IMG/VR virus record: IMGVR_UViG_3300030333_008459
Span: 1 to 64,000 of that record
Source: a virus
Length of the DNA stretch: 64,000 nt
Strand: one strand, 5' to 3'
Translations under genes and position numbers: made by a program
The notes under the pieces: generated by a model
The model's database searches: none
Told to the model about the DNA's origin: nothing
What the model saw: only the letters and a program-made list of their open reading frames with translations
In this document: piece after piece, positions 1 through 64,000 of the stretch
Position numbering within the stretch: position 1 is the stretch's first letter
Layout of the letters: each line of letters starts with the position of its first letter

Positions 1-2
1 TA

Positions 3-3000
3 AGACACGCAGGGGACGAAAACACTAAGCTGAGTTTTGAAACAGATACTATTCATTTGGAAACGGATGGATCTAAGAGGTTAACCGTTGACTCCGATGG
101 TAATGTAGGTATAACAGGGAGCGTCAAAGGAACAGGTGTGGGTGATCGGATTACCCTCAATGGAACGGGATATTTAATATCGGGAGATGTAACAACCTCT
201 GAGTTGGGTCTTGGAACTGCTGCTACAAAAGACGTAGGAATAAGTAACACTAATGTCCTGCAAGCCAACAGCACTATTACAGATGATGATTTCCTAAGAG
301 TCGATGGAACTCAGATCGAGGGACGTTCTGCATCTGAGGTTCTTAGCGATATCGGAGCGCAAGCTTCCTTAACCTTTGGTATATCAAACACTAATGCTGT
401 TAAAATCGACAGCGCGAGTGTCGCTGATGACGAATACGCTAGATTTACCTCTGCTGGACTGGAAAGCCGTTCTAATTCTGAAATAAAAAGTGACATAGGG
501 CTTAGTAGTTCTGATTCCCCAACCTTCAATGGACTAACTGTCACGGGTGCAGCTGGTATATCGGGGGGAGCCAACTTTATCGGAACAGGGGTGGGTAATA
601 GGATAACCGCAGAAAATGGTAAAGTCTATCTAGTCTCTGGAGACATCACCGATACTGATACAAATACTTTTGTTACTGGTGCGTCTTTTAACACAAGTGA
701 TGGTGTTATTACATTAAGTCGCAACGATGCATCCACTGTTACAGCCGATCTAGACGGGCGTTTTATTTTAAGTAGCGCAACGGGTGCAGCTGCTCCGTTG
801 AATGTTGGTATTAGTAATACTAATGTCTTACAGGCTAACAGCACAATTGTAGATAATGATTTTCTCCGCATAGACGGCACTCAAGTAGAAGGAAGATCTG
901 CAAGCGAAGTTCTATCCGACATCGGAGGACAAGCGTCTTTAACTTTCGGAATCTCAAATACAAACGCTGTTAAGATTGATAGTGCAAGTGTTGCAGATGA
1001 TGAATATGCAAGATTTACTTCTGCTGGTCTTGAGAGTCGTTCCACTTCTGAGGTCAAAAGTGATATAGGCTTAAGTAGTGATGACTCTCCGACTTTCAAC
1101 GGGTTAACTGTCACGGGCGCAGCTGGTATATCGGGTGGGGCTAATTTTATTGGAACAGGGGTAGGCAATAGGATCACAGCCGAAAACGGTAAAGTCTATC
1201 TGGTGTCGGGTGATATTACCGATACTGACACAAATACTTTTATTACAGGAGCATCCTTTAACACCAGTGATGGTGTGTTAACACTAAGCAGAAATGATGC
1301 AGCAACTGTTACTACAGATCTAGATGGACGTTTTGTTTTAAGTAGCGCTACTGGTGCAGCCGCTCCGTTGAACGTGGGAATTAGCAATACAAATCTTTTA
1401 CAAGCGAATAGCTCGGTAATAGACAACGACTTCTTGAGAATAGACGGCACTCAAGTGGAGGGAAGATCTGCCTCTGAAGTTCTTTCGGACATTGGGGCGC
1501 AAGCGTCCCTCACCTTCGGCATATCAAATACAAATGCAGTAAAGATTGACAGCGCTTCGGTAGCTGATGACGAATATGCACGGTTTACTTCTGCTGGGTT
1601 AGAGAGCCGTTCTACTTCTGAAGTAGTTAGTGATATTGGAGCGGTAGCAACTGGTTCAACAGGACTATTAGCTAACTTAAGCGCAGTTGACGCAGATAAC
1701 GTAACAGTTAGTAATCTAGAGGTAGATAATTTAAAAGCTGGGGTCTTAGATACAGATCTTAGTAGTGTAAGCTCAAGTGATGATACTCTAGCTTCAGCAA
1801 AAGCTATCAAATCTTATGTTGATAGCACTGTTATCCCTGATACAAACACCTTTGTTACTGGAGCGTTATTTAATACAAGCGATGGTGTTTTGACACTAAG
1901 CAGAAATGATGCATCCACTGTTACTACAGATCTAGATGGACGGTTCGTTTTAAGTAGCGCCACTGGTGCAGCCGCTCCGTTGAATGTAGGAATCAGTAAT
2001 ACTAACGTTATTCAGGCGAACAACACACTTGTAGATAATGATTTCCTTAGAATAGACGGAACGCAAGTGGAAGGAAGATCCGCTTCGGAGGTTCTCTCCG
2101 ACATCGGAGGACAGGCATCATTAACATTTGGTATTTCAAATACTAATGCTGTTAAGATAGATAGCGCATCAGTAGCTGATGACGAATATGCTAGGTTTAC
2201 CTCTGCTGGATTAGAAAGTCGCTCTACCTCTGAAGTTAAAAGCGACATAGGGTTGAGTGCTAACGATTCTCCGACATTTAATGGATTAACTGTCACAGGA
2301 GCGGCTGGTATATCTGGTGGAGCTAACTTTATCGGAACAGGTATAGGTAATCGAATTACCGCTGAAAACGGTAAAGTTTATTTGGTGTCGGGAGATGTCA
2401 CCACTTCAGAATTAGGACTTGGCACTGCTGCTACAAAGGACGTAGGTATTAGCAATAATAATGTCATCCAAGCAAATAACACGCTTGTTGATAATGATTT
2501 CTTAAGAATAGATGGCACACAAGTAGAGGGAAGATCGGCATCAGAAGTCCTGTCGGATATCGGAGGACAAGCTTCACTTACCTTCGGCATAGCAAACACA
2601 AACGCTGTTAAAATTGACAGCGCAGACGTTGCTGACGACGAATATGCTAGATTTACAGCTGACGGCCTTGAAAGTCGTTCAACATCAGAGGTTCTTAGTG
2701 ATATCGGGGCGCAAGCCTCGCTGACCTTTGGGATCTCAAACACGAATGCTGTAAAGATCGACAGCGCTTCAGTAGCAGATGATGAATACGCAAGATTTAC
2801 CGCTAACGGCTTAGAGAGTAGATCTACTTCAGAAGTAAAAAGTGATATAGGTTTGTCATCAAATGATTCTCCAACTTTTAATGGATTAAAATCCACGGGT
2901 GCAGCAGGAATTTCGGGAGGAGCAAACTTTATTGGCACGGGTATAGGCAACCGAATCACAGCCGAAAACGGTAAACCTTATCTTATTTCTGGAGATGTCA

Positions 3001-4364
3001 CTACATCTGAACTAGGACTTGGCACTGCTGCTACAAAGGATGTTGGAATTAGTAACAACAATGTCATCCAAGCAAATAATACCTTGGTAGATAACGACTT
3101 CCTCAGAATAGATGGCACTCAAGTCGAAGGTAGATCAGCTTCTGAAGTCTTATCTGACATCGGAGGACAAGCTTCGCTTACCTTCGGAATAGCAAACACA
3201 AACGCTGTTAAGATTGATAGCGCAAGTGTTGCTGACGATGAGTATGCGCGGTTTACTGCTAACGGTTTAGAGAGTCGTTCGACATCTGAGGTCAGGTCTG
3301 ATATAGGGCTGGGGGAAGCTGCCACACTGGATACTGGCATTTCTGCGGGAGAAGTCGCTGTGTTTACGGGAAGTGTCGTGGATAATGATTTTCTTCGTGT
3401 TGATGGAACAGCGATTGAAGGTAGATCAGCTTCTGAAGTTCTGAGCGACATTGGAGCGCAAGCTTCGTTGACTTTTGGAATATCAAATACGAATGCCGTT
3501 AAGATAGACAGCGCATCAGTCGCTGATGATGAGTATGCTAGATTTACAGCTGATGGATTAGAGAGTCGCTCTACTTCTGAAGTCTTGTCTGACATTGGAG
3601 GGGTTGCTGATGGAGGCTCTCCGACTTTCGATAGTATCTATCTTCAAAACACAATTTATCATGATGGAGATACAGACACTCGTATAGATGTTAGCGCGGA
3701 TACAATCCAACTTGCTACAGCAGGAACTACAGCACTTACAGTAGCTTCAAACAGCAATGTCGGTATAGGAACAGCAACTCCCAACGCTTCATATAAACTC
3801 CATACGCAGGGACTTTCCTATGCAACAGGAATGGTTGTAGGAGGCGGTCTGGTTGGGGCTTCGATTGAAAACGGATTAGCAGTAGAAGGAAAAACTGCAT
3901 TAGGTTATTATTCAACCAGTAACACACTGGGAGTATACGGAAACGCTAGCGTGGGGACATCTTATATAAGCTCCTCCGCTCCTTCTAATGGTCTAATAGT
4001 TCAAGGAAATGTTGGGGTTGGAACTCAATCGCCAGCAACTGCCCTTGAGGTCAATGGCGCAATAAAAGGTGGAGTAAATGTTTCTGATAAAAGCGCTGAT
4101 TTTACTTTATCATCAGCTGATAATGGAAACTTTATTAACGGAACATCTACTTCATTCGATCAAATATCAATCTCTAGTGATATAGGCGCAAACTTTAACT
4201 GTTGTGTAATGCATCCAACATCAGATGTTGACATTGTGGCTTCCAGTAGTATGATTGTTAATGGCGTGACAGATGGCACTGTGACTCTAGCATCTGGATA
4301 TCAACCAGCTTCTATAGTTAGAATCGCATCCAATAGTTACGCGGTATTCGGTAATTTATTATGA
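3..4364 (+). CDS. Repetitive tail fibre / fibre-like structural protein, 5'-truncated by the window edge
   Basis: The frame is open from position 3 (RHAGDENTKLSFETDTIHLETDG...), so the real start lies upstream. Modular Ser/Thr/Gly/Asp-rich repeats; 'GNVGIGT'-type fibre beta-repeats near the C-terminus; small C-terminal knob-like domain. Confidence 0.75.
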   Translation, partial: RHAGDENTKLSFETDTIHLETDGSKRLTVDSDGNVGITGSVKGTGVGDRITLNGTGYLISGDVTTSELGLGTAATKDVGISNTNVLQANSTITDDDFLRVDGTQIEGRSASEVLSDIGAQASLTFGISNTNAVKIDSASVADDEYARFTSAGLESRSNSEIKSDIGLSSSDSPTFNGLTVTGAAGISGGANFIGTGVGNRITAENGKVYLVSGDITDTDTNTFVTGASFNTSDGVITLSRNDASTVTADLDGRFILSSATGAAAPLNVGISNTNVLQANSTIVDNDFLRIDGTQVEGRSASEVLSDIGGQASLTFGISNTNAVKIDSASVADDEYARFTSAGLESRSTSEVKSDIGLSSDDSPTFNGLTVTGAAGISGGANFIGTGVGNRITAENGKVYLVSGDITDTDTNTFITGASFNTSDGVLTLSRNDAATVTTDLDGRFVLSSATGAAAPLNVGISNTNLLQANSSVIDNDFLRIDGTQVEGRSASEVLSDIGAQASLTFGISNTNAVKIDSASVADDEYARFTSAGLESRSTSEVVSDIGAVATGSTGLLANLSAVDADNVTVSNLEVDNLKAGVLDTDLSSVSSSDDTLASAKAIKSYVDSTVIPDTNTFVTGALFNTSDGVLTLSRNDASTVTTDLDGRFVLSSATGAAAPLNVGISNTNVIQANNTLVDNDFLRIDGTQVEGRSASEVLSDIGGQASLTFGISNTNAVKIDSASVADDEYARFTSAGLESRSTSEVKSDIGLSANDSPTFNGLTVTGAAGISGGANFIGTGIGNRITAENGKVYLVSGDVTTSELGLGTAATKDVGISNNNVIQANNTLVDNDFLRIDGTQVEGRSASEVLSDIGGQASLTFGIANTNAVKIDSADVADDEYARFTADGLESRSTSEVLSDIGAQASLTFGISNTNAVKIDSASVADDEYARFTANGLESRSTSEVKSDIGLSSNDSPTFNGLKSTGAAGISGGANFIGTGIGNRITAENGKPYLISGDVTTSELGLGTAATKDVGISNNNVIQANNTLVDNDFLRIDGTQVEGRSASEVLSDIGGQASLTFGIANTNAVKIDSASVADDEYARFTANGLESRSTSEVRSDIGLGEAATLDTGISAGEVAVFTGSVVDNDFLRVDGTAIEGRSASEVLSDIGAQASLTFGISNTNAVKIDSASVADDEYARFTADGLESRSTSEVLSDIGGVADGGSPTFDSIYLQNTIYHDGDTDTRIDVSADTIQLATAGTTALTVASNSNVGIGTATPNASYKLHTQGLSYATGMVVGGGLVGASIENGLAVEGKTALGYYSTSNTLGVYGNASVGTSYISSSAPSNGLIVQGNVGVGTQSPATALEVNGAIKGGVNVSDKSADFTLSSADNGNFINGTSTSFDQISISSDIGANFNCCVMHPTSDVDIVASSSMIVNGVTDGTVTLASGYQPASIVRIASNSYAVFGNLL
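220..3600 (+). repeat. Intragenic modular protein repeats
   Basis: 7x DFLR(V/I)DGT..EGRSASEVLSDIG, 8x VADDEYARFT..GLESRS.SE..SDIG, 4x SPTFNGL..TGAAGISGGANFIGTG.GNRITAENGK and 3x DTNTF.TGA.FNTSDGV.TLSRNDA, counted in the translation. Confidence 0.95.
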
Positions 4365-5341
4365 TTATAAGACCCTCAATGTCGGGGATATTCGAAAAAC
4401 ATGTAGAAACTCCTCTGGATATAAGCGGTATGCCCACCGCAAGGCTAGCCTATGGATTAAGGCTGCTTCGTGCTGCTTACACTGGTGCTGCTATAAGAGT
4501 TAGAAGAGATTCTGATAGCACCGAAGCAGATGTTTATTTTTACAATCAAAAAGAAGTAACCCTTAACAGTCTGACTAGCGCAGGGAGCACCCTTAGAGAT
4601 TTTGTAGGAAGCAACTCAGCTTTCGTTACTAAGTGGTATAACCAAAGTGGCAATACAAGCACTCAACAAGGTGGAGGATCTTGGAGCGGATATCCAACTG
4701 CACCAGATGCAGTCCAAACAACTACAAGTAGACAGCCTGAGTTAATTTCTTCTGGAGTGTTTAACAGAGGGCTTAAATGTGTTACCTCTGGGGGATATAG
4801 CGCTTCTGGAGATTATTTGCAAGTAAACCAATACAGATTACCTAATACTGACGATAATTTTAGTTTAGTTATGGCTTGTGAAGTATTTAATTTTACAGGA
4901 GCTGGCGGTCTCATTACTAATTTAGATAATTTTAATGATGGAGTAGAAATGATTTATTTATCTGGTGGAAGTTACAGGTTAGCTGTAGATGCTTATGACG
5001 AAGATAGTGCTAGTGGTTATCCAACATATACACGCACAATAGTTGGTTCATACTACGACAGGCAAAGATCAACTGCCGCAGGAGGAGATGGAAAATCCAT
5101 GATACTTAGAGTGAGCGGGACCGAAACCACTAGAGACGTAAATGAAGATAAACATATTGGTAGATCGGATAGATTTAGAATTGGTTGCAGAAGAATAAGC
5201 AACAATCCTTTTAATGGAATAATCAGAGAAGTTTATGTATTTGATTCAAGCGCGGGATCGGGGAAAGCTGCATTAGATGATGACCTTAAACTTGCATTAG
5301 AGAGAAATGTCGCAATATATAACGAGGTTAATTACGCATGA
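4361..5341 (+). CDS. Concanavalin A/LamG-like lectin-fold protein (arabinofuranosidase-B catalytic-domain-like N-terminus); putative fibre-associated receptor-binding protein
   Basis: AYGLRLLRAAYTGAAIRVRRDSD...FVTKWYNQSGN motif and C-terminal 'FRIG...FNGIIREVYVF' LamG-type signature; ATGA overlap with the fibre gene. Confidence 0.6.
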   Translation: MIIRPSMSGIFEKHVETPLDISGMPTARLAYGLRLLRAAYTGAAIRVRRDSDSTEADVYFYNQKEVTLNSLTSAGSTLRDFVGSNSAFVTKWYNQSGNTSTQQGGGSWSGYPTAPDAVQTTTSRQPELISSGVFNRGLKCVTSGGYSASGDYLQVNQYRLPNTDDNFSLVMACEVFNFTGAGGLITNLDNFNDGVEMIYLSGGSYRLAVDAYDEDSASGYPTYTRTIVGSYYDRQRSTAAGGDGKSMILRVSGTETTRDVNEDKHIGRSDRFRIGCRRISNNPFNGIIREVYVFDSSAGSGKAALDDDLKLALERNVAIYNEVNYA

Positions 5342-5631
5342 GATATTTAAAATTCGAAAATATTGATGGTGCCGAACAAAGAAGCAGAGAGCTTTGGGAG
5401 GAAAAATTGGGGCGACCTAAGAAGGAAGAAGATGAATCAGAATTCATGTATGGTTGGGAAATCTCTGAAAGCAGCGAAGGAGGATCGTATCTGTTAATAG
5501 ATGATGGCGGCATGATCCTCAGTGACGAAGAAAAGCTGGCTCTAGAACCAGAGCAGTCTTATCAAGATTGGCGCGAACAATATCAGCCCGAATCAGTGCA
5601 AATCGAAAGAGAAGAACTTGAATCAATGTAG
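5338..5631 (+). CDS. Hypothetical acidic protein (possible fibre chaperone)
   Basis: 97-aa ORF, ATGA-coupled to the upstream gene. Confidence 0.6.
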   Translation: MRYLKFENIDGAEQRSRELWEEKLGRPKKEEDESEFMYGWEISESSEGGSYLLIDDGGMILSDEEKLALEPEQSYQDWREQYQPESVQIEREELESM

Positions 5632-5645
5632 CAAGAACATATAAT
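5618..5645 (+). promoter_or_regulatory. Sigma70-type promoter, leaderless
   Basis: TTGAAT-16 bp-TATAAT, 6 nt before the ATG at 5652. Confidence 0.65.
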
Positions 5646-5651
5646 TTATGT

Positions 5652-6308
5652 ATGCTAGACTGTCTTTTTTTAGTCCCTATAGACCATAGAGGGATTCAAG
5701 GTAAATTGTTCCGTCAATATTTACAGTTGCAATCTTGGTGCGACCGAAATAACTCAGCTATATTTACAGTAAACGGATTGTTTCTGAATTTCGCTCGTAA
5801 CTCTTTAGCTACAGGAGGAAAAGGATTGACCGATCCTCGACCGCCAGAGGCTAAGTGGCTATTTTGGATCGACTCAGATATCGCATTCACAATTGAACAG
5901 GTAGAAAAACTACTGTCAGTTCCAGAAGAACACAAATTTTGCAATGGGTGGTATGTGCAAGACTCTAGTGATAACGCTATGTGTGGGATGTGGGACGAGG
6001 ATTTTTTTAGCACAAATTACCACATGCCCTTCTTTTCAGCGAATATTTTGACTCAAATAGGGCAGGAGAAACCAGATACCTTAATAGAGGCAGACTTTAC
6101 GGGATTTGGTTTCACTCGTTTGGCGAGTTCTATTATAGAGCAAATGGTTTATCCTTATTTTACTCTAAATATACAAGAGTTAGGAAAGTTTAGAGATATG
6201 AGTTTTGACGATGTAAGTTTCTGTCAAAATTGCGAAAATCAAACAGGCGTTAAGCCTTTAATAGTGCCGAGCTTACGAGTGGGTCACTTGAAATCCTTTA
6301 TTGTATAA
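5652..6308 (+). CDS. GT-A fold glycosyltransferase-like protein
   Basis: LNFARN...WLFWIDSDIAF (DxD), GFGF, SFDDVSFC and LRVGHLK motifs typical of phage GT2-like proteins. Confidence 0.7.
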   Translation: MLDCLFLVPIDHRGIQGKLFRQYLQLQSWCDRNNSAIFTVNGLFLNFARNSLATGGKGLTDPRPPEAKWLFWIDSDIAFTIEQVEKLLSVPEEHKFCNGWYVQDSSDNAMCGMWDEDFFSTNYHMPFFSANILTQIGQEKPDTLIEADFTGFGFTRLASSIIEQMVYPYFTLNIQELGKFRDMSFDDVSFCQNCENQTGVKPLIVPSLRVGHLKSFIV

Positions 6309-6508
6309 GCTTGAAAGTGAGGAGTATTGCCTTCTTGAAAGTCGTTTTTAAAAATTAAACAGGGAACTTTCTCTCCATTTATTTCAAGGACACCTGATAA
6401 ATAATTAGTGCCATTTTCTTTTTTCTTTATCCAAAATGCGCCGAGCTTATTCTGGGTCCACTCCGAAGGTTGTTTGCTTGAGGAGTTCGATAAAGTCTCT
6501 TCTGGCAT
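6284..6508 (-). CDS. DUF736-like small protein
   Basis: LGAFWIKK...GTNYLSG...IFKN...P.F pattern. Confidence 0.6.
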   Translation of the reverse strand: MPEETLSNSSSKQPSEWTQNKLGAFWIKKKENGTNYLSGVLEINGEKVPCLIFKNDFQEGNTPHFQAYTIKDFK

Positions 6509-6617
6509 GACTGGGTAGTTTTTTATATTGTTTTTTTAAACGACGATAGACTCTTTTAGATACAGGATCAGTAGGATTACAAATCTCTCTCAGTTCTCTA
6601 GATATTTTATTATTCAT
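6447..6617 (-). CDS. Small basic hypothetical protein (56 aa, absent from the ORF track)
   Basis: MNNKISRELREICNPTDPVSKRVYRRLKKQYKKLPSHARRDFIELLKQTTFGVDPE*; ATGA overlap with the upstream GNAT gene fills the gap. Confidence 0.6.
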   Translation of the reverse strand: MNNKISRELREICNPTDPVSKRVYRRLKKQYKKLPSHARRDFIELLKQTTFGVDPE

Positions 6618-7072
6618 AATTTAGCTATGTATGTTTCCGAGTCTTTTATGAAACCCATTTTTTCATAAAACTTAGCCACTTTTTCAGATTTAGGATGAGC
6701 CATAACTCTGTTCATAGTAATATATTTAAATTCTTTTTCTTTAGCGAATTTTAAGGCGGCTGCTAAAAGTTTATAGCCAACAGTGGGGTTCTTAGACAAC
6801 CAAATATATTCGGCAAATATTTCTTCTCCAAATTTTTCATTTCTATTATTAATAAAAGCTATAACGGCATCATACTTGCCATCAGAATTTTTGTTACCCC
6901 AAAGAAAAAAATTCCAAGCTAGAATTCTTTTGTTACCAAAAGCATTAAAGATATATTCTTTATTATGGTTTAAGAAATGATGACCTTCATGTTCGTTTTC
7001 ATGAAGATGTAAATCAAAAACATCATCTAGCAGCTTTTGAAATTCAGAAGGATCTGTGATTCTTCTAATCAC
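6614..7072 (-). CDS. GNAT-family N-acetyltransferase
   Basis: VGYKLLAAALKFAKEK...VAKFYEKMGF acetyl-CoA-binding C-terminal motifs. Confidence 0.65.
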   Translation of the reverse strand: MIRRITDPSEFQKLLDDVFDLHLHENEHEGHHFLNHNKEYIFNAFGNKRILAWNFFLWGNKNSDGKYDAVIAFINNRNEKFGEEIFAEYIWLSKNPTVGYKLLAAALKFAKEKEFKYITMNRVMAHPKSEKVAKFYEKMGFIKDSETYIAKL

Positions 7073-7845
7073 TTATTAAGAACAACAATTAATTTCCGAG
7101 CTTCTTTGGCGGGGATATCCTTGTAGGAGGACCATTCCTTTGCATCTTCGTTCCTATAGGCATCCTTCTTCCATAAGTCTCGCAAGACACCTTTGCAATC
7201 TTGAAAAGAGCCAACATTGTATTTGTCCCTGAGAATTTTCTCTAAAAGATCTACAGGTGTTATAGGGCTAGCAACAACTTCTGACTCGTAGGATTGAGCA
7301 CTTCCTTGAGATTTGTCGATCTCATCTGCCCCGACAATATGGATGTTAAGATAATTACGGACACAACGGACAAAAGCCCTATTGCAAGCTATAGTTTCGA
7401 GAAACTTAGCACAAAAAGAATCCGTGTTATCTAAAGTAGCATTAGCGGTATCCTCGTATTCAATACCGCACAGACTTTCGTAATTAGGTAACCAAGCAAT
7501 CCGACACTTCGCTGTTACATAACCTTCAGATACATTATCCACCTCATATGCTACACCACGATAACCACGAAGTTTAGCCAACTCTTTTATGCCACCGAGC
7601 ATGATTAACAATTGTTTGTCTTCCAGCCCGTCGATAGAATTAGGAACAGCTTGGTTTCTAGCTTCAAACCACCCTCTGTTGGGATACAAGAATTCTGGCT
7701 TAATCATAGCTCTCCAATCAACAGAGCCGTCTTCGTTGTAGATATAATCTACATTTTCGAATAAACCTTCCCCATTACGTTGATAAATATCTGGTCCGTA
7801 GATTTTTTTAGCGGCTTTCTTTTTAGCTGTTTTATTCTGACTCAT
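7069..7845 (-). CDS. Putative Rad52/Sak-like single-strand annealing protein
   Basis: GIKELA...VTAKCRI...ANAT...ETIACNRAFVRCVRNYLNI...ADEI resembles the Rad52-like core helix motif. Confidence 0.45.
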   Translation of the reverse strand: MSQNKTAKKKAAKKIYGPDIYQRNGEGLFENVDYIYNEDGSVDWRAMIKPEFLYPNRGWFEARNQAVPNSIDGLEDKQLLIMLGGIKELAKLRGYRGVAYEVDNVSEGYVTAKCRIAWLPNYESLCGIEYEDTANATLDNTDSFCAKFLETIACNRAFVRCVRNYLNIHIVGADEIDKSQGSAQSYESEVVASPITPVDLLEKILRDKYNVGSFQDCKGVLRDLWKKDAYRNEDAKEWSSYKDIPAKEARKLIVVLNK

Positions 7846-8977
7846 AAATATAAAAGTGGTCTAACTCTCTCCAATATTCAGGACTATCCAACACTTTATT
7901 GTTCCTGTCAAGTCCTTTTTTGAAATGAGCGTAACTTAGATACTCTTTACCTTCACATACTATTCTTTTCCGCGAGATAAAACGTGTTTTTTCTGTGATT
8001 TCGCAAGGTTTTTCTCTAGCAGGATAAGCGTATCTTACAGGAATGTCAAAATACTTATTACGCAGAGCGCTTACATGTTCTTCTTTTTTTGATAAAATAT
8101 TTAAATTAACACCCAATCTTTTAACGAACCTAAAATAGTTTTCGGGGATATCTTCATCCATGTCATCAATGAATAAAAAGAAGTCTTGGAGGTTATTAGC
8201 TATTTTTTGTAAACCTTGAGGTTGAATTAATTTATCAGAGCAAATAGAGGAGATTTTATATTCGCTGAAATACTTAAGAAAAACATCTTCGTTAAGGCCG
8301 TAGTCAGGTCTTAACATAATACGTTGATTAGCAGAAACATTGAGGCGAGTAAAAGCTGTAGGAACTATCTCAAGTAAATCCTGATTAAAGCCACTACCCG
8401 CATAAAGAGTCTTAAAGTTTACTCTAGGTTCAGTTATTTTTAGTAAATCTAAAACGCTTTGAGCCACTACTTCAGGTTTAATTTTAGTTATTTGTGACTT
8501 GGGATCTTGACTATCAAAGCAGGGTTTTTTATCCCACTTAGGAGCTAAATTTACATTCATGGATGGGCTGGAAAAAATAGGACGGTTAACTTCAGGGTAA
8601 GTATTACCAAACAAATTTACCGTTGGTATTTTTTTTGCGCTGGCTAAATGATTTAAAGCGTTGTCGGAGCCTAAGTGCAACAAAGAATTAGATAGAAGAA
8701 AGCTTTGTTGTTTAAAGGTTAAATTTAAAGCTTGATCAACTCCTTCTATTTTAGATTTACCTCCTAACTGAACTACTTTTATGGAATTGTTTTTGAGGAA
8801 AGGAGAAAGTAAGTTTAAGACTAATTCATAAAAAGGATAATGTTTTGATTGTATGTCATCATCATTAGCCAAGGTTATATATTTTTCAATAGTTAAAGGA
8901 AAGAAGTGATCTTTGACTATAGGAAGAGAAATTTTTACTCCCAAATTTTTAGCATATTCTTCTAGTAAATGAGACAT
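7832..8977 (-). CDS. GT9 (heptosyltransferase-like) C-terminal-half protein with an unknown C-terminal domain
   Basis: VVQLGG...LLHLGSDNALNHLASAKKIPTVNLFG matches the GT9 'G.DS...HLA.A...P.V.LFG' motif; the GT9 N-terminal domain is missing. Confidence 0.7.
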   Translation of the reverse strand: MSHLLEEYAKNLGVKISLPIVKDHFFPLTIEKYITLANDDDIQSKHYPFYELVLNLLSPFLKNNSIKVVQLGGKSKIEGVDQALNLTFKQQSFLLSNSLLHLGSDNALNHLASAKKIPTVNLFGNTYPEVNRPIFSSPSMNVNLAPKWDKKPCFDSQDPKSQITKIKPEVVAQSVLDLLKITEPRVNFKTLYAGSGFNQDLLEIVPTAFTRLNVSANQRIMLRPDYGLNEDVFLKYFSEYKISSICSDKLIQPQGLQKIANNLQDFFLFIDDMDEDIPENYFRFVKRLGVNLNILSKKEEHVSALRNKYFDIPVRYAYPAREKPCEITEKTRFISRKRIVCEGKEYLSYAHFKKGLDRNNKVLDSPEYWRELDHFYIYESE

Positions 8978-8979
8978 AA

Positions 8980-10875
8980 TTAACGTAGTGAAAATTGATG
9001 TTTGTTTAAACCATTATGGATGAAAGAAATATTTTTTTGGGTAGTTGTGTTTGGATAAAACACCATCTCAAATAAACCTTCATGATCTCCCGCTCCTTCC
9101 ATTACAAAAGAATTTTCTACTACAGGAGAATAAGCAATAACTCTATGGACATAAGGGTTGTCGTCTATAAATGGAAAATATTGAGGATTAGTGAATATAT
9201 ATATATTGTAATTCTTGTATTGTTTTTTAAGGTTTTTTATGAGTGAATTTACCAATAACACATCCGTCTCAGTTTGCGGGATAACGACTGCGATACGTTT
9301 GCCTTTATCTTTCTCTCCCAATATATCTGAAAGTTCTACAGTTTTAGATTTAGACAATTGTTCTCTAGCCACGTTTTTAAAATAATTAACAATTTCTGCG
9401 GCTGGAGTCCCTGAGTTTAATTTACCCATCCAATGCTTAAATCCTTGAGAGTTAGCATCTACATCATCTCTTATGATATTTTTATATATATCAATCAAAA
9501 ACTCTTCTTTACTGATATAATTGGCTAACGGTTCATAATCAGGATTATATTCGATAGTGTCCTTAGGATCGAAGTCATAATCCACAGATGGCATAGCATC
9601 AATTATTTGCTCTAATTGTTTTCCTATTGATTTGGTAGAAAAATTTTCAATAGTCCATTGACGAGCCTTCCGTTCGGTTGCTCTTTTCTCTTCTTTATCC
9701 ATAAGCCAAACTAATTCTAGTTTGTCACAGATATCTGAAGCGTGTGTAGAGGCTTTAATAAATTGAGTCCCAGGCTCTCTGTATTCACTCCATTCAAGGG
9801 GGAAGCCTCCTGATTCTTCGGTGCAAGTATCTTCACCACAGGAGTAGTTAGTCACCAAAGTAATCAACTCTGACAACTTAGCTTCTTGGATAGGTATCTC
9901 TTGACCGCCGCTTGTAAAAGGATGGCAATATACATCCATAAGATTATATATTTCGTTAAGCTGTTGATCTGTTACACCTCTAGAAGTATTAGTTGTGTTA
10001 AGCGTTTTTTCAGAACCACACTTATTGCACTTTTGTTCTTGACCAGAGAATGGTCTTATTTCATACGAAAGACAGTTAGAGCATACATAGGTGGTTAAAA
10101 CATCTGAAGGATCTATATTTTTTTCGTTTAGTAAGCGAGGTATATCCCACCCTTCGCTCCAATGAGTGTGTAGAAGTAATTTTGCTTTTGGATTTTTTTG
10201 TTTAAAAAGTTTAAATCCCTCTAAAATATTAGGAACGCTTTTTCTAAGTTGATTTCTAAAAACAAATCCTACAATAAATTCATCAGTAAGACCGTGGGAT
10301 TCTCTTAGTTTTTTGCGATCCTCTTCGTTATGTCTAAAAAACATATTTTCGTCTAACGACCCTCTTAAAGTTTTTACATGATCATACCCTAGTTCTTTCA
10401 TAGCTTTTTCTGCGAAAGAGGACCAAACGTAATAATGTTTTACTTTAGGAGCAAAGTCCACTGCTTGAGGTAAAATAGGGAGGCTATCTAAAGTAGTCCA
10501 TATCATGGTATTAATTTTATGCCACCAAGGTTTTAAATTATAGTTATTGAAAGCCCATATATCTTCCATTCCTATATAAACATCGGGTTTAAATTCTTGG
10601 ATAGCTTTATCAATTAACTTAGCTCCATATCCAGCATCTCTTTTTTCTTCCTCAGATTGTATTGATTGAATTACATGGGCAGGAGGTGATGCTCCCCGAC
10701 ACTCCCAAGGAACCTGTTGCGTTGCTGGTGAATCCCATTCAATACCGTTAGCTAATTCTACTAAATTATATTTACCAGTATCAAAAAGATACCGCATAAT
10801 ATTTTTTTTATTTTTACCAAACCCAGTAAAGGCTCTGCAAAAATTAGAATGTATTAACACTGTTTTTTTGCTCAT
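8980..10875 (-). CDS. Multidomain glycosyltransferase: GT4 (GT-B) with CxxC-CxxC insert, DUF4214-like domain and GT9 N-terminal half
   Basis: TGFG, FRNQLRK, YNLMDVYCHPFTSGGQEIPIQEAK (GT4); CSNC..CNKC; 'FLIDIYKNII..D...GFKHW..KL..G'; 'DVLLVNSLIKNLKKQY...DNPYVHRVI' (GT9 N-half). Confidence 0.8.
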   Translation of the reverse strand: MSKKTVLIHSNFCRAFTGFGKNKKNIMRYLFDTGKYNLVELANGIEWDSPATQQVPWECRGASPPAHVIQSIQSEEEKRDAGYGAKLIDKAIQEFKPDVYIGMEDIWAFNNYNLKPWWHKINTMIWTTLDSLPILPQAVDFAPKVKHYYVWSSFAEKAMKELGYDHVKTLRGSLDENMFFRHNEEDRKKLRESHGLTDEFIVGFVFRNQLRKSVPNILEGFKLFKQKNPKAKLLLHTHWSEGWDIPRLLNEKNIDPSDVLTTYVCSNCLSYEIRPFSGQEQKCNKCGSEKTLNTTNTSRGVTDQQLNEIYNLMDVYCHPFTSGGQEIPIQEAKLSELITLVTNYSCGEDTCTEESGGFPLEWSEYREPGTQFIKASTHASDICDKLELVWLMDKEEKRATERKARQWTIENFSTKSIGKQLEQIIDAMPSVDYDFDPKDTIEYNPDYEPLANYISKEEFLIDIYKNIIRDDVDANSQGFKHWMGKLNSGTPAAEIVNYFKNVAREQLSKSKTVELSDILGEKDKGKRIAVVIPQTETDVLLVNSLIKNLKKQYKNYNIYIFTNPQYFPFIDDNPYVHRVIAYSPVVENSFVMEGAGDHEGLFEMVFYPNTTTQKNISFIHNGLNKHQFSLR

Positions 10876-11359
10876 CTAAAATTTTCCTTTGATTCAAATT
10901 ATTTTGTAACCTATGAATATAAAGTTCTTGGAGGAAGAATTTGCAAAATTCAAGCAATCCATACCCTTCAGACATTTCCACACCAATACCAAACTTGTTA
11001 GCTGAGTTACGAGTCACTCCAAAGGAGAAGGCTTTAGTGCCGTCTTTTTTGGTATAAGGTTTAAAGGAAATGGAAGTTTTGTTATCCTCGTAAGAGTGGA
11101 ACGCAGAAAACTCCGTATAGTTAGTTATAGCATTTATAAGACCCCCTACTTCGATTTCGTTTAACTTAATAGAAATAGATTTTTCAGGATCTTTAGCGTT
11201 ACCCGAAAAAGAACCGCTTCTCTTTGATGCGTCCCAAGAATACTGCTTCACAGCCCTGACATAAACACAAGGCTCTTGGTTTTTATTGTTAGCTCCAATA
11301 TCGAAGCTGAAGGCGCATCCCGTGTTCTTGGAATTAGGCTTATAATACTGAACAATCAT
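10844..11359 (-). CDS. Whirly-like putative ssDNA-binding protein
   Basis: YKPN..GCAFSF...KQYSWD...SIKLNEIEVGGLI..FH pattern resembles Whirly/PC4-superfamily proteins. Confidence 0.45.
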   Translation of the reverse strand: MIVQYYKPNSKNTGCAFSFDIGANNKNQEPCVYVRAVKQYSWDASKRSGSFSGNAKDPEKSISIKLNEIEVGGLINAITNYTEFSAFHSYEDNKTSISFKPYTKKDGTKAFSFGVTRNSANKFGIGVEMSEGYGLLEFCKFFLQELYIHRLQNNLNQRKILDEQKNSVNTF

Positions 11360-11364
11360 GTAAG

Positions 11365-11392
11365 ATTGTATGTATTAAAGCATAAAATTCAA
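11365..11392 (-). promoter_or_regulatory. Sigma70-type promoter, leaderless
   Basis: TTGAAT-16 bp-TACAAT, 5 nt before the ATG at 11359. Confidence 0.6.
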
Positions 11393-11427
11393 TTATCTTT
11401 GGAGTCTACAGACACCTCTTTTTTAGG

Positions 11428-12687
11428 TCATCCATGATCACCTTTAGCTTTCTCTATTTGTTTTTGTGTAGGAGCACCTTTGTCTCCTTTTTTACGCATT
11501 TTTTCACCAGAGCCGCTTTTGATGCGTTCTTTTTTCTTTCTGATGTTTTCCCAAAGACTGCTGTCAGACTCTTTTTTCTTCTTAATAATTTCATCATGGC
11601 GTTTCATGAAAGCCTCATGATTGGGACCAGCCATATAAAGAGTTTTGCCGTCTTCGCTTTTGTGAGTGTGGAAACCTTGTAAGCCTAATTTTTTTGCATC
11701 CTTGAGGGCTTCTTCTTTGGTTTTAAAATAGTGCTGCATAGGATCAGCAGCAGCTTTAGCTATGTCAGAATCAGCTTTCCTGTATGATTCTTTAACCTTG
11801 CCCCCTCTCCGCATTTTGAGAAACATATTAACTCTAGCCATAGCCCAGCCATGACGAGACATATTAGGTCGATGAGATGTGCTGAAAGCTCCAGCGCCAC
11901 GCCGATACACCTTTTTAAGTTGACCAAGAGTTACTTTTTTAGAATGCTTAGAATTATGTTCTTTGACTTTTTCTTTTAGAGAATTTGTGGTTTTTTCGCT
12001 AAATGTAATCTTGCCACCCTTTTCTCCCGCGCTTCCTTTGGGGTTTTTCTTGGAACCTTTCTTTCTTTCACTTGGTTCAGCAGGAGTTTGAGCACCGCTT
12101 TTGCGACCCCTACGTTTAGCCGCCTCAGAAACATCTGCATCTGGGACATTGGCTAAATTAGGGTTCATTGCTAAAAGTTCATCGTGATCGAAAATTGTTT
12201 CACCATCCCATTCATATTCGCTCTCTAAAGACCCCTCTACCTTCTTTCCAGACCTCCACTGCTTACAAGACCAATAGCGAGCTTTATACTTCGGACCTGG
12301 GTTGTCACAATTATGCCTAGCTCTAAAGCTTTTTCTGCGAGCAGGGTCATCCCTCTTTATTTCCATATTGGGGTCACCAAAATTTACTTTTACGATATTA
12401 CCTTTTTCGTTTTTGACGTAAACAGAGAACTTTTTCGGACCTTTTGGGGTTCTGAAAGGTTTGTTTAGGGTTTTATTCTCCTTAGCGGCTTCAGAAAATA
12501 TAATATATTCCGTGTCGCCTTCCCCCACTACGAGAGAGGCTTCGCTTAAACCCTTTTTATACTGAGAAAAACAGACTGCTGCTCTTTGTTTATTGTCCTT
12601 GAATTCATCCTTACCAGCTAAATCTAGCATACATCTGTTCATGAACTCAGAACGCTTCTCTTTGTCTTTGGGAGATGGGAGTGGCAT
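11428..12687 (-). CDS. Modular basic phage polyprotein (DUF6321-like, DUF5824-like and other small phage domains)
   Basis: MPLPSPK..E.RSEFM.RC; LNKPFRTPKGPKKFSVYV...FGDPNM...RRKSFRARH.C...ARYWSC; LKKVYRRGAGAF...WAMARVNMFL; SLWENIRKKKERI.SGSGEKMRK.G.KGAP. Confidence 0.7.
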   Translation of the reverse strand: MPLPSPKDKEKRSEFMNRCMLDLAGKDEFKDNKQRAAVCFSQYKKGLSEASLVVGEGDTEYIIFSEAAKENKTLNKPFRTPKGPKKFSVYVKNEKGNIVKVNFGDPNMEIKRDDPARRKSFRARHNCDNPGPKYKARYWSCKQWRSGKKVEGSLESEYEWDGETIFDHDELLAMNPNLANVPDADVSEAAKRRGRKSGAQTPAEPSERKKGSKKNPKGSAGEKGGKITFSEKTTNSLKEKVKEHNSKHSKKVTLGQLKKVYRRGAGAFSTSHRPNMSRHGWAMARVNMFLKMRRGGKVKESYRKADSDIAKAAADPMQHYFKTKEEALKDAKKLGLQGFHTHKSEDGKTLYMAGPNHEAFMKRHDEIIKKKKESDSSLWENIRKKKERIKSGSGEKMRKKGDKGAPTQKQIEKAKGDHG

Positions 12688-12689
12688 AC

Positions 12690-13754
12690 TTATGCTTTTA
12701 CACCAAAAATAGGCTCACATATCGTTTTCATGATAAAATCACGATTTTCTTTAAACACAGGAATACTACAAAACCTGTTGTAAGAATGAGCAAAAGTGTC
12801 CGCTATATAAAAAAGCTTATCATATCTAAAAGAATCGTATAAATAGACTTCTTTTATGTAAGATGTAACTAGTTCAGCTAATTTTTTTCTCAATTGTAAA
12901 TTGTAAATTCCATCAAAAATATCCTTATCAAAAGAGATGGATAAAGAATCACAAACCATTTTAAGAAATCTATCGTCATCCTTAGTCTCTAAACCAAGCT
13001 CCAGCATAAGATCTACAATGTCTATAAAAGGATGCCCCATACATAGATCTGACAAAAAATCAAAGTAGAACCCATCATAGCCATAGAAAATAGAGTCTAA
13101 GGAAATAGAAGCATGACATTTGTATTTAAAATGTTTTTTAACTTTATCTGCGTATTCTAATATTTCTGCTTCTAGGTTCTTCATCAGACGCTGGCAAAGC
13201 GGATAGTTGGTATAACTTTGAAAAGCTCCTATAATATCCTTGGGCAGAAAAACAGAAGGATCTAGGTCTTTCGCAAATTTTTTGATTACGCTATTATAGG
13301 ATCTGCGGACGCGCTTATCATTAAAAACTTCAGAATATGCTTGAGAGAAATCTTGAAAGTCTTCAAAAATAATAGATCTCCCATAGTCTCTTATATTTTC
13401 AGCGGGAGATACCTGTGTGAGTAAGCATGTTATGGTTTCTCCTATTTTAATTTCGCGATAATCTATAAAATTAGGAATACGTTTGCACTTATTGTTTTTT
13501 AATGAAGAGGCTTCTCTTTTAAGGATGCCCTCTGGGTCGCTAAGAGAAATTTTTAAATTCATTCTCTGGTTTTCTTCTCCATAGAAAGAAAAAAGATCAA
13601 AATTATCGTAGATTCCTAAGAGACTAATGTTTTTAGGTTCCAGTTTAGCATCCAGTTTTTTTAAGACCTGACAAGCAAATTTTTTATCGTCTTCTGGATC
13701 GCCTCGTTCTTGGAAAGAATAAGCTTTATCTTTAAATAAAGAAGAGATTCTCAT
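12690..13754 (-). CDS. APH/choline-kinase-like fold protein with a degenerate active site
   Basis: LKI..E...LK, CHASISLDSI (cf. HGDL...NI), FDFL...MGHPFID (cf. IDWE...GDP..D). Confidence 0.55.
   Translation of the reverse strand: MRISSLFKDKAYSFQERGDPEDDKKFACQVLKKLDAKLEPKNISLLGIYDNFDLFSFYGEENQRMNLKISLSDPEGILKREASSLKNNKCKRIPNFIDYREIKIGETITCLLTQVSPAENIRDYGRSIIFEDFQDFSQAYSEVFNDKRVRRSYNSVIKKFAKDLDPSVFLPKDIIGAFQSYTNYPLCQRLMKNLEAEILEYADKVKKHFKYKCHASISLDSIFYGYDGFYFDFLSDLCMGHPFIDIVDLMLELGLETKDDDRFLKMVCDSLSISFDKDIFDGIYNLQLRKKLAELVTSYIKEVYLYDSFRYDKLFYIADTFAHSYNRFCSIPVFKENRDFIMKTICEPIFGVKA
12698..12703 (-). promoter_or_regulatory. GTGTAA motif (candidate phage-sigma promoter)
   Basis: 10 nt upstream of the ATG at 12687; the motif recurs before five other gene starts. 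Confidence 0.55.
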
Positions 13755-13759
13755 CGCTT

Positions 13760-13787
13760 ATAATAAAAAACCAACCCCCTTTTTCAA
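13760..13787 (-). promoter_or_regulatory. Sigma70-type promoter overlapping the terminator
   Basis: TTGAAA-16 bp-TATTAT, 5 nt before the ATG at 13754. Confidence 0.5.
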
Positions 13788-13799
13788 GGAGGTTGGTTT
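13763..13799 (-). terminator. Intrinsic terminator
   Basis: Minus-strand AAACCAACCTCC-loop-GGGGGTTGGTTT stem followed by a U-rich tail, downstream of 13837..14061. Confidence 0.7.
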
Positions 13800-13836
13800 A
13801 AAGAAGGAGGATTAACCGCTTCTTATCCCAACAAGG

Positions 13837-14061
13837 TTAAAAAACCTTGCCGAAACTTTGCTCTGCAAGACGCACCCCACAAATACTGCTCTTGGCAAAC
13901 TTGCGGTCCACGCCAGCGTTGCGATCATAAACCTTAACGTAATTATCAGTCTCACCCATAAGCTGGGCATTAAGGGATTCACCTTGAGAGGTGTAGAGAC
14001 CGAAAAACCTACCCTTGGTGTTACGGATCGCTCGCATGACTCTAGTGTTAACTCGTTTCAT
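13837..14061 (-). CDS. Small hypothetical protein (74 aa) with its own promoter and terminator
   Basis: Start reassigned to ATG 14061 (MKRVNTRV...) because the TTGACA promoter occupies the 5' extension of the track ORF. Confidence 0.75.
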   Translation of the reverse strand: MKRVNTRVMRAIRNTKGRFFGLYTSQGESLNAQLMGETDNYVKVYDRNAGVDRKFAKSSICGVRLAEQSFGKVF

Positions 14062-14068
14062 ATGCACA

Positions 14069-14097
14069 ATATTATGTGAATGAAACCTCTTTGTCAA
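14069..14097 (-). promoter_or_regulatory. Sigma70-type promoter, leaderless
   Basis: TTGACA-17 bp-TAATAT, 7 nt before the ATG at 14061. Confidence 0.7.
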
Positions 14098-16501
14098 CTA
14101 TTTTTAGAGAAATTTTTTCTGCTTTGTTATTTTGCACTATAAACTTAGATAAAGGCACTTGAATCAAGGTTTTAACTAAATTTTTAATTTGTCTCGCGTG
14201 GCTATTTTTCTCTTTAATTTTATTGAAAATGTATTTTTTAATACTTGGATGGTATTTTATATGTATTTTTCTATCTACTAATCTTTCACTAATAAGATTA
14301 AGCTCCGTGCTAATTATTTTATTTAGATGGTTGTCTGATAACTTATTAAAATAAAGTATTTCGTCTAATCGAGCTAATAATTCGGGTCGTAAATGATTCT
14401 CTAAAGATTTTTTGTATAATTCAGAATCATTTTTATTCTCAGGAAGAAAACCAACACTGCGTTTAGATTTTTCATTATGACCTATATTGGAAGTCATAAC
14501 TATAATACTCCTGCTGAAATCAACATCTCTATTTAAGTTATCAGTAGCCTTTCCTTCGTCTAATATATGAAGAAGTAAATCTAGTATTTTAGGATCGCAC
14601 TTCTCTACTTCATCAAACAAAATTACACAATTAGGATTATTGCGAACAAATTCAGTTAATAAACCACCCTCTTCAAAGCCTACATATCCAGCATTAGCAC
14701 CAATAAGTTTAGAAACGCCAGTTTTGTCCTGATACTCGCTCATGTTTAACTGGATAAAAGACTTCTCGTTACCAAAAAAATACTTAGCTATTTTTTTAGC
14801 TGTGAAAGTTTTACCTACACTTGTGCCACCAATAAACAAGAAGTTAGATAAAGGTTTGCAAGGGTCATTTAGGCCAGCTTTAGCACAAGCTAAAGAATTA
14901 TGAATAGAAGATATTATATCTTCTTGTCCAAATATTTCGCTATTCATCTGTTTGGCAAAGTTTACAAATGAGGAGCTGTTTTTGGTTATTGTTTTGGCTG
15001 AAAGACCTGTTTTTTCAGTAAAAACTGCTATTATATCTTTTTGTCTAATTTTTTGCTTACGACCGTGAGGTTTCGTTATATCAGCCAATTCTTGCAAGTA
15101 TACTTTTAAAATTGTGGTGAATTTTTCCTCATCTAAATTCTTTTCGTCTCCGCTCTCTACTAAGAAATCACAAAGATCTTTTCTAGCATCAGACATTTTA
15201 GAAGAAATCTTGACGTATTTTATCTTAGTTCTAGCTCCAATTTGATCTATCAAATCAAAAGCTTTATCTGGAAATCTTTTGTTGCTTAAGAATTTGTGGC
15301 AAAAATCTAAAATAGTGTCAATATCCTCTTCTTTGTAATTAACGTGATGAAAATCTTCATAAAAAGGAAGAGCTTTCATGACAATTTCCTTAGTATCAGC
15401 TTTAGAAGGTTCATTAATAATGATTTTATCAAACCTTCTTTTCATGGCTGTGTCTTTCTCAAAAAACTTTTTATATTCTTGTGAAGTAGTGGCACCAATA
15501 CACTTAATATCCCCACGGGCTAATGCTGGTTTTAACATATTGGAAGCGTCAACAGCCCCCTCTGAATTACCAGCTCCTATTATCGTATGTATCTCATCAA
15601 AGAATAAAACCACCTTAGGGTCTTTCTCTGCTTCAGCTATTAAAGCCTTAAATCGCTCTTCAAATTCACCCCTATATTTAGTCCCAGCTACCATAGCGCT
15701 TATGTCTACCGCGCAAATTTGCATCATAGATAGATGAGGAGGCACTTGCTGAGTAACAATTTTTTGGGCCAAGCCTTCCACTACAGCAGTTTTACCTACG
15801 CCAGCTTCACCCACTAAAATAGCATTGCTTTTATTCTTTTTGGAAAGGATTTCTATTAATTCTGTGGTTTCTCGATCCCTACCTGTAATTTTAGCTGATT
15901 TCTTTTCGATAAACCTTTCATTAAGGTTTATACAAAATTGATCTAAATAACTTAAAGGAGCTTTTTCTTCTTCTCGGGAAAAAGAGCCTCTTTTCCCCTC
16001 TATCTGGAGAATTGTTTTGATTTGATCTGTGGGAGGTATGCTGGTTTCTAGCACATGTGTTTCAATAACATCTTTTATGTGGATAGGATCAATGCCTTCT
16101 GAACGCAAATGGTCTATAAACTCGCCGCCACTATCAATAGCTATATATAAAATATGCTCCACCCCGATAAAAAAACTATCAAAAGTATCTGAAAATTCTT
16201 TTGCTAGCAAAATTATTTCATTTATTTCTTGGTGCCATCCACCTTGACCTTTACTAGACTCAAAAGATTTCTCGTTTTTTATTGAGTAGTCTTTAAAAAT
16301 TTTAACAAATTTTTGAGAATCAAGGGGAACCCCGTAACCTTTAAGCTTTAAAATGCAGCTGTCGGATAGGTTCGATAAACAACCATAAATGAGATGTGGA
16401 GCAGAAACAAGAGAGTGACCGTTAGCTTCCGCAAATTTTTTAGCGTCTTTTAAACCTTTTTTCGCTTTAGGGGTGAGATTAAAATCAGTTAGGCCCATCA
16501 T
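14072..16501 (-). CDS. clpC: ClpA/ClpC-family AAA+ ATP-dependent Clp protease ATPase subunit
   Basis: Clp N-domain; Walker A GEAGVGKT; AGTKYRGEFEER; FDEIH; LKPALARG; RRF; second NBD GGTSVGKT with MSEY, GYVGFEEGG and FDEVEK; VGF ClpP-docking-type loop. Confidence 0.92.
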   Translation of the reverse strand: MMGLTDFNLTPKAKKGLKDAKKFAEANGHSLVSAPHLIYGCLSNLSDSCILKLKGYGVPLDSQKFVKIFKDYSIKNEKSFESSKGQGGWHQEINEIILLAKEFSDTFDSFFIGVEHILYIAIDSGGEFIDHLRSEGIDPIHIKDVIETHVLETSIPPTDQIKTILQIEGKRGSFSREEEKAPLSYLDQFCINLNERFIEKKSAKITGRDRETTELIEILSKKNKSNAILVGEAGVGKTAVVEGLAQKIVTQQVPPHLSMMQICAVDISAMVAGTKYRGEFEERFKALIAEAEKDPKVVLFFDEIHTIIGAGNSEGAVDASNMLKPALARGDIKCIGATTSQEYKKFFEKDTAMKRRFDKIIINEPSKADTKEIVMKALPFYEDFHHVNYKEEDIDTILDFCHKFLSNKRFPDKAFDLIDQIGARTKIKYVKISSKMSDARKDLCDFLVESGDEKNLDEEKFTTILKVYLQELADITKPHGRKQKIRQKDIIAVFTEKTGLSAKTITKNSSSFVNFAKQMNSEIFGQEDIISSIHNSLACAKAGLNDPCKPLSNFLFIGGTSVGKTFTAKKIAKYFFGNEKSFIQLNMSEYQDKTGVSKLIGANAGYVGFEEGGLLTEFVRNNPNCVILFDEVEKCDPKILDLLLHILDEGKATDNLNRDVDFSRSIIVMTSNIGHNEKSKRSVGFLPENKNDSELYKKSLENHLRPELLARLDEILYFNKLSDNHLNKIISTELNLISERLVDRKIHIKYHPSIKKYIFNKIKEKNSHARQIKNLVKTLIQVPLSKFIVQNNKAEKISLKIVDKEVSFT

Positions 16502-16507
16502 AATTCT

Positions 16508-16513
16508 TTACAC
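16508..16513 (-). promoter_or_regulatory. GTGTAA motif
   Basis: 6-9 nt upstream of the two adjacent clp ATGs. Confidence 0.5.
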
Positions 16514-19068
16514 TATTTAATTTCAGATAACTTCATGTAGATTTTATCCTTTAGAGGAAAAAGTTTGTCAACAAAAACAACATCGTCTCCTTTGGAGCCA
16601 TAAATGATAATTATATCTCCTTTAACTGGTAGTTTTTTACCTTCATCTAGGTAATCTGTAAGACGAGAAGCGCGATTGCTGTCCAGAAACAAAGCATTCA
16701 CATTGCCAACTTCATCTTGAATATCTAAACGAGCGTATTTGTTGCCATTTCTGCTAGTCCTTCTAATAATATCGGTGATAACACCTACAAATTTAACATT
16801 AGCTCTCTCTGCTAGATCGCGGACAACAGAAGAGGAGTGGAAATCGTCTTCGTAACTGAAAACCTCTCTTATGTTGAATGAGTAGCTATATCCTAGTAAT
16901 TTTTCCTCAAAATACCAATTAGAGTATTTAATGTGTTTGGAGTTCATTTCGTATATCTCTTTGTAAGGTGAGAACTTTTTACGAAATGTCTCAAAACGCC
17001 TATCTGTAAACATCTGGCGGTTGTCATCGCCTACCATTTTATCTTTGCGAGTTTCATGGATCGCTGTGATAATATCATAATTATATTTATCTCCTAAGGC
17101 GATCAAGTTTCTCTTTTCTCGATCAGTGAGAATGTTGAAGGTCTGAGCTTCAAGAACTAATCGGCATCTGTTGCTGTGGACAAAAGAATCGAGTAAACCA
17201 GCTTGGATAAGAGCTGATAAGATACCTATATTAAGCCCAGCTTGTTTTGCAGACAGGAAGACTTCATATTTGTTCGCAAATGAATCCTCTCTAAATTCTA
17301 ACAACGACTCTAAAACCTTAGTAGAAACCCCTTTAATTGAGTTAAGACCATATCTAATGTTTTCACCCTCAATTTTAAAGTCAATGTCAGACTTGTTGAG
17401 ATCGGGCGGCAAAAGTTTTATGCCGAAATCCCCTAGTTCTTGAGTAATCTTAGCTATTTCTTCGTGAGAATTAGGTTCATACTTTGTATATTTTAAAAGA
17501 CTTAAAAAGAACTCTTTAGGGTGGTTAAATTTAAGATATACAGTGCAAGCTGCCAGATAAGCATAACTAATTGAGTGTGACTTGTTGAAAGAGTAGTTAG
17601 CAGAGTCTTCAGCTACGCTCCACAAGACATCTCCGATGGCAGGATCGAGATTGTTTTGTTGTATTTTTTCTTCGATCTTAGCTTTCCACGCTGGCATCTG
17701 ATCCACCTTCTTCTTCCCTACGATACGCCGTAACTGCTCCGATTCATCAAGGCTGAAGCCTACTTTAACAGCCATTTTCATGAGCTGTTCCTGATACAAG
17801 GGGATACCGCCTGTATAACTTAAAATATCATCAAAAAATTCATGAACCGACTGAGATTCCCCTGTTCTGACATATTCTGCGTATCTATCCTTAAAGTCTA
17901 AAGCTCCAGGTCTAGCAATAGCGACAACAGCAGAAAGCTGCTCCAGATCCCGTGGAGCTATTTGCTGACACACCTTGAAGTTGGTATCTGCTTCGATCTG
18001 GAAAAGCCCCTGTGGAGAGCGTAGACAAGAGAGGGCTGCGTATATGGAAGGGTCATGAGGATCTATCTCAGAGGCTTCTATACCTATCTGCTTACAAACA
18101 TCATGCACTACAGATAAAGTCCTCAAACCAAGAATATCAAACTTAACGCTTAGACTCGCCACATCATTCATGTCATAGCCAGAAACCAATGCCCCATCAT
18201 TTGTAGTTTGGAGTGGCATAATATCGTCTAAATCATAATAAGAGATACAAATACCAGAAGGGTGAACTCCTGTGTTTTTATTTAACCCTTGAAGTTTTTT
18301 AGCTATGCGAAAAGCTTTAGAGTGCTTATCTGCATAAGCCTTGAAGGTTTCGCTCTCTTCATATGCATCATCAAGTTTAGCTACGATCCCAAAGTGTTTC
18401 GGGATTGTATCACTAATTTGGTTTACTTCTGCTTCGCTTAAATCTTCTACTATCTTACCGCACTCTTTCATGCAGAGCTTACTGCTCAAAGTATTAAGAG
18501 TCAGAATTTTAGAAGTGCGTCCTTCGAACTTTTTCTCGATGTAGGCAATCACCTCGGCACGACGATCATAAGAGATATCGTTATCAACATCAGCTAGCAA
18601 GCTACCATCAAGATAAATTTCTCCATTATGTTCTATTTTTTTGGCCCTGCTTTTAGAGACAAATCTTTCGAAGAAAAGATCATACTCAATGGGATCAATG
18701 TTAGTGACCCCGATTACATAAAGAACCAGAGAACCTGCCGCACTCCCCCGACCTGCGCCTGTCGGGATATCGTTTTCCTTACAATAGTTAAGAATATCCC
18801 AATTTAGAAGAATATAGTCTACAAACCCTAAATCTTGGAAAATTGTTAATTCTTCTTTTATTCTTTCATAATAAGTTTGAGCGTTATCAAATTTATCAAT
18901 CCCCTTCTCTTGGACTTTTTTGTAGCAAAGCTTTCTTAGGAACTGGAAGTTATTCCCCAGGTCATTACAAGAAACTTCGTCATAATATTTTTTTTCTATT
19001 TGGATTTCTGGAAGCTTAACACCCACAGGAAAGGGAGTTTTGTAGCCCGTGTATTTGGTGGCATTCAT
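16513..19068 (-). CDS. dnaE: DNA polymerase III alpha subunit, catalytic part lacking the PHP domain
   Basis: GAGRGSAAGSLV, LFFERF, LADVDND (catalytic DxD), HPSG, KFDILGL, YSFNKSHS, HhH and OB fold. Confidence 0.95.
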   Translation of the reverse strand: MNATKYTGYKTPFPVGVKLPEIQIEKKYYDEVSCNDLGNNFQFLRKLCYKKVQEKGIDKFDNAQTYYERIKEELTIFQDLGFVDYILLNWDILNYCKENDIPTGAGRGSAAGSLVLYVIGVTNIDPIEYDLFFERFVSKSRAKKIEHNGEIYLDGSLLADVDNDISYDRRAEVIAYIEKKFEGRTSKILTLNTLSSKLCMKECGKIVEDLSEAEVNQISDTIPKHFGIVAKLDDAYEESETFKAYADKHSKAFRIAKKLQGLNKNTGVHPSGICISYYDLDDIMPLQTTNDGALVSGYDMNDVASLSVKFDILGLRTLSVVHDVCKQIGIEASEIDPHDPSIYAALSCLRSPQGLFQIEADTNFKVCQQIAPRDLEQLSAVVAIARPGALDFKDRYAEYVRTGESQSVHEFFDDILSYTGGIPLYQEQLMKMAVKVGFSLDESEQLRRIVGKKKVDQMPAWKAKIEEKIQQNNLDPAIGDVLWSVAEDSANYSFNKSHSISYAYLAACTVYLKFNHPKEFFLSLLKYTKYEPNSHEEIAKITQELGDFGIKLLPPDLNKSDIDFKIEGENIRYGLNSIKGVSTKVLESLLEFREDSFANKYEVFLSAKQAGLNIGILSALIQAGLLDSFVHSNRCRLVLEAQTFNILTDREKRNLIALGDKYNYDIITAIHETRKDKMVGDDNRQMFTDRRFETFRKKFSPYKEIYEMNSKHIKYSNWYFEEKLLGYSYSFNIREVFSYEDDFHSSSVVRDLAERANVKFVGVITDIIRRTSRNGNKYARLDIQDEVGNVNALFLDSNRASRLTDYLDEGKKLPVKGDIIIIYGSKGDDVVFVDKLFPLKDKIYMKLSEIK

Positions 19069-19697
19069 ATATCCAATTCAAAAAGTTGTTTACGGAAAAA
19101 TTTAAAATTCATTTCAATATCATAAAGGGCATCATGAAGTCTCTTGGGATCATGAGGTATATTATATTTCTTCAAAAGAAACCCTTGGGATGTTTTTAAA
19201 CCCCTCTCTCTATAATTCAGCAATCTATACTGCCAACTTAGAAAGTCTTTTTTATCCACAGGAATTTGCTTCGCAATGGCAACAGCTAAAGCTCTGGTGT
19301 CAATCATTCTAGGTAAGTAACAATATGTAGATGGTAGATTTATCAACTTCCTCCATACATTAAGCATATAGACATCAAATCCCAGCACATTATGTCCGAC
19401 TAGAAAGGTATTTGGATCATAAAAATCTTCAGCAAAAACATCCCATACTTCTTTAGGCGATTGACATTTCTTTTCATACTGTTTCTGAGAAAAACCAGTA
19501 ATCCTTGCAGCCTCTTCAGAAATATTTAAATCAGGCCACTCAATGTATAAATCTCTCTTTTTTATAACCCTATCCCCTTCTGCGACCAACCAAGCAACTT
19601 GCCAAGGTCTAGAAGAAACTAGGTTCAGTCCCTCAGTCTCCGTATCAAAAACAAGATACTTTTGTTTTTTATCAAATCTAAGCAGGGGTTCGGTCAT
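19065..19697 (-). CDS. dnaQ: DEDDh 3'-5' exonuclease (Pol III epsilon-like proofreading subunit)
   Basis: VFDTETEGL, GHNVLGFD and HDALYD motifs. Confidence 0.9.
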   Translation of the reverse strand: MTEPLLRFDKKQKYLVFDTETEGLNLVSSRPWQVAWLVAEGDRVIKKRDLYIEWPDLNISEEAARITGFSQKQYEKKCQSPKEVWDVFAEDFYDPNTFLVGHNVLGFDVYMLNVWRKLINLPSTYCYLPRMIDTRALAVAIAKQIPVDKKDFLSWQYRLLNYRERGLKTSQGFLLKKYNIPHDPKRLHDALYDIEMNFKFFRKQLFELDI

Positions 19698-20439
19698 AGT
19701 TTAAATGTTTTTTCTCTAGGTAAGACTCAAAGCAAAACTCTGCGCTACCAAAGTGATTCAAGTTTGGGTTGCTCAATGTGGCGGCTTTGCCAAAATTTCG
19801 ATTACACAAAATCTTGTAGGTTTGCAGGGCTTCTGCGTCTTCTCTGTTTTTGTATAAAATTGTTTTTACTGACTTAACAGGTCTCATCATGCTGCGAGCG
19901 AACTTTCTTACTTTTTCTGCTAAAATAGCATCAAACGGCAGATTGTTACACTCTATCCAAAATGTCGGCAATACCTTATGAAAATCAGGTAAGCACTTCT
20001 TCATGTGAAAGTTATTATTAAATATAAAAGAATCATAAAAAGGTATCACAAGCTCCAAATTCTCATCAAGCAATGAGTTCAGAAAACCGAAATCTACTTT
20101 ACCAGTCTCGGTATGAGCAAAAGAATAAATCCTGTAAAGAAGGCGACAGCCTTTGTCGTTATTAGCAAAGATTATAATCTTATGATCTGAATCATCGTCA
20201 TCATAAATACCGTTACAGCAGGTTATCCTTAACCCAAACACAAGGTTCATCCCAGCCTCTTTACAACGATTGTGGGCCGTCACAAAACCCGTCATAGAAT
20301 CTTCGACTAACACTAAAGATTTAATCGAATTCTCCTTGCAGATTTCTATGATACTATCTGCACCTCCCTCGGATGATTCTTCGTCAAGAGTTAGGATACT
20401 CTTTCCTATAGAGTAGGTTGACTTAAATACTGGAGTCAT
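19678..20439 (-). CDS. Stand-alone PHP domain of DNA polymerase III alpha (metal ligands degenerate)
   Basis: KSTYS, LVLVEDSMTGF, LVFGLRI, HKIIIFANNDKG..LL..YS and ILYKNREDAEA align with the DnaE PHP domain. Start placed at ATG 20439 after a leaderless promoter. Confidence 0.85.
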   Translation of the reverse strand: MTPVFKSTYSIGKSILTLDEESSEGGADSIIEICKENSIKSLVLVEDSMTGFVTAHNRCKEAGMNLVFGLRITCCNGIYDDDDSDHKIIIFANNDKGCRLLYRIYSFAHTETGKVDFGFLNSLLDENLELVIPFYDSFIFNNNFHMKKCLPDFHKVLPTFWIECNNLPFDAILAEKVRKFARSMMRPVKSVKTILYKNREDAEALQTYKILCNRNFGKAATLSNPNLNHFGSAEFCFESYLEKKHLNYDRTPA

Positions 20440-20446
20440 CACCAGC

Positions 20447-20474
20447 ATCTTAAACCTTTGTATCCAAAGGTCAA
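20447..20474 (-). promoter_or_regulatory. Sigma70-type promoter with a palindromic spacer
   Basis: TTGACC-16 bp-TAAGAT, 7 nt before ATG 20439; contains the ACCTTTG-gata-CAAAGGT inverted repeat. Confidence 0.6.
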
Positions 20475-21496
20475 GAGGAATGTGCGGGGCATCCCTGATA
20501 ATATTTCATTTCATAACTGCAACCCTCGGGAACTAAATCCTCAGAAAATTCATCTTCGAAATAAGAGGTGATAAATTTTCCCTCTGCGTTGGTAACTTCA
20601 TAATAAAAGAAATCAAACTTCATGGGGCAATGCCACTTCGGATTGCCGTCTATTTTTAATTCTCCTTTTTTTGTGGCGAATCCACATAGAAGTTTGCCGC
20701 TAAACGAATTATCTTTCGGGAAACCTTGATGAGCGGCATAGTTTTTCTGGGCATCTTTTTCTGAAAAGTTATCTAAATATTTTTGTATTTCAGACAACTG
20801 CATTTCAAATCCTTTTAACTCATCCTCGTCAAGAGGTTTCATACGCACAACGCCTGACTTTTTTGCATCAGGGTCGAGATCAAACTTCAAAAACAAGAAC
20901 TCGCTAACCCTCTCAGAATATTCGGGAAATAAATTTTTTACCGCAAGGCTATACATAAGATCTTGCAGATTATCGGTTTGATCTTTTCCCTTGAAGACTT
21001 CTTTGCTTGTTTTGAAGTCTCTAATTATAGCAAACTTTTTTCTCTTATATAAAAATAATTTGTCTATAAATCCTCTAATTTTATATTTTATGTCTCCGTC
21101 ATTTTTTACAATGTCGAAGTCTTTTTCTGAGTATTCTTCTGTTGGGTTTCCTAAGTCTGTCCCAAAAAAATCATAAGACAGACCATTGAAAATCATGTCT
21201 TTCATCATATCCACATTATCACAATCATCTATTCCCTCTCTGATTGCGTGTTTAAGGATTAATCTTTTAATAGACGGAACAGAAAATACATCTTGGGTTT
21301 TTAATATTTTATTATAATATTTTTTTCTACCCTTAAGACCCAAAACTTCAAAAACCAAGTGACATATCGAGCCTCTTTTGGCCCCTTCGTTGCTTTTATC
21401 AGGAAGCTTTAGTTTATACTTGCACCAGTAAAGCCATGAACACGATTGTGCCGTTTTTATTCTGCTTGCAGACAACGGCGTTTCGAGTTCAGGCAT
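20471..21496 (-). CDS. PD-(D/E)XK nuclease (RecB/AddB-like exonuclease)
   Basis: LSASRI...C.W.Y; RGSICH; IRGFIDKL...IIRDFKTSK; Q...Y motif. Confidence 0.88.
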   Translation of the reverse strand: MPELETPLSASRIKTAQSCSWLYWCKYKLKLPDKSNEGAKRGSICHLVFEVLGLKGRKKYYNKILKTQDVFSVPSIKRLILKHAIREGIDDCDNVDMMKDMIFNGLSYDFFGTDLGNPTEEYSEKDFDIVKNDGDIKYKIRGFIDKLFLYKRKKFAIIRDFKTSKEVFKGKDQTDNLQDLMYSLAVKNLFPEYSERVSEFLFLKFDLDPDAKKSGVVRMKPLDEDELKGFEMQLSEIQKYLDNFSEKDAQKNYAAHQGFPKDNSFSGKLLCGFATKKGELKIDGNPKWHCPMKFDFFYYEVTNAEGKFITSYFEDEFSEDLVPEGCSYEMKYYQGCPAHSS

Positions 21497-22553
21497 CGCT
21501 AAGTATTAAGGCTGTTTTAATTTCTTTCTTAGTGAAGTAAGATGGGTTGTTTTGAACAAAGTCTAAGATATATTTTATTTGTGCAGCCTTATCTATATCT
21601 TTACTTAGCCAATTACTGAAATCATAACCATCTAAATGAGCGTCACCAAAATCATTATATGGCTTGGGAGGGAATTTTACAGTAAGCGCATCTAAATCAA
21701 AATATCTAGAGAGCTTTATGAAGCTTTTTATCCCCGCTATGAACCCTCTATTTTGCCCACTATTTTCATCATTATTTGTTGAAATGCATATATGACGAAT
21801 AGAGTAGCCACAAAGATAATTGACAATGTTATTATTAACAGATAGGCCAAAAATGACCAAAACGTTTTTAATACCTTGTTCATAAAGAGATAACGCATCA
21901 CCAATACTTTCTACTAAAATAACTTCTTGTTTTGTTTTGATTTCCGCATCAACACCAGTGTTTGTGTTAAAAGCGGGATAAACCCAATTGTTGCGTCTTC
22001 CTATATGCTTCCATTTTGGATAATCATTATCTGAATCAACCTTTCTACCAGAAAAGCCAATTATTTGATTATGCTCATTAAAAATAGGGAAAACCATTCT
22101 CCTATACATTTTACCGACACCCGCCAAGCCAGATTGAAATGCTTCTTGTGTTTGTTTGGAAATTTTTCTCTGCTCGTAAAAGTGATAATTCGGGAAAAGC
22201 CTTTCAAGAGAGGAATCTGGATAAATTTTTTCCATTTCTATTGTTTCTTTTGCAGAATAAAGCTCAGAGGTTTCTAGTGTGCGCCCCCCAAGCAACTCCT
22301 TTATTTGTTTGTCGTCTTTGACAGTTAATCGGACCAAAGCCTCAAAAGGCATAGAGCCTTTGTTTTGAACAAAGTCCATCCAAACCCCTGTGTTTTTGTA
22401 TACTTTTACAGCGGTTTTATTGTCTCCGTCTCGATATAAAGCCTGTGTCCTCCAGTGATCTCCACAATCAATCAGCTGATAACCGATTGACTCTAGTATA
22501 CCTTGGAAGTCTTCAGAACTGATCGAAGTCAGGGATTTCTTCTTGGACTCCAT
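21489..22553 (-). CDS. dnaG: DNA primase (DnaG-like, TOPRIM)
   Basis: RMVFPI...IIGFSGR...PKW; ILVESIGDAL; TNND; NDFGD. Start codon uncertain. Confidence 0.88.
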   Translation of the reverse strand: MESKKKSLTSISSEDFQGILESIGYQLIDCGDHWRTQALYRDGDNKTAVKVYKNTGVWMDFVQNKGSMPFEALVRLTVKDDKQIKELLGGRTLETSELYSAKETIEMEKIYPDSSLERLFPNYHFYEQRKISKQTQEAFQSGLAGVGKMYRRMVFPIFNEHNQIIGFSGRKVDSDNDYPKWKHIGRRNNWVYPAFNTNTGVDAEIKTKQEVILVESIGDALSLYEQGIKNVLVIFGLSVNNNIVNYLCGYSIRHICISTNNDENSGQNRGFIAGIKSFIKLSRYFDLDALTVKFPPKPYNDFGDAHLDGYDFSNWLSKDIDKAAQIKYILDFVQNNPSYFTKKEIKTALILSDA

Positions 22554-24030
22554 TGCTATCTAATTCTTCTTCACCATCAAGCATTCTTGCTATATCTCTT
22601 AAGTCTCCTCTTTCTGAGATATTAAAGTTATTAAAATCTAGGTTAATTGAGTTTTTACGAAGTGAGTCGCCAATCCTCACTGGCTCAACTGCGCCAGCTA
22701 TGTCACTGCCCAAATGACGAGCCTTGACGTTTATTAGTTTGTGACTACCAAACCTGCCCCCCTCTGTCTCCATCTCATCAGCAGTCTTGTTGCGTAAGAT
22801 AAACATATGAGAGCAGAACTGTGTGATTCTATCAGAAAGGGAAACAATAGACTCATCATCTACAATGTTTTGAGAGTTCCTATTATTGGTTATGCCATAC
22901 CTGTTAGACTGCACTGAAGTGATCATGGGTATGACAGGATTCCCGTCATGCAAAATCTCTTTTTGAACACACTTTTTAAACTTGTCCACCATCTCACCGA
23001 CAACCTGCCACTCTGATTTGTTAGCGATGTTTTCAGATGTGGTTTTTATATAATCAAAAGAAAATACCATAGGGTTGCCGCGACCGACCTTAGAATAGTA
23101 AAATCTCTTCAGGGTATTAACCATAGAGTCCACATCCATGCCCCCTACATTGTAATAATAGAATTTTAAATTCTTAACCTTAGGCCAAACTGCTCTGACC
23201 TTTTTAACAACATCCTCTCCTGCTCGTCTCCATTTACCACTCTCAAGAAGATGCATTGAAACACCAGACAGGGCAGCGCATTGACGCATAATAAGCTCCT
23301 CTTTGCTCATTTCACCATTGTCGAAGTGAAGAACAGGGACATCATACTGAAGACTAACCTTGGTAGAGTAATCCATGCAAAATTGAGTTTTACCCACACC
23401 AGACCTAGCTACAATAACAGTTATATTACCAGCACGTAGAAGAGAGCCGTAAATCTCATTAACCTTTGGGTGCGGACCCATCATACCAAACTCTGTGAGC
23501 GGGTTATTACCCCGATCCTCTACAAGAGCCTCCATTTCCTCATATATGTTCTCTGGGACATCGTTGCCCATTTCATAAAGGTTGATGCGAGAATTATATG
23601 CGCTATCTGCTGCTTCAATTATGGCGCGATAAGATGCCTCAGGAGGCATGTTTTTCATCTTTTTGCCGATGTCTTGAGAGGACTCTAGAATTTCGCGTCT
23701 TATTGAGTATTTTTTTAGCTCCTTAGCTGTTTTAAGGGTATTGCCCTTCGGCACTTTCCTGAGAGCTAAAGATTTAATGTAGTCGGAGGGATTTAAATTG
23801 TCTTCGAAAGACAACCCAACCTCGTTTACCCTTTGAGCAATGATAACCTCATCTATTTCGTCTCCAGCATCAATAGCTTGTTTAATAACACGAAAAATAG
23901 CAGAATGCAGAGAGCTTTGTTTGGAGTAAAAATCAGAGTTACCTATAAAATTAGATATCTCCGCTAAAGAATCAGGCTCTTTAATTAGACCCGCTAAAAG
24001 CTGCTTTTCTAATTCAAAATTATAAATCAT
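22513..24030 (-). CDS. dnaB: Replicative DNA helicase DnaB
   Basis: DnaB N-domain; ARSGVGKT, GEMS, FDYI, VQSNR and KAR motifs. Confidence 0.93.
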   Translation of the reverse strand: MIYNFELEKQLLAGLIKEPDSLAEISNFIGNSDFYSKQSSLHSAIFRVIKQAIDAGDEIDEVIIAQRVNEVGLSFEDNLNPSDYIKSLALRKVPKGNTLKTAKELKKYSIRREILESSQDIGKKMKNMPPEASYRAIIEAADSAYNSRINLYEMGNDVPENIYEEMEALVEDRGNNPLTEFGMMGPHPKVNEIYGSLLRAGNITVIVARSGVGKTQFCMDYSTKVSLQYDVPVLHFDNGEMSKEELIMRQCAALSGVSMHLLESGKWRRAGEDVVKKVRAVWPKVKNLKFYYYNVGGMDVDSMVNTLKRFYYSKVGRGNPMVFSFDYIKTTSENIANKSEWQVVGEMVDKFKKCVQKEILHDGNPVIPMITSVQSNRYGITNNRNSQNIVDDESIVSLSDRITQFCSHMFILRNKTADEMETEGGRFGSHKLINVKARHLGSDIAGAVEPVRIGDSLRKNSINLDFNNFNISERGDLRDIARMLDGEEELDSNGVQEEIPDFDQF

Positions 24031-24262
24031 TTTCTCTAGGATCTTGGGCGCTAGCTAAGTGGTTTTCAAGGGCTTTCGTCAAAGCAAATTCTGTCATGCC
24101 GCAATCAAATTTGCAATATATTAATGGTCTGCCGCTCTCAGATGAGACAGCCATGATTACACCTTTATATTTATCTACCCCGCCTGAAAGGTCATATATT
24201 TTCTCAACCAGTTCAGATGGTATGCAAAACTCAGAGCCATCATTGTTATCTTCTATATTCAT
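24020..24262 (-). CDS. Hypothetical protein
   Basis: 80-aa ORF overlapping its neighbours in the operon. Confidence 0.65.
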   Translation of the reverse strand: MNIEDNNDGSEFCIPSELVEKIYDLSGGVDKYKGVIMAVSSESGRPLIYCKFDCGMTEFALTKALENHLASAQDPRENDL

Positions 24263-24666
24263 AGATAAATATCTTGTTTTTTAAAAAGAGAAGCGTGTAT
24301 TTCATCCTGAGGATACACCTCTGCTAGCTTTATATTATTAGCTTTACAGAAGTCAAGCTTCTTTTCGTCTCTTTTAAGTTGGTCAGCGTATTTAAAGCGA
24401 TTCTTGTGAAAGAATTTAACAAATTTAGTATGTTGCGCTCCTTGCACTTCCACTGCTATTTTTTTGTTAGCATTGTAAAAATCTAAAGTAAGACGAGTCC
24501 CGACCACTCTAAACTCTTCGAAGACGATATCGTTCTTCCAATACTTTTTTAAGAATTTTTTTACTTGAGTTTGAAACTTGCTGCGACTTGGTTTGCTCCA
24601 GTCAATTAAATACTTTTTGGCGTTCTTGAGGTTCCTCTGTTTGCCATATGAGTCAACAAACTTCAT
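24259..24666 (-). CDS. Vsr/DUF559-like endonuclease
   Basis: FEEF...LDFY...IAVEVQGAQH...RDEKK..FC..NNIKL motif. Confidence 0.8.
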   Translation of the reverse strand: MKFVDSYGKQRNLKNAKKYLIDWSKPSRSKFQTQVKKFLKKYWKNDIVFEEFRVVGTRLTLDFYNANKKIAVEVQGAQHTKFVKFFHKNRFKYADQLKRDEKKLDFCKANNIKLAEVYPQDEIHASLFKKQDIYL

Positions 24667-25778
24667 CCTGTAACTTCTTCTTTAAAATAATCAAAAAGGA
24701 AGTTAGATAGTTTTTTATCTCCCTCTATGTGAGAAAATAGTTTTGGCTCTCCTTGTATTTTTTCTGGGAACTCTAAGTCGTTTTCAGATAAAATCTCTAA
24801 AAATTCTTGCGTTGGATAAAGCCACGCGCCCTTCTTCGTGAGGAAGTCCCAACCCCAAAGCATTCCAACTATTTCTTTCTCTCTCCAAATAGAGTTGCCC
24901 CCTTTTCTGCCATAGCGGATAGGGTAAGAGATCGTGCTATTAGTTTTTTCATTAGGTGATTTTTTAATAGTAACCTTAGCGTGATGGCCAATAATCGGAT
25001 TTTTCTTCTCGTCAACCATTTTTAAAGAGGGGTTTTGCAGAATTAAATCTCCTTTAAATCTAGGTTCAAATTCTATAATACTGTTAGCGAAATGCAGCAA
25101 AGCATTACCGCCTGTAGCGGTAGTTTGACGAACAGGAGCTTTCGAGTAAGGGTCGATTTTTATGTCTGCACGGACTTGGCTAATAAAAATAGCCATATGA
25201 CCACGCTTACCAAGAGCTACGCTTGTTTTCTTGCAAAAATCAGAAGCCACCACAGCCCCTCCCGCTACCTTTGTAGCGTCTTCGAAACCTTTGGTGAAAT
25301 CGTCCCTCCTAATCAGGCCATCCATAGAGTCCACAATAAAGCAATATCTCTGCTTATCGGGGTTATCTGTGATTAACGTCCTAACTAAACCCATAGCAGA
25401 CTCATAGATGTTTGTCTCGTAAACAAAACAGGTGCCATCACTCCAACTGTCTTTATCAAATGCAAAGGTGACACCAGATCTCTCTTGCATCTCTGGCCCG
25501 AGCCTTCCTTCCGCTTTAATATAAATACCTCTTGAATTAGGGATGGTCGCTAGAAAGTTTTTCATAACCTCTAACGACTCAGAGGTTTTGCCTCCCTCGT
25601 TGATCCCTGTAAAACGATGTAGCCCAGGAGAGAAGCCTCCCCCTAGATAGGCATCAAACTGTAAAGATCCACTGGTTACCTTGTAGTCAATGGTTTCTTC
25701 GAAGTTGTAATGATCTTTTTTGTTTTCCTTAAGATAGCTCTCAAGAATATCCTCCGATTTACGTTGTTCTTCACTCAT
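24663..25778 (-). CDS. recA: RecA/UvsX-like recombinase
   Basis: SGSLQFDAYLGGG, Walker A GINEGGKT, IVDS, FISQVR, TGGNALLHFA and KKGAW. Confidence 0.9.
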   Translation of the reverse strand: MSEEQRKSEDILESYLKENKKDHYNFEETIDYKVTSGSLQFDAYLGGGFSPGLHRFTGINEGGKTSESLEVMKNFLATIPNSRGIYIKAEGRLGPEMQERSGVTFAFDKDSWSDGTCFVYETNIYESAMGLVRTLITDNPDKQRYCFIVDSMDGLIRRDDFTKGFEDATKVAGGAVVASDFCKKTSVALGKRGHMAIFISQVRADIKIDPYSKAPVRQTTATGGNALLHFANSIIEFEPRFKGDLILQNPSLKMVDEKKNPIIGHHAKVTIKKSPNEKTNSTISYPIRYGRKGGNSIWREKEIVGMLWGWDFLTKKGAWLYPTQEFLEILSENDLEFPEKIQGEPKLFSHIEGDKKLSNFLFDYFKEEVTG

Positions 25779-26118
25779 CTAAAAAATCTTTTACCGTTCG
25801 TTTTCTTGGGGTGATTACAACATCTTCCCCTGCCTTCTCGCCTATATCATAGGTTTGATACTTAGACAAATCAACTCTAAAATTGAAAGCCCTGAACTTT
25901 TCATCAAGAGCGCTTTTAAGTTTAGGGCTTGTGTAGTAAGCCATTGAATCAATCTTGCGACCGAAGTCTACAATATCCATAAACTCCAGTGAATAACGAT
26001 CACATAGATCGTTAAGAAGTTTCATTTCTCTAGCAAAAAAGGGTCTCCTTCCCTTATCGGGGACTTCAACAAGACGAAAGATAATATCTCTTTTGTTTGG
26101 ACCTTTTTGCTTAGACAC
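25771..26118 (-). CDS. Hypothetical protein
   Basis: 115-aa ORF coupled to its neighbours. Confidence 0.7.
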   Translation of the reverse strand: MSKQKGPNKRDIIFRLVEVPDKGRRPFFAREMKLLNDLCDRYSLEFMDIVDFGRKIDSMAYYTSPKLKSALDEKFRAFNFRVDLSKYQTYDIGEKAGEDVVITPRKRTVKDFLDE

Positions 26119-27164
26119 TACGGATACATAACAGCAGAGGCATCTTTGTCAACCATCTTCTTCACAAGCTGGATAAAATTAGTTTTAGGATTCCAGCCAA
26201 GTTCTTCACGGGCTTTAGTAGAATCTCCGAGAAGTAAATTAACCTCTGCTGGTCTATAAAAATCTGAATTAATTTCAACAAAACAATCGCGACCATGCAT
26301 GTATCTTTCTTCAAGGCCGTCACCTTCCCATGTGCAAGCGTTTCTGTGAAAACCAACAAAATTAAAAGCTTCCTCTACAAACTCTCTGATGGTATGCGTT
26401 TCGCCAGATGATAAGACATAATCTTTAGGCTGTTCTCTTTCTTGGTTTAACATACGCCACACACCACTTACAAAATCTTCAGCATCACTCCAGTCTCTTT
26501 TTGTGTCTAAGTTACCTAATTGCATAGGTATTATCACCTTTCCTCTTTCGTATTCTGATAAAATCCTAGCTACGTTTTTAGTAATTTTACGAGTGACAAA
26601 CTCTTCTCCTCGACGCACACCTTCATGATTAAAAAGCCACCCTTGAACTGCGTAGAGTTTGTAAGAATCCCTGAACACTTTGACCAAGTGTCTAGCAGAG
26701 CATTTAGAAGCTCCATAAGGACTTCTGGGACGCAACGGATGACTCTCGTCCTGTGGAGTGGTAACCACATCTCCAAATTCCTCAGAGCTTCCTGCGTTGT
26801 AATAACGACAAGATGGTTGGTGTTTTCTAATTGCTTCTAACTGATGTAGCACAGCCATGCAATTCGTTTGCATGTGATTTACTGGCATCTCCCAACTATT
26901 TCCGACGAAAGAATTCGCAGCGAAGTTTATGAAATAATCTGGCTTATGTTTAGCTATAACCCCATCGGTGTTTTGAGCGTCAGTTACATCTAAATCAATA
27001 AGAAAAAAACGATCATTATTTTCTAGATGTTTAATATTTTTATGGTTCTTGACGCTTAGTCTTCTTACCCCTCCTATAACTGTGTGCCGAGTATGCTTAA
27101 GAAGATAGTCTGCCATGTGGCTACCATCTTGCCCTGTCACTCCTGTTATAATTATTTTTTTCAT
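26118..27164 (-). CDS. gmd: GDP-mannose 4,6-dehydratase
   Basis: ITGVTGQDGS, SSEEFG, PRSPYGASK, LFNHEG.RRG..FVTRKI, LGNLD.KRDW and RPAEV.LL.GD. Confidence 0.95.
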   Translation of the reverse strand: MKKIIITGVTGQDGSHMADYLLKHTRHTVIGGVRRLSVKNHKNIKHLENNDRFFLIDLDVTDAQNTDGVIAKHKPDYFINFAANSFVGNSWEMPVNHMQTNCMAVLHQLEAIRKHQPSCRYYNAGSSEEFGDVVTTPQDESHPLRPRSPYGASKCSARHLVKVFRDSYKLYAVQGWLFNHEGVRRGEEFVTRKITKNVARILSEYERGKVIIPMQLGNLDTKRDWSDAEDFVSGVWRMLNQEREQPKDYVLSSGETHTIREFVEEAFNFVGFHRNACTWEGDGLEERYMHGRDCFVEINSDFYRPAEVNLLLGDSTKAREELGWNPKTNFIQLVKKMVDKDASAVMYP

Positions 27165-27165
27165 T

Positions 27166-27525
27166 TTAGTCTCCTTTTTCTAATCTATAACTATCACTCT
27201 CAAAATGCTGGGTAGAAAACTCAAACAACTCCGTATCCTCCATCGCCTTAATTTGATGGCGAAGCAACACGGGGACATGAAAGCTGTCGCCTTTTGTTAA
27301 GAGAATTTCTTCAGCAGTTTCTATGTCATCACCCTCACTAAATTTTAAAACAATAGACCCAGATTGCACAAAAAAAACTTCGTCTTTAAGTTTGTGATAA
27401 TGCCAAGAAAATTTTTTATCTTTGACTAAATAAAGAAGCTTACCACAATACTCTGGCTTATTAACAATCCACTTTTCGAAACCCCAACCTTTGGGGACTA
27501 GTTTAATTTGAGAAGAAGTCTTCAT
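27166..27525 (-). CDS. Cupin-domain sugar isomerase-like protein
   Basis: VPKGWGFE.W...SWHYH..KDE.F...H cupin metal motif. Confidence 0.8.
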   Translation of the reverse strand: MKTSSQIKLVPKGWGFEKWIVNKPEYCGKLLYLVKDKKFSWHYHKLKDEVFFVQSGSIVLKFSEGDDIETAEEILLTKGDSFHVPVLLRHQIKAMEDTELFEFSTQHFESDSYRLEKGD

Positions 27526-27811
27526 CTTTAATTGCTTTGTCGTCTATGTATAAATCTCCCGCAGGTTTTCCCATGAAAAGTTCGTGATAATTAACCCCCC
27601 ATTCTTGGAGTTGTTTTTTTGTAAGGTCTTCAAACAATAAAGCGTTTTCATTATTCGATCTACCCATACCTCTAGCGGTTAAAAAATGTATAACGTTTCC
27701 TTCTTTATAAAGATTATTTACTTTTTTAATTCGATCCCAGAGAGGCTCAGAGTTTTCGTAGCCTTTATCACTATTGCAGATAGTGCCGTCTATGTCAAAC
27801 ACGTAAGTCAT
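27503..27811 (-). CDS. HAD-superfamily phosphatase (capsule-biosynthesis type)
   Basis: FDIDGT, TAR and GKP..DLYIDDKA. Confidence 0.85.
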   Translation of the reverse strand: MTYVFDIDGTICNSDKGYENSEPLWDRIKKVNNLYKEGNVIHFLTARGMGRSNNENALLFEDLTKKQLQEWGVNYHELFMGKPAGDLYIDDKAIKDEDFFSN

Positions 27812-28206
27812 AGTTTTCGAAGAAGGTTTGAGGTAGAAAAATCTCCGACCCTTTCGAAGAACAAAACATCTTCTGCAAACTCTGCACCTATTACTTCCTT
27901 AGTTTGCCAATCAGAGCCAACAACAAGATAATCTGGTCCGTAAGAGGCAATCATGTCTCTTAGTTCTGAGTCAGACCCAAAAGTTCTTATCTCATCAATG
28001 TATTTAATACATTTTAAAAAGAAATAACGATCCTCTAAGGTGTTGATGGGTCTAGTGGAGCCTTTGTTCTCTCTAATTCTTTGGTCGCTATCTATGCCTA
28101 CAATTAAGTGGTCTCCCTTGCTTTTAGCAAATTTAAAAAGCTCTAAATGACCTCTGTGAAGGACATCAAAAGTTCCGTTTACCCAGACTTTTTTAGTAGT
28201 TGGCAT
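27808..28206 (-). CDS. Sugar-phosphate nucleotidyltransferase (HldC/RfaE domain II-like)
   Basis: NGTFDVLHRGH, GIDSD, KG.TRPIN..EDR, VVGSDW and FSTS. Confidence 0.88.
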   Translation of the reverse strand: MPTTKKVWVNGTFDVLHRGHLELFKFAKSKGDHLIVGIDSDQRIRENKGSTRPINTLEDRYFFLKCIKYIDEIRTFGSDSELRDMIASYGPDYLVVGSDWQTKEVIGAEFAEDVLFFERVGDFSTSNLLRKL

Positions 28207-29119
28207 GACGAGGTTGATCAATAAGGCTATACATTTTGATCAATTGCTTGATGCCCATATCTAAATCGTATTTACATTTAAAACCCGTATCGTAAATTTT
28301 CTGGCTGCTTACAATGTAGTCTCTTTTATCTGGATCTTGAGTAAATTCAGCTTTAATTATTTCAATAGGTAGATGTTCGCCAATTTTTTCAGCGAGCTGA
28401 CGTTTATTCATATTTATTTCGTCATTGCCTATGTTGAAAGTTTCATTAGAACACTTTTCCCAATTGTCTAAAATGAAATTATATACCCTACAAATATCAA
28501 GAATGTGGATATAGTTTCTCATAAACTCGCACTCATATAAAACTAAAACCTTATCCTTAAGAGCTTTCAAAACAAAATTGTTAACCAAAAGATCCGTTCG
28601 GGGGCGCGTAGATGGGCCGAAGACTGTAGCCAATCTAAGAGTGCAGCAGCCTTCAGTATTTTGGTAGACTTTCTCAGCATCCACTTTAGTTACGCCATAA
28701 AGAGATAGCGGGTTAAGTGGGGACTCCTCGGTGCATACACCACTATCACTAGATCCATAGCCAGAATTAGTGCAGGGGTAGATAACTATCTGATCTCGGG
28801 ATTTGTTTTCAGCTATCCACTCATTAACCTGATAGTTAACTTTAACAGCTTCCGTAGGTTGGGCTTCACAAAGAGGGAATCCCACTAAACATGCAAGAGG
28901 AATAATCACATCACAACCATCCATTATTTTTTTTAAAGGGACTATACTTTTAACGTCTAAATTTTGGAATTCAAAATTTTCATGAAGAGTATACCTTAAG
29001 AGAGATGTTGGTTCATATTTTAAATTATCAACGACAACAACTTTATGGCCTCTCTCTAGCAGAAAACCAACAAGTTCGCTCCCTATGTATCCAGCGCCTC
29101 CTGTAACTAGTATTTTCAT
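28193..29119 (-). CDS. NAD-dependent nucleotide-sugar epimerase/dehydratase
   Basis: TGGAGYIG, YGVTK (YxxxK) and LRLATVFG. Confidence 0.9.
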   Translation of the reverse strand: MKILVTGGAGYIGSELVGFLLERGHKVVVVDNLKYEPTSLLRYTLHENFEFQNLDVKSIVPLKKIMDGCDVIIPLACLVGFPLCEAQPTEAVKVNYQVNEWIAENKSRDQIVIYPCTNSGYGSSDSGVCTEESPLNPLSLYGVTKVDAEKVYQNTEGCCTLRLATVFGPSTRPRTDLLVNNFVLKALKDKVLVLYECEFMRNYIHILDICRVYNFILDNWEKCSNETFNIGNDEINMNKRQLAEKIGEHLPIEIIKAEFTQDPDKRDYIVSSQKIYDTGFKCKYDLDMGIKQLIKMYSLIDQPRHANY

Positions 29120-29406
29120 CTTTTAACTCTACCTAAAATCCAATCCTTCAACATAATCCAGTCGCAAGCCTTAGCCCATAAAGGATTAGAAAAAGCAGCG
29201 GGTTTATTTTTCTCAAAAACAAAATGACCTGTCCATGCAAAGGGGTATACCACAAAAGGGGTCAAAAGTAACAAGAGCCAAAGTTGCCAATGCAAGACTA
29301 AAACTATAAACGAGATAGTGCATAGCTGGCCCAAAACATGCAATCTTCTGCACCATTTGTTTTGATGCTTAGATAAATAATATTGATAGTATTCTTTAAA
29401 ATTCAT
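29116..29406 (-). CDS. DUF962/Mpo1-like membrane protein
   Basis: YYLSKH...CRRLH..G...YPFAW.GHFVFEKNKPAAF..P motif; start at MNFKEYY. Confidence 0.85.
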   Translation of the reverse strand: MNFKEYYQYYLSKHQNKWCRRLHVLGQLCTISFIVLVLHWQLWLLLLLTPFVVYPFAWTGHFVFEKNKPAAFSNPLWAKACDWIMLKDWILGRVKR

Positions 29407-30142
29407 TAACAGTAGTAACTCCTTTCTTTTGCACAACTATAGTAGCGCATTCGTTGGCGTAGTCAATTGCTTTTTCTATGTTTTTGGTGTTAATAAAATT
29501 AACACATAAAGCAGCCAAAAAAGTGTCTCCTGCTCCACAGGGGTCTTTTATTTCAACTTTTTCGACGGGAAAATGCTTATCTCCTAGTTTGCAACCTTTC
29601 CCCGACAAGGTTTGTATTACTTTATCGTAAGTCCAAGAATTTTGTTTTATATAGTTAAGAGAGTTCTCGTATTCTTCTTGGTTTATCTTTATAAAAGAAG
29701 ATTCTTTACAAAAATCTCCTAAAGGTTTTTTAGTGTCAATAAAAACATTGTGATGATTTTTACAAATAAACTCAATATCCTCATCTAAAAGGAAACCTTT
29801 ATTGTAGTCGGAAATTATTACCAAATTATGTTTTTTTAGAAGATCTGCTTTTAGACCAGATATTCTTTGGACTCTTTCCTCTCCTGAGTCCACCCTCATA
29901 AACATATGATTTGTTTTTTTATCTATGTATCGAGTTTTTTCGATTATGGCTGTATTAGTTTTAAGAGTAGCCCTTTCCCCGAGAGACACAACGTTTTGGT
30001 AAACGTTACCAGCCATCCCTAAATTTTGTTTTTCGTGAGAAGGTATAAAAGATGGGACGGGAAAATCTGGGCAAAGGCGCTCACAGGAACCATAAATATA
30101 GATATCCTTGCAGCTATCACCTATAACTAAAATTTCAGCCAT
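29396..30142 (-). CDS. PfkB-family sugar kinase (HldA/RfaE domain I-like heptose-7-phosphate kinase)
   Basis: VIGD...G...RL.PD.PVP, GMAGNV, ISDYNKG and DPCGAGDTF. Confidence 0.88.
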   Translation of the reverse strand: MAEILVIGDSCKDIYIYGSCERLCPDFPVPSFIPSHEKQNLGMAGNVYQNVVSLGERATLKTNTAIIEKTRYIDKKTNHMFMRVDSGEERVQRISGLKADLLKKHNLVIISDYNKGFLLDEDIEFICKNHHNVFIDTKKPLGDFCKESSFIKINQEEYENSLNYIKQNSWTYDKVIQTLSGKGCKLGDKHFPVEKVEIKDPCGAGDTFLAALCVNFINTKNIEKAIDYANECATIVVQKKGVTTVNEF

Positions 30143-30551
30143 CCCAACTTATTTCCCAATCTTCGAATTCAGCAGCTAAACAGTCTATTTTGTAATCTTT
30201 TCGGCCATTACAAAGATTTTGTATTTTATTTTTAGATGTGTTTCTAATCCCGTTTAAGCCGTGAGTCAACTCTAAACTATTTCCTTCTTTTATTCCCTTG
30301 CGATAATTTGATTCATTGTGCCAAATGTGAAGATTCATTTGGGATAAAACAATTATAGCTCTAATAGTGTTAGCGTCTAAATATATTTCCCCTTCTTCTA
30401 AAATTGCATCAATATCATGCAATATTTCTTGTATTTCTGTGGCATATTCTTTTTTATGCTCACTAATAAAAACTTCTTTCAGTTGAACTATAGACAGCCT
30501 ATCTACCAGCTCAGATAAAGTGGGTAAATACTTTCTTTCTTTTTTTTCCAT
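30135..30551 (-). CDS. Hypothetical helical protein (DUF4254/DUF6165-like)
   Basis: SELVDRLSI..LK...N..IWH.E...R...N..R...K..I pattern, often found in glycan clusters. Confidence 0.55.
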   Translation of the reverse strand: MEKKERKYLPTLSELVDRLSIVQLKEVFISEHKKEYATEIQEILHDIDAILEEGEIYLDANTIRAIIVLSQMNLHIWHNESNYRKGIKEGNSLELTHGLNGIRNTSKNKIQNLCNGRKDYKIDCLAAEFEDWEISWDG

Positions 30552-30552
30552 T

Positions 30553-31443
30553 TTAAAGATGTAGGCTTTTATACCAGTTAATAGTTTTCTCTAAACCCTT
30601 TTTAAGAGGTCGTAGTAGGTTTAAGTCGGAAGTCTTGTTAATATCCAAAAGTTTAGACTTTACCCCTACATATTTACTTAGATCGTGCTCTATAAGGTTA
30701 TGATCATAGTTGTATAGCTCACAAACATATTTAGCAAAATCATTTATAGAGTGATCTTCCCCAGCACCCAAATTAAATATTTCGTTGTTCTGTCCAAGTA
30801 GATTAATCATTGTCTGACAAGCATCCTCTACATATATCAGCTCTCTCCTAGCTGTGCCATCACCCCATATGACAAATTTTTTATCATCGTATTTGGCTTT
30901 GTGGCAGTTTTTTATAAAATCGAAAATAAAATGATTGTCATTTTCTTCAAAATTAGGGCCATATAAAGTAGAGGGAACAAAATAAAGCCATTTCAAGCCA
31001 TATTGTTCTGCGTAAGATTTTAAACCCACCAATAGCATTCTTTTAGTCATCGCGTAGGTATATAAACCCTCATCAGGTTGGCCCTTTAAATAATTATCTT
31101 CTGTGAGCGGAAGTTCGGGGGAGTAAGAACAGCTAGTCCCCATTGCTATCATCTTTGCTTGTCTCTGATGGTCGTTCCAATATTTTAAAATATTAGAATT
31201 TATTCTTTGATTAATTTCAAATTGCTCACCCTTATGGTGCAAACAATAATCTCCCGCTTTTGTGTGCGCGGCTAAATGAAAAATATAATCAAATTTTATA
31301 GAATTATAAATGTGCAGGTTCTTATCGCACATTAAATTGCCAACCTGAGTATTGGAAAAATGAAGCTCCCACCCTTTTGCTTCTAAGATTTCCACTAAAT
31401 GGCGACCCAAAAAACCACTACATCCTGTAACTAGAATTTTCAT
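30553..31443 (-). CDS. fcl: GDP-L-fucose synthase-like epimerase/reductase
   Basis: TGCSGFLG, GTSCSY, YAMTKR, P.TLYGP, HFI and WGDGTARRELIYVED. Confidence 0.75.
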   Translation of the reverse strand: MKILVTGCSGFLGRHLVEILEAKGWELHFSNTQVGNLMCDKNLHIYNSIKFDYIFHLAAHTKAGDYCLHHKGEQFEINQRINSNILKYWNDHQRQAKMIAMGTSCSYSPELPLTEDNYLKGQPDEGLYTYAMTKRMLLVGLKSYAEQYGLKWLYFVPSTLYGPNFEENDNHFIFDFIKNCHKAKYDDKKFVIWGDGTARRELIYVEDACQTMINLLGQNNEIFNLGAGEDHSINDFAKYVCELYNYDHNLIEHDLSKYVGVKSKLLDINKTSDLNLLRPLKKGLEKTINWYKSLHL

Positions 31444-32273
31444 TAGTTTCTACCCATGAAATACCTTCTCACAAAGGTATAGCTTTTGTCTTCTTTAATG
31501 GCTCTCCAAATAGATAGCCATATTTCTGCATTAACACGGGCCATATCGCTATCAGCTGTAAACTCTAGGCCATATTTTTTCTTTCGAAGCCATATATCAG
31601 CACCTTCAGTGACGCTTCCTTCGAAACCTCTGATGCCGCAAGCGTGATGATAAACTATATCGCCATAAATGCCGAAACAAACTCTATGAGCGTCAAACTC
31701 GTTTGTTCTGTTAAGCTCTTTAAGTGTTAAGTTAGCGGCGTTTATTCTGTCCAACATTCCTCTTTGCGGATTTTGATAAGGATGGTGAGAAAGGTGGGGA
31801 TGTGAGTGTATTGTCCAAGCTAGATTGTTTAGTTGCCATGTTTTTTTTGTGGTGGCGAAAAAACATAAATGAGGGATTTCATGATAATCATGACTATGAT
31901 GGTAATTTTCTCTCATTACTACCGCTGTTATATCGTGTGTAGCTAAGTTTTCTTTTACAGCATTTTGCCAATTTTTGTCGCATGGAAATGCATCACAGTC
32001 TAAAAATACAATTATGTCATCATCTGTTAATTGAGAGCTGATGGTTTCGACAGCTTTATTTACTTGGTCGTAATGTTCTCCATCTATGGCACGGTAAAAT
32101 CTATAATTAGGATAATATTTATCTAAATTAGAAATATCCTCGTCTGACTTATTTAAATTCTTATCTAAAAAACAATGAACGGTATAAGCTCTAGCGTCTG
32201 TGTATTTTTGAAGGTGCTGCGCCTGAACTTCAAGCCAGTCATCTCTTCCAAATATATTTGTTATTATGTGCAT
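31443..32273 (-). CDS. Putative GT-A glycosyltransferase
   Basis: IVFLDCDAFP DxD motif; glycan-cluster context. Confidence 0.55.
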   Translation of the reverse strand: MHIITNIFGRDDWLEVQAQHLQKYTDARAYTVHCFLDKNLNKSDEDISNLDKYYPNYRFYRAIDGEHYDQVNKAVETISSQLTDDDIIVFLDCDAFPCDKNWQNAVKENLATHDITAVVMRENYHHSHDYHEIPHLCFFATTKKTWQLNNLAWTIHSHPHLSHHPYQNPQRGMLDRINAANLTLKELNRTNEFDAHRVCFGIYGDIVYHHACGIRGFEGSVTEGADIWLRKKKYGLEFTADSDMARVNAEIWLSIWRAIKEDKSYTFVRRYFMGRN

Positions 32274-32279
32274 ATATTT

Positions 32280-33026
32280 TTATCCTATCCACTCTACATC
32301 AGAGCTTTTTAATAAATCATTAGATGTCCATCCATTTTTTAGGGAAATTAGAGGGTTGTTTGTTTCTTTGCAAAATGTCATAAAAAACCCAAAAAGAGAA
32401 GAAAAGTATTTATAGCTAAGGCTTACGTCTTTATAGCCTTTTAGCTCTAAATATCTAAGAACAAGTTTAAATTCAGCAGGAATATAAATTGGAGTATCTT
32501 CGTAAGGTAATGACCAAAAATTTATCATTTCATCTATTGGCCCCAAGTTGGCGAAGTCGGCAATGTAATTGTAGTCGTTTACATCCTCGACTAAAGCAGA
32601 ATACCTTTCTTGTATCCAAGGTATTAATCCTCCATAATGTTGGGTAATTGGTATGCATTTATCTGTATGCTTACAATAAGCCATTTGATGAATGCGGTCA
32701 TCAAATTTATATGTGTCTATAAATTCTTTTGGATCTGTAAAAATTAAATCTGATCTTATTTTGATAACGTGGGTTGCCCCTAAAGCCTTAGCTAAATGCA
32801 GCCCACTAACTGTAGAATTTATCTGTAAATTAACATTTCCATAACCAGCATATGCAGGAGCAGGAGACTTAGCGAGCGTAACATTAGAATTATTTATATC
32901 TTTAAGGTCATTAATGGAAGCGCTAGCTTCGGTTGACCATATAACATTTTCTACATCGCGGACATTATCTAAAACTTCCCGACAATATTTAGTGTGACCC
33001 TGTATTAATAAATATATTTTTTTCAT
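32280..33026 (-). CDS. WavE-like LPS biosynthesis protein (putative)
   Basis: LLIQG, IWST, NVNLQINST..GL and IKIRSD motifs resemble the WavE family. Confidence 0.55.
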   Translation of the reverse strand: MKKIYLLIQGHTKYCREVLDNVRDVENVIWSTEASASINDLKDINNSNVTLAKSPAPAYAGYGNVNLQINSTVSGLHLAKALGATHVIKIRSDLIFTDPKEFIDTYKFDDRIHQMAYCKHTDKCIPITQHYGGLIPWIQERYSALVEDVNDYNYIADFANLGPIDEMINFWSLPYEDTPIYIPAEFKLVLRYLELKGYKDVSLSYKYFSSLFGFFMTFCKETNNPLISLKNGWTSNDLLKSSDVEWIG

Positions 33027-33036
33027 TATGACAGCG

Positions 33037-34242
33037 TTATACTATTCTAATCTCAGGAAACGGGACAATAAATTTGACCCCAGTTTCAAGTAAGTCTTTG
33101 TTCTTTTTAAATACCTCCCCTGCAAAGTTGTGAGCTAATAATAAATAATAATCAGGTGTATCTTCAAGAGACTCTCTCGTTATGGGAATATGACTTTGAG
33201 GCAAATATAGTCCGACTTTCAAATCGTTAACTTCAACACATTTATCTATTAAGGTATTATCAATATCAAAGTAATTCAACAATGTATTACCCTTGGCAGG
33301 AGCACCATATGCGTAAATTTTAGCATTAGGATTTTCAGATTTTATCTTTATCAGTAAATCCTTTAATTCATTTTTTTTAGATTTTATTTTCTCAGCAAAA
33401 TTAAGGAAAGCTTCTCTGTTATACTTTTTGTCTTTTTGTAACCAGCCTTTACAGCGGGTGGTCTCTTCAAAAACTGGAGTCTTGGAAATCTTAGCGATGA
33501 TACTACCGCTGTGGATGTCGCTGTAATAGGCATCAAAAAGACTAAACCCATAAGGTTCTAGCAGATTTTTCAAGCTCTGAAGGGTATAAAAGCAAAGATG
33601 CTCATGATAAATTCCATCAAAATTTAACTTTTCCACCATAGTCCCAGCATACATAAATTGCACTACGAAAACACCATCATCTGACAAGGCTTTTTTGATT
33701 CCCCTTATGACGCTATGAAGCTGTTCTAAATGAAAAAAGACACCAGAAGCGTTGATTAGTTTTACTTTGTTTTCTAGATTATGGTTATCAATCAAATCCT
33801 CATTAAAGAAATCATTGATTGTGGGAACTCCTGACTTGATAGCTAACTCGGATATATTGTCAGCCGATTCCACGTTTAGAACGTTTTTTAAACCAGCTTT
33901 TTTATATTGCAATAATTGAGTCCCATCATTGCCTCCGATGTCGAGAATTAAATCATCGGACTTAAGGTCGAATTGTGTTTTGTTTTCTAAGGCTAGTTCA
34001 TAAAAGTGTTTAGAAAGAGAAGAGGTCGTAGAAGAAACGTAAGTGTGATTTTTGAACATTACTTCTTTCGGGACCGTGTAGTTTAATTGTAGAAGCTCAC
34101 AGTCATCGCACTGAACTAGGTGAAGAGGATATTTCTCTTCTTTCCCCAAGCGTTCTTTAGTTAAGAAATCATTGCACCAAGGATGATCTCCTAAATTTAA
34201 AATACTGGTAAGATTGGTGCTATTGCAAGATCTACAGTTCAT
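33037..34242 (-). CDS. NDP-sugar C-methyltransferase (class I SAM, N-terminal Zn-binding domain)
   Basis: CRSC...C.DC.LLQL, LDIGGNDG, IYHEH, HSGS, YGAPAKGNTLL and LLLAHNF. Confidence 0.9.
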   Translation of the reverse strand: MNCRSCNSTNLTSILNLGDHPWCNDFLTKERLGKEEKYPLHLVQCDDCELLQLNYTVPKEVMFKNHTYVSSTTSSLSKHFYELALENKTQFDLKSDDLILDIGGNDGTQLLQYKKAGLKNVLNVESADNISELAIKSGVPTINDFFNEDLIDNHNLENKVKLINASGVFFHLEQLHSVIRGIKKALSDDGVFVVQFMYAGTMVEKLNFDGIYHEHLCFYTLQSLKNLLEPYGFSLFDAYYSDIHSGSIIAKISKTPVFEETTRCKGWLQKDKKYNREAFLNFAEKIKSKKNELKDLLIKIKSENPNAKIYAYGAPAKGNTLLNYFDIDNTLIDKCVEVNDLKVGLYLPQSHIPITRESLEDTPDYYLLLAHNFAGEVFKKNKDLLETGVKFIVPFPEIRIV

Positions 34243-35173
34243 TTTTCTCTATATACTTAATTAAACGATCACAAGTGTAATTTTCAACAGAATGATCAAA
34301 AGAGTCCTCCATCATATCCTTGTAATTGCTCCAATTGGATAGAATCTCGGTTATTTTTAATCTAAGATCATCTTCGTTGTCAAAATAAATAAAATGTTTA
34401 TCAGGATTATACCACTGTTCAACAACATTCCAATGGTCTCGTTCGACTAAATTTACTGTTTTAGCCAAAGAAGCCTCTATAAAGCGAGATTTTAATTGAG
34501 GCAGTATGCCCTCAGAATCCACATGAGAGAACGCGATATTTTGACTCCAAGAAGGCTGGCTTTTTATGTAATGCAAATCTACTTCGTTTCGGATAGGAAA
34601 ATTATTATAGCATACTGATATTTTACATTCAGATATTTTTTGCATTTTCTCCTGATGTGTTAAATTTAAATCAGTAGCGTGGGGAATACAGGCTTGAGTC
34701 AAAGGATTGATGCCATGAGTCATGGTCATGTAGCGATAATTAAAGTTGCTTAATAAATTCAACATTCCTAGATACTTGCGCCCATGAATGCCACCGTGGT
34801 AACAAACGTCATATTTTTTTTCAGTATGTTCTGGAATATATCTTGAGTGAAACGGATACCAAACTTTTTGATACTTGTCGGTATTTTTAATTTTGTTAAG
34901 CCATTCTGCCGTAAAAGGACAAATAGAATAAATTGAATCAAACCTGTCTTCACAGTTTATATCGTAAGGGCCGCAAAACTCCGTAGGAGGGACCACGTTC
35001 AGATATATGTTCTTTGAGTGTTTAGATAGTAAATCGGAATGAGCTTGGTTGCAAATAAATGTATAACCATAATAAAGAGCGGTTGATATATCCTCTGATT
35101 GAAAATCTTCTAGGTCAAAGTAGTTAGTGTTTGTCCCTTTTATTTCGACAGAAAGATCTTTATATATTTTCAT
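34232..35173 (-). CDS. Putative GT-B glycosyltransferase (CgeB/Glyco_trans_1_2-like)
   Basis: KKYDVCY.G, KISVC.N, KSRFIEA and P..HFIYF motifs. Confidence 0.6.
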   Translation of the reverse strand: MKIYKDLSVEIKGTNTNYFDLEDFQSEDISTALYYGYTFICNQAHSDLLSKHSKNIYLNVVPPTEFCGPYDINCEDRFDSIYSICPFTAEWLNKIKNTDKYQKVWYPFHSRYIPEHTEKKYDVCYHGGIHGRKYLGMLNLLSNFNYRYMTMTHGINPLTQACIPHATDLNLTHQEKMQKISECKISVCYNNFPIRNEVDLHYIKSQPSWSQNIAFSHVDSEGILPQLKSRFIEASLAKTVNLVERDHWNVVEQWYNPDKHFIYFDNEDDLRLKITEILSNWSNYKDMMEDSFDHSVENYTCDRLIKYIEKNEL

Positions 35174-35958
35174 TAAAAAATCCCCCTTTCACAAGGGTTT
35201 ATTTTATACTTTAAAATAAGAGGAAACAACTCTTTATAATATTCTTTCAGGTTCCACTTACCTTTAACAACAGCTGAAGCGGTATAAGGAAATACATGAG
35301 AATCGTAATGACAATCCCCGCGTAAAGGCTCTTTGTTATAAGCAACCACGCCCTGTAAATTTAAATTTTTGCAGACTTCATTTGCTTCTACCTCAAAATG
35401 ACCGCCTAAAACTCCTTTTTGTCCGATATGAAGATTTGGCCCCAATTCGTGGATTTTTTCAAGAGTCTTTTTTCTCCATATCCCTGCTGTTTGGCTATAA
35501 AAAAACGGTTGATCATGAGACAAATAAAAAAGGTCGTTAGAAAGTTTTTTAGGAGTAATGTTTGGCCCCCTAGTAAACCTTATAAAAGAAAGATCTTGAT
35601 TCTCCTCCAATATTTTTAAATAGTTAGAAATTTTTGACAAATTAACTGCGTCATACAAAATATAATCTTCATTTAAATAAAGAATAAAATCTTCTTTTAC
35701 TTCTTTAAGAGACTCTAAATACTGCACTCTAAAACAGTCGTCCTTATTGTATAAAACTGCTTTATACCTTGTGGAAAGCCCAAGTGAATTATCAGTAAAA
35801 ACATAACTTGTTCCAATGAACCCTTGTTCCATGCTTGGTTCTAAAAAGTGTTTTTCAAGTTGACCAAAAAAGATTGGCCACAGATCAGAACTTGAAGAGT
35901 GGGTGTTTATAACAACAGATAGAGATGAAAACATTTTATTGGTTTTTGAATATTTCAA
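35173..35958 (-). CDS. Putative GT-A glycosyltransferase
   Basis: FILYLNEDY, Q..IWRK..L and AVVKGKW; glycan-cluster context. Confidence 0.55.
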   Translation of the reverse strand: MKYSKTNKMFSSLSVVINTHSSSSDLWPIFFGQLEKHFLEPSMEQGFIGTSYVFTDNSLGLSTRYKAVLYNKDDCFRVQYLESLKEVKEDFILYLNEDYILYDAVNLSKISNYLKILEENQDLSFIRFTRGPNITPKKLSNDLFYLSHDQPFFYSQTAGIWRKKTLEKIHELGPNLHIGQKGVLGGHFEVEANEVCKNLNLQGVVAYNKEPLRGDCHYDSHVFPYTASAVVKGKWNLKEYYKELFPLILKYKINPCERGIF

Positions 35959-36538
35959 AAGTTGTTAAGTCCCTATAGTCTGGTTCTTCAATTTGGTCTG
36001 CCGCATGTTTGGGGTAAACATTTAAAAGCATCATTCCCCTCGCCGCCCATTCAGGCGTTATATAAGAATTGTATCCTAAAAAATCAGGCTGATCTAGACT
36101 GTAAGGTGTTTTTTCGTCTCGACCAGACCACCTTAGCTTTTTCAAAGCTTTGTATATTTTAAAATCATCTGTTAAAATAGCTCCACCTTTGCCTATTTTA
36201 AGAGGCTTTTTGATGCCAAAAGATAAACACATCATGGTCCCTTCTATATACATGTTTGATGTCAGTCTTTTAGCGGCATCATAAATAGGATAAGGTTTTA
36301 ATTGATAAATGCCATGCCATTTTACATCCTCAAACTTAACCTCGCCACCCGCTTGGATAATAGATTGAGGCACAGAAATATAAGTTCTTTTGGGGATTGT
36401 AACTTCTTTTACTTTTAAATAATCACAACACAGTTTTAAAGCGTTAGTGCAGTTATCACACACCACCGCAAACGGAGCGCCTGTGTATTCCGCTAGATTT
36501 TCTTCGAACATACCTACTATTTTTTGTGGGTCGTTCAT
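35936..36538 (-). CDS. DegT/DnrJ/EryC1/StrS-family sugar aminotransferase (short form)
   Basis: FE..LAEY.G...AV...NCT.AL, TYISVP, DAA and SFGIKK(PLP Lys)..GKGGAILTDD; ATGA-coupled start. Confidence 0.85.
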   Translation of the reverse strand: MNDPQKIVGMFEENLAEYTGAPFAVVCDNCTNALKLCCDYLKVKEVTIPKRTYISVPQSIIQAGGEVKFEDVKWHGIYQLKPYPIYDAAKRLTSNMYIEGTMMCLSFGIKKPLKIGKGGAILTDDFKIYKALKKLRWSGRDEKTPYSLDQPDFLGYNSYITPEWAARGMMLLNVYPKHAADQIEEPDYRDLTTFEIFKNQ

Positions 36539-36909
36539 CTCTCTAAAATATAATATTTCTTTTTGAAGCCACAAGACTCAAAAAGAGCGATACTTTTCGA
36601 ATTTTTAATTTTTACTTTAGCAAAAGCCTCGGGGTGTTTTTCTATAAATTTACTCAACATAAACTTGCCGACACCTTTTTTTTGATGGCTTTTAATAATT
36701 GCTATCCGTATATCTTTATCAACGCTTCCTATGAATCCTATCGGGACTTTCTCTTCTAAACAAATTAGGTAATTTGAATTGTTTTTACGCATGAATTTTT
36801 CATGCTCATAAAAGCCTATGTTTTTTTGAGATACAAAACCCTCCTTAAGTTCATTCCTTAAGGAAAGAACAAAATCCCAGTATTTTTCTTCGCAGGGGAC
36901 TAACTCCAT
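36535..36909 (-). CDS. GNAT acetyltransferase (PseH-like sugar N-acetyltransferase)
   Basis: LRN..., HQKKGVGK and N.KSIALFE.CGF; adjacent to the aminotransferase. Confidence 0.75.
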   Translation of the reverse strand: MELVPCEEKYWDFVLSLRNELKEGFVSQKNIGFYEHEKFMRKNNSNYLICLEEKVPIGFIGSVDKDIRIAIIKSHQKKGVGKFMLSKFIEKHPEAFAKVKIKNSKSIALFESCGFKKKYYILER

Positions 36910-37718
36910 AGGTCTATGTCTTGTGGGGCTGGGTTTTCTGGATTAGACCAGTATGTTTTAAGATAAGTTCTCATCGCTTTCCATCCCTCTAGTTGTAAAT
37001 ATGGTCCTAAAGCTGACCCAATATCCATGTATTGGTTTTTATCAAAGTCTTTATACAGCTCATAACATAAAAAATTACTTAAAGACGCAGCGGCGAATAA
37101 AAACAAATGATTTTCTATGTTGTTTTCTTTTATCCAATGTTTGCAAGCGTCAATTAAATAATAGTCGTCTTTCATGCAATTAGGACCAACAGGAAAGTGT
37201 TTTTTTACTTTAAAGGGTAGCTTGTCAAATTTTGAATTTTTGTTGCTAACAAGAACTACGTTTTTCCCCGCTAATAAAGGAACCACCTCTGAAACAAAAT
37301 GCTTATAGTTGTCATTAATTAACACATTGCTAAATGTAAGGTGTTCATCGTCTCCCTCTTCATACAGATCCTTGCAAAACTGCCAAGAAGAAGAACCATC
37401 TTGACCATTATGGGGTGGTATACCCTTAAAATAATTTTCTTTTCTAAATTTAAAAGCTTCTACAAGCTTGGTGTGCAGGTAAGGGGTTTCTTCGGGAATA
37501 AATTTTTTCTGCTCCTCGTCTTTCTTAAAAGCATATGAAGGTAGCTGGAGAGTTTGCCCTTCATATATGTCTCCTTGGACTAGAATGCCGTCTCCTAAGA
37601 TAAGGGTTTTATTTCTAAGAACAGTTAGCTCACCATCCGAAAATCGAGCAAAACTAAATGGTTTGTCAGACTCTATTAACGTGACTATCTTGTCAAATTC
37701 TCCTTTAAATGTTTTCAT
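36900..37718 (-). CDS. Putative GT-D fold (DUF1792-like) glycosyltransferase
   Basis: FSFARFSDGE and DIGSALG motifs; ATGA-coupled start. Confidence 0.55.
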   Translation of the reverse strand: MKTFKGEFDKIVTLIESDKPFSFARFSDGELTVLRNKTLILGDGILVQGDIYEGQTLQLPSYAFKKDEEQKKFIPEETPYLHTKLVEAFKFRKENYFKGIPPHNGQDGSSSWQFCKDLYEEGDDEHLTFSNVLINDNYKHFVSEVVPLLAGKNVVLVSNKNSKFDKLPFKVKKHFPVGPNCMKDDYYLIDACKHWIKENNIENHLFLFAAASLSNFLCYELYKDFDKNQYMDIGSALGPYLQLEGWKAMRTYLKTYWSNPENPAPQDIDLWS

Positions 37719-38767
37719 TTGTAATTGTCTTTCGCCCACTCATAAATACGACTTAGAGACTCTTCTAAGTCAATATCAAGAACGTATCCTAATTCTTTTT
37801 GGATCTTCTTAACAGATGGACATCTCCTCTTAGGCTCATGCTTATATACAATTGGAGGCTCTATCAACTCTATCATATTTTTAGTGCCAGAAACCTTTTC
37901 CACTAGTTTGGCCAAGTCTACCATAGAAATTTCATTTTCAGGATTTCCTATATGATATAAAATATCCTTTCCTTGTGTTAAAACTTGAATGCAACCCGCT
38001 AGAAAATCTCCATACCAACAAAAAGTTCTAGTTTGAGTTCCTGGGGCATAAATTCTCATCTTTTCTCCTTTTAGACAGTTCGAAATAAAATTTGGAATTA
38101 CTCTCTTATCGTCTTGTCTGAAATAACCAACAACGTTGAATGGCCTAACTATTTTGCAATCTACGTTAAACTGATCTTTGAAAATATATGAGATTGTTTC
38201 AATATACATTTTTGTTACATCGTAACAAGATCTTTTGTCTAAGGTTTTTGCTGTGGGAGTATAACTCTCATCTGTAGGAATAAACTCTTTAGATGGAGTT
38301 CCTAAAACCTCTGAAGAAGAAAAATTTAATATTTTGGCATTATTGGACAAGGCTGTTTGAAGAAGGTTTTTAGTTCCCTCTGTAGAAACATCCATCGTTT
38401 CAAGGGGATATCTTTCATAATAGTAAGGGCTAGCACATCCACTACAATTAATAATAAAATCTATTTTTTCTTTATAAAGCTTTAGGCTTAAATAACTACT
38501 TGTTAAATCGTGATGTAAATTTATAAGCGTATCATCTTCCAGAAGATCTTTTCTTTCTCTTCCTAAAAAATTATCAAGCGATATAATTCGACACTTATTT
38601 TTAAACTTAAAATGATTTAAAAATAAAAGATATCTTACAAACAAAGCACCCAAAAATCCTGCTCCTCCACAAACCAAAATAGTTTTTCCTTCAAAGGAAT
38701 AACAGTTACTTTCTGTTTTTTTGTATATTTCTTCGAAATCTCTATAGTAGCAGTCTTTAAGTTGCAT
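37715..38767 (-). CDS. UDP-glucuronate decarboxylase-like SDR (UDP-xylose synthase)
   Basis: GGAGFLG, ASPYYY..P.ET, SSSEV.G, RSCYD..K, R.FN, RVI.NF, GTQTRTFC, IGNP.E and P.RRCP. Confidence 0.85.
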   Translation of the reverse strand: MQLKDCYYRDFEEIYKKTESNCYSFEGKTILVCGGAGFLGALFVRYLLFLNHFKFKNKCRIISLDNFLGRERKDLLEDDTLINLHHDLTSSYLSLKLYKEKIDFIINCSGCASPYYYERYPLETMDVSTEGTKNLLQTALSNNAKILNFSSSEVLGTPSKEFIPTDESYTPTAKTLDKRSCYDVTKMYIETISYIFKDQFNVDCKIVRPFNVVGYFRQDDKRVIPNFISNCLKGEKMRIYAPGTQTRTFCWYGDFLAGCIQVLTQGKDILYHIGNPENEISMVDLAKLVEKVSGTKNMIELIEPPIVYKHEPKRRCPSVKKIQKELGYVLDIDLEESLSRIYEWAKDNYK

Positions 38768-39746
38768 TGATTATTTCAGCTATTTTTTGAGAAGATTTAC
38801 CGTCACCAAAGGGACAGTCTGAATCTACTTGATAATTATCCTTTAAAGATTCAAAAATTCCAACAAGTTTGTCGGGTGTGCGACACATGACCAAGTGTCC
38901 TGAAGCTTTGCCTTCTGGTCTTTCTGTGCTTTTCCTACAGACAATAACTTTCTTATTCAAAAAACTTCCTTCTTCTTGCAACCCTCCGCTATCACTAATT
39001 ACAAGTTTACATTTGGCTAAAATATCTAATAGAGTATTATGAGGCAATGGGTCTAAAACGTTAACGTGAGATAATAAATGTTTGTAGCGAGAAACGTTTG
39101 GGTTGGGGTGTAGAGGCAAAATAAACTCTAAAGAAGCATTTTCTTTTGCTAGTTTATTAACCTGCTTAAACCACTCTGACATAAATTTGTGATTTTCTCT
39201 TCGATGGAGCGTTACTAATATTTTGTTATCGTATTCACATTTTTCTTTATAAGAAACAAGATTGTCTAAAACTGTATTGCCAACTATATGGCAGTCGCCT
39301 TTGACTAATTCGTGTGAAAGGTGATCTTTAGATAAAGAGGTAGGACAAAAGTTGACATCTGAAATCCTTGAAATCATCTGCCTGTATGCCTCTTCGGGAT
39401 ATGGGTGATCTAGGTTATAACTTCTTAATCCAGCCTCTAAGTAGTAAATTTTCTTATGGTTATGAAATGCAGCCAATGCACACGCAAAAGCTGAAGCTGT
39501 ATCCCCTTGAACTAAAATAGCGTCGAAGTCTCCACTTGGAAACTGGAGCAGACAGTCACTAACTATTTGATCCAATCTTTTGTCTGGGTGAGACGCATGT
39601 ATGTAGACCTTATGATCTGTTTTTATGGATTTTAGTAGATCAGTATGTTGGCCTGTAAACAAAAGCTCATAGTTATCCAATACTTCTAAAAGCGGTTTAA
39701 CCTTAAGCCACTCAGGTCTAGTGCCAAAACATATTAAAATCTTCAT
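38757..39746 (-). CDS. wecB: UDP-N-acetylglucosamine 2-epimerase (non-hydrolysing)
   Basis: FGTRPE, TGQH, VQGDT, EAGLR, PYPEE, HRREN, HPNP, DSGGLQEE and TERPEG. Confidence 0.95.
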   Translation of the reverse strand: MKILICFGTRPEWLKVKPLLEVLDNYELLFTGQHTDLLKSIKTDHKVYIHASHPDKRLDQIVSDCLLQFPSGDFDAILVQGDTASAFACALAAFHNHKKIYYLEAGLRSYNLDHPYPEEAYRQMISRISDVNFCPTSLSKDHLSHELVKGDCHIVGNTVLDNLVSYKEKCEYDNKILVTLHRRENHKFMSEWFKQVNKLAKENASLEFILPLHPNPNVSRYKHLLSHVNVLDPLPHNTLLDILAKCKLVISDSGGLQEEGSFLNKKVIVCRKSTERPEGKASGHLVMCRTPDKLVGIFESLKDNYQVDSDCPFGDGKSSQKIAEIINAT

Positions 39747-40480
39747 TCAACCTTTAACAGTTTAAATCCCTTGTCATAATAATGCTTTAAAGACAGCCCA
39801 AAGTCAATACCATTTGAATTTACTGAGATGGAATTTTCATCAACCCCGTAAGTCATGGCTGATTTAGGCTGACTACCCCATAGTTCTAAGTCATCTTCGG
39901 GGTGCGGTGGGACATAAGTGTTAAGATTTAAATATTTTTGAATAGCATAAGAAAAATGCACATCTTCTCCACAAATATTATTTAAAGGTGGACCCGTTTC
40001 TCTCCAAAAAGCACCTAAAAGATCTCGGTGAAAAAACCAAGAGTGACCTACTATATCTACTTGTTTTTTCTCTTGGTTAGGGTTGGGCCAACCAAAGCGT
40101 TCAAACGACTTATATCCCACATCATTAAAGACCACTCCTACTGTTCCATATAAGCCGTTTTCTTCTTTAATAGAGTTGATACAATTTTCTGCCCACTTAC
40201 TGCCTGGGATTGTGTCATCGTCTAATAAACATATATATTCTGATTTTGCGTTTAAGGCAAAGGCAAATCTAGCCCAAACTCCATAATTGTGATTATTGTG
40301 AGAAATTTTTATCTGACCAGAATCATCTTGTAAGTAAAAATAATTTTCGCGCTTTTCGGGTTGATTTTGCCAAATCATAATTTCATTTGGCTTAATTGTT
40401 TGTTTTGTAATAGCCTCTGTTTGCTCTTTGAGAGTATGAGGTCTTTGCCAAGTGTTTAAAACAAAAGTCACAGTGTCCAT
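39743..40480 (-). CDS. GT-A glycosyltransferase (GT2/GT64-like)
   Basis: WQRP..L, RF..AL, LLDDD and GED motifs. Confidence 0.75.
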   Translation of the reverse strand: MDTVTFVLNTWQRPHTLKEQTEAITKQTIKPNEIMIWQNQPEKRENYFYLQDDSGQIKISHNNHNYGVWARFAFALNAKSEYICLLDDDTIPGSKWAENCINSIKEENGLYGTVGVVFNDVGYKSFERFGWPNPNQEKKQVDIVGHSWFFHRDLLGAFWRETGPPLNNICGEDVHFSYAIQKYLNLNTYVPPHPEDDLELWGSQPKSAMTYGVDENSISVNSNGIDFGLSLKHYYDKGFKLLKVE

Positions 40481-40481
40481 A

Positions 40482-41327
40482 TTATTGAAATAGTTTAAAT
40501 GTTAAATCTGAAGGGTTAAAATCTCCCCAAGTGTCTTCGTATAAGTTTTTGCAAAGGTCTAGGTCTTTGAATTCTGACCAATCATTAATTATTAACAATG
40601 GTATGCCTAGTTCTTTAAACTTTTCTACCCCATGCCATCTTTGCACAATGGGAACGCTCTTCATATAAATAGATTCCCATGTTTTGTGACAATCCACCCC
40701 GTTTCCGATTGGAGAAACTGTAAAGTAAGATTGAGCGATGTCAGAAAGATAATTTTCCTGAGTAGAATTTACAAAATCGTCGTGTTCTTTTATAGATGAA
40801 GCATTTGGATAATTTTTTTCTAATTTTAAACAGTGCTCGGAACCCAGCTGCTCTATGCAATACTTGCGAGCCGCAAAATTAGTCGAAACATTAAAGTTTG
40901 CATAAACTGTATTGTTTTTTTCTAAATTATTAGAAGAGATATTTAAGAATCTTTCTTGATTTCCATGAGACCATTTAGGATTAGCTATACCTATGGGTAT
41001 AGGTTTTACTTTTGGATGATCAAACAAGAGATTTTGAGTATACCAGTGAGAAATATTCGGAAATAAATCTAATACATATTCTATTTTCTCCTTATCAAAA
41101 TTTATATCAGAGTTGTGAGTTACTAAAACAAATTGTTCTGGTAATTTTATCGCTCCAATTTTAACATAAGTAGAAAAAAGAGAAAGCTTTTCAGGCTTGC
41201 AGAAAAAATAATCGTTTTCTAGATCGTGATCAATAATGTAACTAAACTCATCTTGCCTAGCGTCTTTATAGTTACTCAGTTGATTTCTGCACTGATGCTT
41301 AAAATATGTTCCGCATAAAAATTTCAT
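40482..41327 (-). CDS. Exostosin/GT47-like glycosyltransferase
   Basis: THNSD, WYTQN, PIPIG and SP.GNGVDCHKTWES.Y...PIV. Confidence 0.65.
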   Translation of the reverse strand: MKFLCGTYFKHQCRNQLSNYKDARQDEFSYIIDHDLENDYFFCKPEKLSLFSTYVKIGAIKLPEQFVLVTHNSDINFDKEKIEYVLDLFPNISHWYTQNLLFDHPKVKPIPIGIANPKWSHGNQERFLNISSNNLEKNNTVYANFNVSTNFAARKYCIEQLGSEHCLKLEKNYPNASSIKEHDDFVNSTQENYLSDIAQSYFTVSPIGNGVDCHKTWESIYMKSVPIVQRWHGVEKFKELGIPLLIINDWSEFKDLDLCKNLYEDTWGDFNPSDLTFKLFQ

Positions 41328-42175
41328 AATAATGTTTTCTCCCAAAATATAGAGGCCGCGTTTTTACAGCCGTTTTTGAATTCATCATAACCAACATTTT
41401 GGAACTCAAGATAAGACCCAAGTTTATTGGTGTCTCCTATTATATCTTCTACCCCACAAAGCAAAGCTTCAGCTATCATACGACAAAAAGGTTCATTTAC
41501 TATCGGATGATGAAACAGAGAATTACATTTTTGAAAAACTTCTGCTATTTCAGAGTGTTTCTTTTGTCCGTTAAATTTAATATTAGGATAAGGATTGAAG
41601 AGAGCTTCTATGTTCATTTCCCCCCACCCAAAGACATCAACATTTCTGTTTAGATTGCTTTTCGCGAAATCAATTAAATGATTTAGACCTTTTAGGGGAT
41701 GTAAATAACCACAATAAACAACGTCATAGTCTTTCTCACAATCGACTTTTTTAAAAATATTAGTGTTTATTGGGTCGTAATTAATCTCTGTGTTACAAAA
41801 ATAATCACCATACATTTTCTTGAAGAATTCACGATGGAAATTACTTAAAAAGAATATTTTTTTTGTAGATTCAAATAGGTCTTTTCTGCGGTTTGGCTCA
41901 AGATATAAACAAGAATCGTGTTCTAGTCGTATGTGTTTGGGGTGTTTTATAATAAAATCTAGCTTTTCAGGGTTCTTGTTGTTTATAATTTCTAAGTTAG
42001 AACTAATTAAAAGATCATAATAGGATAAAAAATCAACCACAGAAGAAGTGTGATTATGTTCCACTACTTCATAGCCTAGTTCTCTGCCTCTCTCAATTAT
42101 AAGAGAGTTACTTAGCTGCGCTCCTCCCGAATTTTGTTCTAAGCTGAAGTCAGATACAAATAGAACCCTCATCAT
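41324..42175 (-). CDS. GT4-family glycosyltransferase
   Basis: GGAQ, YCG.LHP.KG and EPFCR..AEALLCG. Confidence 0.8.
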   Translation of the reverse strand: MMRVLFVSDFSLEQNSGGAQLSNSLIIERGRELGYEVVEHNHTSSVVDFLSYYDLLISSNLEIINNKNPEKLDFIIKHPKHIRLEHDSCLYLEPNRRKDLFESTKKIFFLSNFHREFFKKMYGDYFCNTEINYDPINTNIFKKVDCEKDYDVVYCGYLHPLKGLNHLIDFAKSNLNRNVDVFGWGEMNIEALFNPYPNIKFNGQKKHSEIAEVFQKCNSLFHHPIVNEPFCRMIAEALLCGVEDIIGDTNKLGSYLEFQNVGYDEFKNGCKNAASIFWEKTLL

Positions 42176-42201
42176 ACAGTGTGTATGATTATAGGAGTCT
42201 T

Positions 42202-42618
42202 TTACTGTTCTTCTACCTCAAGAGGGAAAAATGTTTTCTCCGCTTCGTCATCAGTAATATGAGACAATAAAAGGTCAGATCGAGAAATTAGAAAATCTTT
42301 ATTAGAAAACCTCCAGAAAGGCTCAGAATCCTCCTGAATATAGCTTTTATCAGTTCCTTTGATAATATCCATGTCGTGGAACTTGTAAGAATCGTTAACT
42401 TTTTCCCCTGAAACAAGCTTTAAAAACATATTGACCCTAGCCATAGCCCACTGAGCTGTAGTCTTGCAGGGTTCCCAGTTAACTTGAGCCGCTTTTTCAC
42501 CTCTTTTGTATACTCTTATCAGTTTTTCGACCGTAACAGTATTTTTGTTGGTTTTATTAAATTTAATAACCTTTGCTGCTAGGCAGGTATAAATTTTTTC
42601 TGAAAAAATGCGATTCAT
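42202..42618 (-). CDS. DUF5824-like protein, paralogue of a module of the 11428..12687 protein
   Basis: VT...L.RVYKRG...QWAMARVNMFLK shared with the polyprotein. Confidence 0.7.
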   Translation of the reverse strand: MNRIFSEKIYTCLAAKVIKFNKTNKNTVTVEKLIRVYKRGEKAAQVNWEPCKTTAQWAMARVNMFLKLVSGEKVNDSYKFHDMDIIKGTDKSYIQEDSEPFWRFSNKDFLISRSDLLLSHITDDEAEKTFFPLEVEEQ

Positions 42619-42628
42619 CCTTTATTTC

Positions 42629-42634
42629 TTACAC
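42629..42634 (-). promoter_or_regulatory. GTGTAA motif
   Basis: 10 nt upstream of the ATG at 42618. Confidence 0.55.
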
Positions 42635-44281
42635 TTAACCTTCACAAGAAGAACAATTTAAAATAGAACGCGCTAACTCTTGGCTTGGATTCGCGCTTCT
42701 TTGATAATAGAAACTTTTAACGCCTTGTTCCCATCCAAAAATAAGAAGCTCGCTTACTTGTTTTGGGGGGCATTTCGGAGAAATCATCAAATTGAGGCTT
42801 TGTCCTTGATCTATAAACTTTTGGCGCTGAGAAGCTTGGATAACGATTTCTTTTTGAGATGTTTCTCCGAATGTTTTAAATACAGATTTTTCTTCGTCAG
42901 ATAAAAAATCTAAGTGTTGGACTGAGCCGCCCTTACTAAGAATAGACTTCCAAGTGGTTTGAGTATTTTTCTTCTTTTCTTCTAAAAGTCTTTCTAGATA
43001 AGGATTTTTGTAAGTGAATTTACCTTTAGCTAGATCCTTGGTGAAGTAATTGCTATTCAAGGGTTCGATTGATGGCGAAACCTGACCTAGTATAAAAGAA
43101 CTGGAAGTTGTAGGTGCAATCGCCATTGTTGTCATATTGCGCCTACCATAACCTTCTAGATGCGATGGCTCACCCAATAAGACGGATAATTGTTTTGTCG
43201 CGCTATCTGCTTTTTCTCTTATTGTTTTGTGAATTTCTGTGTTTATAAACTTAGCCTCCATACCTTCGAATGGAATCAATTTAGATTGCAAGAAAGAGTG
43301 CCATCCAAGAACTCCGACACCTAAAGCTCTCTGCCTCTTAGCAAAGTTGTGAGAAGCTTTCATATAGGGTATATCTTCTGTTTTTTGGATATACTCTTCC
43401 ATTACGGCATCCAGAAAATAAACAAGGGTCTCAATCGCATCAGTTTTAACTATCTCGTCCCATTCTAGAAGATTCAGAGAAGACAAACAACAGACAAAAG
43501 ATTCTTCTTCCGAAGAATGTAAGAATATTTCGCTACAAAGATTGGAGGCGTGGATTTGTAAGTTTTTATCTTTGTAAGGTTTGGGAGCTTGTTGGTTGGC
43601 GGTATCCGTAAAAAATATGTAAGGATAACCAGTTTCAAATCTTTTTCTTATGATCGAAGCCCATACAGATCTCTTTTTCTTGTCGCCCTCTATCATGGAG
43701 CGCATCCATTCGTCTGCAATGCAAACAGCAAAAGACATTTCTTGGATTGGATTACCCTCGCTGCGTATCCTTAAAAATTCATTAATGTCAGGATGATCTA
43801 CAGGTAGATAAGCTGCAAAAGATCCTCTTCTGACATTGCTTTGAGAAACAACAGAGGAAACTTTGTCAAATAATTCCATAAAATGGACTGGGCCACTTGA
43901 AGTCCCTCCCGCTGAAATTTCAACCCCTCTTCCTCTTAGCTCTCCAAAATATCCAGAAGTGCCAGAGCCATGTTTTGTCTGCATCCCTACTTCAGCTTGC
44001 TTGTCCAGAATGGCATCCATTCGGTCTTCTATGAAGACTCCATTGCAAGAAATAGGAAGACCTCTATCTCTGCCGAAGTTAGCCCACACAGGGCTAGCTA
44101 GAGAATAAAAACCTCTTCTTAGATAATCTTCAAACTTATCAGAAAAACCTTTTATTTTTAGAAGCTTTTCTGCGGTGACAGCGATGTCATGACCTCGCTG
44201 TTCTGCTGATTCTCCCTCTCTCAAATATCCCCGCTTTAAAAAATCTCGGGAATCTTTATTAAGCCACTTATATCTTTTCAT
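42635..44281 (-). CDS. nrdA: Ribonucleotide reductase class I alpha subunit (no ATP-cone)
   Basis: PISC, RRGS, GYPY, SNLCSEI, VCCLSS, AIAPT, DQGQS, YY and C-terminal CSSC. Confidence 0.95.
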   Translation of the reverse strand: MKRYKWLNKDSRDFLKRGYLREGESAEQRGHDIAVTAEKLLKIKGFSDKFEDYLRRGFYSLASPVWANFGRDRGLPISCNGVFIEDRMDAILDKQAEVGMQTKHGSGTSGYFGELRGRGVEISAGGTSSGPVHFMELFDKVSSVVSQSNVRRGSFAAYLPVDHPDINEFLRIRSEGNPIQEMSFAVCIADEWMRSMIEGDKKKRSVWASIIRKRFETGYPYIFFTDTANQQAPKPYKDKNLQIHASNLCSEIFLHSSEEESFVCCLSSLNLLEWDEIVKTDAIETLVYFLDAVMEEYIQKTEDIPYMKASHNFAKRQRALGVGVLGWHSFLQSKLIPFEGMEAKFINTEIHKTIREKADSATKQLSVLLGEPSHLEGYGRRNMTTMAIAPTTSSSFILGQVSPSIEPLNSNYFTKDLAKGKFTYKNPYLERLLEEKKKNTQTTWKSILSKGGSVQHLDFLSDEEKSVFKTFGETSQKEIVIQASQRQKFIDQGQSLNLMISPKCPPKQVSELLIFGWEQGVKSFYYQRSANPSQELARSILNCSSCEG

Positions 44282-45252
44282 TCAAAAAGGTCTTCAGCAT
44301 CGAATGTTTGAGAATTTTTAGAATACTCTACAGGACGAGAGTGGAAAAAATCTGTGGCATTGTTGCCAATTAATTCCTCTTCGAACCACATTGTATCCTC
44401 CAACACCGAAGTGTCAACATCAAACGCTGTAGAAAAGCCGATTTTTTCTAGAGAGTCGTTTATTCTATTTTTAATAAACTCTTTCAATATGTCGGCATTA
44501 AGTCCTTTTTCGTTAAATCCATTCACCATCCAATCTACAATATTGCTTTCTGCTAAAAAAGCAGCCTTAGCCTCTGTAAAAATCCTCTCTTCTAGTTCCT
44601 CGTCAAAAAGTTCGGGATGTTCACTGCGGATAGTGTTAATGATTTTGATTCCAGCAAGAGCGTGAATGTTTTCTTCGTTTCTGGTATATTTTACCTGCTG
44701 ACCAGTATCCTTGAGAACGTTTCGATAACGATTAAACCAATTGATTATGTAAAACTGACTAAATAAAGAAACGTTTTCCACAAAAAGAGTAAAAAGAATT
44801 AAGGCATAAACATAATGCTTCTTAGAATCTTTATAAAACCGATGAGTATATTTTCTTAGGTAATTTACTCGCCCCTCTATGAAATCTAATTCCATGTTTT
44901 GTTCGAATATATGCTCTAATCCTAAGACCTTCAGCAGTCTCTCATAGGCATTATTATGAATTACCTCAACGTTAGCCATTACATACCCTAAATCTGTTAA
45001 ACTTGGGTGAGGTAAATTGTCTCCCAGCTTGCTCCAGAACTTTTTGACGGCGACTTCAATCTGACCAATCGCGGACAAGGTTCTGATAATTATTTCTTTT
45101 TCTTGGTCATCCAAATTGACATTAAAGTCCTGAATATCGCTACTAAAGCTGAACTCCTTGTCGGTCCAAAAACCGTTATGCATTGCCTCTATAAACTCCT
45201 GCGCCCAAGGGTAGTGATCAGGCTTCCTCGATACTTGTTCTTCAAAAATCAT
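44278..45252 (-). CDS. nrdB: Ribonucleotide reductase class I beta subunit (class Id-like ligands)
   Basis: FW, IEVAVK, EVIH..AY, VENVSLFSQF, EENIH and DFF. Confidence 0.95.
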   Translation of the reverse strand: MIFEEQVSRKPDHYPWAQEFIEAMHNGFWTDKEFSFSSDIQDFNVNLDDQEKEIIIRTLSAIGQIEVAVKKFWSKLGDNLPHPSLTDLGYVMANVEVIHNNAYERLLKVLGLEHIFEQNMELDFIEGRVNYLRKYTHRFYKDSKKHYVYALILFTLFVENVSLFSQFYIINWFNRYRNVLKDTGQQVKYTRNEENIHALAGIKIINTIRSEHPELFDEELEERIFTEAKAAFLAESNIVDWMVNGFNEKGLNADILKEFIKNRINDSLEKIGFSTAFDVDTSVLEDTMWFEEELIGNNATDFFHSRPVEYSKNSQTFDAEDLFE

Positions 45253-45264
45253 GGTTAAAGGAAT

Positions 45265-45270
45265 TTACAC
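45265..45270 (-). promoter_or_regulatory. GTGTAA motif
   Basis: 12 nt upstream of the nrdB ATG. Confidence 0.5.
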
Positions 45271-45320
45271 TTATACTACTCGTAGCTCCTCGTCAACAGG
45301 AAAATTTCCTGAATTTTTTG

Positions 45321-45348
45321 TTGACAAAATATTTCATAACCTTATAAT
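45321..45348 (+). promoter_or_regulatory. Consensus sigma70 promoter
   Basis: TTGACA-16 bp-TATAAT at the strand-switch intergenic region. Confidence 0.8.
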
Positions 45349-45461
45349 TACCGTGAAACGGCTTTAAGAAACGATTCTTCGCTTTGTAACGTAATAGGTT
45401 AAGAATACGTTATTCGTAAAGTAAAACGTTTTATAAATATATTATAAATATTGCAGAATTT

Positions 45462-46070
45462 TTGGAAAAAGAAGAAAAAGATCTTAAGATGTTTGAAGTG
45501 CAGACCGACCTAACACTGATTTCTAACATCCAGAGCAATAATGACGAAGATAGTCTTATCGAGCTTATAAACAGGCACTCTGGCATCTACCATAGCATGG
45601 TAAACCAGTTTTTATCTAGCCCACGATACTGCTTAGATAAGAGTCAAGTTGTGAGTGAAAAAGATTCTGTAATTTACAGCTCCGCTCTTAATTACGACCC
45701 AGAAAGAAAAACAAAATTTTCCACTCATTTAGCGAATCAAACAAAGTGGAAGTGTTTAAATATTCTCAATAAAAAGAAGAAAAATAAAGAGGTTTTTATT
45801 GATGACAATAACACCTATACAGAACCTTATTGTGAAAGCTTCGTTCAGCAAATAAACAAAGAGGAGGCAATTAATATGTTTAAAAATTGCTTAGAGAAAG
45901 AAAAAGATCATCGGGTTAAAAAAATTATTGACATGCGATATAATGTGAGTCACAATAAACTCACTCCTTGGAGAAAAATTGCAAAAGAAGTTGACATGAG
46001 TATTCAGGGATGTATAAACATTCACAACAAGTTCATTAACAAAGTAAAAAAAGAAGGAAATTATGTTTAA
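45462..46070 (+). CDS. Phage-encoded sigma70-like RNA polymerase sigma factor
   Basis: L..LI.RH.G...YDPERKTKFSTHL (region 2) and IIDMRY...LTPWRKIAKE.DMS.Q....I (region 4 HTH). The true start may be ATG 45489 or GTG 45498. Confidence 0.85.
   Translation: MEKEEKDLKMFEVQTDLTLISNIQSNNDEDSLIELINRHSGIYHSMVNQFLSSPRYCLDKSQVVSEKDSVIYSSALNYDPERKTKFSTHLANQTKWKCLNILNKKKKNKEVFIDDNNTYTEPYCESFVQQINKEEAINMFKNCLEKEKDHRVKKIIDMRYNVSHNKLTPWRKIAKEVDMSIQGCINIHNKFINKVKKEGNYV
45991..46018 (+). promoter_or_regulatory. Internal sigma70-type promoter upstream of ssb
   Basis: TTGACA-16 bp-TATAAA inside the sigma gene. Confidence 0.5.
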
Positions 46071-46428
46071 TTCAATTACAGCAGCTGCCTATCTTGTAAA
46101 AGATCCAGAAGTCCGCACTACTAGTTCGGGTAAAAAAGTCGCCACTCTGAGGGCGGGTATTTCCACATCTAATGCTAAAACGAAATGTTTTATTGACATC
46201 GAGTATTGGGACAAGACAGCAGAGATTGCCGAAAAATATCTCACTAAAGGAAGAGAGTTCATGGTTCAAGGTGAACTTTGCATGTCTTCTTGGGAGAAAG
46301 ATGGAAAAAATTTCAGCAAATACTTCGTCAGGGGAAAAGATTTACAGTTTCTCAGTTCAGGTAAAAAGTCTGATTCTGATTCGCAAACTTCAGAGGTGGA
46401 AGAATCTGAAGACCTTGTTCCATTTTAA
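46063..46428 (+). CDS. ssb: Single-stranded DNA-binding protein
   Basis: L.KDPEVR.T.SG..VA, W...AE...KYL.KG..V.G.L...W and an acidic tail ending in VPF. Confidence 0.93.
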   Translation: MFNSITAAAYLVKDPEVRTTSSGKKVATLRAGISTSNAKTKCFIDIEYWDKTAEIAEKYLTKGREFMVQGELCMSSWEKDGKNFSKYFVRGKDLQFLSSGKKSDSDSQTSEVEESEDLVPF

Positions 46429-47510
46429 TGAAAGACAAACTCCTTTTAGAAGTCCCACTTAACAGGTTAAGCTTCGGTAATGTTAGCTATAACATTATCC
46501 GAGAGCTTTATAAGCTAGATGCTGATATAGCCATTTTTCCTATTGGTCCTATCGAGCAAATTGATCTCTCTGCTTTCGATGTTAAGGATGATATTAAAAA
46601 ATATATAGACGATGCCATACAAAAAAGATGGGACTTCATAGGTAAGATACCATCTCTTAAGCTGTGGCATCTGGGCGGTTCAGAAAATAGAAAAAGCAAA
46701 GATCAGTTTCTGTATACGTTTTATGAGTGCAATCAGCCTACTAAACAAGAATTAGCTATCTGTTCCGCGCAAGATAGAACTTTTTTTAGTTCTACATACG
46801 CCACAAAAGCATTTAAAAATAGAGGGTGTGAGAATGTTTCTTTTGTTCCACTTGGGTTTGACCCTGATTTTTTTAGAACTGAAAAAACATATCTAAAAGA
46901 TGTAGTTCATTTTGGGTTGATGGGAAAATTCGAAAACAGAAAACATACTCAAAAGATTATAAGAACTTGGCTTAAAAAGTATGGGAACAATAATAATTAT
47001 CAGCTTTCTTGCTGTGTATCCAATCCCTTCTTTAAGCCAGATCAAATGAAATCTATCATTACCGAAACTCTTGAGGGTAAAAATTATAACAATATTAATT
47101 TTTTACCACCTCTGGCAAAAAACAATGAGGTTAACGAACTTTTAAATTCAATAGATATTGATTTAACTGGATTATCAGGAGGAGAGGGCTGGAATTTGCC
47201 CTCTTTTAATTCCACCTGTTTGGGAAAGTGGAGCGTTGTTTTGAATTGCACATCTCATAAAGATTGGGCTACCGAAAAAAATTCTATATTAATAGAGCCA
47301 TCAGGAGAAATGCCTGTAGCTGATGGTATTTTCTTTTCACAAAATAATGAGGTCAACCAAGGAACTTTCTATACTTGGACAGAAGAAGAGGCTATATCCG
47401 CTATGGAGACAGCGGAACAAAAGGCGGGACAAATTAACTCAGAGGGACAAAAATTAGCGGAAAAAATGACATACGCTAAGACTACTGAAAGCATTTTATC
47501 CTTTATTTAG
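46428..47510 (+). CDS. GT4-like glycosyltransferase
   Basis: SFG.V, VPLGFD, GKFE.RK and SGGEGWNLP. Confidence 0.78.
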   Translation: MKDKLLLEVPLNRLSFGNVSYNIIRELYKLDADIAIFPIGPIEQIDLSAFDVKDDIKKYIDDAIQKRWDFIGKIPSLKLWHLGGSENRKSKDQFLYTFYECNQPTKQELAICSAQDRTFFSSTYATKAFKNRGCENVSFVPLGFDPDFFRTEKTYLKDVVHFGLMGKFENRKHTQKIIRTWLKKYGNNNNYQLSCCVSNPFFKPDQMKSIITETLEGKNYNNINFLPPLAKNNEVNELLNSIDIDLTGLSGGEGWNLPSFNSTCLGKWSVVLNCTSHKDWATEKNSILIEPSGEMPVADGIFFSQNNEVNQGTFYTWTEEEAISAMETAEQKAGQINSEGQKLAEKMTYAKTTESILSFI

Positions 47511-47522
47511 TGTATTTTAGTG

Positions 47523-47539
47523 TTGGTATTACAATTGCT
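47523..47539 (+). promoter_or_regulatory. Sigma54 (RpoN)-type -24/-12 promoter
   Basis: TTGGTATTACAATTGCT = GG-N10-GC; predicted +1 at about 47550, ATG at 47551. Confidence 0.6.
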
Positions 47540-47550
47540 ATTTAATAATT

Positions 47551-47877
47551 ATGAATCCACTTTTTGAAAAGCTATTCGACAATCCCTCCTATCCTTTTAC
47601 TCTTAATACTAATGTATCTGTTTTGGACAAAGGAGATGTTTACACCGCAGAACTAGAACTCGCTGGAATCTCTAAAGAGGAAATAAAATTAACAGTCGTA
47701 GATGGTGTTTTAAACGTTCACGCTGAAAATAAAGATCGCAAAAAAAGGTTTAAAATATATTTAACAACTGATGTATCAGAAGGACACATTTCTTCTAAGT
47801 TAAAAAACGGCCTACTCACTATCACAATGCCCAAGAAAGAGGTTTGCGAAGGAAGAAATATTGAAATCGAAACGTAA
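47551..47877 (+). CDS. Small heat-shock protein Hsp20
   Basis: ELAG.SKEEI...V.DGVL.V...I.SKLKNGLLTI.MPK alpha-crystallin motif. Confidence 0.9.
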   Translation: MNPLFEKLFDNPSYPFTLNTNVSVLDKGDVYTAELELAGISKEEIKLTVVDGVLNVHAENKDRKKRFKIYLTTDVSEGHISSKLKNGLLTITMPKKEVCEGRNIEIET

Positions 47878-48263
47878 TGCCTATTTATGTTTACAAAAAT
47901 CCTGAAACAAACGAATACCGCGAGGTATTCCAAGGGATGAATGATAAACACATTTATTCAGAGGATGGTGTTGAGTGGAAGAGGGTTTTTCTTTCACCCA
48001 ACGCTTCCATTGATAGCTCAATAGACCCGTTCAATAAACAGCAATATATGGATGCCACCCATAAGAAGAAAGGGACTATGGGTGATATGATGGACCTATC
48101 TGCTGAACTAAGCGCTAAACGGTCAGAAAAAATAGGAGGCTTAGACCCTGTAAAAGAAAAGTTTTACGATAACTATGCGAAAGAAAGAAAAGGCGCTCAA
48201 CACCCTGAAAGAATAAAAGAACGTGGTTATGAAAGCAAAAGAGTTAAGATTGATTACGACTAG
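47877..48263 (+). CDS. FmdB-like zinc-ribbon-type protein lacking Cys ligands
   Basis: MPIY.Y.N..T.E..EVFQ.M...KRVF..P pattern. Confidence 0.6.
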   Translation: MPIYVYKNPETNEYREVFQGMNDKHIYSEDGVEWKRVFLSPNASIDSSIDPFNKQQYMDATHKKKGTMGDMMDLSAELSAKRSEKIGGLDPVKEKFYDNYAKERKGAQHPERIKERGYESKRVKIDYD

Positions 48264-49429
48264 TGGAACACAGTCGAATCACAATGCCCACTAATTTTTA
48301 AACCTTCTGTTTCTGTAACCGCGAAAGAAAATTCAGCGTCAAATTGCATTTGCCCGTTTATCGCCATTCCATAATTGTAAGAATTTAATTTTGCGTTTTC
48401 TATCTTATAAAGAGCTTGATTTTGAACAGGATCGACATCAGCAGCCAAACGCAATTCAAAACTATAATCTTCGTCACTGTCCAAGACTCCTGTTAAGATA
48501 CCCGCATCTAATCCTGACACAAGAGAGGAAACTGAAAATTTGCCATTAGCGGGGAATTGTGCTTTTCTATTGTAAGCAAAATCATTTCCTAATCCGTAAG
48601 AAGAGACCCTCGGCAAATCAACCGACAGATCTAAAGATTGAATAAAATGTGTCCCAGATAAGTTTTGCCCCCCTACCTGCATATTTTGTAATGTTATATC
48701 ACTATTGCTATTAACTGGATTTAATATAGGGGGTCTTGTTTGAGATATAGTATAACCAACATTTGGAGAAAACGTAAAGGAAGTTGAGGCTGCATTATCG
48801 TTGTTTCCACTTTCTAAATTAATAGCTGGGGAATTCATTGTTTCTCCAGTTATGTTTTCGAAAACAACGTTAGAGCAGATATAGTTTGTAGAAACAATAG
48901 GTAATCCCCCCACTGCATAACTAAGTCCGTATGTTGTAGGGAAACAGTTCCCAAAAGCCATTGCATCAAAACCTGATAAATTTATAGTCTCATCGTCAAA
49001 TGTTATATCATAATCTTTTAAAGCGTTAGTCCCCTGTCTCGGAGCCATAAAAACATAAAAATTTGTAGATTTCCCGACCACACCAGAAAACATATTATGT
49101 AGTCCAGTTAAATAATGCCCCTTCCCAGCGGCGGTGGGTGTTTCCATTAAAAACCCCCCATTACACTCATTAGTCATCCACGGCTGGCCGAAAAAAGAAA
49201 TTGTTAATTCTACGTTAGGCTGTTGCACAATACCATTAAAAGAAAAATCTTGACTACCTACTTGTTTCAAATTTTGGCGAGGTAATTGTATAGAATAGTT
49301 GACTTCTTGAACCCCACCATAAAGACATAACTGTCGTTTAGCAAAAGGACTTCCTCCCGCAACAAAAGCCTCATCTGTGTTTTGGGTTGCTACAAAAGCA
49401 ATATTGCTTTTTATAATATCTCTAGCCAT
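48260..49429 (-). CDS. Tail-tube-like protein (paralogue of 62306..63451); probable tube-baseplate junction
   Basis: Shared blocks VQ..NYS....RQ...Q.G, GN.....Y.....VG.LP and IQS.......R.....LG..FA..R...FP. Confidence 0.65.
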   Translation of the reverse strand: MARDIIKSNIAFVATQNTDEAFVAGGSPFAKRQLCLYGGVQEVNYSIQLPRQNLKQVGSQDFSFNGIVQQPNVELTISFFGQPWMTNECNGGFLMETPTAAGKGHYLTGLHNMFSGVVGKSTNFYVFMAPRQGTNALKDYDITFDDETINLSGFDAMAFGNCFPTTYGLSYAVGGLPIVSTNYICSNVVFENITGETMNSPAINLESGNNDNAASTSFTFSPNVGYTISQTRPPILNPVNSNSDITLQNMQVGGQNLSGTHFIQSLDLSVDLPRVSSYGLGNDFAYNRKAQFPANGKFSVSSLVSGLDAGILTGVLDSDEDYSFELRLAADVDPVQNQALYKIENAKLNSYNYGMAINGQMQFDAEFSFAVTETEGLKISGHCDSTVFH

Positions 49430-49430
49430 T

Positions 49431-50381
49431 TTATGTTCCTGTTGGTATTACCCCGAGTGGATCTTCTATTAATTCAACTGTTAAATCATTAGAGTTGTAA
49501 GAAACCCAAGTGTGACTCCACTGAGGACAATAATAAACTTTAGGTCTATCATATAACGAGGGAATTTGATGCTCAAATCTTCTGTATCCACCTTTTCTTT
49601 CTAAAAAATGAAGCATACACTTTAACTGATCATCAGTTATATTTTTATAAGTATAGCTCATGTTAAATGTAGCTATATTATTATTTGTTTTTAATCTCTC
49701 TTTAAAAGAGTTATTGAAGTTTATAATATCAGCCTTAATAGTTACATCGTTTTGAGTTCCGATATCTGGTTCGAAGAAAAACTTTTGAGACCAAATTGAA
49801 TCTGAACCTGTAGGGCTATTTGTTTCAGTAGAAGTGTGGTCTCCACTACAATAGTAAAAATTATCTAATTTGTTTCCATTAATTCCAGTATAAACCACAT
49901 CATATTTTAAATAGTTAACGCCTTGGCCCCAGTCTTGGAAAGGCAAGTTAGAGAAAGATCCTCCTGACCAATTTAACAAAGTAGGAGCACGATTTATACT
50001 AACGCTAGCAGCAACCTCAAAATGCTGATTGTTAATAAAATTAACAGCATAATTATTACAAACTCCTGAAACAGTATGATATACTCTAGTGTCAGGTATA
50101 AACTCAAACTGGTTGTCTCCTGACTGATTTTCAAAAAACGCCACTAGTTTTTGAGCATTTGTTTCATTGACATCATATCTAACATTAAACTCTGCTGTCA
50201 AACTGTTGAGAGACATGGGAATTAAATTATAATAAAAATCATCAGTAACATAACTGTGATTATCAGCTGCAAAGCTTACCTGAGATCCGTAAACAGGACT
50301 TAACGAAAGATCAGCCAGCTCGCTTGGAACTGTGACCCCCGAGACATTAATGTCTCTATTATAGAATAAGCTTTCTCCCAT
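49431..50381 (-). CDS. Minor/distal tail protein (two lambda gpM/Dit-like domains with a CBM-like insertion)
   Basis: Two copies of 'F...Y.....  ..L..F.E...G...F.F' separated by W...NY.KYDVVY...YYC...P....W. Confidence 0.6.
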   Translation of the reverse strand: MGESLFYNRDINVSGVTVPSELADLSLSPVYGSQVSFAADNHSYVTDDFYYNLIPMSLNSLTAEFNVRYDVNETNAQKLVAFFENQSGDNQFEFIPDTRVYHTVSGVCNNYAVNFINNQHFEVAASVSINRAPTLLNWSGGSFSNLPFQDWGQGVNYLKYDVVYTGINGNKLDNFYYCSGDHTSTETNSPTGSDSIWSQKFFFEPDIGTQNDVTIKADIINFNNSFKERLKTNNNIATFNMSYTYKNITDDQLKCMLHFLERKGGYRRFEHQIPSLYDRPKVYYCPQWSHTWVSYNSNDLTVELIEDPLGVIPTGT

Positions 50382-51190
50382 TATTGATTTCCTATATAGT
50401 TAAGGTTTAGCCTTAGAGAACCATCAGCAGAAGATGAAAGCTCCTCACTAACTAGCACCGCAGACGGCAAACGATATGTCTGAATGGTTGACCCATCTCT
50501 TCCTTTGACTGTTAAAACAACAACATCTGAATTTCCAAACTTTCCCCCTCTTCCATCTTTACCCGAAGTTAAAAAATTATATCCACTTTCAGGCATAGCG
50601 TCATCAACATCTAGCTGTATCGAAGCGGTGTAAGCAGTAGGGTGTATAGCCTTGACTTCTGATGGAGACTGACTACCTATCGTGTAATATGGCTTAATAG
50701 TATAAGTCTTTGAATAATCAAAACCTAAAACTCTGTTTGTAGTAGAGTTGTTACAAGTAGCGGTAATTGAACCCTGAGTCGGGATATCTATATTGCTAGT
50801 GGTTGTTCCTGATGCGTTAGCTCCACTTCTTAATTCATCATAAATAACAAAATTATAATTAACCCGAGGGATTGCGCCGACAGCTACGTTAACTGAATAA
50901 TTAGTTAAATAACCATTAGTAAAACCATAAGATGAATTATTATAATTTAAACTACCACTTGCCCTTTGTCCTATAGTTAAATCTTCTATAGTTGTATCAG
51001 AGATAAGATATCTAGAAACAGAAAGGCTTTGTTCAGTCGGACCTCCAACCGTTGTCACTCCTCCTAAATATCCCAAAGGCTTGCTGAGATTAGCGGAGTT
51101 TCTATAGCCTATATCTACAGAATTAACGCCTGATATCTCTTCTCCATCTACAAAAAAGTGGGAGTCGTAATTTAACCTTGTTCCAAACAT
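50381..51190 (-). CDS. Tail-tube-like protein (third paralogue)
   Basis: NGYLTNYSVNVAVGAIP matches GNAYLTDYSVDLSVGSLP of the major tube protein; lies immediately downstream of the TMP. Confidence 0.6.
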   Translation of the reverse strand: MFGTRLNYDSHFFVDGEEISGVNSVDIGYRNSANLSKPLGYLGGVTTVGGPTEQSLSVSRYLISDTTIEDLTIGQRASGSLNYNNSSYGFTNGYLTNYSVNVAVGAIPRVNYNFVIYDELRSGANASGTTTSNIDIPTQGSITATCNNSTTNRVLGFDYSKTYTIKPYYTIGSQSPSEVKAIHPTAYTASIQLDVDDAMPESGYNFLTSGKDGRGGKFGNSDVVVLTVKGRDGSTIQTYRLPSAVLVSEELSSSADGSLRLNLNYIGNQ

Positions 51191-51196
51191 TTTTTA

Positions 51197-54100
51197 TTAC
51201 CTTCTTAATGATCCACCTAATCTTTTCTCCTCTTCTATTGTTTGTCTCACAACATCTCTAATTCTTAAAGCTAAAGTTTGCTGCTCCTCATCGCCGCCGC
51301 CTTCAGTTGTCTGTGTCCCGTCAGAATTAACAGTAATATTAATTACAGTTTCTCCACCTTCTCCAGAAACATTTATAAGTTGATCCAATCTTGAAACTAT
51401 CGCCTCAGTTCCACCTTCTAAACTACCCCCTCCATTTAAATTAGAAAGGTTTCCACGCCCGATGCGCTGGGTGGCGGCAGCATTCATAACAAATTCTCCA
51501 CCCGACAACATGCTGGGGACCGTATCTACTCCAGCAGTGGGAGAGATATATCCACCAGTAGCATGTTTATCTAGGTTTATACCAGCTGCTGAGTTAGATC
51601 TTAACCAAGCTTGCAGTTCAGCTTCGGTTTGTGGTGTTACGACATTTCTCGGGGTTCCCAATGGCGGCAGAACACCTGCGGCTCCAGCTGTCGCAGTATC
51701 CGCAAAGGATGATGGCCCAGGTCTAAATCTAAATCTACTTGGTCTCACTCCACCTGTAAATCCAGTGCCTACCGTATTTCCAACCCTAGCGGCTGCTTGA
51801 TTGATTTCTTGTATATTTTCGGAAGTTACATTGTCTAAGTTTTCTATGGCAGAAGCTTGCCCCATGTTAAAAAAGTTGCCTATCGCTCTTCCTGCTCTAG
51901 CGAAAAAACCTCCCCCCTCTCCAGACGAGTTACTAAGAACACCGCTTGCTCCTCCACCCAACATAATCCCAGCCCCGCTATCAGAAGAAAGTCCAGCTGA
52001 TTCAACTCCACCAGATTCTCCTCCTCCTTGATTAACAAGACCACTAACCCCAGCCGCTACTACAGCGCTAATAACGGAACCTAATAAAGCTCTTCTTTGT
52101 TGCTCTCGTTGTTCTCTTAATTGTTCTTCAAGCTGTGATTGTCTCGCAAATAAACCAAATGCCTCTCTTTGGGATTCTTGTTCTCTTTGAAACAGAGGGC
52201 TATTCCTTCTTCCAAACATCGTGAGACGAGCGCTCATAGGTTCTAAAGAAGCAAAGCCTAATCCTTCGCCACCCCCAACTCTATCAAACTGTCCGCTAGT
52301 CGAAGATTGGGTGGCAAAACGAAGCAGATCTCTACTCCCTGTTATTGATCCTTGACCGAAAGTTCCTGGGCTGTAGAAACCTCCCGCTTGCATCTGAGGA
52401 ACATTGCCTTCATTTAAATCTTCTAAAAATGCTCTTCCATATCTATTCACGGAAGCTCTTCTGATAACAAACTCGCCACCAGTTAATAACGTAGGAACAT
52501 CATCCCTAGTTCCTGAACCGCCCGTGATTATACCGCCTCTGTTTTTCTTTTCTCCTCCAAACAAAAAACTTAAAAGATTAAAACCACCGCCGCCGCCCTT
52601 TCCTAGACCTACCCCTGTGATCTGGTCAACAGCGCTCTGCATAAAGCCTTTAGCTAATAAACTAAAGAAATCTGTGGCAGCGGCTCTAAGGGCATCTCCT
52701 AAACTTTCACCCCTAGCTATCGCATCTACAAGGGCATCGGACATGGTGTTTTTAAAATTTATGGCCGCATTCTCTATTGTAGTAGCAAGAGTATCTGCAT
52801 TGTTTATAGCATCAAACTCTGGCCTCTCTCTTAGTCTCTGTAAAACACTACGCCTCTTGTCGCTTGCGTCTTGGATTATACTTGGCTCTACATCAGCAGG
52901 GCCACCCGCAACAGCGGCAGCTCTTCGCGCTGCGGCTAAACCCGCTCCTCCAAAACCAACTTTCTCTAATTGTCTAGAAGACTCTTGTAAATCATTAGCT
53001 GTTTTTATTCTTATTCCTATCAGCTCAAGTTCAGCCTTAGATTGAGCAAGAGTAGCCTCTGTGGACTGCCTAGATAATTCTGTTTCTTGCTTTAATGCTT
53101 CAAGGCGCTTCTTGATTTGAACTGTTTCTGTATCTGTAAGATTCTTAAGAGAGTCTTCAATTATTTTAAAAGCTTCTTCTGTCGTTTTAGCTTCGGCTAT
53201 TCTTTTCTTTAAATCTAACCTTGCCCCCTTTTGAATATCAGCAATATCTTCTTCCTTGAAGCCAGCTGTCCGTAATTCCTGTCCGCGAAGTTGCTGCCCC
53301 CTAGTATTAAAAGTCGGACCCAAGTCAAAACTTCTAGCCCTTTCTAACAATCTGGCTTCTCTTTCTCCTGCCCGTGATGTTTCTATACCAAAATTAAGCC
53401 CACGAATCTGCCTTTGTAAGCCTTCTCTTTGTTCGGGATTCAGCCCCCCTTGATCCAAAGTTCTTTGCGCGTCTCTTTTTAATCTTTCTAGGTCAGCTAT
53501 GTCTTCATTTGATTGGAATACTTGATCAAAGGCATCTTTACCAATTTGAAGGTCTAAAAGAGTTCTGGCTGTATCTAAGTTATCTCTTATTCTGTCGGTA
53601 TTATCAGCGGCTTTTTTTGTTGCTAATTCGAATGCGTTTGCAGCCTCAACAGATCCATCACCCGCCTCGACAATTTTGACCATGTTTTTAGCTATCTCTT
53701 CAGCGTTAATATTCCTTTTGTTATCAAATCCTAAAACTTTTTGAATAACCGCAGCTATTGCATTAGCATCTGTCAATTGTTTTACGGTCAATTTAGAAAG
53801 TTCATCTTGAAGATCTAGCCTTTGTTGTTCATTAGCGCTTAAACCTTCTACTGAATCTATCGCCTGTTTTACTAATTCGAATCTTCTTTTTAACAATTTA
53901 TTGTTAAGTTCAAATTCTAATTTTTGAGTGCGGAGATTTCTGAGTTCGTCTTTATTTAAAGTGCCTAAGCTTTCCGCTAATTTAATTCTTCTATCAAAAT
54001 CTTTTGTGGTAGTAAGCTCTACTTGGCGTTTATCTAAAGCTCCCTTTAATAGTTCTTTGGTTAATTTTAATTCTTCTCTTCTACCCTCATCGGCAGTAGC

Positions 54101-57100
54101 GGCTATTTCTTGTTCTATCCTTTTTATCTCTTCTTTGATTATTTTTTCTTTTTCCGAAAGGGTCAAACTCTCACCAACGTTAGCAAATTCTGGACCTGCC
54201 ACTCTTCTTATATTCTTTAAAGCTTCTTCGGGTAAAAAACTACCCGACCCCGCTTGTAAATTTTTTAGAAAATTATCCAAGCTCCCTGCCCCGAAACCAC
54301 TTTTTCTAAGCAAGTTCCGAAAATCGTTTTCCTCTTTCTCAAAAGCTTTTCGACCTTCCTCAATGACGGGAATTAATCTTCTAATAGCTTCGTCAAATTC
54401 ACCCCTAGTTAAGACGGCTCCTTCAAACTCTCTTCCAGTTTCTGGGTCTCTAAACTTACCAAAAGTCCCTCCTCCTGGGCCTCTGGCTTCTTCTCTCAAA
54501 ACCTCTCTAACAAGCGCGGGATCTACATTAGCAAGACGGGCTTGTTGAAAAAGATTCTCGATATTCTTTCTAAATTCCTCGTCTTTTTTACCTAATGGGG
54601 TGTTTGCTATACCCACATCTCCAGTCATCCGTGCCTTTATCAATGCTTGAAATTGATCATTGAACTCAGCATTCGACAAAGCTTGGGCTGCTTGGAACTG
54701 ACGATCATCTAACCCAAATTCTCTAAAATCTCTCGATGCCTGTGACTTTAGTTGTCCTTGTTCTAAATTAGATAAATTATTCAGCTGTCTCGTAGCTCCT
54801 TTAGCGGCATCAGCTAATCTATTCATGTTTCTTGTGTTGAGTTCGTTAATGCCTCTTGACTCCATCAAAGCTTTATCAAGTCCGTTATAAACAGCTACTG
54901 TTGCCCCTATTGCTGCGCCAGCAATACTCAAACCACCCAAAAACTTTCCAAATCCAGCAGTGATTGTCTTGCTCGATGCCGCCATATCATTTGCAAAACC
55001 CTTTATTGCAGTCCCCGCAAAAGCTATAGTCGTTAGTGTGGTAACCATTTTGGTTAGTTCGTTCGTAACTTTTCCCATTTTGGTTTCAGCACCTGAAGTA
55101 GCTCCTTGTAATGCAGCCATCGCTGCTGTCACAGCGAAGATCGGGCCTAGTAGATCTCTCTGACCTCCTGGGGGTGTTGGCGCAGTTCCTCTGTTTAGAG
55201 AAGGAGCAGGGTTGCCGCCTCTTTGCCCAGGAACATTCACCGCAAGGTCTCTCCCTGTTGGAAACTGGTAATTTGGTATATACCCTCCAGCAAAAGGAAT
55301 AGCCCCAGTAGGCTCATCCCTTGTATTTGTCACAGCAAGACCCATTGGGTTGTCTTGATTTCTAAGTCGGGGGTCTTGATTTACTCTAATTTGGTTAATT
55401 GGTAAGCCAGCGGCACTTTCTCTTTGTATTGCGTCTTGCAGCGCTCCTCCACCATTAGCAAAGTTCGGTATGTAACCAGAAGCATTTCTTCTGAACGCGG
55501 CACCCGCTCCCCTTGGGTATACTAACGAACTCCCGCTTCCTACGCTGGGATTTAATTGTCTGACAAGAGATTGTTGCGCTGTGTTTAAGCTCGAAAATTG
55601 TGTGTTTGCTGATCGTCCTGTAGCTCTAGCCCCTTCTGCTCCTATTCGCTTACTGCCAAATCCTTTGCCGCCAAAACGCGCTTGCCCTTGTCCTCTAACG
55701 GCAAATATTTTTTGTGCGGTGCTTATAATATGTTTTAGATCATCATTTACTTTAGCTTCTCCTCCAAGCGACCCCACGTTCTCTCCTCTTATTCCAAACA
55801 AAGATCTTATATCAGCGTTAACTGGTGTATCAAGTCTGGTGTTGCCAGCAAATCCAGCCGCATCCTTAAATTCTTGACCCGATAAAAAAGCCTTAATCAT
55901 TGACTCAAACATCAAGCCCGAAACCCCACTAGTGTCTCCAGGTTTTATAAAGTTTTGTAAGAATTCCTTTTTACCACTTTCATTAAGAATCTTTTTAGAA
56001 TTAGGAAGTCTTTTGAAAAACTGAACAGAAAATCTACCAGATGTTTTTGCTAAACGTTCTGATATTGTTTTGGTGTCAAAAGGGGGTCTTCCTTTTTCAT
56101 TTGGCGCTATACCATAAGATGGGACTTTAATTTTAAAAGTCGGGCTAGCTTTATCATTTAGAATATTTTTTGGTATACTAGCCTCTTGAGATACAAATCT
56201 TTGAACGCCTTTTGTATCTGTGTATGAAAATACTTGGTTCGCTGGCTTGTCTCCCTTTCTAGCACCTATCAATAAAACAATACCATTGTCAGTATTCATT
56301 CCTCTCGGTTTCGCGAAATTAGGAATAAACCCTGTAGATGCCCCGATTTTCTTAGCTCCAGCAGGAAGACCCATCGAAGCAACCATGTCTTGGTTAAATA
56401 TAGCCGATCCGCTTTTTCCTGCAAAGTTTGGAACAATAAACTCGCTAGTATTAGCTACGACTGGTCCTCTCTGACCTCCTCCGAAATTAAAGTTGGGTAT
56501 AGTTACTGGGCGAGCAGAGGGAGGCGCTCCCCCTACTCCGCGAGCTATATCTTGTTGTTCTGATCCATAGCCTCTAACAGCATTAAAATTAGGAATATAT
56601 CCTCCAGCCGCTCTTCCTGCTCTAGCGCCAGCAGTCCCCCTAAGCACGGCAGGAGCTATTCGACCCGCAATACCTTGCATCTGAGTCATTATTCGCAACT
56701 GCTCGTTTAAAGCGGTTGTAAAGAATTTGATTTGAGCCGCTCGTTTTTGCTCGGTGCTTAGAGTGCTATTTTCAATGCTTAAAATTTGCTGCTGGATTCC
56801 CTTGTTACCCAAAAGCGTTGACGCTATTTGTCCTTGAAGTGTCGCTTGTTGTTGCGCGGCTTTATTCAGACCAAAGAAAGTTTTTAAAGACCCTACCCCA
56901 AACCTTACCAAATCAACGGTAAGTTTAGCAACAATAGCCCCAAATATAGCCAACCCAGGTCCAGCTAGAACTCCACCTATTCCTTTAACTATGCCTTTAG
57001 CAAAATCAGAACCAATACCTTCTCCTCCTAAAATTTCTTTGACATTGTTTACTAAACTATTAAAAAATCCTAACACATTTTGCAAGCTCTCGGTTATTCC

Positions 57101-58240
57101 TATCTTGCCAAGAGTGTCAGCTAATTCTTTAAGATTTATAGTTGCCTCATTGATAGCTGTTGAAAGAGTTTTATTTAAAGCAACGTTCCGTTGATAAGCC
57201 TCGTTTGTTGCTTTTGCGGCAACGTCAGTAATTTCTATAGCAGTTGATGTTTTTGAATTATAGTCATCAAGGATAGCCAAGAATGGAGCGATTTGGAATT
57301 TACCAACCAAGTTTTCAGCTATCTGAAGCTTTTGAGCGTCAGGGAGTTTTTGGATGGTGTCGGCTAAGTTTTGAATAAGTTTAGTTCCACTTAAAACTGC
57401 ACCTGAAGCGTCCTCGACTTGCACCCCTAATTGTTGCATGGTCTTAAGCTTGTCAAGACTCTGTATCCGAGTAAAAATTGTTTTAAAAGAGTTACCAATA
57501 ACAGCACCACCCCTCGCGGTTTTTTCTTGGACCGCCGAAATAACACCCACTAATTCATCTAGACTTACTCCAGCCTGAATTGCAACCGCACCTGATCGCT
57601 TGATACCTTCAATCAAATCTCTTTCTGATACAGCTGCTTTAATAGAAGCAGCAGAAAGCTTGTTCAAAACCTCGCTGCTCGTTACACCATCTTTATTAAA
57701 AGAGTTAATAGCGGCAGTTAGTCCTGCCACAGCCTCGGTCGCACCTAACCCAGACAAACGACTTAAAACCAAAGCATCATTCAATCTAGCTATAACCTGC
57801 TCTGTCTTTAAACCTTGACGGCTTAATTCCAATGCTGCACCCGCAACTGTATCAAACGATTGTTCTGTATTTCGAGCTACATCAAAAATTGTTCTCTTAA
57901 ATGCTTCTAGTTGGGTAGTTGTTTGTCCTAAGATAGTATTGATGCTAGCCATTTGTTTTTCAACCTGAATGGTAGTGCTAACCAACTCTTTAAATCCTTG
58001 AGTGACTGCGTTAAGAACCCCAACAGAAGCGCCGAAAGCTAACACCCTTGCGTTAGCCGCTTCCATCGACTTCGTAAACTGGTCTGCCTTACCAGTAATG
58101 CGCCCCAAAGGTTGAGATAAACCTTCAATACTTTTGGCGCTAGTGCCTAAATTTATCTTAAGATTTTTACCAGCTTTCTTCGCTTGAGCCTCAATGCTAG
58201 CTTGTAATCCTGTAACTGTTGCTGGTATTCTTAATGGCAT
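51197..58240 (-). CDS. Tail tape measure protein (TP901-like N-terminal core)
   Basis: 2347 aa; A.ELSRQG, E.TARGGAVIGNSFKTIFTRI core; long helical region; two GG....D.VP..L.GGEFV motifs; C-terminal I..E.R.GG.L. Confidence 0.92.
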   Translation of the reverse strand: MPLRIPATVTGLQASIEAQAKKAGKNLKINLGTSAKSIEGLSQPLGRITGKADQFTKSMEAANARVLAFGASVGVLNAVTQGFKELVSTTIQVEKQMASINTILGQTTTQLEAFKRTIFDVARNTEQSFDTVAGAALELSRQGLKTEQVIARLNDALVLSRLSGLGATEAVAGLTAAINSFNKDGVTSSEVLNKLSAASIKAAVSERDLIEGIKRSGAVAIQAGVSLDELVGVISAVQEKTARGGAVIGNSFKTIFTRIQSLDKLKTMQQLGVQVEDASGAVLSGTKLIQNLADTIQKLPDAQKLQIAENLVGKFQIAPFLAILDDYNSKTSTAIEITDVAAKATNEAYQRNVALNKTLSTAINEATINLKELADTLGKIGITESLQNVLGFFNSLVNNVKEILGGEGIGSDFAKGIVKGIGGVLAGPGLAIFGAIVAKLTVDLVRFGVGSLKTFFGLNKAAQQQATLQGQIASTLLGNKGIQQQILSIENSTLSTEQKRAAQIKFFTTALNEQLRIMTQMQGIAGRIAPAVLRGTAGARAGRAAGGYIPNFNAVRGYGSEQQDIARGVGGAPPSARPVTIPNFNFGGGQRGPVVANTSEFIVPNFAGKSGSAIFNQDMVASMGLPAGAKKIGASTGFIPNFAKPRGMNTDNGIVLLIGARKGDKPANQVFSYTDTKGVQRFVSQEASIPKNILNDKASPTFKIKVPSYGIAPNEKGRPPFDTKTISERLAKTSGRFSVQFFKRLPNSKKILNESGKKEFLQNFIKPGDTSGVSGLMFESMIKAFLSGQEFKDAAGFAGNTRLDTPVNADIRSLFGIRGENVGSLGGEAKVNDDLKHIISTAQKIFAVRGQGQARFGGKGFGSKRIGAEGARATGRSANTQFSSLNTAQQSLVRQLNPSVGSGSSLVYPRGAGAAFRRNASGYIPNFANGGGALQDAIQRESAAGLPINQIRVNQDPRLRNQDNPMGLAVTNTRDEPTGAIPFAGGYIPNYQFPTGRDLAVNVPGQRGGNPAPSLNRGTAPTPPGGQRDLLGPIFAVTAAMAALQGATSGAETKMGKVTNELTKMVTTLTTIAFAGTAIKGFANDMAASSKTITAGFGKFLGGLSIAGAAIGATVAVYNGLDKALMESRGINELNTRNMNRLADAAKGATRQLNNLSNLEQGQLKSQASRDFREFGLDDRQFQAAQALSNAEFNDQFQALIKARMTGDVGIANTPLGKKDEEFRKNIENLFQQARLANVDPALVREVLREEARGPGGGTFGKFRDPETGREFEGAVLTRGEFDEAIRRLIPVIEEGRKAFEKEENDFRNLLRKSGFGAGSLDNFLKNLQAGSGSFLPEEALKNIRRVAGPEFANVGESLTLSEKEKIIKEEIKRIEQEIAATADEGRREELKLTKELLKGALDKRQVELTTTKDFDRRIKLAESLGTLNKDELRNLRTQKLEFELNNKLLKRRFELVKQAIDSVEGLSANEQQRLDLQDELSKLTVKQLTDANAIAAVIQKVLGFDNKRNINAEEIAKNMVKIVEAGDGSVEAANAFELATKKAADNTDRIRDNLDTARTLLDLQIGKDAFDQVFQSNEDIADLERLKRDAQRTLDQGGLNPEQREGLQRQIRGLNFGIETSRAGEREARLLERARSFDLGPTFNTRGQQLRGQELRTAGFKEEDIADIQKGARLDLKKRIAEAKTTEEAFKIIEDSLKNLTDTETVQIKKRLEALKQETELSRQSTEATLAQSKAELELIGIRIKTANDLQESSRQLEKVGFGGAGLAAARRAAAVAGGPADVEPSIIQDASDKRRSVLQRLRERPEFDAINNADTLATTIENAAINFKNTMSDALVDAIARGESLGDALRAAATDFFSLLAKGFMQSAVDQITGVGLGKGGGGGFNLLSFLFGGEKKNRGGIITGGSGTRDDVPTLLTGGEFVIRRASVNRYGRAFLEDLNEGNVPQMQAGGFYSPGTFGQGSITGSRDLLRFATQSSTSGQFDRVGGGEGLGFASLEPMSARLTMFGRRNSPLFQREQESQREAFGLFARQSQLEEQLREQREQQRRALLGSVISAVVAAGVSGLVNQGGGESGGVESAGLSSDSGAGIMLGGGASGVLSNSSGEGGGFFARAGRAIGNFFNMGQASAIENLDNVTSENIQEINQAAARVGNTVGTGFTGGVRPSRFRFRPGPSSFADTATAGAAGVLPPLGTPRNVVTPQTEAELQAWLRSNSAAGINLDKHATGGYISPTAGVDTVPSMLSGGEFVMNAAATQRIGRGNLSNLNGGGSLEGGTEAIVSRLDQLINVSGEGGETVINITVNSDGTQTTEGGGDEEQQTLALRIRDVVRQTIEEEKRLGGSLRR

Positions 58241-58261
58241 CTCCGTAAACCTTTGTATTAT

Positions 58262-58279
58262 TTACACAAAGATTTACAC
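58262..58279 (-). promoter_or_regulatory. Tandem TGTGTAAAT motifs upstream of the TMP gene
   Basis: Two GTGTAA copies at 58262-58267 and 58274-58279. Confidence 0.55.
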
Positions 58280-59257
58280 ATCATGCCCAGCTAATCGCAT
58301 CATTTGTTCCATATTAAGCTGCCCCCCATGTTTTTCTGCTTCTTCAGATAAAGCTTTATTGCCTTGAGCAGCATCAAACGTTTTCATATCAGATTTTGTA
58401 GCCCCAAAAACAAAAGAAGAATCAGCGTCATCTTTTATTCCTGTTTTTCTTTTATCCTTATTTCTTTGAGCGTCAGAAAAAGCCAAAAGTTTTTCAGGAT
58501 CTTGTTTTATATTGTCAGGGATATCATCTGTGTTTTGGAAAATATTAAAAAACATTCTCCCATACAAAGCCACACGCAATTGATAAACACTTAAAGCTGT
58601 AACTGGTTTACGGTAAAAACCATAAACATCCTCACAAAGAGACAGATACATAGAAAAAAAAGGACGCAACACAGCTTCTTGTATTTTAAGATCAGTAAAC
58701 CTTTCTCCTATATCTGCTTGAGCCATATTAATCTTAATGACTTCCCAGCTCTCCAACCTCCCGAACTCCTCCTCTGTATATAAGTGTTCTGTTAAATCAG
58801 GATCTTTAAATAATAAAAATCTTAAAATTTCATCACTGCTTCTAGTCGTCGCATATTCTTCAGCAGTTTTCCCTATAACCTCCTGTCTTTTTGTTAGCAA
58901 CTCTGCTAGTTCTTTTTGTTTTTCCTTTATAGTATTATGCATCTCCTCTCTTTGAGATGGCAGAGGTAAAAGGTTTTGGGTATTTTTTAGATTTTTTATT
59001 TCAAATTCTTTAGAGGCTATTTCGCTATCTTCCTCATGAGACCAAATTTCCTCCTCTATAACATATTTAAGCCTGTCTTTTTCGGATTCTAAACCTCTAG
59101 ACAAAGCTAAGTTTTTATATTTTTCATAATACTTATGTAAATATCTTTGGTCTTTCAAGCTAATATGCTTAAAATAAGCTTCCTTGCCTTCTATTTGAGC
59201 TTCTGTGTATCCATCAAAAGCTTCCCCGACTAAGGAGATGTATAGTTCGTCATTCAA
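58274..59257 (-). CDS. Putative tail assembly chaperone (downstream, gpT-position gene)
   Basis: Directly precedes the TMP; TTG start overlaps the upstream stop; coiled-coil insert. Confidence 0.55.
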   Translation of the reverse strand: MNDELYISLVGEAFDGYTEAQIEGKEAYFKHISLKDQRYLHKYYEKYKNLALSRGLESEKDRLKYVIEEEIWSHEEDSEIASKEFEIKNLKNTQNLLPLPSQREEMHNTIKEKQKELAELLTKRQEVIGKTAEEYATTRSSDEILRFLLFKDPDLTEHLYTEEEFGRLESWEVIKINMAQADIGERFTDLKIQEAVLRPFFSMYLSLCEDVYGFYRKPVTALSVYQLRVALYGRMFFNIFQNTDDIPDNIKQDPEKLLAFSDAQRNKDKRKTGIKDDADSSFVFGATKSDMKTFDAAQGNKALSEEAEKHGGQLNMEQMMRLAGHDV

Positions 59258-60009
59258 AGATCGCCTTTTTCCACTTGCTCGATAAGATTATTGAACTCAT
59301 CAGGGGTGGAGGCTTGATTGAAGAACCAAAACGCTAGAATGGTGGTGACCTTTTTTACCACAGCAAGATAAAAATCATCTGACACATCTTCTTTTAAATA
59401 GTAATCTTCTATCTTTTGTTCAAAATCTTCCCCCTCAAAATAAGAAACAGGTTGCTCATCATCTTCTCTTTGAACATGAGTTAGCATTAAGGTATACCAC
59501 AACAAAAGACGGTTTTGGGCTTTTACGTCAGCAGTATGATCAAAAAGAGACTGCATAGAAGACTCGGCATCTACGATCTTTCTACGGGCAACTGAAAGCT
59601 CATTCTTAAGTTCTTCTAAACGTTCTTTTTGTTTATCGCTCTTTTTTTCTATAGTTTCCAATCGAGCATACTCATTCTGAATGTCAAAAATTTCTTTATA
59701 CAACTTACCATAATCTTTTGCATCATCTTCTGACCATACGCCCCCTGTATCGCTGTATTTTTTGTAGAGCATTGCTTTAGTTAGAATACCACGTTTCACA
59801 CAACGGCTCATTTCGACAGAATATTCCAATTCTGCATCTTCTAACTCGCGACGAGAAGGTCTCTTTAACCTGACCTGAACAGGGACTTTCTCTGTTACTT
59901 TCTTTGTAACAGTAGTTTCCTCTCCTGTTTTTTTATTTTTTCGAGTGTGCGTCTTCTCTACTTCTTTTTCTTCATCCAAAGTGAACGAATATAATTCTTT
60001 AAATTCCAT
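59254..60009 (-). CDS. Putative tail assembly chaperone (upstream, gpG-position gene)
   Basis: Acidic, helical, 'V.LKRPSR.E' pattern; second gene before the TMP. Confidence 0.55.
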   Translation of the reverse strand: MEFKELYSFTLDEEKEVEKTHTRKNKKTGEETTVTKKVTEKVPVQVRLKRPSRRELEDAELEYSVEMSRCVKRGILTKAMLYKKYSDTGGVWSEDDAKDYGKLYKEIFDIQNEYARLETIEKKSDKQKERLEELKNELSVARRKIVDAESSMQSLFDHTADVKAQNRLLLWYTLMLTHVQREDDEQPVSYFEGEDFEQKIEDYYLKEDVSDDFYLAVVKKVTTILAFWFFNQASTPDEFNNLIEQVEKGDL

Positions 60010-60020
60010 AACCTTATTCC

Positions 60021-60308
60021 TTATTTAAAAACGAAACTTATACTGTAATTATTTAAGTTAGAATCAAAATTTCTAATTGATTCGTTACCAATATCTAAAA
60101 TTCTTTTTCTGATCCAGTTAACTTTTTGAGGCGTAAAGTGATTAGCTGTATTAATGATTGCATGATATTTTTCAGGGATGTTTTGATAAAGTTTTTCATA
60201 ATGAAAATCATGATCCATTTTCATATCCTCAACCATCACTAGCATCGTCTTAAAAAGCCTTGAAATTTCACTATTAGACGATTTACTTAAATTTTTTTTA
60301 GCGTCCAT
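60021..60308 (-). CDS. Hypothetical protein
   Basis: 95-aa ORF with RKRILD.GN motif. Confidence 0.7.
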   Translation of the reverse strand: MDAKKNLSKSSNSEISRLFKTMLVMVEDMKMDHDFHYEKLYQNIPEKYHAIINTANHFTPQKVNWIRKRILDIGNESIRNFDSNLNNYSISFVFK

Positions 60309-60324
60309 GCCTTAAACCTATCTT

Positions 60325-60352
60325 ATTATATAATTTAAAGTGTAAAAATCAA
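60325..60352 (-). promoter_or_regulatory. Sigma70-type promoter overlapping a divergent GTGTAA motif (60340-60345, + strand)
   Basis: Minus strand TTGATT-16 bp-TATAAT; plus strand GTGTAA 8 nt before the ATG at 60354. Confidence 0.6.
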
Positions 60353-60353
60353 T

Positions 60354-60821
60354 ATGGCAGGGTTTTTAAGCACAGATCAAATAAACAAAGTCAGAGACCT
60401 TATGGGGACTTTGCATACGACATTTGCCAGAACTATAACAGTTTATAAGACCGCAAAAAAAACATTGATAGCTTCCACTACTTCGTGGAACTCTCTTTAT
60501 GGTAGGACTAATACAGGCTCAAATGATTCTGTTGAATACACAATAGTTTCAGAAACTTTTCAAGCTAGAATCTACTACGACGATATGGATACAGCCTATC
60601 TCACAGATGATGGGCCGTCCGAACAAGCAGGAACACAAAATAAAGTTGTTGTTTCTGATGGCACAGTAAGAATAGTGGTAGAAGAAGATGCCTATGACTA
60701 TCTTAGCGAATCTCGCAGGGTAGAATTTGACGGAACAAAATTTATTATAGAAAGTGATGGACAGCCCCGAGGTTTCACATCAAACCAATTTTATACTTTC
60801 ATCCTTACTCCTACTGAATAA
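60354..60821 (+). CDS. Putative head-closure / head-tail joining protein
   Basis: Beta-rich 155 aa (..TF.R.ITVYK...FQARI.Y...RVEFDG.KF.I); first gene of the neck-to-tube series. Confidence 0.45.
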   Translation: MAGFLSTDQINKVRDLMGTLHTTFARTITVYKTAKKTLIASTTSWNSLYGRTNTGSNDSVEYTIVSETFQARIYYDDMDTAYLTDDGPSEQAGTQNKVVVSDGTVRIVVEEDAYDYLSESRRVEFDGTKFIIESDGQPRGFTSNQFYTFILTPTE

Positions 60822-61408
60822 TGGCATCTTTAGAACCAGATGTGATTGCAGCTCTGAGCCGCCAAGTTCCTAAATTAACACGAAATAATTTAGAAAAAGA
60901 GACGCGCAGAAAATTTAAAGAGCTTAAAGGTCAAATGATAAGCGAGTTTCTCGCTCTACCTGTCACTCAGGAAATAATGGCTGGGCCAAACGGAGTAAAT
61001 ATTAGTGGCAGTTTAGGAGGCGTAAGTAATCTTTTTGCGTTCATAGGTTTTAATCAGGGAGATGATCCTATTGCCCCCATTTTAACTTTATTAGAAGCGG
61101 TTAACCTTCAATACGATTCAGATATAAAAAGATCTACTAGAGGGTTTGGTGTTAATTTTAAGGTAAATTTACCTCTACCTGAAGAAATTTTTGCAATTAC
61201 ACCTTTACCTTGGGCTACAGGTAGAAGCTGGGCCGAAGGAATTGAACGGGGTCTATCTGGTCTGGGTCACTTATTAAAGAAAAGCAAGGGTAGATCAGGC
61301 GCGGCTATCCAAACCCGTGTAAAAGTAAGAGGCGGTAAATTTCAAAATACCCCTTATATTTCAGCCTTTCTTAAAAAATATAAACAAAAGTTTGAACAAT
61401 TGAAATGA
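60821..61408 (+). CDS. Putative neck / tail-completion protein
   Basis: Position between the head-closure-like and terminator-like genes; basic C-terminus ending 'PYI...L'. Confidence 0.4.
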   Translation: MASLEPDVIAALSRQVPKLTRNNLEKETRRKFKELKGQMISEFLALPVTQEIMAGPNGVNISGSLGGVSNLFAFIGFNQGDDPIAPILTLLEAVNLQYDSDIKRSTRGFGVNFKVNLPLPEEIFAITPLPWATGRSWAEGIERGLSGLGHLLKKSKGRSGAAIQTRVKVRGGKFQNTPYISAFLKKYKQKFEQLK

Positions 61409-62253
61409 AGGAGCAATTCCAACACAAATTAACCACATCTTTTTTTCTGTGGTTTGATAATTTTCTACTTAAAAAGGGAGAAGCTTTTAGTAATAAAACA
61501 GGAACTTTTTTTAATTATTCAGACACATTGCTTGATTCTGATTATACCCCTTATGGTAGTCCTTATAAGCAATGGGTCACTGATTCATCTATTTCAGGAG
61601 CCACCATTCCTACGGGAGTTTTCATTGATGGCAGCTTTTCAGGCAGAAACAACGGTGTTGTTTTGGACTTTTCTAATGGTAGAGCTTTGGTTTCAGGATC
61701 TGTAACAGACTCTACAATAACAGGAGAATTTGCAGTTAAAGACTTCAGTGTTTATTTAACCAACGATACAGAAGACGATTTAATTGTTGAAAATAAATAT
61801 GTTGTTAATTCTCGTCTTCCCTCAGGACCAGACACCTATATCGCTCCTTATGACGATGTGGTCCCCGCCGTATTTCTATCTACGTCAGTAAGCGAAAACA
61901 AGCCCTTTGCTTTCGGAGGTATGGAAAACACAAATATTCACGCTAACGCCGTAGTCTTAGCAGAAGACACTTATCAGTTAGATGGTGTTTTGTCTATTTT
62001 TATGGATTCTGTAAACGAATCTTTTACCCCAATTCCAATGAGCGGTTACCCTATAACTGAGTTAGGAGATCTGAAAGGGGATACTTATAGTTATACAGAT
62101 GCCATAAGTCCTTATAGCGATGAAGAAAAATTTATTGTAAACAAAGTCAGAGTATCAAAACTAACCGACCGAACAAGAAAAAACTTAGCGAATGAGCTTT
62201 ATATAGGGTTTATTGATTTTGATTTAATAAAAAACAGGATGCGCTTTGAGTAG
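61405..62253 (+). CDS. Putative tail terminator / structural protein
   Basis: Immediately upstream of the tube gene; PAVFL.....N.PFAFGG motif. Confidence 0.45.
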   Translation: MKEQFQHKLTTSFFLWFDNFLLKKGEAFSNKTGTFFNYSDTLLDSDYTPYGSPYKQWVTDSSISGATIPTGVFIDGSFSGRNNGVVLDFSNGRALVSGSVTDSTITGEFAVKDFSVYLTNDTEDDLIVENKYVVNSRLPSGPDTYIAPYDDVVPAVFLSTSVSENKPFAFGGMENTNIHANAVVLAEDTYQLDGVLSIFMDSVNESFTPIPMSGYPITELGDLKGDTYSYTDAISPYSDEEKFIVNKVRVSKLTDRTRKNLANELYIGFIDFDLIKNRMRFE

Positions 62254-62305
62254 TAATTTCACATTTTAATAATAAAACTGTAAACAAAGGAAAGAATCTT
62301 TTATC

Positions 62306-63451
62306 ATGGCCAGCAGAAATAGAGTAATTTACCAATCAGAAGGGCTTTTTGTGAGCAGGGACGCTAGCTTAACGGGTGAAGCCGATAATGAGCAGCTCCA
62401 ACGAGTTCAAAGCGCTAACTACAGCTATACAATTAACCGTCAAGACGTTAACCAATACGGCGAGCTTGCTCGTATTGACTCTTTAGTTCTTGAGCCGCCG
62501 ACAGTTAGTGTTGACTTTTCTTATTATTTAACGGACGGCTTTAATGAAAGATGTTTAGATTTTTATGTTCAGACGGGTAACGCCATCAAAACCCAACTCA
62601 CAGCTCCAGGCAACTTTGCGTCTGGTCACCTTACTGCTGGATCGGGAAAAAATATTTATATTGTCACTTCTCCTGAGGGAGAAGACTTCAACGCAGGAGA
62701 TGCTTATGAGGCTAGTGATAAAATTATCGGTATTGGTAATGCTTACTTAACTGATTATTCTGTTGATCTTTCTGTGGGTTCTCTCCCCACCGCTAGTGTT
62801 AGCATGGAGGGAGCCAACGTTCGTAGTTCCGCTGGAACCGCAATCAAAAACCCAGCTGTAAACCAAGCAGATGGATCAGAGTTCACCTCCAATAACGTCA
62901 CCCTTCCTGTAGGTAAAACAGGAGGTGCGGGAGCTGCGAGTGGTGGCATTACTGCACTAAAGCCAGGAGATATCACATTATCTCTGACAGCTTTTGATGG
63001 CGAAACTGTCTCAGATCTTAGTGCTACCGAAGGTATTCACATACAAAGCGCTACTATTTCCATTCCTCTTTCGAGAACTCCTCTGGACCGTCTCGGAAGC
63101 ACCTTTGCTTTCGCACGGACTGTTGATTTCCCAGTCGTTACGACTCTTAGTGTTAGCGCGATTATGAATGAAACAGATGCTGATAACTTAGCTGATAATC
63201 TGGAGCTACCAGAACGAGATGTTTCTATCACCCTGAAAGATGCTAATGAAAACACTGCTCTGTTATGGGATTTTAAAGGAGCACTGGTCGAAAGCGAAAG
63301 CTGGAGTTCTAGTATTGGGGCAAACAAGTCTGTAGACATTACATTCACTGCTCAAATTGGTGGTCCCGAAGATGTCGCTGATGGAGTCTTCTTAAGCGGT
63401 ATTAATGGTGACCCCGCTTTTAATCTGTATCAAGCTGGACCTGCATCATAA
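62306..63451 (+). CDS. Major tail tube protein (tandem two-domain type)
   Basis: Beta-rich, with internal duplication RVQSANYSYTINRQDVNQYG / HIQSATISIPLSRTPLDRLG; follows the neck genes. Confidence 0.7.
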   Translation: MASRNRVIYQSEGLFVSRDASLTGEADNEQLQRVQSANYSYTINRQDVNQYGELARIDSLVLEPPTVSVDFSYYLTDGFNERCLDFYVQTGNAIKTQLTAPGNFASGHLTAGSGKNIYIVTSPEGEDFNAGDAYEASDKIIGIGNAYLTDYSVDLSVGSLPTASVSMEGANVRSSAGTAIKNPAVNQADGSEFTSNNVTLPVGKTGGAGAASGGITALKPGDITLSLTAFDGETVSDLSATEGIHIQSATISIPLSRTPLDRLGSTFAFARTVDFPVVTTLSVSAIMNETDADNLADNLELPERDVSITLKDANENTALLWDFKGALVESESWSSSIGANKSVDITFTAQIGGPEDVADGVFLSGINGDPAFNLYQAGPAS

Positions 63452-63453
63452 CG

Positions 63454-63711
63454 ATGAAAGAAAGATCTTTTACAAAGAGGGTCGCGACAGAAAAACCTGT
63501 CGCGGCCCCCAAGCCTAAAAAAGATCCTGCACCCGCAGAATCAACAGAGCTGCCTTGGAAAACACATGAGGACATTACTAACGCCTTTTTAAAAGGCAGT
63601 CCGAGCGAAGCAGTTTTAAAAGGACACGCTAAAATTTTAGGAATAGAATATAATTCTAATTTTGAAGAATTTTTTAACGATGCTTTAGAGGCATTTAACA
63701 AACTCAAGTAA
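63454..63711 (+). CDS. Hypothetical protein
   Basis: 85-aa ORF with a Lys/Pro/Ala-rich N-terminus. Confidence 0.6.
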   Translation: MKERSFTKRVATEKPVAAPKPKKDPAPAESTELPWKTHEDITNAFLKGSPSEAVLKGHAKILGIEYNSNFEEFFNDALEAFNKLK

Positions 63712-63713
63712 TC

Positions 63714-63956
63714 ATGCCCGACAATAAAAAAACAACTAAAAAAGCTGCTGCACCTAAAAAAGCACCTGCTAAAAAAGTTACCGCTGCTAAAGAAGAGCTT
63801 AAGCCAAAACCTAAAGCTGAAACTCCTAAAACACTAAGGGCGTTAAAAGATCAATATTTCGCAGCTATAGCGGCTAATCCAACTAAAAAGGATTCTATTC
63901 GCGCTAAATATAAAAAAGAAAGACTTGCTCTTAAGAAGTCTCTCAAAAAGCGTTAA
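63714..63956 (+). CDS. Lys/Ala-rich basic (histone H1-like composition) protein
   Basis: KKTTKKAAAPKKAPAKK low-complexity basic sequence. Confidence 0.6.
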   Translation: MPDNKKTTKKAAAPKKAPAKKVTAAKEELKPKPKAETPKTLRALKDQYFAAIAANPTKKDSIRAKYKKERLALKKSLKKR

Positions 63957-64000
63957 TATCTAGTTACTTGATATCCTAGCCCACTGCCGTCTATTCCACC
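63953..64000 (-). CDS. 3' end of a convergent gene that starts beyond the window
   Basis: Open frame GGIDGSGLGYQVTRY* whose TAA overlaps the stop of 63714..63956. Confidence 0.35.
   Translation of the reverse strand, partial: GGIDGSGLGYQVTRY

Follow-up and report, generated by a model that had tools for sequence, protein, structure and literature searches.

A phage DNA polymerase III core probably encoded by three separate genes, one for a free-standing, degenerate PHP protein

In a 64,000-nucleotide stretch of viral DNA (the window), three overlapping genes for a PHP protein, an exonuclease and a polymerase core (table 1) very likely give three proteins, translated separately, that make up a single replicative polymerase of the C family (DnaE type), the sole DNA polymerase of the phage. 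The facts fit a PHP protein that would be a non-catalytic structural or adaptor subunit of a single three-subunit enzyme. Rare single-chain fusions of the same modules exist, one of them in the same DnaB–primase–nuclease–polymerase–Clp order, and it is for this reason that the three products are most likely one enzyme. A preliminary description had claimed three overlapping ORFs in the order PHP, exonuclease, polymerase; both the ORF list and the domain matches bear this out.

Table 1. Coordinates, in the window, of the three polymerase genes, their junctions and the neighbouring genes.
Feature	Coordinates	Strand	Details
Stand-alone PHP subunit (proposed)	19678..20448	minus	256 aa; complete 7-stranded PHP barrel, predicted catalytically dead
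DEDDh (DnaQ/epsilon-type) 3'-5' exonuclease subunit (proposed)	19065..19697	minus	210 aa
DnaE-type polymerase core without PHP	16513..19068	minus	851 aa; palm, thumb, fingers, (HhH)2, weak C-terminal OB
PHP/Exo junction	19678..19697	minus	20-nt overlap; Exo ATG inside PHP 3' end; PHP stop is TAG
Exo/Pol junction	19065..19068	minus	4-nt ATGA stop-start overlap
PD-(D/E)XK nuclease, upstream syntenic replication gene	20471-21496	minus	Pfam match
DnaG-type primase, upstream syntenic replication gene	21489-22553	minus	Pfam match
DnaB-type helicase, upstream syntenic replication gene	22513-24030	minus	Pfam match
ClpA/ClpB-like double AAA+ protein, downstream	14072..16501	minus	809 aa; Pfam AAA_2, AAA, ClpB_D2-small; phrog_4871 E 1e-206

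What kind of polymerase does the largest of these genes encode? The core matches DNA_pol3_alpha (PF07733, 208 bits), the finger domain (PF17657, 100 bits) and HHH_6 (PF14579, 65 bits) above their curated cut-offs; the OB match (PF01336) at residues 759–824 has an E of 4e-4 and, at 20.7 bits, lies below the cut-off of 27. Residues 63–639 align with residues 380–955 of Taq DnaE (3e0d, E 6e-92), with ADVDNDIS (159–166) and KFDILGL (309–315) on the Taq motifs PDIDTDF and KMDFLGL. We take D162, D164 and D311 to be the catalytic aspartates, on the assumption that their E. coli counterparts are D401, D403 and D555. TIGR00594 scores 458.9, over its cut-off of 434, and the best NCBIfam models are of the DnaE1 type (NF004226, 460 bits, versus 284 bits for the error-prone DnaE2 model NF004225), all under their equivalog cut-offs. 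We conclude that the core is, to judge from its sequence, a C-family, DnaE-type polymerase that looks active. Its own polypeptide has no PHP domain; this is found instead on a separate ORF. Since the PHP ORF covers positions 61–290 of the 1190 of phrog_405 and the core positions 325–1054, the core, which starts at about residue 320 of Taq DnaE, begins where PHP stops, in agreement with the earlier claim of a DnaE lacking PHP. Its chain stops at residue 851, too early for a tau-binding C-terminal domain to fit.

The PHP protein is recognized less readily by sequence than by fold. At 25.8 bits it falls just below the 26.4 gathering cut-off of Pfam PHP (PF02811), against which its relatives score 27–44 bits. 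The profile of its family aligns onto residues 49–251 of the Taq DnaE PHP domain (E 9e-11). The AF2 model of the window protein (pLDDT 94.9) has seven core strands, and the best Foldseek matches of this model are to E. coli DnaE's PHP domain (TMq 0.75–0.78), the E. coli Pol III structures 4gx8 and 5fku being among the best fold matches; the PHP domains of Taq and Mtb DnaE are also matched, the E values, E. coli included, ranging from 1e-11 to 1e-8. All relatives begin aligning at M4, so that the second ATG, at 20439, is probably the true start, giving a protein of 253 aa.

Does this barrel retain a metal site? The nine metal-binding residues of PHP domains follow the motif HHDHEH[C/H]DH (PMC12926913). 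In the window protein the corresponding positions are V7, K9, K16, E49, R74, K90, F137, T196 and L198, none of the nine canonical, the first three (N-terminal) having been placed by eye on a Y-S anchor; the degenerate PHP without His ligands that had been described earlier is thus confirmed. Among 116 members of the PHP family canonical residues are at most sporadic (about five have E at 74, and two each have the canonical residue at 16, 137 and 198). By its residues, then, the protein is a pseudo-enzyme, predicted to keep the DnaE PHP fold with the metal site filled by basic and hydrophobic side chains.

The exonuclease matches RNase_T (PF00929) at 62.6 bits over residues 15–200 of 210, and phrog_192, ‘DNA polymerase exonuclease subunit’, with an E of 6e-24. 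It carries the DEDDh motifs FDTETEG (17–23), GHNVLGFD (101–108) and HDALYD (188–193), as expected of the DEDDh exonuclease gene reported before, and D18, E20 and T21 are invariant among 167 homologues. The enzyme therefore looks intact and active, as far as motifs can tell. All epsilon equivalog models score far under their cut-offs, and the nearest solved sequence is the PolC exonuclease domain of Thermotoga (2p1j). The epsilon-type, PHP-binding C-terminal segment is absent, the chain ending about 10 residues past its domain; at the N-terminus an LLR[FY] peptide is kept across the 167 unique homologues. This peptide degenerates where PHP and exonuclease are covalently fused.

The layout belongs to a very large and abundant clade of uncultured marine and aquatic phages, for which we count over 600 IMG/VR contigs and no fewer than 457 representatives of 50%-identity clusters. 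The order PHP, exonuclease, polymerase is found in 209 of 249 related loci; in a further eight the polymerase gene itself is split again, and most others are cut by contig ends. The spacing varies widely. The PHP/Exo junction ranges from a 206-nt overlap to a 2300-nt gap with other genes, and the Exo/Pol junction, a 4-nt overlap in 110 loci, elsewhere takes in as much as 2.5 kb of other genes; many relatives have unrelated genes between the parts (an FkbM methyltransferase, a cupin, an ORF of 155–200 aa of unknown function). Fused versions, whose existence in related phages the preliminary description had envisaged, do occur: single-chain PHP–RNase_T–Pol3alpha proteins of 1431–1669 aa, some with an intein (P0070, P0127 and L093:6001-11010), PHP–Exo fusions (P0087, P0114 and P0156), and PHP–Pol fusions. 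In L093 the fused polymerase gene comes after the DnaB, primase and PD-(D/E)XK nuclease genes, in the order seen in the window, and is followed by an AAA+ gene. The PHP–Pol relatives have no exonuclease between the two parts, and its placement there is thus not obligatory. Every fused and split combination of the modules is present in the family.

If fused and split forms coexist, which came first? The preliminary description had suggested fission of an ancestral single-chain PHP–Exo–Pol polymerase. The fused triples do share the synteny of the split genes, and the polymerase tree places them as sister to the window's own split clade (99*). On the other hand, they make up one tight, long-branched clade of three representatives, which the PHP tree nests among stand-alone PHPs; the next outgroup in the polymerase tree, of 19 loci, is also split; and only 2 of the 249 loci are fused. 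With a fused clade so small and nested, and an outgroup that is split, parsimony favours secondary fusion. The fused form looks derived, on a root that is weak and set by very long outgroup branches, and we regard an origin by fission as unlikely.

Is the PHP protein a polymerase subunit at all? It might serve independently, with another replisome or host factor or in regulation, while the exonuclease is the sole partner of the core. Such a role would fit its dead and diverged barrel, with a Pfam score just under the cut-off, the family-specific, invariant motifs such as IPFYDSF, and the unrelated module of 155–200 aa to which it is joined in some lineages. Yet its nearest folds are the PHP domains of DnaE, its gene always lies immediately upstream in the polymerase operon, the break falls exactly at the PHP/palm linker, and several lineages join PHP covalently to the exonuclease, the polymerase or both, in the canonical position. 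An independent role is, on this evidence, distinctly improbable.

Might the three ORFs yield one polypeptide after all, by programmed frameshifting, read-through or protein trans-splicing? The ORFs overlap, and relatives carry inteins elsewhere in the polymerase gene, at about residue 497, where in some of them the gene is broken between intein halves. However, with E values of up to 1 allowed, neither Hint nor Intein_splicing matches P0001, P0002 or P0003, at either break or elsewhere, while both are found readily in relatives at that other site; the earlier statement that intein motifs are lacking from the three proteins stands. Moreover, the junction sequences and frame relations vary among relatives (−206 to +2300 nt for PHP/Exo, −34 to +2514 nt for Exo/Pol), whole unrelated genes divide the parts in many of them, and the PHP stop codon, if read as sense, meets a TGA two codons on. 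A single product formed by recoding or splicing is very improbable.

Four independent sequencing runs on marine metagenomes (four studies) yield contigs that span positions 16400–20600 without indels, across both of the junctions, near 19066 and 19690, that the preliminary description had singled out. Runs X3 and X4 supply contigs that bridge the PHP/Exo junction free of indels, and X2, X3, X4 and X6 those that bridge the Exo/Pol junction; 12 studies, with 20 runs between them, contain near-identical DNA. Purifying selection acts strongly on each of the three genes: over 64 pairs, the median dN/dS is 0.051 for PHP, 0.032 for the exonuclease and 0.023 for the polymerase. Single-chain relatives show that a fused gene is biologically possible, but the chance that the split reflects decay or an artefact, in which frameshift errors or pseudogenization of a DnaE broke one PHP–Exo–Pol gene, is negligible given the indel-free contigs, the more than 200 related loci with three ORFs in differing frame relations and offsets, the foreign genes between the parts and a dN/dS of 0.02–0.05 in each ORF.

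How would three such subunits work together? In the three-subunit enzyme that we favour, the 851-aa core would hold the polymerase active site and the 210-aa DEDDh protein would give 3'-5' proofreading. The PHP protein would most likely do in trans what the PHP domain of DnaE does in cis, bracing the base of palm and thumb and docking the exonuclease. The three genes are predicted to be co-transcribed, and the ATGA overlap, a form typical of translational coupling, probably couples synthesis of the exonuclease and the core. We infer both the non-covalent assembly of the three proteins and the surfaces that they would use. The AF2 model of a natural PHP–Exo fusion (pLDDT 87.7, pTM 0.86; PHP alignment shallow, 13 rows) suggests indirectly, by its pTM, a defined contact between the two. 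Neither PolA nor PolB was found in two relatives, 100% and 94% complete, each with one RNase_T gene. In the phage itself we found no clamp or clamp loader and detected no theta homologue.

We advance a more specific proposal only tentatively, as one that may well prove wrong: the dead, free-standing PHP protein could be the dedicated hub around which the phage's modular Pol III core assembles, and could clamp the PHP-less polymerase in trans and recruit the proofreader through the LLR[FY] peptide. If true, this hub would join PolC and Bacteroidetes DnaE1 as a third independent way of coupling a DEDDh exonuclease with a C-family polymerase, and would be a natural system that separates the structural role of PHP from the polymerase chain.

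We found no published description of PHP, exonuclease and polymerase as three genes in the literature. PHP lies on the polymerase chain in all cellular C-family replicases surveyed (Timinskas 2014, PMC3919608; 2026 survey, PMC12926913), and the role of the inactive form, as structural brace or exonuclease dock, has so far been inferred mainly from E. coli. A dead PHP kept as a separate, strongly constrained protein, with the proofreader gene between the PHP and core genes, amounts to Pol III alpha dissected by nature. It makes testable the core's need for PHP in trans, docking without an epsilon-type tail, and the ease with which modules fuse and split. There is also a lesson for annotation: such PHP proteins fall under the Pfam threshold, and the cores resemble truncated DnaE genes.

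How does this layout compare with known systems? In E. coli a separately encoded DEDDh exonuclease docks on the inactive PHP of a DnaE-type polymerase (Ozawa et al. 2013, PMC3664792). The E. coli Pol III core (alpha–epsilon–theta) thus shares with the window an inactive PHP and a separately encoded DEDDh proofreader. However, PHP lies within the alpha chain in E. coli and is a protein of its own in the window, and where epsilon has a 57-residue C-terminal tether, the window exonuclease has no tail, bearing instead the N-terminal LLR[FY] peptide.

In the PolC of Firmicutes, PHP, DEDDh exonuclease and core are associated in the same rough order as in the window, whose exonuclease is closest in sequence to the PolC-type domains. 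PolC, however, has its exonuclease inserted within PHP (Timinskas 2014, PMC3919608), interrupting the barrel, while that of the window comes after the whole of PHP. On PolC 9qpc the alignment of the PHP profile breaks off at residue 479 and is taken up again at 636 (about profile position 88); in P0001 the alignment is continuous. The PHP–Exo model, compared with PolC, aligned just one domain at a time. The core is DnaE-like, with HhH and then a weakly matched OB at its C-terminus; the PolC models NF001688 and TIGR01405 match residues 536–637, the HhH part, only, scoring 43–47 bits where the cut-offs are 873 and 1043. Of the PolC parallel drawn in the preliminary description, the association of the three modules remains; the exonuclease follows a complete PHP and is not inside it, and the likeness is loose.

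Bacteroidetes DnaE1 carries its exonuclease N-terminal to PHP in a single chain, the two being joined by some 60 residues of linker (Timinskas et al. 2014, PMC3919608). As in the window family, a DnaE-type enzyme has a DEDDh proofreader in the same chain or neighbourhood, independently of PolC. The order differs, being Exo–PHP in one chain there and PHP, Exo, Pol, usually in three chains, here.

The split DnaE of cyanobacteria and ‘fractured’ DnaE genes have split inteins, and their products are rejoined by protein trans-splicing (Dassa et al. 2009, PMC2677866). These, too, encode DnaE in pieces, but their breaks lie inside the catalytic core; those of the window fall at domain linkers and bear no intein motifs, so that the products must stay separate. 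The uncharacterised single-chain PHP–Exo–Pol polymerases of related phages (L093, P0127 and P0070) are built of homologous modules that keep the order and the operon setting of the window genes.

The three-gene polymerase lies in a linear IMG/VR record of 78.5 kb (completeness estimate, 67%), of which the window is the first 64 kb; the record is from a tailed phage, as judged by its terminase, tape measure protein and nrdAB genes. The PHP ORF (protein P0001) and the exonuclease ORF (P0002) overlap by 20 nt; the latter overlaps the polymerase ORF (P0003) by 4 nt (ATGA). The PHP end at 20439, used in the preliminary description, is the second ATG, where the alignment of all relatives starts. Upstream on the minus strand are genes for a DnaB-type helicase, a DnaG-type primase and a PD-(D/E)XK nuclease; downstream is a ClpA/B-like double AAA+ protein. 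The window also encodes a protein matching DUF5824 (32.8 bits, above the cut-off) and, weakly, DUF5754, both families described from large eukaryotic viruses, which would be odd for a tailed phage.

Table. Positions of the polymerase genes and of related features in the window and in homologous loci (L) and proteins (P).
Feature	Location	Strand	Remarks
PHP ORF (P0001)	19678-20448	minus	256 aa
Exonuclease ORF (P0002)	19065-19697	minus	210 aa
N-terminal peptide of P0002, residues 1-14	19656-19697	minus	ahead of Exo I motif
Polymerase ORF (P0003)	16513-19068	minus	851 aa
DUF5824 protein	11428-12687	minus	419 aa
Single-ORF polymerase of L093	L093:6001-11010		1669 aa
DnaB homologue of L093	L093:1098-3548		816 aa (505 aa in window)
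AAA+ gene after polymerase of L093	L093:11000-12427		475 aa (809 aa in window)
Methyltransferase and/or cupin between Exo and Pol	L006:4379-4993, L092:6370-6984, L018:4049-5014, L011:4664-5014, L019:4655-5005, L050:4667-5014
ORF between PHP and Exo	L066:684-1214, L193:6729-7235, L213:6737-7228, L200:6743-7210, L242:6817-7281		155-200 aa
PHP-ext proteins	P0048, P0054, P0055, P0057, P0074, P0085, P0104, P0154; fused locus L195:5917-7302		406-472 aa
Pol gene in two ORFs	L132, L162, L163, L169, L171, L191, L205, L252		broken near residue 497

Are the breaks between these ORFs real? We traced DNA near-identical to the window in 20 public runs; these come from 12 studies, are all marine or seawater metagenomes and date from 2014 to 2025. 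Over positions 16400-20600 we compared contigs of four runs, each from a different study. The differences are substitutions only, free of indels, and each junction, near 19066 and 19690, is bridged by several contigs. Substitutions in the exonuclease gene are often three bases apart, as synonymous variation predicts. Nor is the layout peculiar to this phage. A first scan of IMG/VR returned at least 587 related stretches; among the best 80, which we examined (72-89% identical in Pol), every sufficiently long locus has three ORFs. With two additional scans, using profiles of more distant PHP clades, the overall tally reached 249 loci, some contigs being counted twice. PHP, Exo and Pol are three ORFs in 209 of these and a single ORF in two; in eight the Pol part is itself two ORFs, and 30 lack at least one part, mostly through contig ends. 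The PHP/Exo junction ranges from an overlap of 206 nt (-206) to a gap of +2300 nt; for Exo/Pol the span is -34 to +2514 nt, with the ATGA overlap in 110 loci; the larger gaps are filled by unrelated genes. Junctions so variable, with genes intercalated, exclude a conserved signal for recoding as well as an artefact of sequencing. We conclude that the three overlapping ORFs of the preliminary description are real.

The intercalated genes deserve a word of their own. In close relatives, FkbM-type methyltransferase genes, mannose-6-phosphate-isomerase-type cupin genes, or both, stand between Exo and Pol; the intergenic sites of the polymerase operon are insertion hot spots for glycan-related accessory genes. 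Between PHP and Exo, many relatives share an ORF that has no Pfam match and no counterpart in the window. In the 'PHP-ext' proteins it is joined to the C-terminus of PHP, and it may be an optional fourth component of the polymerase module.

What do the three proteins encode? On the profile phrog_405 (1190 positions), P0001 covers positions 61-290 and P0003 positions 325-1054. P0003 matches the Pfam families DNA_pol3_alpha (208 bits), the finger domain (100) and HHH_6 (65), and weakly a C-terminal OB domain. Residues 380-955 of Taq DnaE align with it (E 6e-92), such that its motifs ADVDNDIS and KFDILGL fall upon PDIDTDF and KMDFLGL of Taq; the palm aspartates are therefore in place, and the catalytic ones among them are assigned by reference to E. 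coli D401, D403 and D555. P0002 belongs to the RNase_T family (62.6 bits) and to phrog_192, 'DNA polymerase exonuclease subunit'. Its DEDDh set is complete (FDTETEG at 17-23, GHNVLGFD at 101-108, HDALYD at 188-193), and D18, E20 and T21 are invariant among 167 unique homologues. None of the three proteins matches an intein or Hint family in Pfam, in agreement with the earlier reading that the ORFs carry no intein motifs.

P0001 itself scores 25.8 bits against Pfam PHP, slightly below the cut-off of 26.4. A profile of 116 stand-alone PHP homologues nevertheless matches residues 49-251 of Taq DnaE, its PHP domain (E 9e-11). The AlphaFold2 model of P0001 (pLDDT 94.9, pTM 0.91) has seven core strands, and Foldseek ranks the PHP domains of three DnaEs highest, those of E. 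coli, Taq and M. tuberculosis (E 1e-11 to 1e-8, TMq at most 0.78). The canonical metal-ligand motif of PHP comprises nine residues, HHDHEH[C/H]DH (PMC12926913). P0001 keeps none of the nine, having V7, K9, K16, E49, R74, K90, F137, T196 and L198 in their place; in the family as a whole, the predominant residues at the nine sites are L/I, K, K/R, E/D, R/K, K, F, S/T and Y/F. P0001 is thus complete as a PHP domain but cannot act as a metal-dependent nuclease.

Do the three proteins work together? We searched 1.84 billion cluster representatives exhaustively with P0001 (HMMER), obtaining 457 matches at E of 1e-3 or less, and classified the best 150. These comprise 137 PHP-only proteins, mostly of about 250 aa, nine PHP-Pol proteins, three of which terminate in the N-half of an intein, two proteins of about 470 aa that join PHP to Exo (another such fusion, P0156, was found separately) and two single chains of PHP, RNase_T and Pol3alpha (P0070 and P0127). 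The PHP-Pol forms include P0089, P0101, P0138, P0152 and P0155. IMG/VR contigs (100 and 173 kb) add the single ORF of locus L093, comprising PHP, RNase_T, Pol3alpha, finger, intein and HhH. Fused versions, which the preliminary description had proposed seeking in related phages, thus exist. The short linkers of the fused forms are the sites of the breaks in the split forms, and the gene order around the fused polymerase is that of the window: DnaB, primase, PD-(D/E)XK, polymerase, AAA+. In L093 the N and C domains of the DnaB homologue lie about 400 residues apart, and this protein likely contains an intein or insert; the shorter AAA+ gene there may be split.

By Rosetta-stone logic, the single-chain relatives imply that the three proteins of the window act together. 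The natural PHP-Exo fusion P0087 was modelled with AlphaFold2 (pLDDT 87.7, pTM 0.86), the linker alone being poorly defined and the alignment shallow over PHP. With domains of 255 and 205 residues, so high a pTM suggests that PHP and Exo hold a defined orientation to each other. Taken singly, its PHP domain matches DnaE PHP at Z of about 21 and its Exo domain DnaQ-type exonucleases at Z of about 20-21; when the PHP-Exo model was compared with PolC by VIA-align, no chain matched both domains together, only one domain each time. The three genes would then encode a three-subunit Pol III core in which PHP is a non-catalytic subunit. This proposal of the preliminary description is the best-supported reading and, given the fused relatives and the shared gene order, a likely one; the physical assembly of the subunits is the part that we infer.

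Each of the three genes is strongly constrained. For 64 pairs of relatives of moderate divergence, median dN/dS is 0.051 for PHP, 0.032 for Exo and 0.023 for Pol; closer pairs among the relatives were used, since comparisons with the window itself are saturated at synonymous sites. We checked two near-complete relatives, one of 140 kb (100% complete) and one of 104 kb (94% complete), the latter with a Pol that shares 92% identity with that of the window. Each contains one RNase_T gene, and neither has a match to an A- or B-family polymerase, leaving the tripartite enzyme as the only recognisable DNA polymerase. Neither the beta clamp (PF00712, PF02768) nor the clamp loader (PF13177) was matched in the record or in these two relatives.

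What might hold the exonuclease in place? The free-standing exonucleases (167 unique sequences) share an N-terminal peptide, M-[DN]-E-x-L-L-R-[FY]-[ND]-K, whose residues M-[DN]-E-x-L-L-R-[FY] are 90-98% conserved. Where Exo is covalently fused to PHP, the peptide is degenerate or missing. A candidate role for it is docking to PHP or to a clamp. In one of the alignments with exonuclease rows, A6, about 11 of their N-terminal residues are misplaced.

Did the split genes arise by fission of a PHP-Exo-Pol fusion, as was first supposed? A quick-search tree of PHP domains (141 rows) places the fused forms within the stand-alone PHPs. The triple fusions group in a single clade (100*), and the starred branches require the PHP-Pol forms to sit in three or more distinct places. 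A quick-search tree of Pol domains (39 rows, inteins removed) was rooted on two cultured-phage DnaEs, whose branches are very long, a limit on any direction read from it. Here the triple fusions and the split clade that includes the window are sister groups (99*). Next comes a clade of 19 split loci, at whose base P0025, a PHP-Pol protein, branches off, and five PHP-Pol proteins form a clade near the unresolved root. The single close relative of P0025 in a metagenome search, L263, is tripartite; the viral scan gave no locus for P0025, and no viral or metagenome locus was found for the PHP-Pol proteins P0155 and P0101. From its nested and sister placements, the triple fusion looks secondary, and the proposed fission of such a fusion is not supported. 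In the deeper order of events, either a canonical PHP-Pol gene may have undergone fission, an exonuclease gene then entering the gap, or the exonuclease may have been repeatedly lost and the remaining parts re-fused.

A different kind of break lies inside Pol. In eight related loci the Pol gene is two ORFs, broken at the motif NKSH|S; at this site L093 and P0070 carry a contiguous intein, and the homologues P0102, P0130 and P0134 stop there with the N-half of an intein. Cyanobacteria and marine metagenomes are known to contain split DnaE genes with split inteins ('fractured genes'; Dassa et al. 2009, PMC2677866), and the breaks near residue 497 are probably of this type. The breaks between PHP, Exo and Pol, in contrast, are intein-free.

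How widespread is the three-gene layout, and how does it compare with known Pol IIIs? In the cultured-phage collection searched, the region had no megablast match and P0001 no tblastn match; the best cultured matches of DnaE and TerL are below 30% identity, and the DnaEs of cultured phages Yasdnil (gp54) and Sundance (gp070), unlike that of the window, are full-length single genes. A family-specific PHP motif, sought in 185,579 species genomes, was found in nine only, all MAG contigs (L254-L262) assigned to an archaeon, Neomarinimicrobiota, Bacteriovoracaceae, Flavobacterium, Nitrospinales, Woesebacteria, Cellvibrionales and others. Phage contigs have most likely been misbinned here and, their taxa being discordant, they give no clue to the host. 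Among uncultured marine and aquatic phages the layout is widespread. Neither a stand-alone DnaE PHP nor the order PHP-Exo-Pol turned up in the literature searched.

Three associations of a DEDDh proofreader with Pol III alpha are known (Timinskas et al. 2014, PMC3919608; 2026 survey, PMC12926913): a separate epsilon bound to PHP in the E. coli type, an exonuclease inserted within PHP in PolC, and an exonuclease fused N-terminally to PHP in Bacteroidetes DnaE1. P0002 differs from epsilon in having the conserved N-terminal peptide instead of a C-terminal tether. P0003 exceeds the TIGR00594 cut-off and its best equivalog model is the DnaE1-type NF004226, the subgroup cut-offs being unreached; its core is DnaE-like, whereas PolC models match its HhH part only. 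In contrast to all three associations, the exonuclease of the window follows a complete PHP and precedes the palm. Since the insertion in PolC lies inside PHP, at about position 88 of the family profile, the order PHP, Exo, Pol is a different one, presumably of independent origin.

Follow-up and report, generated by a model that had tools for sequence, protein, structure and literature searches.

A variable sugar-gene cassette at a fixed genomic site in a lineage of virulent marine tailed phages

In an uncultured marine phage, about 16 kb of sugar-related genes form a phage-encoded cassette that occupies a fixed site between nrdA and recA and is replaced by a different gene set in each relative. 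The window analysed is a stretch of 64,000 nucleotides, part of a 78.5-kb IMG/VR record (IMGVR_UViG_3300030333_008459), and its lineage consists of virulent marine tailed phages that have genomes of approximately 105-127 kb and whose tape measure protein is very long. We tentatively favour reading this island as a strain-specific glycan cassette whose chain most likely sits on a phage structural protein. Of the preliminary description of the window, the genomic claims (a phage-encoded, export-less island) stand, while the independence from lipid carriers does not follow and the option of DNA as acceptor is weakened.

Gene content of the island

The island (26118-42175) comprises 22 ORFs that run from 42175 down to 26118 on the minus strand with overlaps of 1-41 nt or spacings of at most 10 nt, confirming the co-oriented, tightly packed block described earlier. 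Pfam matches in the flanks confirm its position between the replication genes and nrdAB, with recA-like, dnaB and primase genes on one side and nrdA and nrdB on the other. The features, in the direction of transcription, are as follows.

42202..45252, minus strand: conserved upstream flank, encoding a 138-aa DUF5824-like protein, NrdA and NrdB (Pfam); 85-99% aa identity in relatives
41324..42175, minus strand: anchor glycosyltransferase (GT), compact 283-aa GT-B/GT4 enzyme, first gene of the island (Pfam Glycos_transf_1, 32.2 bits, over the 26.4 cut-off)
40482..41345, minus strand: RXYLT1_C-like putative GT (PF24785, 30.4 bits, over the 27 cut-off), found in 6 of 11 islands
39743..40480, minus strand: GT2 enzyme of GT-A fold (Glycos_transf_2, 36.3 bits, over the 23.3 cut-off)
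38757..39746, minus strand: WecB, non-hydrolysing UDP-GlcNAc 2-epimerase leading to UDP-ManNAc (Pfam, 2.4e-66; TIGR00236, 215.4 bits, over the 210.15 cut-off)
37715..38767, minus strand: UXS1-like extended SDR (NF008872, 82.7 bits; top PDB matches human UXS1, 134 bits, next 80)
36900..37739, minus strand: GT of GT-D fold, DUF1792 type (AF2 pLDDT 95; Foldseek, VIA)
36535..36909, minus strand: GNAT N-acetyltransferase (Pfam Acetyltransf_1, 38.7 bits)
35936..36574, minus strand: shortened DegT-type sugar aminotransferase, 212 aa (Pfam DegT, 8.4e-19)
35173..35958, minus strand: 261-aa protein of no family, 61% identity in relative G004
34232..35173, minus strand: possible GT-B enzyme, marginal (Glyco_trans_1_2-like; Pfam 24.6 bits, under the 25 cut-off)
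33037..34242, minus strand: NDP-sugar C-methyltransferase with Zn-binding, methyltransferase and C-terminal domains (PF08421, PF13489, PF08484)
32280..33026, minus strand: marginal GT, weak WavE-like match (Pfam 19.7 bits, under the 27 cut-off)
31443..32273, minus strand: 276-aa protein with a weak TIR_2 match only, singleton among 11 islands
30553..31443, minus strand: Fcl-like SDR, 4-keto reductase and possibly also epimerase (NF047922, 131 bits), found in 6 of 11 islands
30135..30551, minus strand: 138-aa protein of no significant family, 83% identical in G004
29396..30142, minus strand: HldE domain I-type (PfkB) heptose-7-phosphate kinase-like protein (TIGR02198, 129 bits, E 1.7e-37)
29116..29436, minus strand: small Mpo1-like/DUF962 protein (PF06127, 5.5e-32)
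28193..29119, minus strand: SDR matching PDB 6vo6/6vo8 over its full length (278.6 bits, next 71.8), which we take to be C. jejuni Cj1427, a GDP-heptose C4-dehydrogenase
27808..28221, minus strand: HldE domain II-type heptose-1-phosphate nucleotidyltransferase-like protein (TIGR02199, 100 bits, E 8.8e-29)
27503..27811, minus strand: small HAD phosphatase, EcbF/BcbF capsule-phosphatase subfamily (TIGR01689, 36.7 bits), found in 6 of 11 islands
27166..27525, minus strand: small cupin, candidate sugar epimerase/isomerase (Pfam Cupin_2, 30.7 bits; weakly similar to the cupin domain of Cap5F)
26118..27164, minus strand: Gmd-family NDP-sugar 4,6-dehydratase, anchor at the recA end (Pfam, 4.2e-104; TIGR01472, 322 bits, under the 415 equivalog cut-off)
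22513..26118, minus strand: conserved downstream flank, encoding a 115-aa protein, a RecA-like protein, two small ORFs and DnaB helicase (Pfam); 70-98% aa identity in relatives

Profile and PDB searches bear out the earlier assignments of Gmd, Fcl-like, UXS-like, WecB, DegT, GNAT, C-methyltransferase and heptose-type enzymes. The UXS1-like SDR is probably, judging from its matches, a UDP-glucuronate decarboxylase or a 4-keto-pentose synthase. The DegT-like protein retains the SF..KK lysine motif and lacks the C-terminal domain in PDB alignments, and the same short form occurs in one relative at 74% identity. The HldE-type heptose module is split over separate genes for kinase, phosphatase and nucleotidyltransferase, and the 261-aa protein has no match in Pfam, NCBIfam, PHROGs or the PDB.

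The earlier count of about seven island GTs comes down to approximately six, four solid (41324-42175, 40482-41345, 39743-40480 and 36900-37739) and two marginal (34232-35173 and 32280-33026), the latter of these two having no homologue in 10 related islands, while the claim of several folds (GT-A, GT-B and GT-D) stands. For the GT-D enzyme, the only significant Foldseek matches are 4phr, 4pfx and 5v4a, at VIA Z of 15.0-15.2 with the next at 9.2, and its D35-x-E37 motif is invariant across 42 homologues. The anchor GT (AF2 model pLDDT 97) reaches VIA Z of 20-24 to SPS, BshA, HepE, WaaG, PimA and PglA, a fold that fits lipid, small-molecule, LPS and protein-acceptor enzymes about equally.

Four further GT genes had been placed elsewhere in the window, of which three were verified (7832-8977, 8980-10875 and 46428-47510). 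These core genes and the candidate acceptor are located as follows.

7832..10875, minus strand: two core (non-island) GT genes (Pfam), one combining a GT4-like domain with DUF4214 and one with a GT9 C-terminal half
46428..47510, plus strand: core GT4-like GT adjoining ssb (phrog_2170, 4e-14)
3..4364, plus strand: repetitive fibre-like protein, open at the contig 5' end, candidate acceptor only

The core pair is 62-73% identical in relatives G001 and G002, although the islands of those phages differ, and the gene adjoining ssb, whose atlas neighbours carry Glycos_transf_1, is 64-72% identical in G001-G004. In a metagenomic protein (P0380), a domain resembling the GT4-like one of the core GTs is joined to an anchor-GT-like domain, linking a core GT of the 8980-10875 kind to the island anchor. 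The fibre is 67-70% identical in G001 and G002, and the gene after it 98-99%.

Exchange of the cassette among relatives

In 11 related phages, the nrdA-recA site spans 5.3-20.2 kb and 6-23 genes between flanks common to all 11 contigs at 70-99% aa identity. The 191 proteins of these islands fall into 117 clusters, 87 of them singletons, so that the preliminary question of conservation or hypervariability is settled in favour of the latter. Only gmd, present in 11/11 islands and 71/71 recA loci, and one GT-B, found in 10/11 islands and adjoining nrdA in 32 of 64 loci, serve as cassette anchors. The island is the single large non-homologous block in whole-genome comparison, and nucleotide identity to the closest relative drops from 95-100% in the upstream flank to 62-70% at about position 42100. 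The relatives' cassettes vary widely in content (NulO pathways, radical SAM, TPP enzymes, formyltransferases) and hold Maf_flag10, NeuB, CMP-NulO synthetase and PseB-type dehydratase; in G003, the Maf_flag10 protein (56.4 bits, over the 34.6 cut-off) lies beside NeuB. Maf and NulO genes are absent from the island of the present phage.

The island is phage-encoded and is neither a captured nor a chimeric host locus, the two possibilities against which the preliminary description had set its claim. Chimeric assembly was rejected, as contigs from a separate sequencing run span both junctions, and this version of the island recurs in 14 studies (20 seawater runs), approximately 99.3% identical in runs dated 2014-2025. 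The C-methyltransferase, whose metagenome homologues are 60-89% identical, has a best match of 60% among GTDB representative genomes, the remainder being at or below 48%.

Export genes and the acceptor of the chain

The lack of membrane machinery noted earlier is borne out by a hydropathy scan and extends to 11 related islands and 5 genomes. The island and window contain no flippase, Wzy, ligase or ABC exporter, and the sole membrane-type protein of the island is the Mpo1-like protein, with two hydrophobic segments. Apart from tape measure proteins, no protein exceeds two hydrophobic segments in the 78.5-kb record or two membrane segments in 5 related genomes, one of them 94% complete; none of the 191 island proteins has more than two predicted. 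The pathway had been called independent of lipid carriers, which does not follow: LPS cores and Und-PP-linked units are also made by soluble or peripheral GTs on the cytoplasmic face, and MsbA, Wzx or ABC systems of the host could handle export.

Two enzymes speak for a protein acceptor, namely the GT-D transferase of this phage and, in a relative, a Maf-type transferase encoded next to NeuB; through them the earlier proposal of virion glycosylation gains indirect support. In the cytoplasm, the characterised GT-D enzymes lengthen the O-linked glycan of a serine-rich adhesin (PMC5063993, PMC5207161), flagellin receives O-glycans on Ser/Thr from Maf enzymes prior to export (PMC4065374; bioRxiv 10.1101/2020.06.03.131540) and mycobacteriophage virions carry glycans (Freeman 2023, as cited in PMC12691614). 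The fibre, at 23% Ser+Thr, approximately twice the proteome median of 11.7%, is just moderately Ser/Thr-rich and has no mucin-like tract. Further observations against a virion acceptor are that the Maf-like protein belongs to a relative, that GT-D function has been characterised in very few enzymes, that the anchor GT fold does not single out one class of acceptor, that the island lies among early/middle replication genes and not virion genes, and that the phage has families usually associated with LPS core synthesis (GT9, HldE-type and WavE-like).

The last two points also count towards remodelling of the host envelope, which we regard as possible, if doubtful. Phage sugars and cytoplasmic-face GTs would alter the LPS core, O-unit or capsule, with the product built on host lipid carriers and exported by host MsbA, Wzx/Wzy or ABC systems; the altered surface would block superinfection or keep progeny off debris, and cassette diversity would follow the host's own hypervariable glycotype. 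The LPS-type families (GT9 heptosyltransferase half, HldE-type ADP-heptose module, WavE-like and EpsE-like matches) point in this direction, as do C-methyltransferase homologues, 60-72% identical, on metagenome contigs of up to 365 kb that are probably cellular, suggesting gene flow with cells. It is also the standard reading of the cyanomyophage LPS clusters and the GT-rich hypervariable cluster of pelagimyophages (PMC3037559, PMC7029224), similar marine phage islands being interpreted in print mainly as host O-chain modification (PMC7029224). On the other hand, 0/11 islands carry an initiating phosphoglycosyltransferase, flippase, polymerase, ligase or ABC permease, although such genes accompany sugar genes in bacterial loci, and a search of GTDB representative genomes turned up no close host locus. 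Membrane proteins make up the phage modules known for seroconversion (GtrABC, Oac, Wzy variants), of which none occurs here. Conservation of the anchor GTs suggests that the acceptor is conserved too, and GT-D and Maf-type enzymes are known with protein acceptors only.

Other cytoplasmic targets, such as host flagellin, pilin or adhesins or a soluble glycoconjugate, seem unlikely, including a mixed role in which different cassettes serve both virion and host surface; Maf-type enzymes normally modify flagellin (PMC4065374) and cassette content is highly heterogeneous, but no specific candidate target was found. The transfer of sugars onto modified phage bases, blocking restriction, is very improbable. 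The island does lie between replication genes and nrdAB, the core GT at 46428-47510 is co-oriented with ssb, and poly-arabinosylated cytosines exist in phage DNA (PMC13326640). However, most known pyrimidine sugar modifications begin at a base (hydroxy)/(hydroxymethyl)ated by a ThyA homologue (PMC13326640), and ThyA (PF00303), ThyX (PF02511) and Tet_JBP (PF12851, searched without a positive control) are missing from the record and its relatives, one 94% complete, which makes DNA glycosylation unlikely; moreover, approximately six GTs of three folds and at least four sugar pathways far exceed known DNA modification.

Known systems and a proposed pathway

Comparable islands are already published for marine T4-like phages: the "LPS" clusters of cyanomyophages (P-SSM2, S-SSM7, S-SM2) and the pelagimyophage "host recognition cluster" are similarly large sugar-gene blocks (PMC3037559, PMC7029224). 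They too belong to virulent marine phages and occupy a fixed site with content varying among relatives. The present lineage differs in its DnaE-type replicase, its 2347-aa tape measure protein and its lack of a close cultured relative, as well as in the site (nrdA-recA rather than among tail-fibre genes), the defined anchors (gmd and GT-B) and the absence of export genes documented in 11 islands. Mycobacteriophages reportedly use few GT genes, located beside virion genes, and host sugar nucleotides, whereas here 22 genes include predicted sugar pathways of their own and lie distant from the virion genes. Their O-glycosylation likewise employs soluble, cytoplasmic phage GTs and is the sole known case of demonstrated particle glycosylation in tailed phages (Freeman et al. 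2023, Cell Host Microbe 31:1216; cited in PMC12691614 and PMC11256854).

Bacterial islands for glycosylation of flagellin (Maf + Pse/Leg) and serine-rich-repeat adhesins (GtfA/B + dGT1) are export-less and hypervariable, as here, and combine sugar pathways with soluble GTs that modify Ser/Thr residues of a filament protein ahead of its assembly. Our GT-D enzyme parallels dGT1, but no GtfA/B pair was identified in this phage, and the flagellin-type genes are found in the islands of relatives instead. Mimivirus/Megavirinae and chlorovirus clusters combine rare-sugar pathways with soluble GTs in clade-specific content, and the virus-encoded pathways for giant-virus fibre and capsid glycosylation resemble ours. 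Those viruses infect eukaryotes, however, and the likeness to chlorovirus NY-2A B736L (3oy2) is distant and transitive, being the best PDB match (E 1.4e-7) of the fusion protein related to core GT 8980-10875, which itself has no PDB sequence match. With the C. jejuni capsular heptose pathway (PMC10680097), the island shares kinase, phosphatase and nucleotidyltransferase, the 6vo6-matching SDR, a cupin, an Fcl-like reductase and a Gmd-family 4,6-dehydratase; the activation genes here are, however, of HldE (ADP-heptose) and not HddA/HddC type, and no GmhA isomerase or capsule export genes were found.

Gene content, cassette exchange, the lack of export genes and the folds are observed; for the favoured virion cassette, we infer the following sugars and order of steps and, most conditionally, the acceptor: (i) the island would be transcribed within the long minus-strand unit that also holds nrdAB and replication genes; (ii) soluble enzymes would draw on host GDP-mannose, UDP-GlcNAc, UDP-GlcA and a heptose phosphate, yielding UDP-ManNAc, a GDP-6-deoxyhexose, a derivative of a nucleotide-heptose and a UXS-derived sugar that may undergo amination and N-acetylation and perhaps receive a C-methyl branch; (iii) in the cytoplasm, GT-A, GT-B and GT-D transferases would assemble an oligosaccharide from these, the conserved GTs (anchor GT-B and the non-island core GTs) beginning it on an acceptor that is likewise conserved, most likely one of the phage's structural proteins, for instance the repetitive fibre, and the swappable genes making the variable outer part; and (iv) recombination in flanks and anchor genes, both conserved, would let phages trade whole cassettes. 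Since the gene set differs in each relative, each strain probably makes its own sugar chain, built inside the infected cell.

A hypervariable island fixed between nrdA and recA

The main new result of this analysis is that the sugar-gene island is a hypervariable cassette held at a fixed genomic site. For ten related contigs we merged the locus on the recA side with that on the nrdA side, which together with this phage gives 11 islands; all of them share one frame, NrdB - NrdA - 138-aa protein ... 115-aa protein - RecA - DnaB, at 70-99% amino acid identity, with 5.3-20.2 kb and 6-23 co-oriented genes between the flanks. The preliminary description had proposed a survey of related contigs for conservation or hypervariability, and the outcome is hypervariability: the 191 island proteins form 117 clusters, 87 of which are singletons. 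Only two island genes recur widely: (i) gmd at the recA end (26118-27164), found in all 11 islands and in all 71 recA loci whose upstream sequence is sufficient, and (ii) a GT-B transferase gene at the nrdA end (41324-42175), found in 10 of 11 islands and, mainly in the closer clade, in 32 of 64 nrdA loci. The closest relative is 99% identical in NrdA and 98% in RecA and differs in its inner island content, nucleotide identity falling from 95-100% in nrdA to 62-70% at the island edge. When whole genomes of four relatives (one 94% complete) were compared, the remainder was syntenic at about 50-95% identity, and the island stood out as the one large non-homologous block.

In the phage studied here, the island consists of 22 minus-strand ORFs running from 42175 down to 26118, flanked on both sides by phage backbone and lying between nrdA and recA, with a GC content of 34.9% versus 38.5% in the remainder of the record. 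Adjacent ORFs overlap by 1-41 nt or lie at most 10 nt apart, and it is on these overlaps only that we call the island an operon; a promoter scan gave 68 matches versus 65.9 expected from shuffles, which is no excess. The hexamer GTGTAA, a candidate phage promoter element, was likewise not enriched in the whole window (23 matches versus 25.2 expected from shuffles). Several of its copies lie directly upstream of gene starts (12698, 16508, 42629, 45265 and 58262).

The other cassettes contribute 95 cluster representatives that are absent from this phage, including SDR epimerases/dehydratases, PseB-type dehydratases, transferases of families GT1_2, GT2 and GT10 (fucosyltransferase), radical SAM/SPASM proteins, methyltransferases, full-length DegT and class III aminotransferases, TPP enzymes, CMP-sugar synthetases, formyltransferases and GFO/IDH/MocA oxidoreductases. 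The TPP-enzyme and class III aminotransferase genes of some relatives might direct phosphonate-type decorations; in other relatives the cassette holds radical SAM/SPASM genes. NeuB-type nonulosonic acid synthases lie inside the islands of two relatives, G001 and G003, and Pfam/NCBIfam scans gave no NeuB or CTP_transf_3 match in the ORFs of the present island. The G001 island, which encodes a PseB-type dehydratase, aminotransferase, methyltransferase, CMP-NulO synthetase, oxidoreductase, NeuB and PhyH, reads as a putative Pse/Leg-like pathway. In G003, a 362-aa protein adjoining NeuB matches Maf_flag10/MptE-like PF01973 with 56.4 bits against a cut-off of 34.6; it had no PDB match by sequence search, and Maf_flag10 (PF01973) is absent from the record studied here.

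The island is neither a chimeric assembly nor a recent capture from a host, the two origins against which the preliminary description had set its own interpretation. In one marine/seawater run, separate contigs span the recA/gmd and the island/nrdA junctions, and 26773-38627 is recovered on a contig of 11.9 kb that shows 77 differences; a second run yields 32363-42193 on a contig of 9.8 kb. The C-methyltransferase, the one gene compared with GTDB species representatives, reaches 60% identity at best and at most 48% in all others, and the locus of the 60% match has no other gene in common with the phage. The same protein has many metagenome homologues at 60-89% identity, some of them, at 60-72%, lying on long contigs of up to 365 kb.

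The parent record is a 78,499-bp IMG/VR virus, 67% complete by CheckV, of which the window is bases 1-64000. It encodes a terminase, PhoH-like and sigma-like proteins, a 2347-aa tape measure and minor tail proteins, along with a bacterial-type replication set (DnaE, DnaB, primase, RecA-like, SSB and NrdAB). The replication module also holds an 809-aa ClpB/ClpA-like double AAA+ chaperone (14072-16501, minus strand; AAA_2 2e-52, ClpB_D2-small), which is 67-79% identical in relatives; no tRNA was found in the window. Megablast against INPHARED returned no near phage, and DnaE and terminase are below 30% identical to any INPHARED record, the closest cultured phages included, while related IMG/VR contigs number in the hundreds and reach 104-127 kb. 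At least 58% of sampled 31-mers of this island version occur in 20 marine/seawater runs from 14 studies, dated 2014-2025, with no RNA run among those listed. Three 2025 runs (X8-X10), labelled with a named organism and not as 'metagenome', contain about 79% of the island 31-mers, and contigs of X8 span both island junctions; these runs might represent a host-associated sample or an enrichment.

Enzymes and transferases of the pathway

Assignments were made by family profiles (Pfam, NCBIfam) and PDB searches, and the island gene list of the preliminary description proved essentially right.

Enzymes encoded in the island other than glycosyltransferases (all on the minus strand)
26118-27164, Gmd-family 4,6-dehydratase (4e-104)
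island, small cupin (family search)
island, HAD phosphatase, BcbF/EcbF-type (TIGR01689, 36.7 bits, under the equivalog cut-off)
island, nucleotidyltransferase, HldE domain II-like (TIGR02199, 100 bits, under the equivalog cut-off)
island, kinase, HldE domain I-like (TIGR02198, 129 bits, under the equivalog cut-off)
28193-29119, SDR (full-length 279-bit match to PDB 6vo6/6vo8)
29116-29436, DUF962/Mpo1-like protein with two hydrophobic segments (5.5e-32)
island, Fcl-like SDR (131 bits)
island, sugar C-methyltransferase of three domains (family search)
35936-36574, shortened DegT-type aminotransferase, 212 aa (family and PDB searches)
island, GNAT (family search)
island, UXS1-like SDR (134 bits to human UXS1, next 80)
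island, WecB (over its equivalog cut-off)

The heptose-phosphate kinase, phosphatase and nucleotidyltransferase of a putative heptose module are all present, and the scanned window ORFs gave no SIS-domain match for the sedoheptulose-7-phosphate isomerase GmhA, a step that the host may supply. The SDR at 28193-29119, whose PDB matches we take to be C. jejuni Cj1427, a GDP-heptose C4-dehydrogenase, is together with the Gmd-family enzyme, the cupin and the Fcl-like SDR a candidate for C. jejuni-type heptose modification. The short DegT protein keeps the SF..KK lysine motif and lacks about 60 internal residues and the entire C-terminal domain. A frameshifted gene with its C-terminal part in the next ORF is not supported, since nothing in that downstream ORF resembles DegT and a diverged relative has the same two-ORF arrangement; the short form is kept in relative G004 at 74% identity. 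In wecB, position 39525 is followed by 18 extra in-frame nucleotides in contigs of three other runs; the insertion comes in two sequence variants and makes the length of WecB polymorphic by 6 aa. The DUF962/Mpo1-like gene inside the sugar island has no cluster partner in the other ten islands. PHROGs gave no match for ten island and core ORFs, nor did a PDB sequence search for the ORF at 35173-35958.

The phage encodes soluble glycosyltransferases both inside and outside the island. Within it we recognise a GT2, an RXYLT1_C-like protein, a compact GT-B and a GT-D fold enzyme (36900-37739, minus strand) as well as two marginal candidates, so that the earlier count of about seven comes down to nearer four solid and two marginal ones. 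Among the four further genes proposed elsewhere, three stand and are termed core transferases here (7832-8977, 8980-10875 and 46428-47510); the fourth, 7069-7845, is unconfirmed, having no GT signal in Atlas. The modelled anchor GT-B (pLDDT 97) has Z scores of 20-24 to GT4-class enzymes, and T4 alpha- and beta-GT (18.6 and 15.3 vs 23.7 for the top match) and GtfA (4pqg, 19.1) are some among many GT-B matches; in this fold search, lipid, LPS, small-molecule, DNA and protein acceptors were not separable. The GT-D model (pLDDT 95) matches three DUF1792 structures, 4pfx, 4phr and 5v4a, at Z 15.0-15.2, the next fold scoring 9.2, and its DXE motif, D35-x-E37, is invariant in an alignment of homologues. 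The three core transferases are 62-78% identical in relatives with different islands, and 8980-10875 and 7832-8977 had no match in a PDB sequence search. A 1448-aa metagenomic protein in which a domain like 8980-10875 is fused to an anchor-GT-like domain ties these conserved genes to the island pathway; chlorovirus B736L is the best PDB match of its N-terminal domain (E 1.4e-7).

Bacterial O-antigen and capsule loci normally include a phosphoglycosyltransferase together with Wzx/Wzy or ABC components. In the present island no ORF matched Bac_transf or Glycos_transf_4, as an initiating enzyme of the WbaP/WecA type would, and none encodes a polytopic protein. A hydropathy scan for Wzx/Wzy, WaaL and ABC export across the 191 island proteins and five genomes found no protein with three or more hydrophobic segments except the tape measure. 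The preliminary description was thus correct on the lack of export genes, but the independence from a lipid carrier that it read from this does not follow, as the phage could rely on the machinery of its host instead.

Destination of the glycan

A candidate acceptor is the fibre (3-4364, plus strand), which is truncated by the 5' end of the contig, its homologues measuring 1637 aa (G001) and 1815 aa (G002). It is built of near-identical repeats of about 200 aa with the recurring unit GISNTNAVKIDSASVADDEYARFT..GLESRS.SEV.SDIG. The core transferases at 7832-10875 converge on the fibre gene from the opposite strand. The gene that follows the fibre (4361-5341, plus strand) shows 98-99% identity to its counterparts in G001 and G002, as against 67-70% for the fibre and 70-93% for most backbone genes, and looks like a recent recombination patch adjoining a second variable locus.

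The export-less islands, the missing DNA-modification genes, the transferases of protein type and the points against a virion target lead us to rank the possible destinations, with glycosylation of the virion or of proteins foremost, as a tentative preference. It is favoured by the GT-D enzyme here and the Maf-type enzyme in G003, both of types with protein acceptors; to our knowledge, the acceptors of GT-D fold and Maf-type transferases known so far are proteins only. Characterised GT-D relatives lengthen the O-glycan on Fap1, a serine-rich adhesin (PMC5063993, PMC5207161), and Maf proteins, whose Maf_flag10 domain is PF01973, place nonulosonic acids on Ser/Thr of flagellin in the cytoplasm prior to export (PMC4065374; bioRxiv 10.1101/2020.06.03.131540). 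Against this reading, the island sits in the replication transcription unit, the fold of the anchor transferase is uninformative on the acceptor, and the fibre, although 23% Ser+Thr (twice the proteome median), has no mucin-like or Ser-rich tract. The GT9, HldE-type and WavE-like families, typical of LPS core synthesis, also speak against it, and remodelling of the host envelope, which could borrow the export machinery of the cell, is placed second as a possibility that we take seriously; other or mixed targets seem unlikely.

Glycosylation of phage DNA, the second acceptor named in the preliminary description, is very improbable. In most of the known cases, a ThyA homologue makes the base on which sugar modification of pyrimidines starts (PMC13326640), and this usual entry point is missing: ThyA (PF00303), ThyX (PF02511) and TET/JBP (PF12851) are absent from the record (67% complete) and its four relatives (G001, 94% complete), the Tet_JBP search being one without a positive control. 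Returning to the virion, we propose, with more doubt than conviction, a virion serotype locus of this abundant ocean phage lineage, in which a recombining cassette, with gmd and GT-B as its anchors, would specify a strain-specific O-glycan on the fibre or other particle proteins, of deoxyhexose/heptose/ManNAc type here and of nonulosonic-acid type in relatives.

Relation to known systems and significance

Large 'LPS' gene clusters of unknown function were described in T4-like cyanomyophages in 2010 (PMC3037559), and a hypervariable, glycosyltransferase-rich cluster of pelagimyophages, described in 2020, was read as modifying the host O-chain (PMC7029224). The present island resembles these in being a cluster of nucleotide-sugar and GT genes within a virulent phage genome, at a fixed locus whose content differs among syntenic relatives. 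In contrast to them, its backbone is not T4-like, and the site is nrdA-recA rather than a tail-fibre/host-recognition region. It also stands apart in phage lineage, in its defined anchors and in an absence of export genes documented across the lineage. Unlike a bacterial O-antigen or capsule locus, it has no phosphoglycosyltransferase or export components and, judged by its C-methyltransferase, no near-identity or synteny with a host locus. It shares the GT-D (DUF1792) fold and DXE motif with serine-rich-repeat glycosylation (GtfA/B and GT-D), and the kinase, phosphatase and nucleotidyltransferase with C. jejuni-type heptose modification, with no GmhA match among the scanned window ORFs; the Maf_flag10 and NeuB combination of flagellin Maf/NulO islands occurs in relative G003, and Maf_flag10 is absent from the present record.

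Particle glycosylation is proven for giant viruses. It has been proven for mycobacteriophages as well (Freeman 2023, as cited in PMC12691614). If the glycan is on the particle, open-ocean tailed phages would carry strain-specific sugar coats made by their own pathways, with effects on how they adsorb, how they stick to particles and grazers, and how host defences recognise them, and phage virion glycosylation would extend well past mycobacteriophages; a virion serotype locus, if true, would be a viral-side parallel to bacterial O-antigen diversity. If the glycan is on the host, cassettes as diverse as the hosts' own glycotype islands would let virulent marine phages rewrite the surface of the cell in the course of infection. 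The lineage offers defined parts for testing these readings: the conserved anchor transferases, the GT-D enzyme, the Maf-like enzyme of a relative and the candidate fibre. Either way, the locus clearly marks phage diversity on a fine scale.

Follow-up and report, generated by a model that had tools for sequence, protein, structure and literature searches.

In the window, a stretch of 64,000 nucleotides of viral DNA (positions 1 to 64,000 of IMG/VR record IMGVR_UViG_3300030333_008459), we identified a tape measure protein (TMP) that is punctuated by a short, strongly conserved peptide, and in which two copies of this peptide mark the borders of a slot that differs, through exchange of its contents, among TMPs nearly identical elsewhere. 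With a probability of roughly 60%, the whole is best explained as a peptide-punctuated TMP carrying an exchangeable basic domain, catalytic-looking or ligand-binding, that would act at genome entry. The unmatched domain, its two-sided fencing by the repeated peptide, and the TMP as its carrier set this case apart from the closest known systems (features are listed in Table 1).

The TMP open reading frame is very long and lies within a tail gene module, as expected of TMPs. Its product matched Pfam PF10145 with 97.9 bits (cut-off 33.2), 14 PHROG tape-measure families matched its N-terminus or its C-terminal islands, and the gene downstream encodes a minor tail protein (phrog_14). Judged by these matches, the product is a tape measure protein of the TP901 / PF10145 type. 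Two plus-strand open reading frames within the region (84 and 98 aa) were set aside as mechanical antisense frames, with nothing backing either.

Table 1 Features of the tape measure gene, with residue numbers of the protein and positions in the window.
Feature	Residues (aa)	Position	Strand	Basis or remark
TMP gene	1-2347	51197..58240	(-)	2347 aa; PF10145 and PHROG matches, minor-tail gene downstream
PF10145 (TP901-type TMP core)	121-313	57302..57880	(-)	Pfam match
Conserved block 1, with motifs 1-4	545-645	56306..56608	(-)	~75% identity; low pLDDT, linker-like (AF2)
Motif 1, AAGGYIPNF	544-552	56585..56611	(-)	IPNF core 56585-56596
Motif 2, VTIPNF context	IPNF 581-584	56489..56500	(-)	Motif count and homologue layout
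Motif 3, FIVPNF context	VPNF 603-606	56423..56434	(-)	Motif count and homologue layout
Motif 4, GFIPNF (context STGFIPNF), upstream cassette boundary	637-642	56315..56332	(-)	Core 56315-56326; identity break
Slot domain as modelled, N-terminal beta part and helical core	640-856	55673..56323	(-)	AF2
Conserved slot-domain core	768-849	55694..55939	(-)	Residue conservation, 258 unique sequences
G775, F778, E779	775, 778, 779	E779 = 55904-55906	(-)	Conserved core of slot domain
D804	804	55829-55831	(-)	Conserved core of slot domain
E828-x-K830	828-830	55751-55759	(-)	Conserved core of slot domain
K844	844	55709-55711	(-)	Conserved core of slot domain
Variable, very basic linker, within exchanged segment	857-919	55484..55672	(-)	9% mean identity
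Conserved block 2 (motifs 5-6, small alpha+beta core)	920-995	55256..55483	(-)	68% mean identity
Motif 5, GYIPNF (context ASGYIPNF), downstream cassette boundary	922-927	55460..55477	(-)	Core 55460-55471; identity return
Motif 6, GYIPNY (context AGGYIPNY)	986-991	55268..55285	(-)	Core 55268-55279

Six copies of [IV]PN[FY] lie within aa 549–991 of the TMP (at aa 549, 581, 603, 639, 924, and 988), versus 0.024 predicted by its composition; the G(Y/F)IPN(F/Y) motifs and partial copies listed in an initial annotation of this DNA were all found, in the contexts given there. A motif count across the whole 78.5-kb genome revealed the TMP as the sole carrier of the G-aromatic-[IV]PN[FY] form. The layout is common to all 120 of the 120 best homologues, in which motifs at about aa 548, 580, 602, and 638 are followed by a slot of ~208–319 aa and by two further motifs 54 or 62 aa apart. 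Across relatives the consensus of the punctuation is AAGG[YF][IV]PNFA, in which P and N are invariant (100%). The motif does not differ from the gene background in codon usage, and synonymous codons vary likewise, which indicates that selection acts on the peptide and not on a DNA site; for the same reason, we rejected the motif as a DNA-level recombination site. In the AF2 model of aa 531–1010, all motifs fall in stretches with pLDDT below 50, and the peptide is thus located, as modelled, in linker-like stretches. None of the fragments inspected came from a gene naturally split at a motif.

We then compared 40 full-length relatives region by region. Mean identity was ~75% over aa 1–645 (block 1 with motifs 1–4 included), 18% in the slot domain (aa 646–856), 13–17% in the coiled-coil part, and 49–57% in two C-terminal GEFV islands. 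The linker that follows the slot domain has a pI of 12, a net charge of +8, and pLDDT below 50, whereas in the AF2 model of aa 531–1010 the slot domain is modelled with confidence, as is the small core of block 2 (pLDDT 80–89 at P0002 residues 401–450). In the aligned proteins, the IPNF peptides border two conserved blocks and one slot of ~280 aa. By hhalign, the GEFV islands repeat each other at a probability of 98.6%; blocks 1 and 2 as repeats of each other, or of the GEFV islands, were rejected, since hhalign found just a 14-column motif common to both blocks. We also rejected the slot as uniquely hypervariable, the coiled-coil part being equally divergent, and mosaicism therefore belongs to much of the gene rather than to the slot alone.

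Exchange of the slot contents was most apparent among close relatives. The TMP of the window (P0001) and P0004/P0008 are 99–100% identical over aa 1–600, 921–980, and ~1320–2347, whereas the segment between the GFIPNF of motif 4 and the GYIPNF of motif 5 is 10–40% identical; identity collapses directly past motif 4 and is back to 90–100% at motif 5. The same was seen in the DNA: similarity of 90–99% ends 0–6 codons past motif 4 in 11 of 11 independent locus pairs, and returns 2–5 codons ahead of the motif that opens block 2 (the motif 5 equivalent) in 10 of the 11. Among 257 pairs whose upstream 400-aa flanks are at least 95% identical, the slot was unrelated or less than 50% identical in 40. 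Identical slot alleles occur on different TMP backbones, and single slots have been swapped for three-slot arrays at the same two anchors. Over 41 full-length proteins, the Spearman correlation of backbone identity with domain identity was −0.04, compared with 0.60 for N-terminus versus C-terminus. At the level of aligned genes and predicted proteins, these comparisons show that slot contents recombine between near-identical TMPs, with breakpoints at the two flanking motifs. The motifs lie where conserved DNA ends and homologous recombination could begin, which may partly account for the position of the breakpoints.

Near-identical backbones with divergent slots, together with breakpoints at the motifs, support part of what had been proposed from the sequence at the outset, namely a modular, possibly polymorphic effector-delivery cassette in which the motifs serve as cleavage or domain-swap sites. 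Swapping at motifs 4 and 5 is borne out, and the slot sequences do differ among relatives (TMPs 99% identical elsewhere have slot domains only ~27% identical), but what is swapped are alleles of one family and not different domains. An iterated HMM of the slot domain family matched 287 of the 331 TMPs collected through the cassette and, in a sample drawn by the N-terminus only, 51 of 54 long TMPs, so the slot of the near relatives does not hold different kinds of cargo; polymorphic-toxin-type cargo from unrelated families, or from other carriers, is not the case for the main slot. The unique slots form ~37 classes at ≥40% identity. One long slot was present in 268 of the near-full-length TMPs (n = 312) and two to seven in the other 44, and one relative of 4418 aa has 12 motifs. 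Across six multi-slot distant relatives, Pfam returned PF10145 only, plus sub-threshold noise, and gave no match to the extra slots.

The slot domain carries a residue order of G-x-h-F-E … h-D-h … [DE]-h-K … K, which is nearly invariant. Over 258 unique slot sequences, G775 is conserved at 98%, F778 at 89%, E779 at 91%, D804 at 94%, [DE]828 at 95% (every non-gap row), K830 at 95%, and K844 at 84% (with Q in a further 11%). Of the 44 TMPs without an HMM match, 24 have a slot that keeps the G.hFE…hDh…[DE]hK…K pattern, which occurs twice in a few TMPs. Expressed as a regular expression, the pattern gave 285 matches, 268 of which lie inside the domain, and 18 matches in 331 shuffled TMPs. The latter figure, as well as the low information content of a four-residue motif or an E…D…ExK order taken alone, could suggest that motifs and pattern arose by chance or from low complexity in a TMP segment rich in glycine, and that they serve no specific purpose. 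We give this reading practically no weight: it is refuted by conservation, as the motif copies far exceed expectation, hundreds of diverged TMPs share their positions and 10-residue consensus, and the pattern is concentrated in one domain.

The slot fold is predicted by one AF2 model of the domain alone, built on 53 sequences (alignment A2), which reached a pLDDT of 88.0 and a pTM of 0.81. Six strands make up the N-terminal part of the model and several helices come after them, which does not agree with the description of the inter-motif sequence as non-helical in the initial annotation. Within the model, E779 is placed on the helix at 128–145 (model numbering), D804 at a beta-bridge (166), E828-x-K830 on the strand at 187–191, and K844 on the last helix. 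The domain is basic, with a pI of 10.0 (median pI 9.75 over 245 alleles).

This arrangement bears directly on the restriction-endonuclease fold that had been read into the slot from the string G.MFE/TRLD/GEAK. The string is present between motifs 4 and 5 (GLMFES…TRLD…GGEAKV), and the 258 sequences together with the AF2 model place the conserved E … D … (D/E)-x-K in PD-(D/E)XK order on helix, bridge, and strand; the likeness to PD-(D/E)XK phosphodiesterases covers how E, D, [DE]-h-K, and K/Q are ordered, spaced, and placed in the secondary structure, as well as the basic character. In contrast, the model has neither the canonical strand between the E-helix and D nor the D/ExK hairpin, and helices, not a beta-hairpin, separate D from [DE]xK. 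The order of residues is real and nearly invariant, but the fold itself found no structural or profile match despite the confident model.

Foldseek with the slot-domain model returned nothing at E ≤ 0.001 against the PDB, and no match against BFVD. The best hit of VIA-align against 48,161 chains (Z 5.3, rmsd 3.7 Å, 59 residues) covered a helical hairpin only, and a second-look structure search (pdb_via) gave a best Z of 3.1; PD-(D/E)XK chains were absent from the Foldseek PDB, VIA-align, pdb_via, and BFVD lists alike. A search of the ESM Atlas gave no usable match. At the profile level, Pfam on all 53 alignment members and a PDB profile search with the slot domain returned no nuclease family, and in hhalign E. 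coli Mrr and McrC scored probabilities of only 0.2% and 0.1%. Searching Pfam, PHROGs, and PDB with the 480-aa sequence yielded nothing, and fold searches with the whole 480-aa model gave helical-hairpin matches only. A profile search for free-standing homologues among proteins of 98–578 aa recovered only two TARA metagenomic fragments, so the slot domain appears to be confined to TMPs. We read the domain, on the strength of the model, as a TMP-specific one of unmatched fold with an active-site-like residue set; the invariant charged residues can instead be structural, and a rewired or permuted REase-like core in the model is possible but unsupported.

A nuclease effector is an unlikely identity for the slot domain. 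By this reading the domain would be a divergent, possibly rewired PD-(D/E)XK nuclease, freed by cleavage at the IPNF peptides and delivered into the host. The residue order fits it (a helical E, h-D-h in a strand or bridge, then a strand bearing [DE]-h-K and a helix with K/Q), as do the strongly basic domain and linker, the situation of the motifs in linker-like stretches, and the fact that TMPs are ejected and often processed, internal segments sometimes being removed (PMC1796659). Against this stand the confident model without a PD-(D/E)XK match in any of the four structure searches, the profile comparisons without a nuclease, and the helices where a beta-hairpin would be expected.

We return to the favoured reading of an exchangeable basic domain acting at genome entry. 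The invariant acidic and basic residues of the slot would form a catalytic or a metal- or ligand-binding site, and the substrate may be DNA or another anionic one. Since TMPs exit the tail before the DNA does, the slot domain probably has its place of action at the host envelope or immediately within it, while the genome enters. Shuffling of the alleles is probably driven by variable host factors or by TMP-engaging defences, of which SNIPE (cited below) is an example. The IPNF peptide probably marks a junction, as a signal that functions irrespective of the module between its copies, and may serve either for processing or as an epitope at which a conserved partner from phage or host docks; the former option is considered because TMP processing, even with loss of internal segments, has precedent in the work cited above.

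An alternative with much the same evidence of exchange is that the domain is non-enzymatic, a host-varying module that would bind an envelope or inner-membrane factor or evade a TMP-sensing defence, with the IPNF peptides as docking epitopes for the tail tube lumen, the tail assembly chaperone, or a conserved host periplasmic protein. The peptides might, by analogy, be likened to the translocation epitopes of colicins, which lie in glycine-rich disordered regions. The TMPs of lambda and HK97 rely on host inner-membrane or periplasmic proteins, which counts in favour of such a module, and so do the recurrent exchange of alleles in ~37 classes, the extreme conservation of the peptide beside variable modules, and the glycine-rich, low-confidence context of the motifs. 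Hosts also have systems at the membrane that engage TMPs, and SNIPE is a host defence directed at TMPs (bioRxiv 10.1101/2025.11.03.685801). Nevertheless, five near-invariant charged or polar residues across alleles less than 20% identical resemble an active site more than a binding surface that varies with the host, and we regard purely binding function as doubtful. Still less credence is given to a stronger version of the enzymatic idea, in which the TMP would be a polyprotein carrier, IPNF its processing signal, and the module a DNA-acting enzyme of new (or heavily rewired REase-like) fold, released beside the incoming genome end as the DNA enters, with alleles traded against host defences or entry factors.

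Domains embedded in TMPs are known from T5 pb2 and from the lysin domains of staphylococcal and enterococcal TMPs. Mycobacteriophage TM4 gp17 with its Mt3 (PMC1796659) likewise has a non-ruler domain inside the TMP with an expected role at genome entry. All these embedded domains belong to known peptidoglycan-hydrolase families, whereas the slot domain matches no family or fold; unlike them, it is also basic, fenced by a peptide, and swapped as a cassette.

Two other kinds of mosaic protein offer parallels. Polymorphic toxins have conserved pre-toxin junction motifs (VENN in CdiA, PxxxxDPxGL in Rhs), and thus also a short conserved peptide exactly where a variable module recombines. In contrast to these toxins, the slot module is an internal one with a fence at either end, its alleles are of one family and not unrelated toxin folds, and its carrier is a virion protein; in a virulent phage one would not expect an immunity gene. 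Mosaic tail-fibre and receptor-binding genes shuffle diverged segments between conserved anchors, presumably in response to host variation; the shuffling described here is similar, but takes place in the interior of a TMP and with a catalytic-looking domain.

TMPs are usually viewed as rulers or channel formers; here, more than 800 clusters at 50% identity hold a catalytic-looking basic domain inside. Its repeated exchange in otherwise identical genes points to a genome-entry function under diversifying pressure, and the near-invariant 10-residue border peptide points to a conserved role of the peptide itself. Furthermore, the peptide-fenced slot could be a natural site for inserting modules into a TMP.

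Finally, we investigated the distribution of the region. A word-indexed search returned more than 840 TMP-length proteins, nearly all of them marine metagenomic, and an exhaustive HMMER search recovered 805 cluster-50 representatives with the region. Among 50,697 phage records searched with tblastn and megablast, no cultured phage contained it; with a distant relative as the query, cultured phages had the N-terminal TMP core alone in common (~26% identity, aa 20–450). A single-sequence query found no match in species-representative prokaryote genomes, and with the alignment as the query eight MAG contigs were matched. The phage family is large, uncultured, and mostly marine, and its hosts are probably Flavobacteriia. 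Five of the eight MAG contigs were binned as Flavobacteriaceae, Flavobacterium, or Flavobacteriales, a weak hint at the host.

Mean identity across relatives was about 75% for residues 1–645 of the tape measure protein (TMP; P0001, window 51197-58240, −), compared with 13–17% for its coiled-coil part. Conservation of this N-terminal part is unusually high for a TMP and, set against that of the coiled coil, suggests at the sequence level that it has a conserved partner.

The TMP also contains a second replaced segment (Table), in which P0001 shares 10–40% identity with its close relatives P0004 and P0008, versus 95–100% in the flanks. In this comparison, no IPNF motif (AAGG[YF][IV]PNFA) was found at the segment borders. 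Family-wide, coiled-coil identity tracked backbone identity poorly (Spearman 0.30).

Features in and antisense to the TMP gene.
Feature	Window positions	Strand	TMP residues	Remark
Second replaced segment	54311-54973	−	~1090–1310	Identity drop, P0001 vs P0004/P0008
C-terminal island 1, conserved	52361-52549	−	~1898–1960	GG.I…D.VP..L.GGEFV…A….G…L..LN.G
C-terminal island 2, conserved	51425-51568	−	~2225–2272	GG.I…D.VP..L.GGEFV…A….G…L..LN.G
Antisense ORF inside TMP gene	55581-55877	+		98 aa
Antisense ORF inside TMP gene	56220-56474	+		84 aa

By hhalign, the two C-terminal islands form a repeat pair (probability 98.6%), and they matched PHROGs of unknown function as well as TMP PHROGs. Their opening A.GGYI.P resembles the IPNF punctuation; this likeness was not significant (probability 4.9%).

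Distant relatives (L065, L070, L074, L077, L078; P0192, P0218, P0231, P0170) carry 2–7 long motif-delimited slots, with motif counts reaching 12 in a TMP of 4418 aa. In some of these slots the E/D/ExK core, the conserved residues of the slot domain, is present a second time; others contain sequences without a Pfam match.

The two antisense ORFs are probably mechanical, without support. Among the ten ORFs neighbouring the TMP (window 48260-51190 and 58274-63451), nine had no PHROG match at E<=0.001, the sole match being that of 49431-50381 to a minor tail protein family. Judged by sequence, the tail module around the TMP is very remote from described phages.

Within prokaryote-genome contigs, the cassette (the motif-fenced region with the exchanged slot domain) occurred only in eight short MAG contigs (L162-L169), around which no prophage context was seen. 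Five of the eight were binned as Flavobacteriaceae, Flavobacterium or Flavobacteriales, which, together with the source name of the related TMP P0047, hints at a host in Flavobacteriia.
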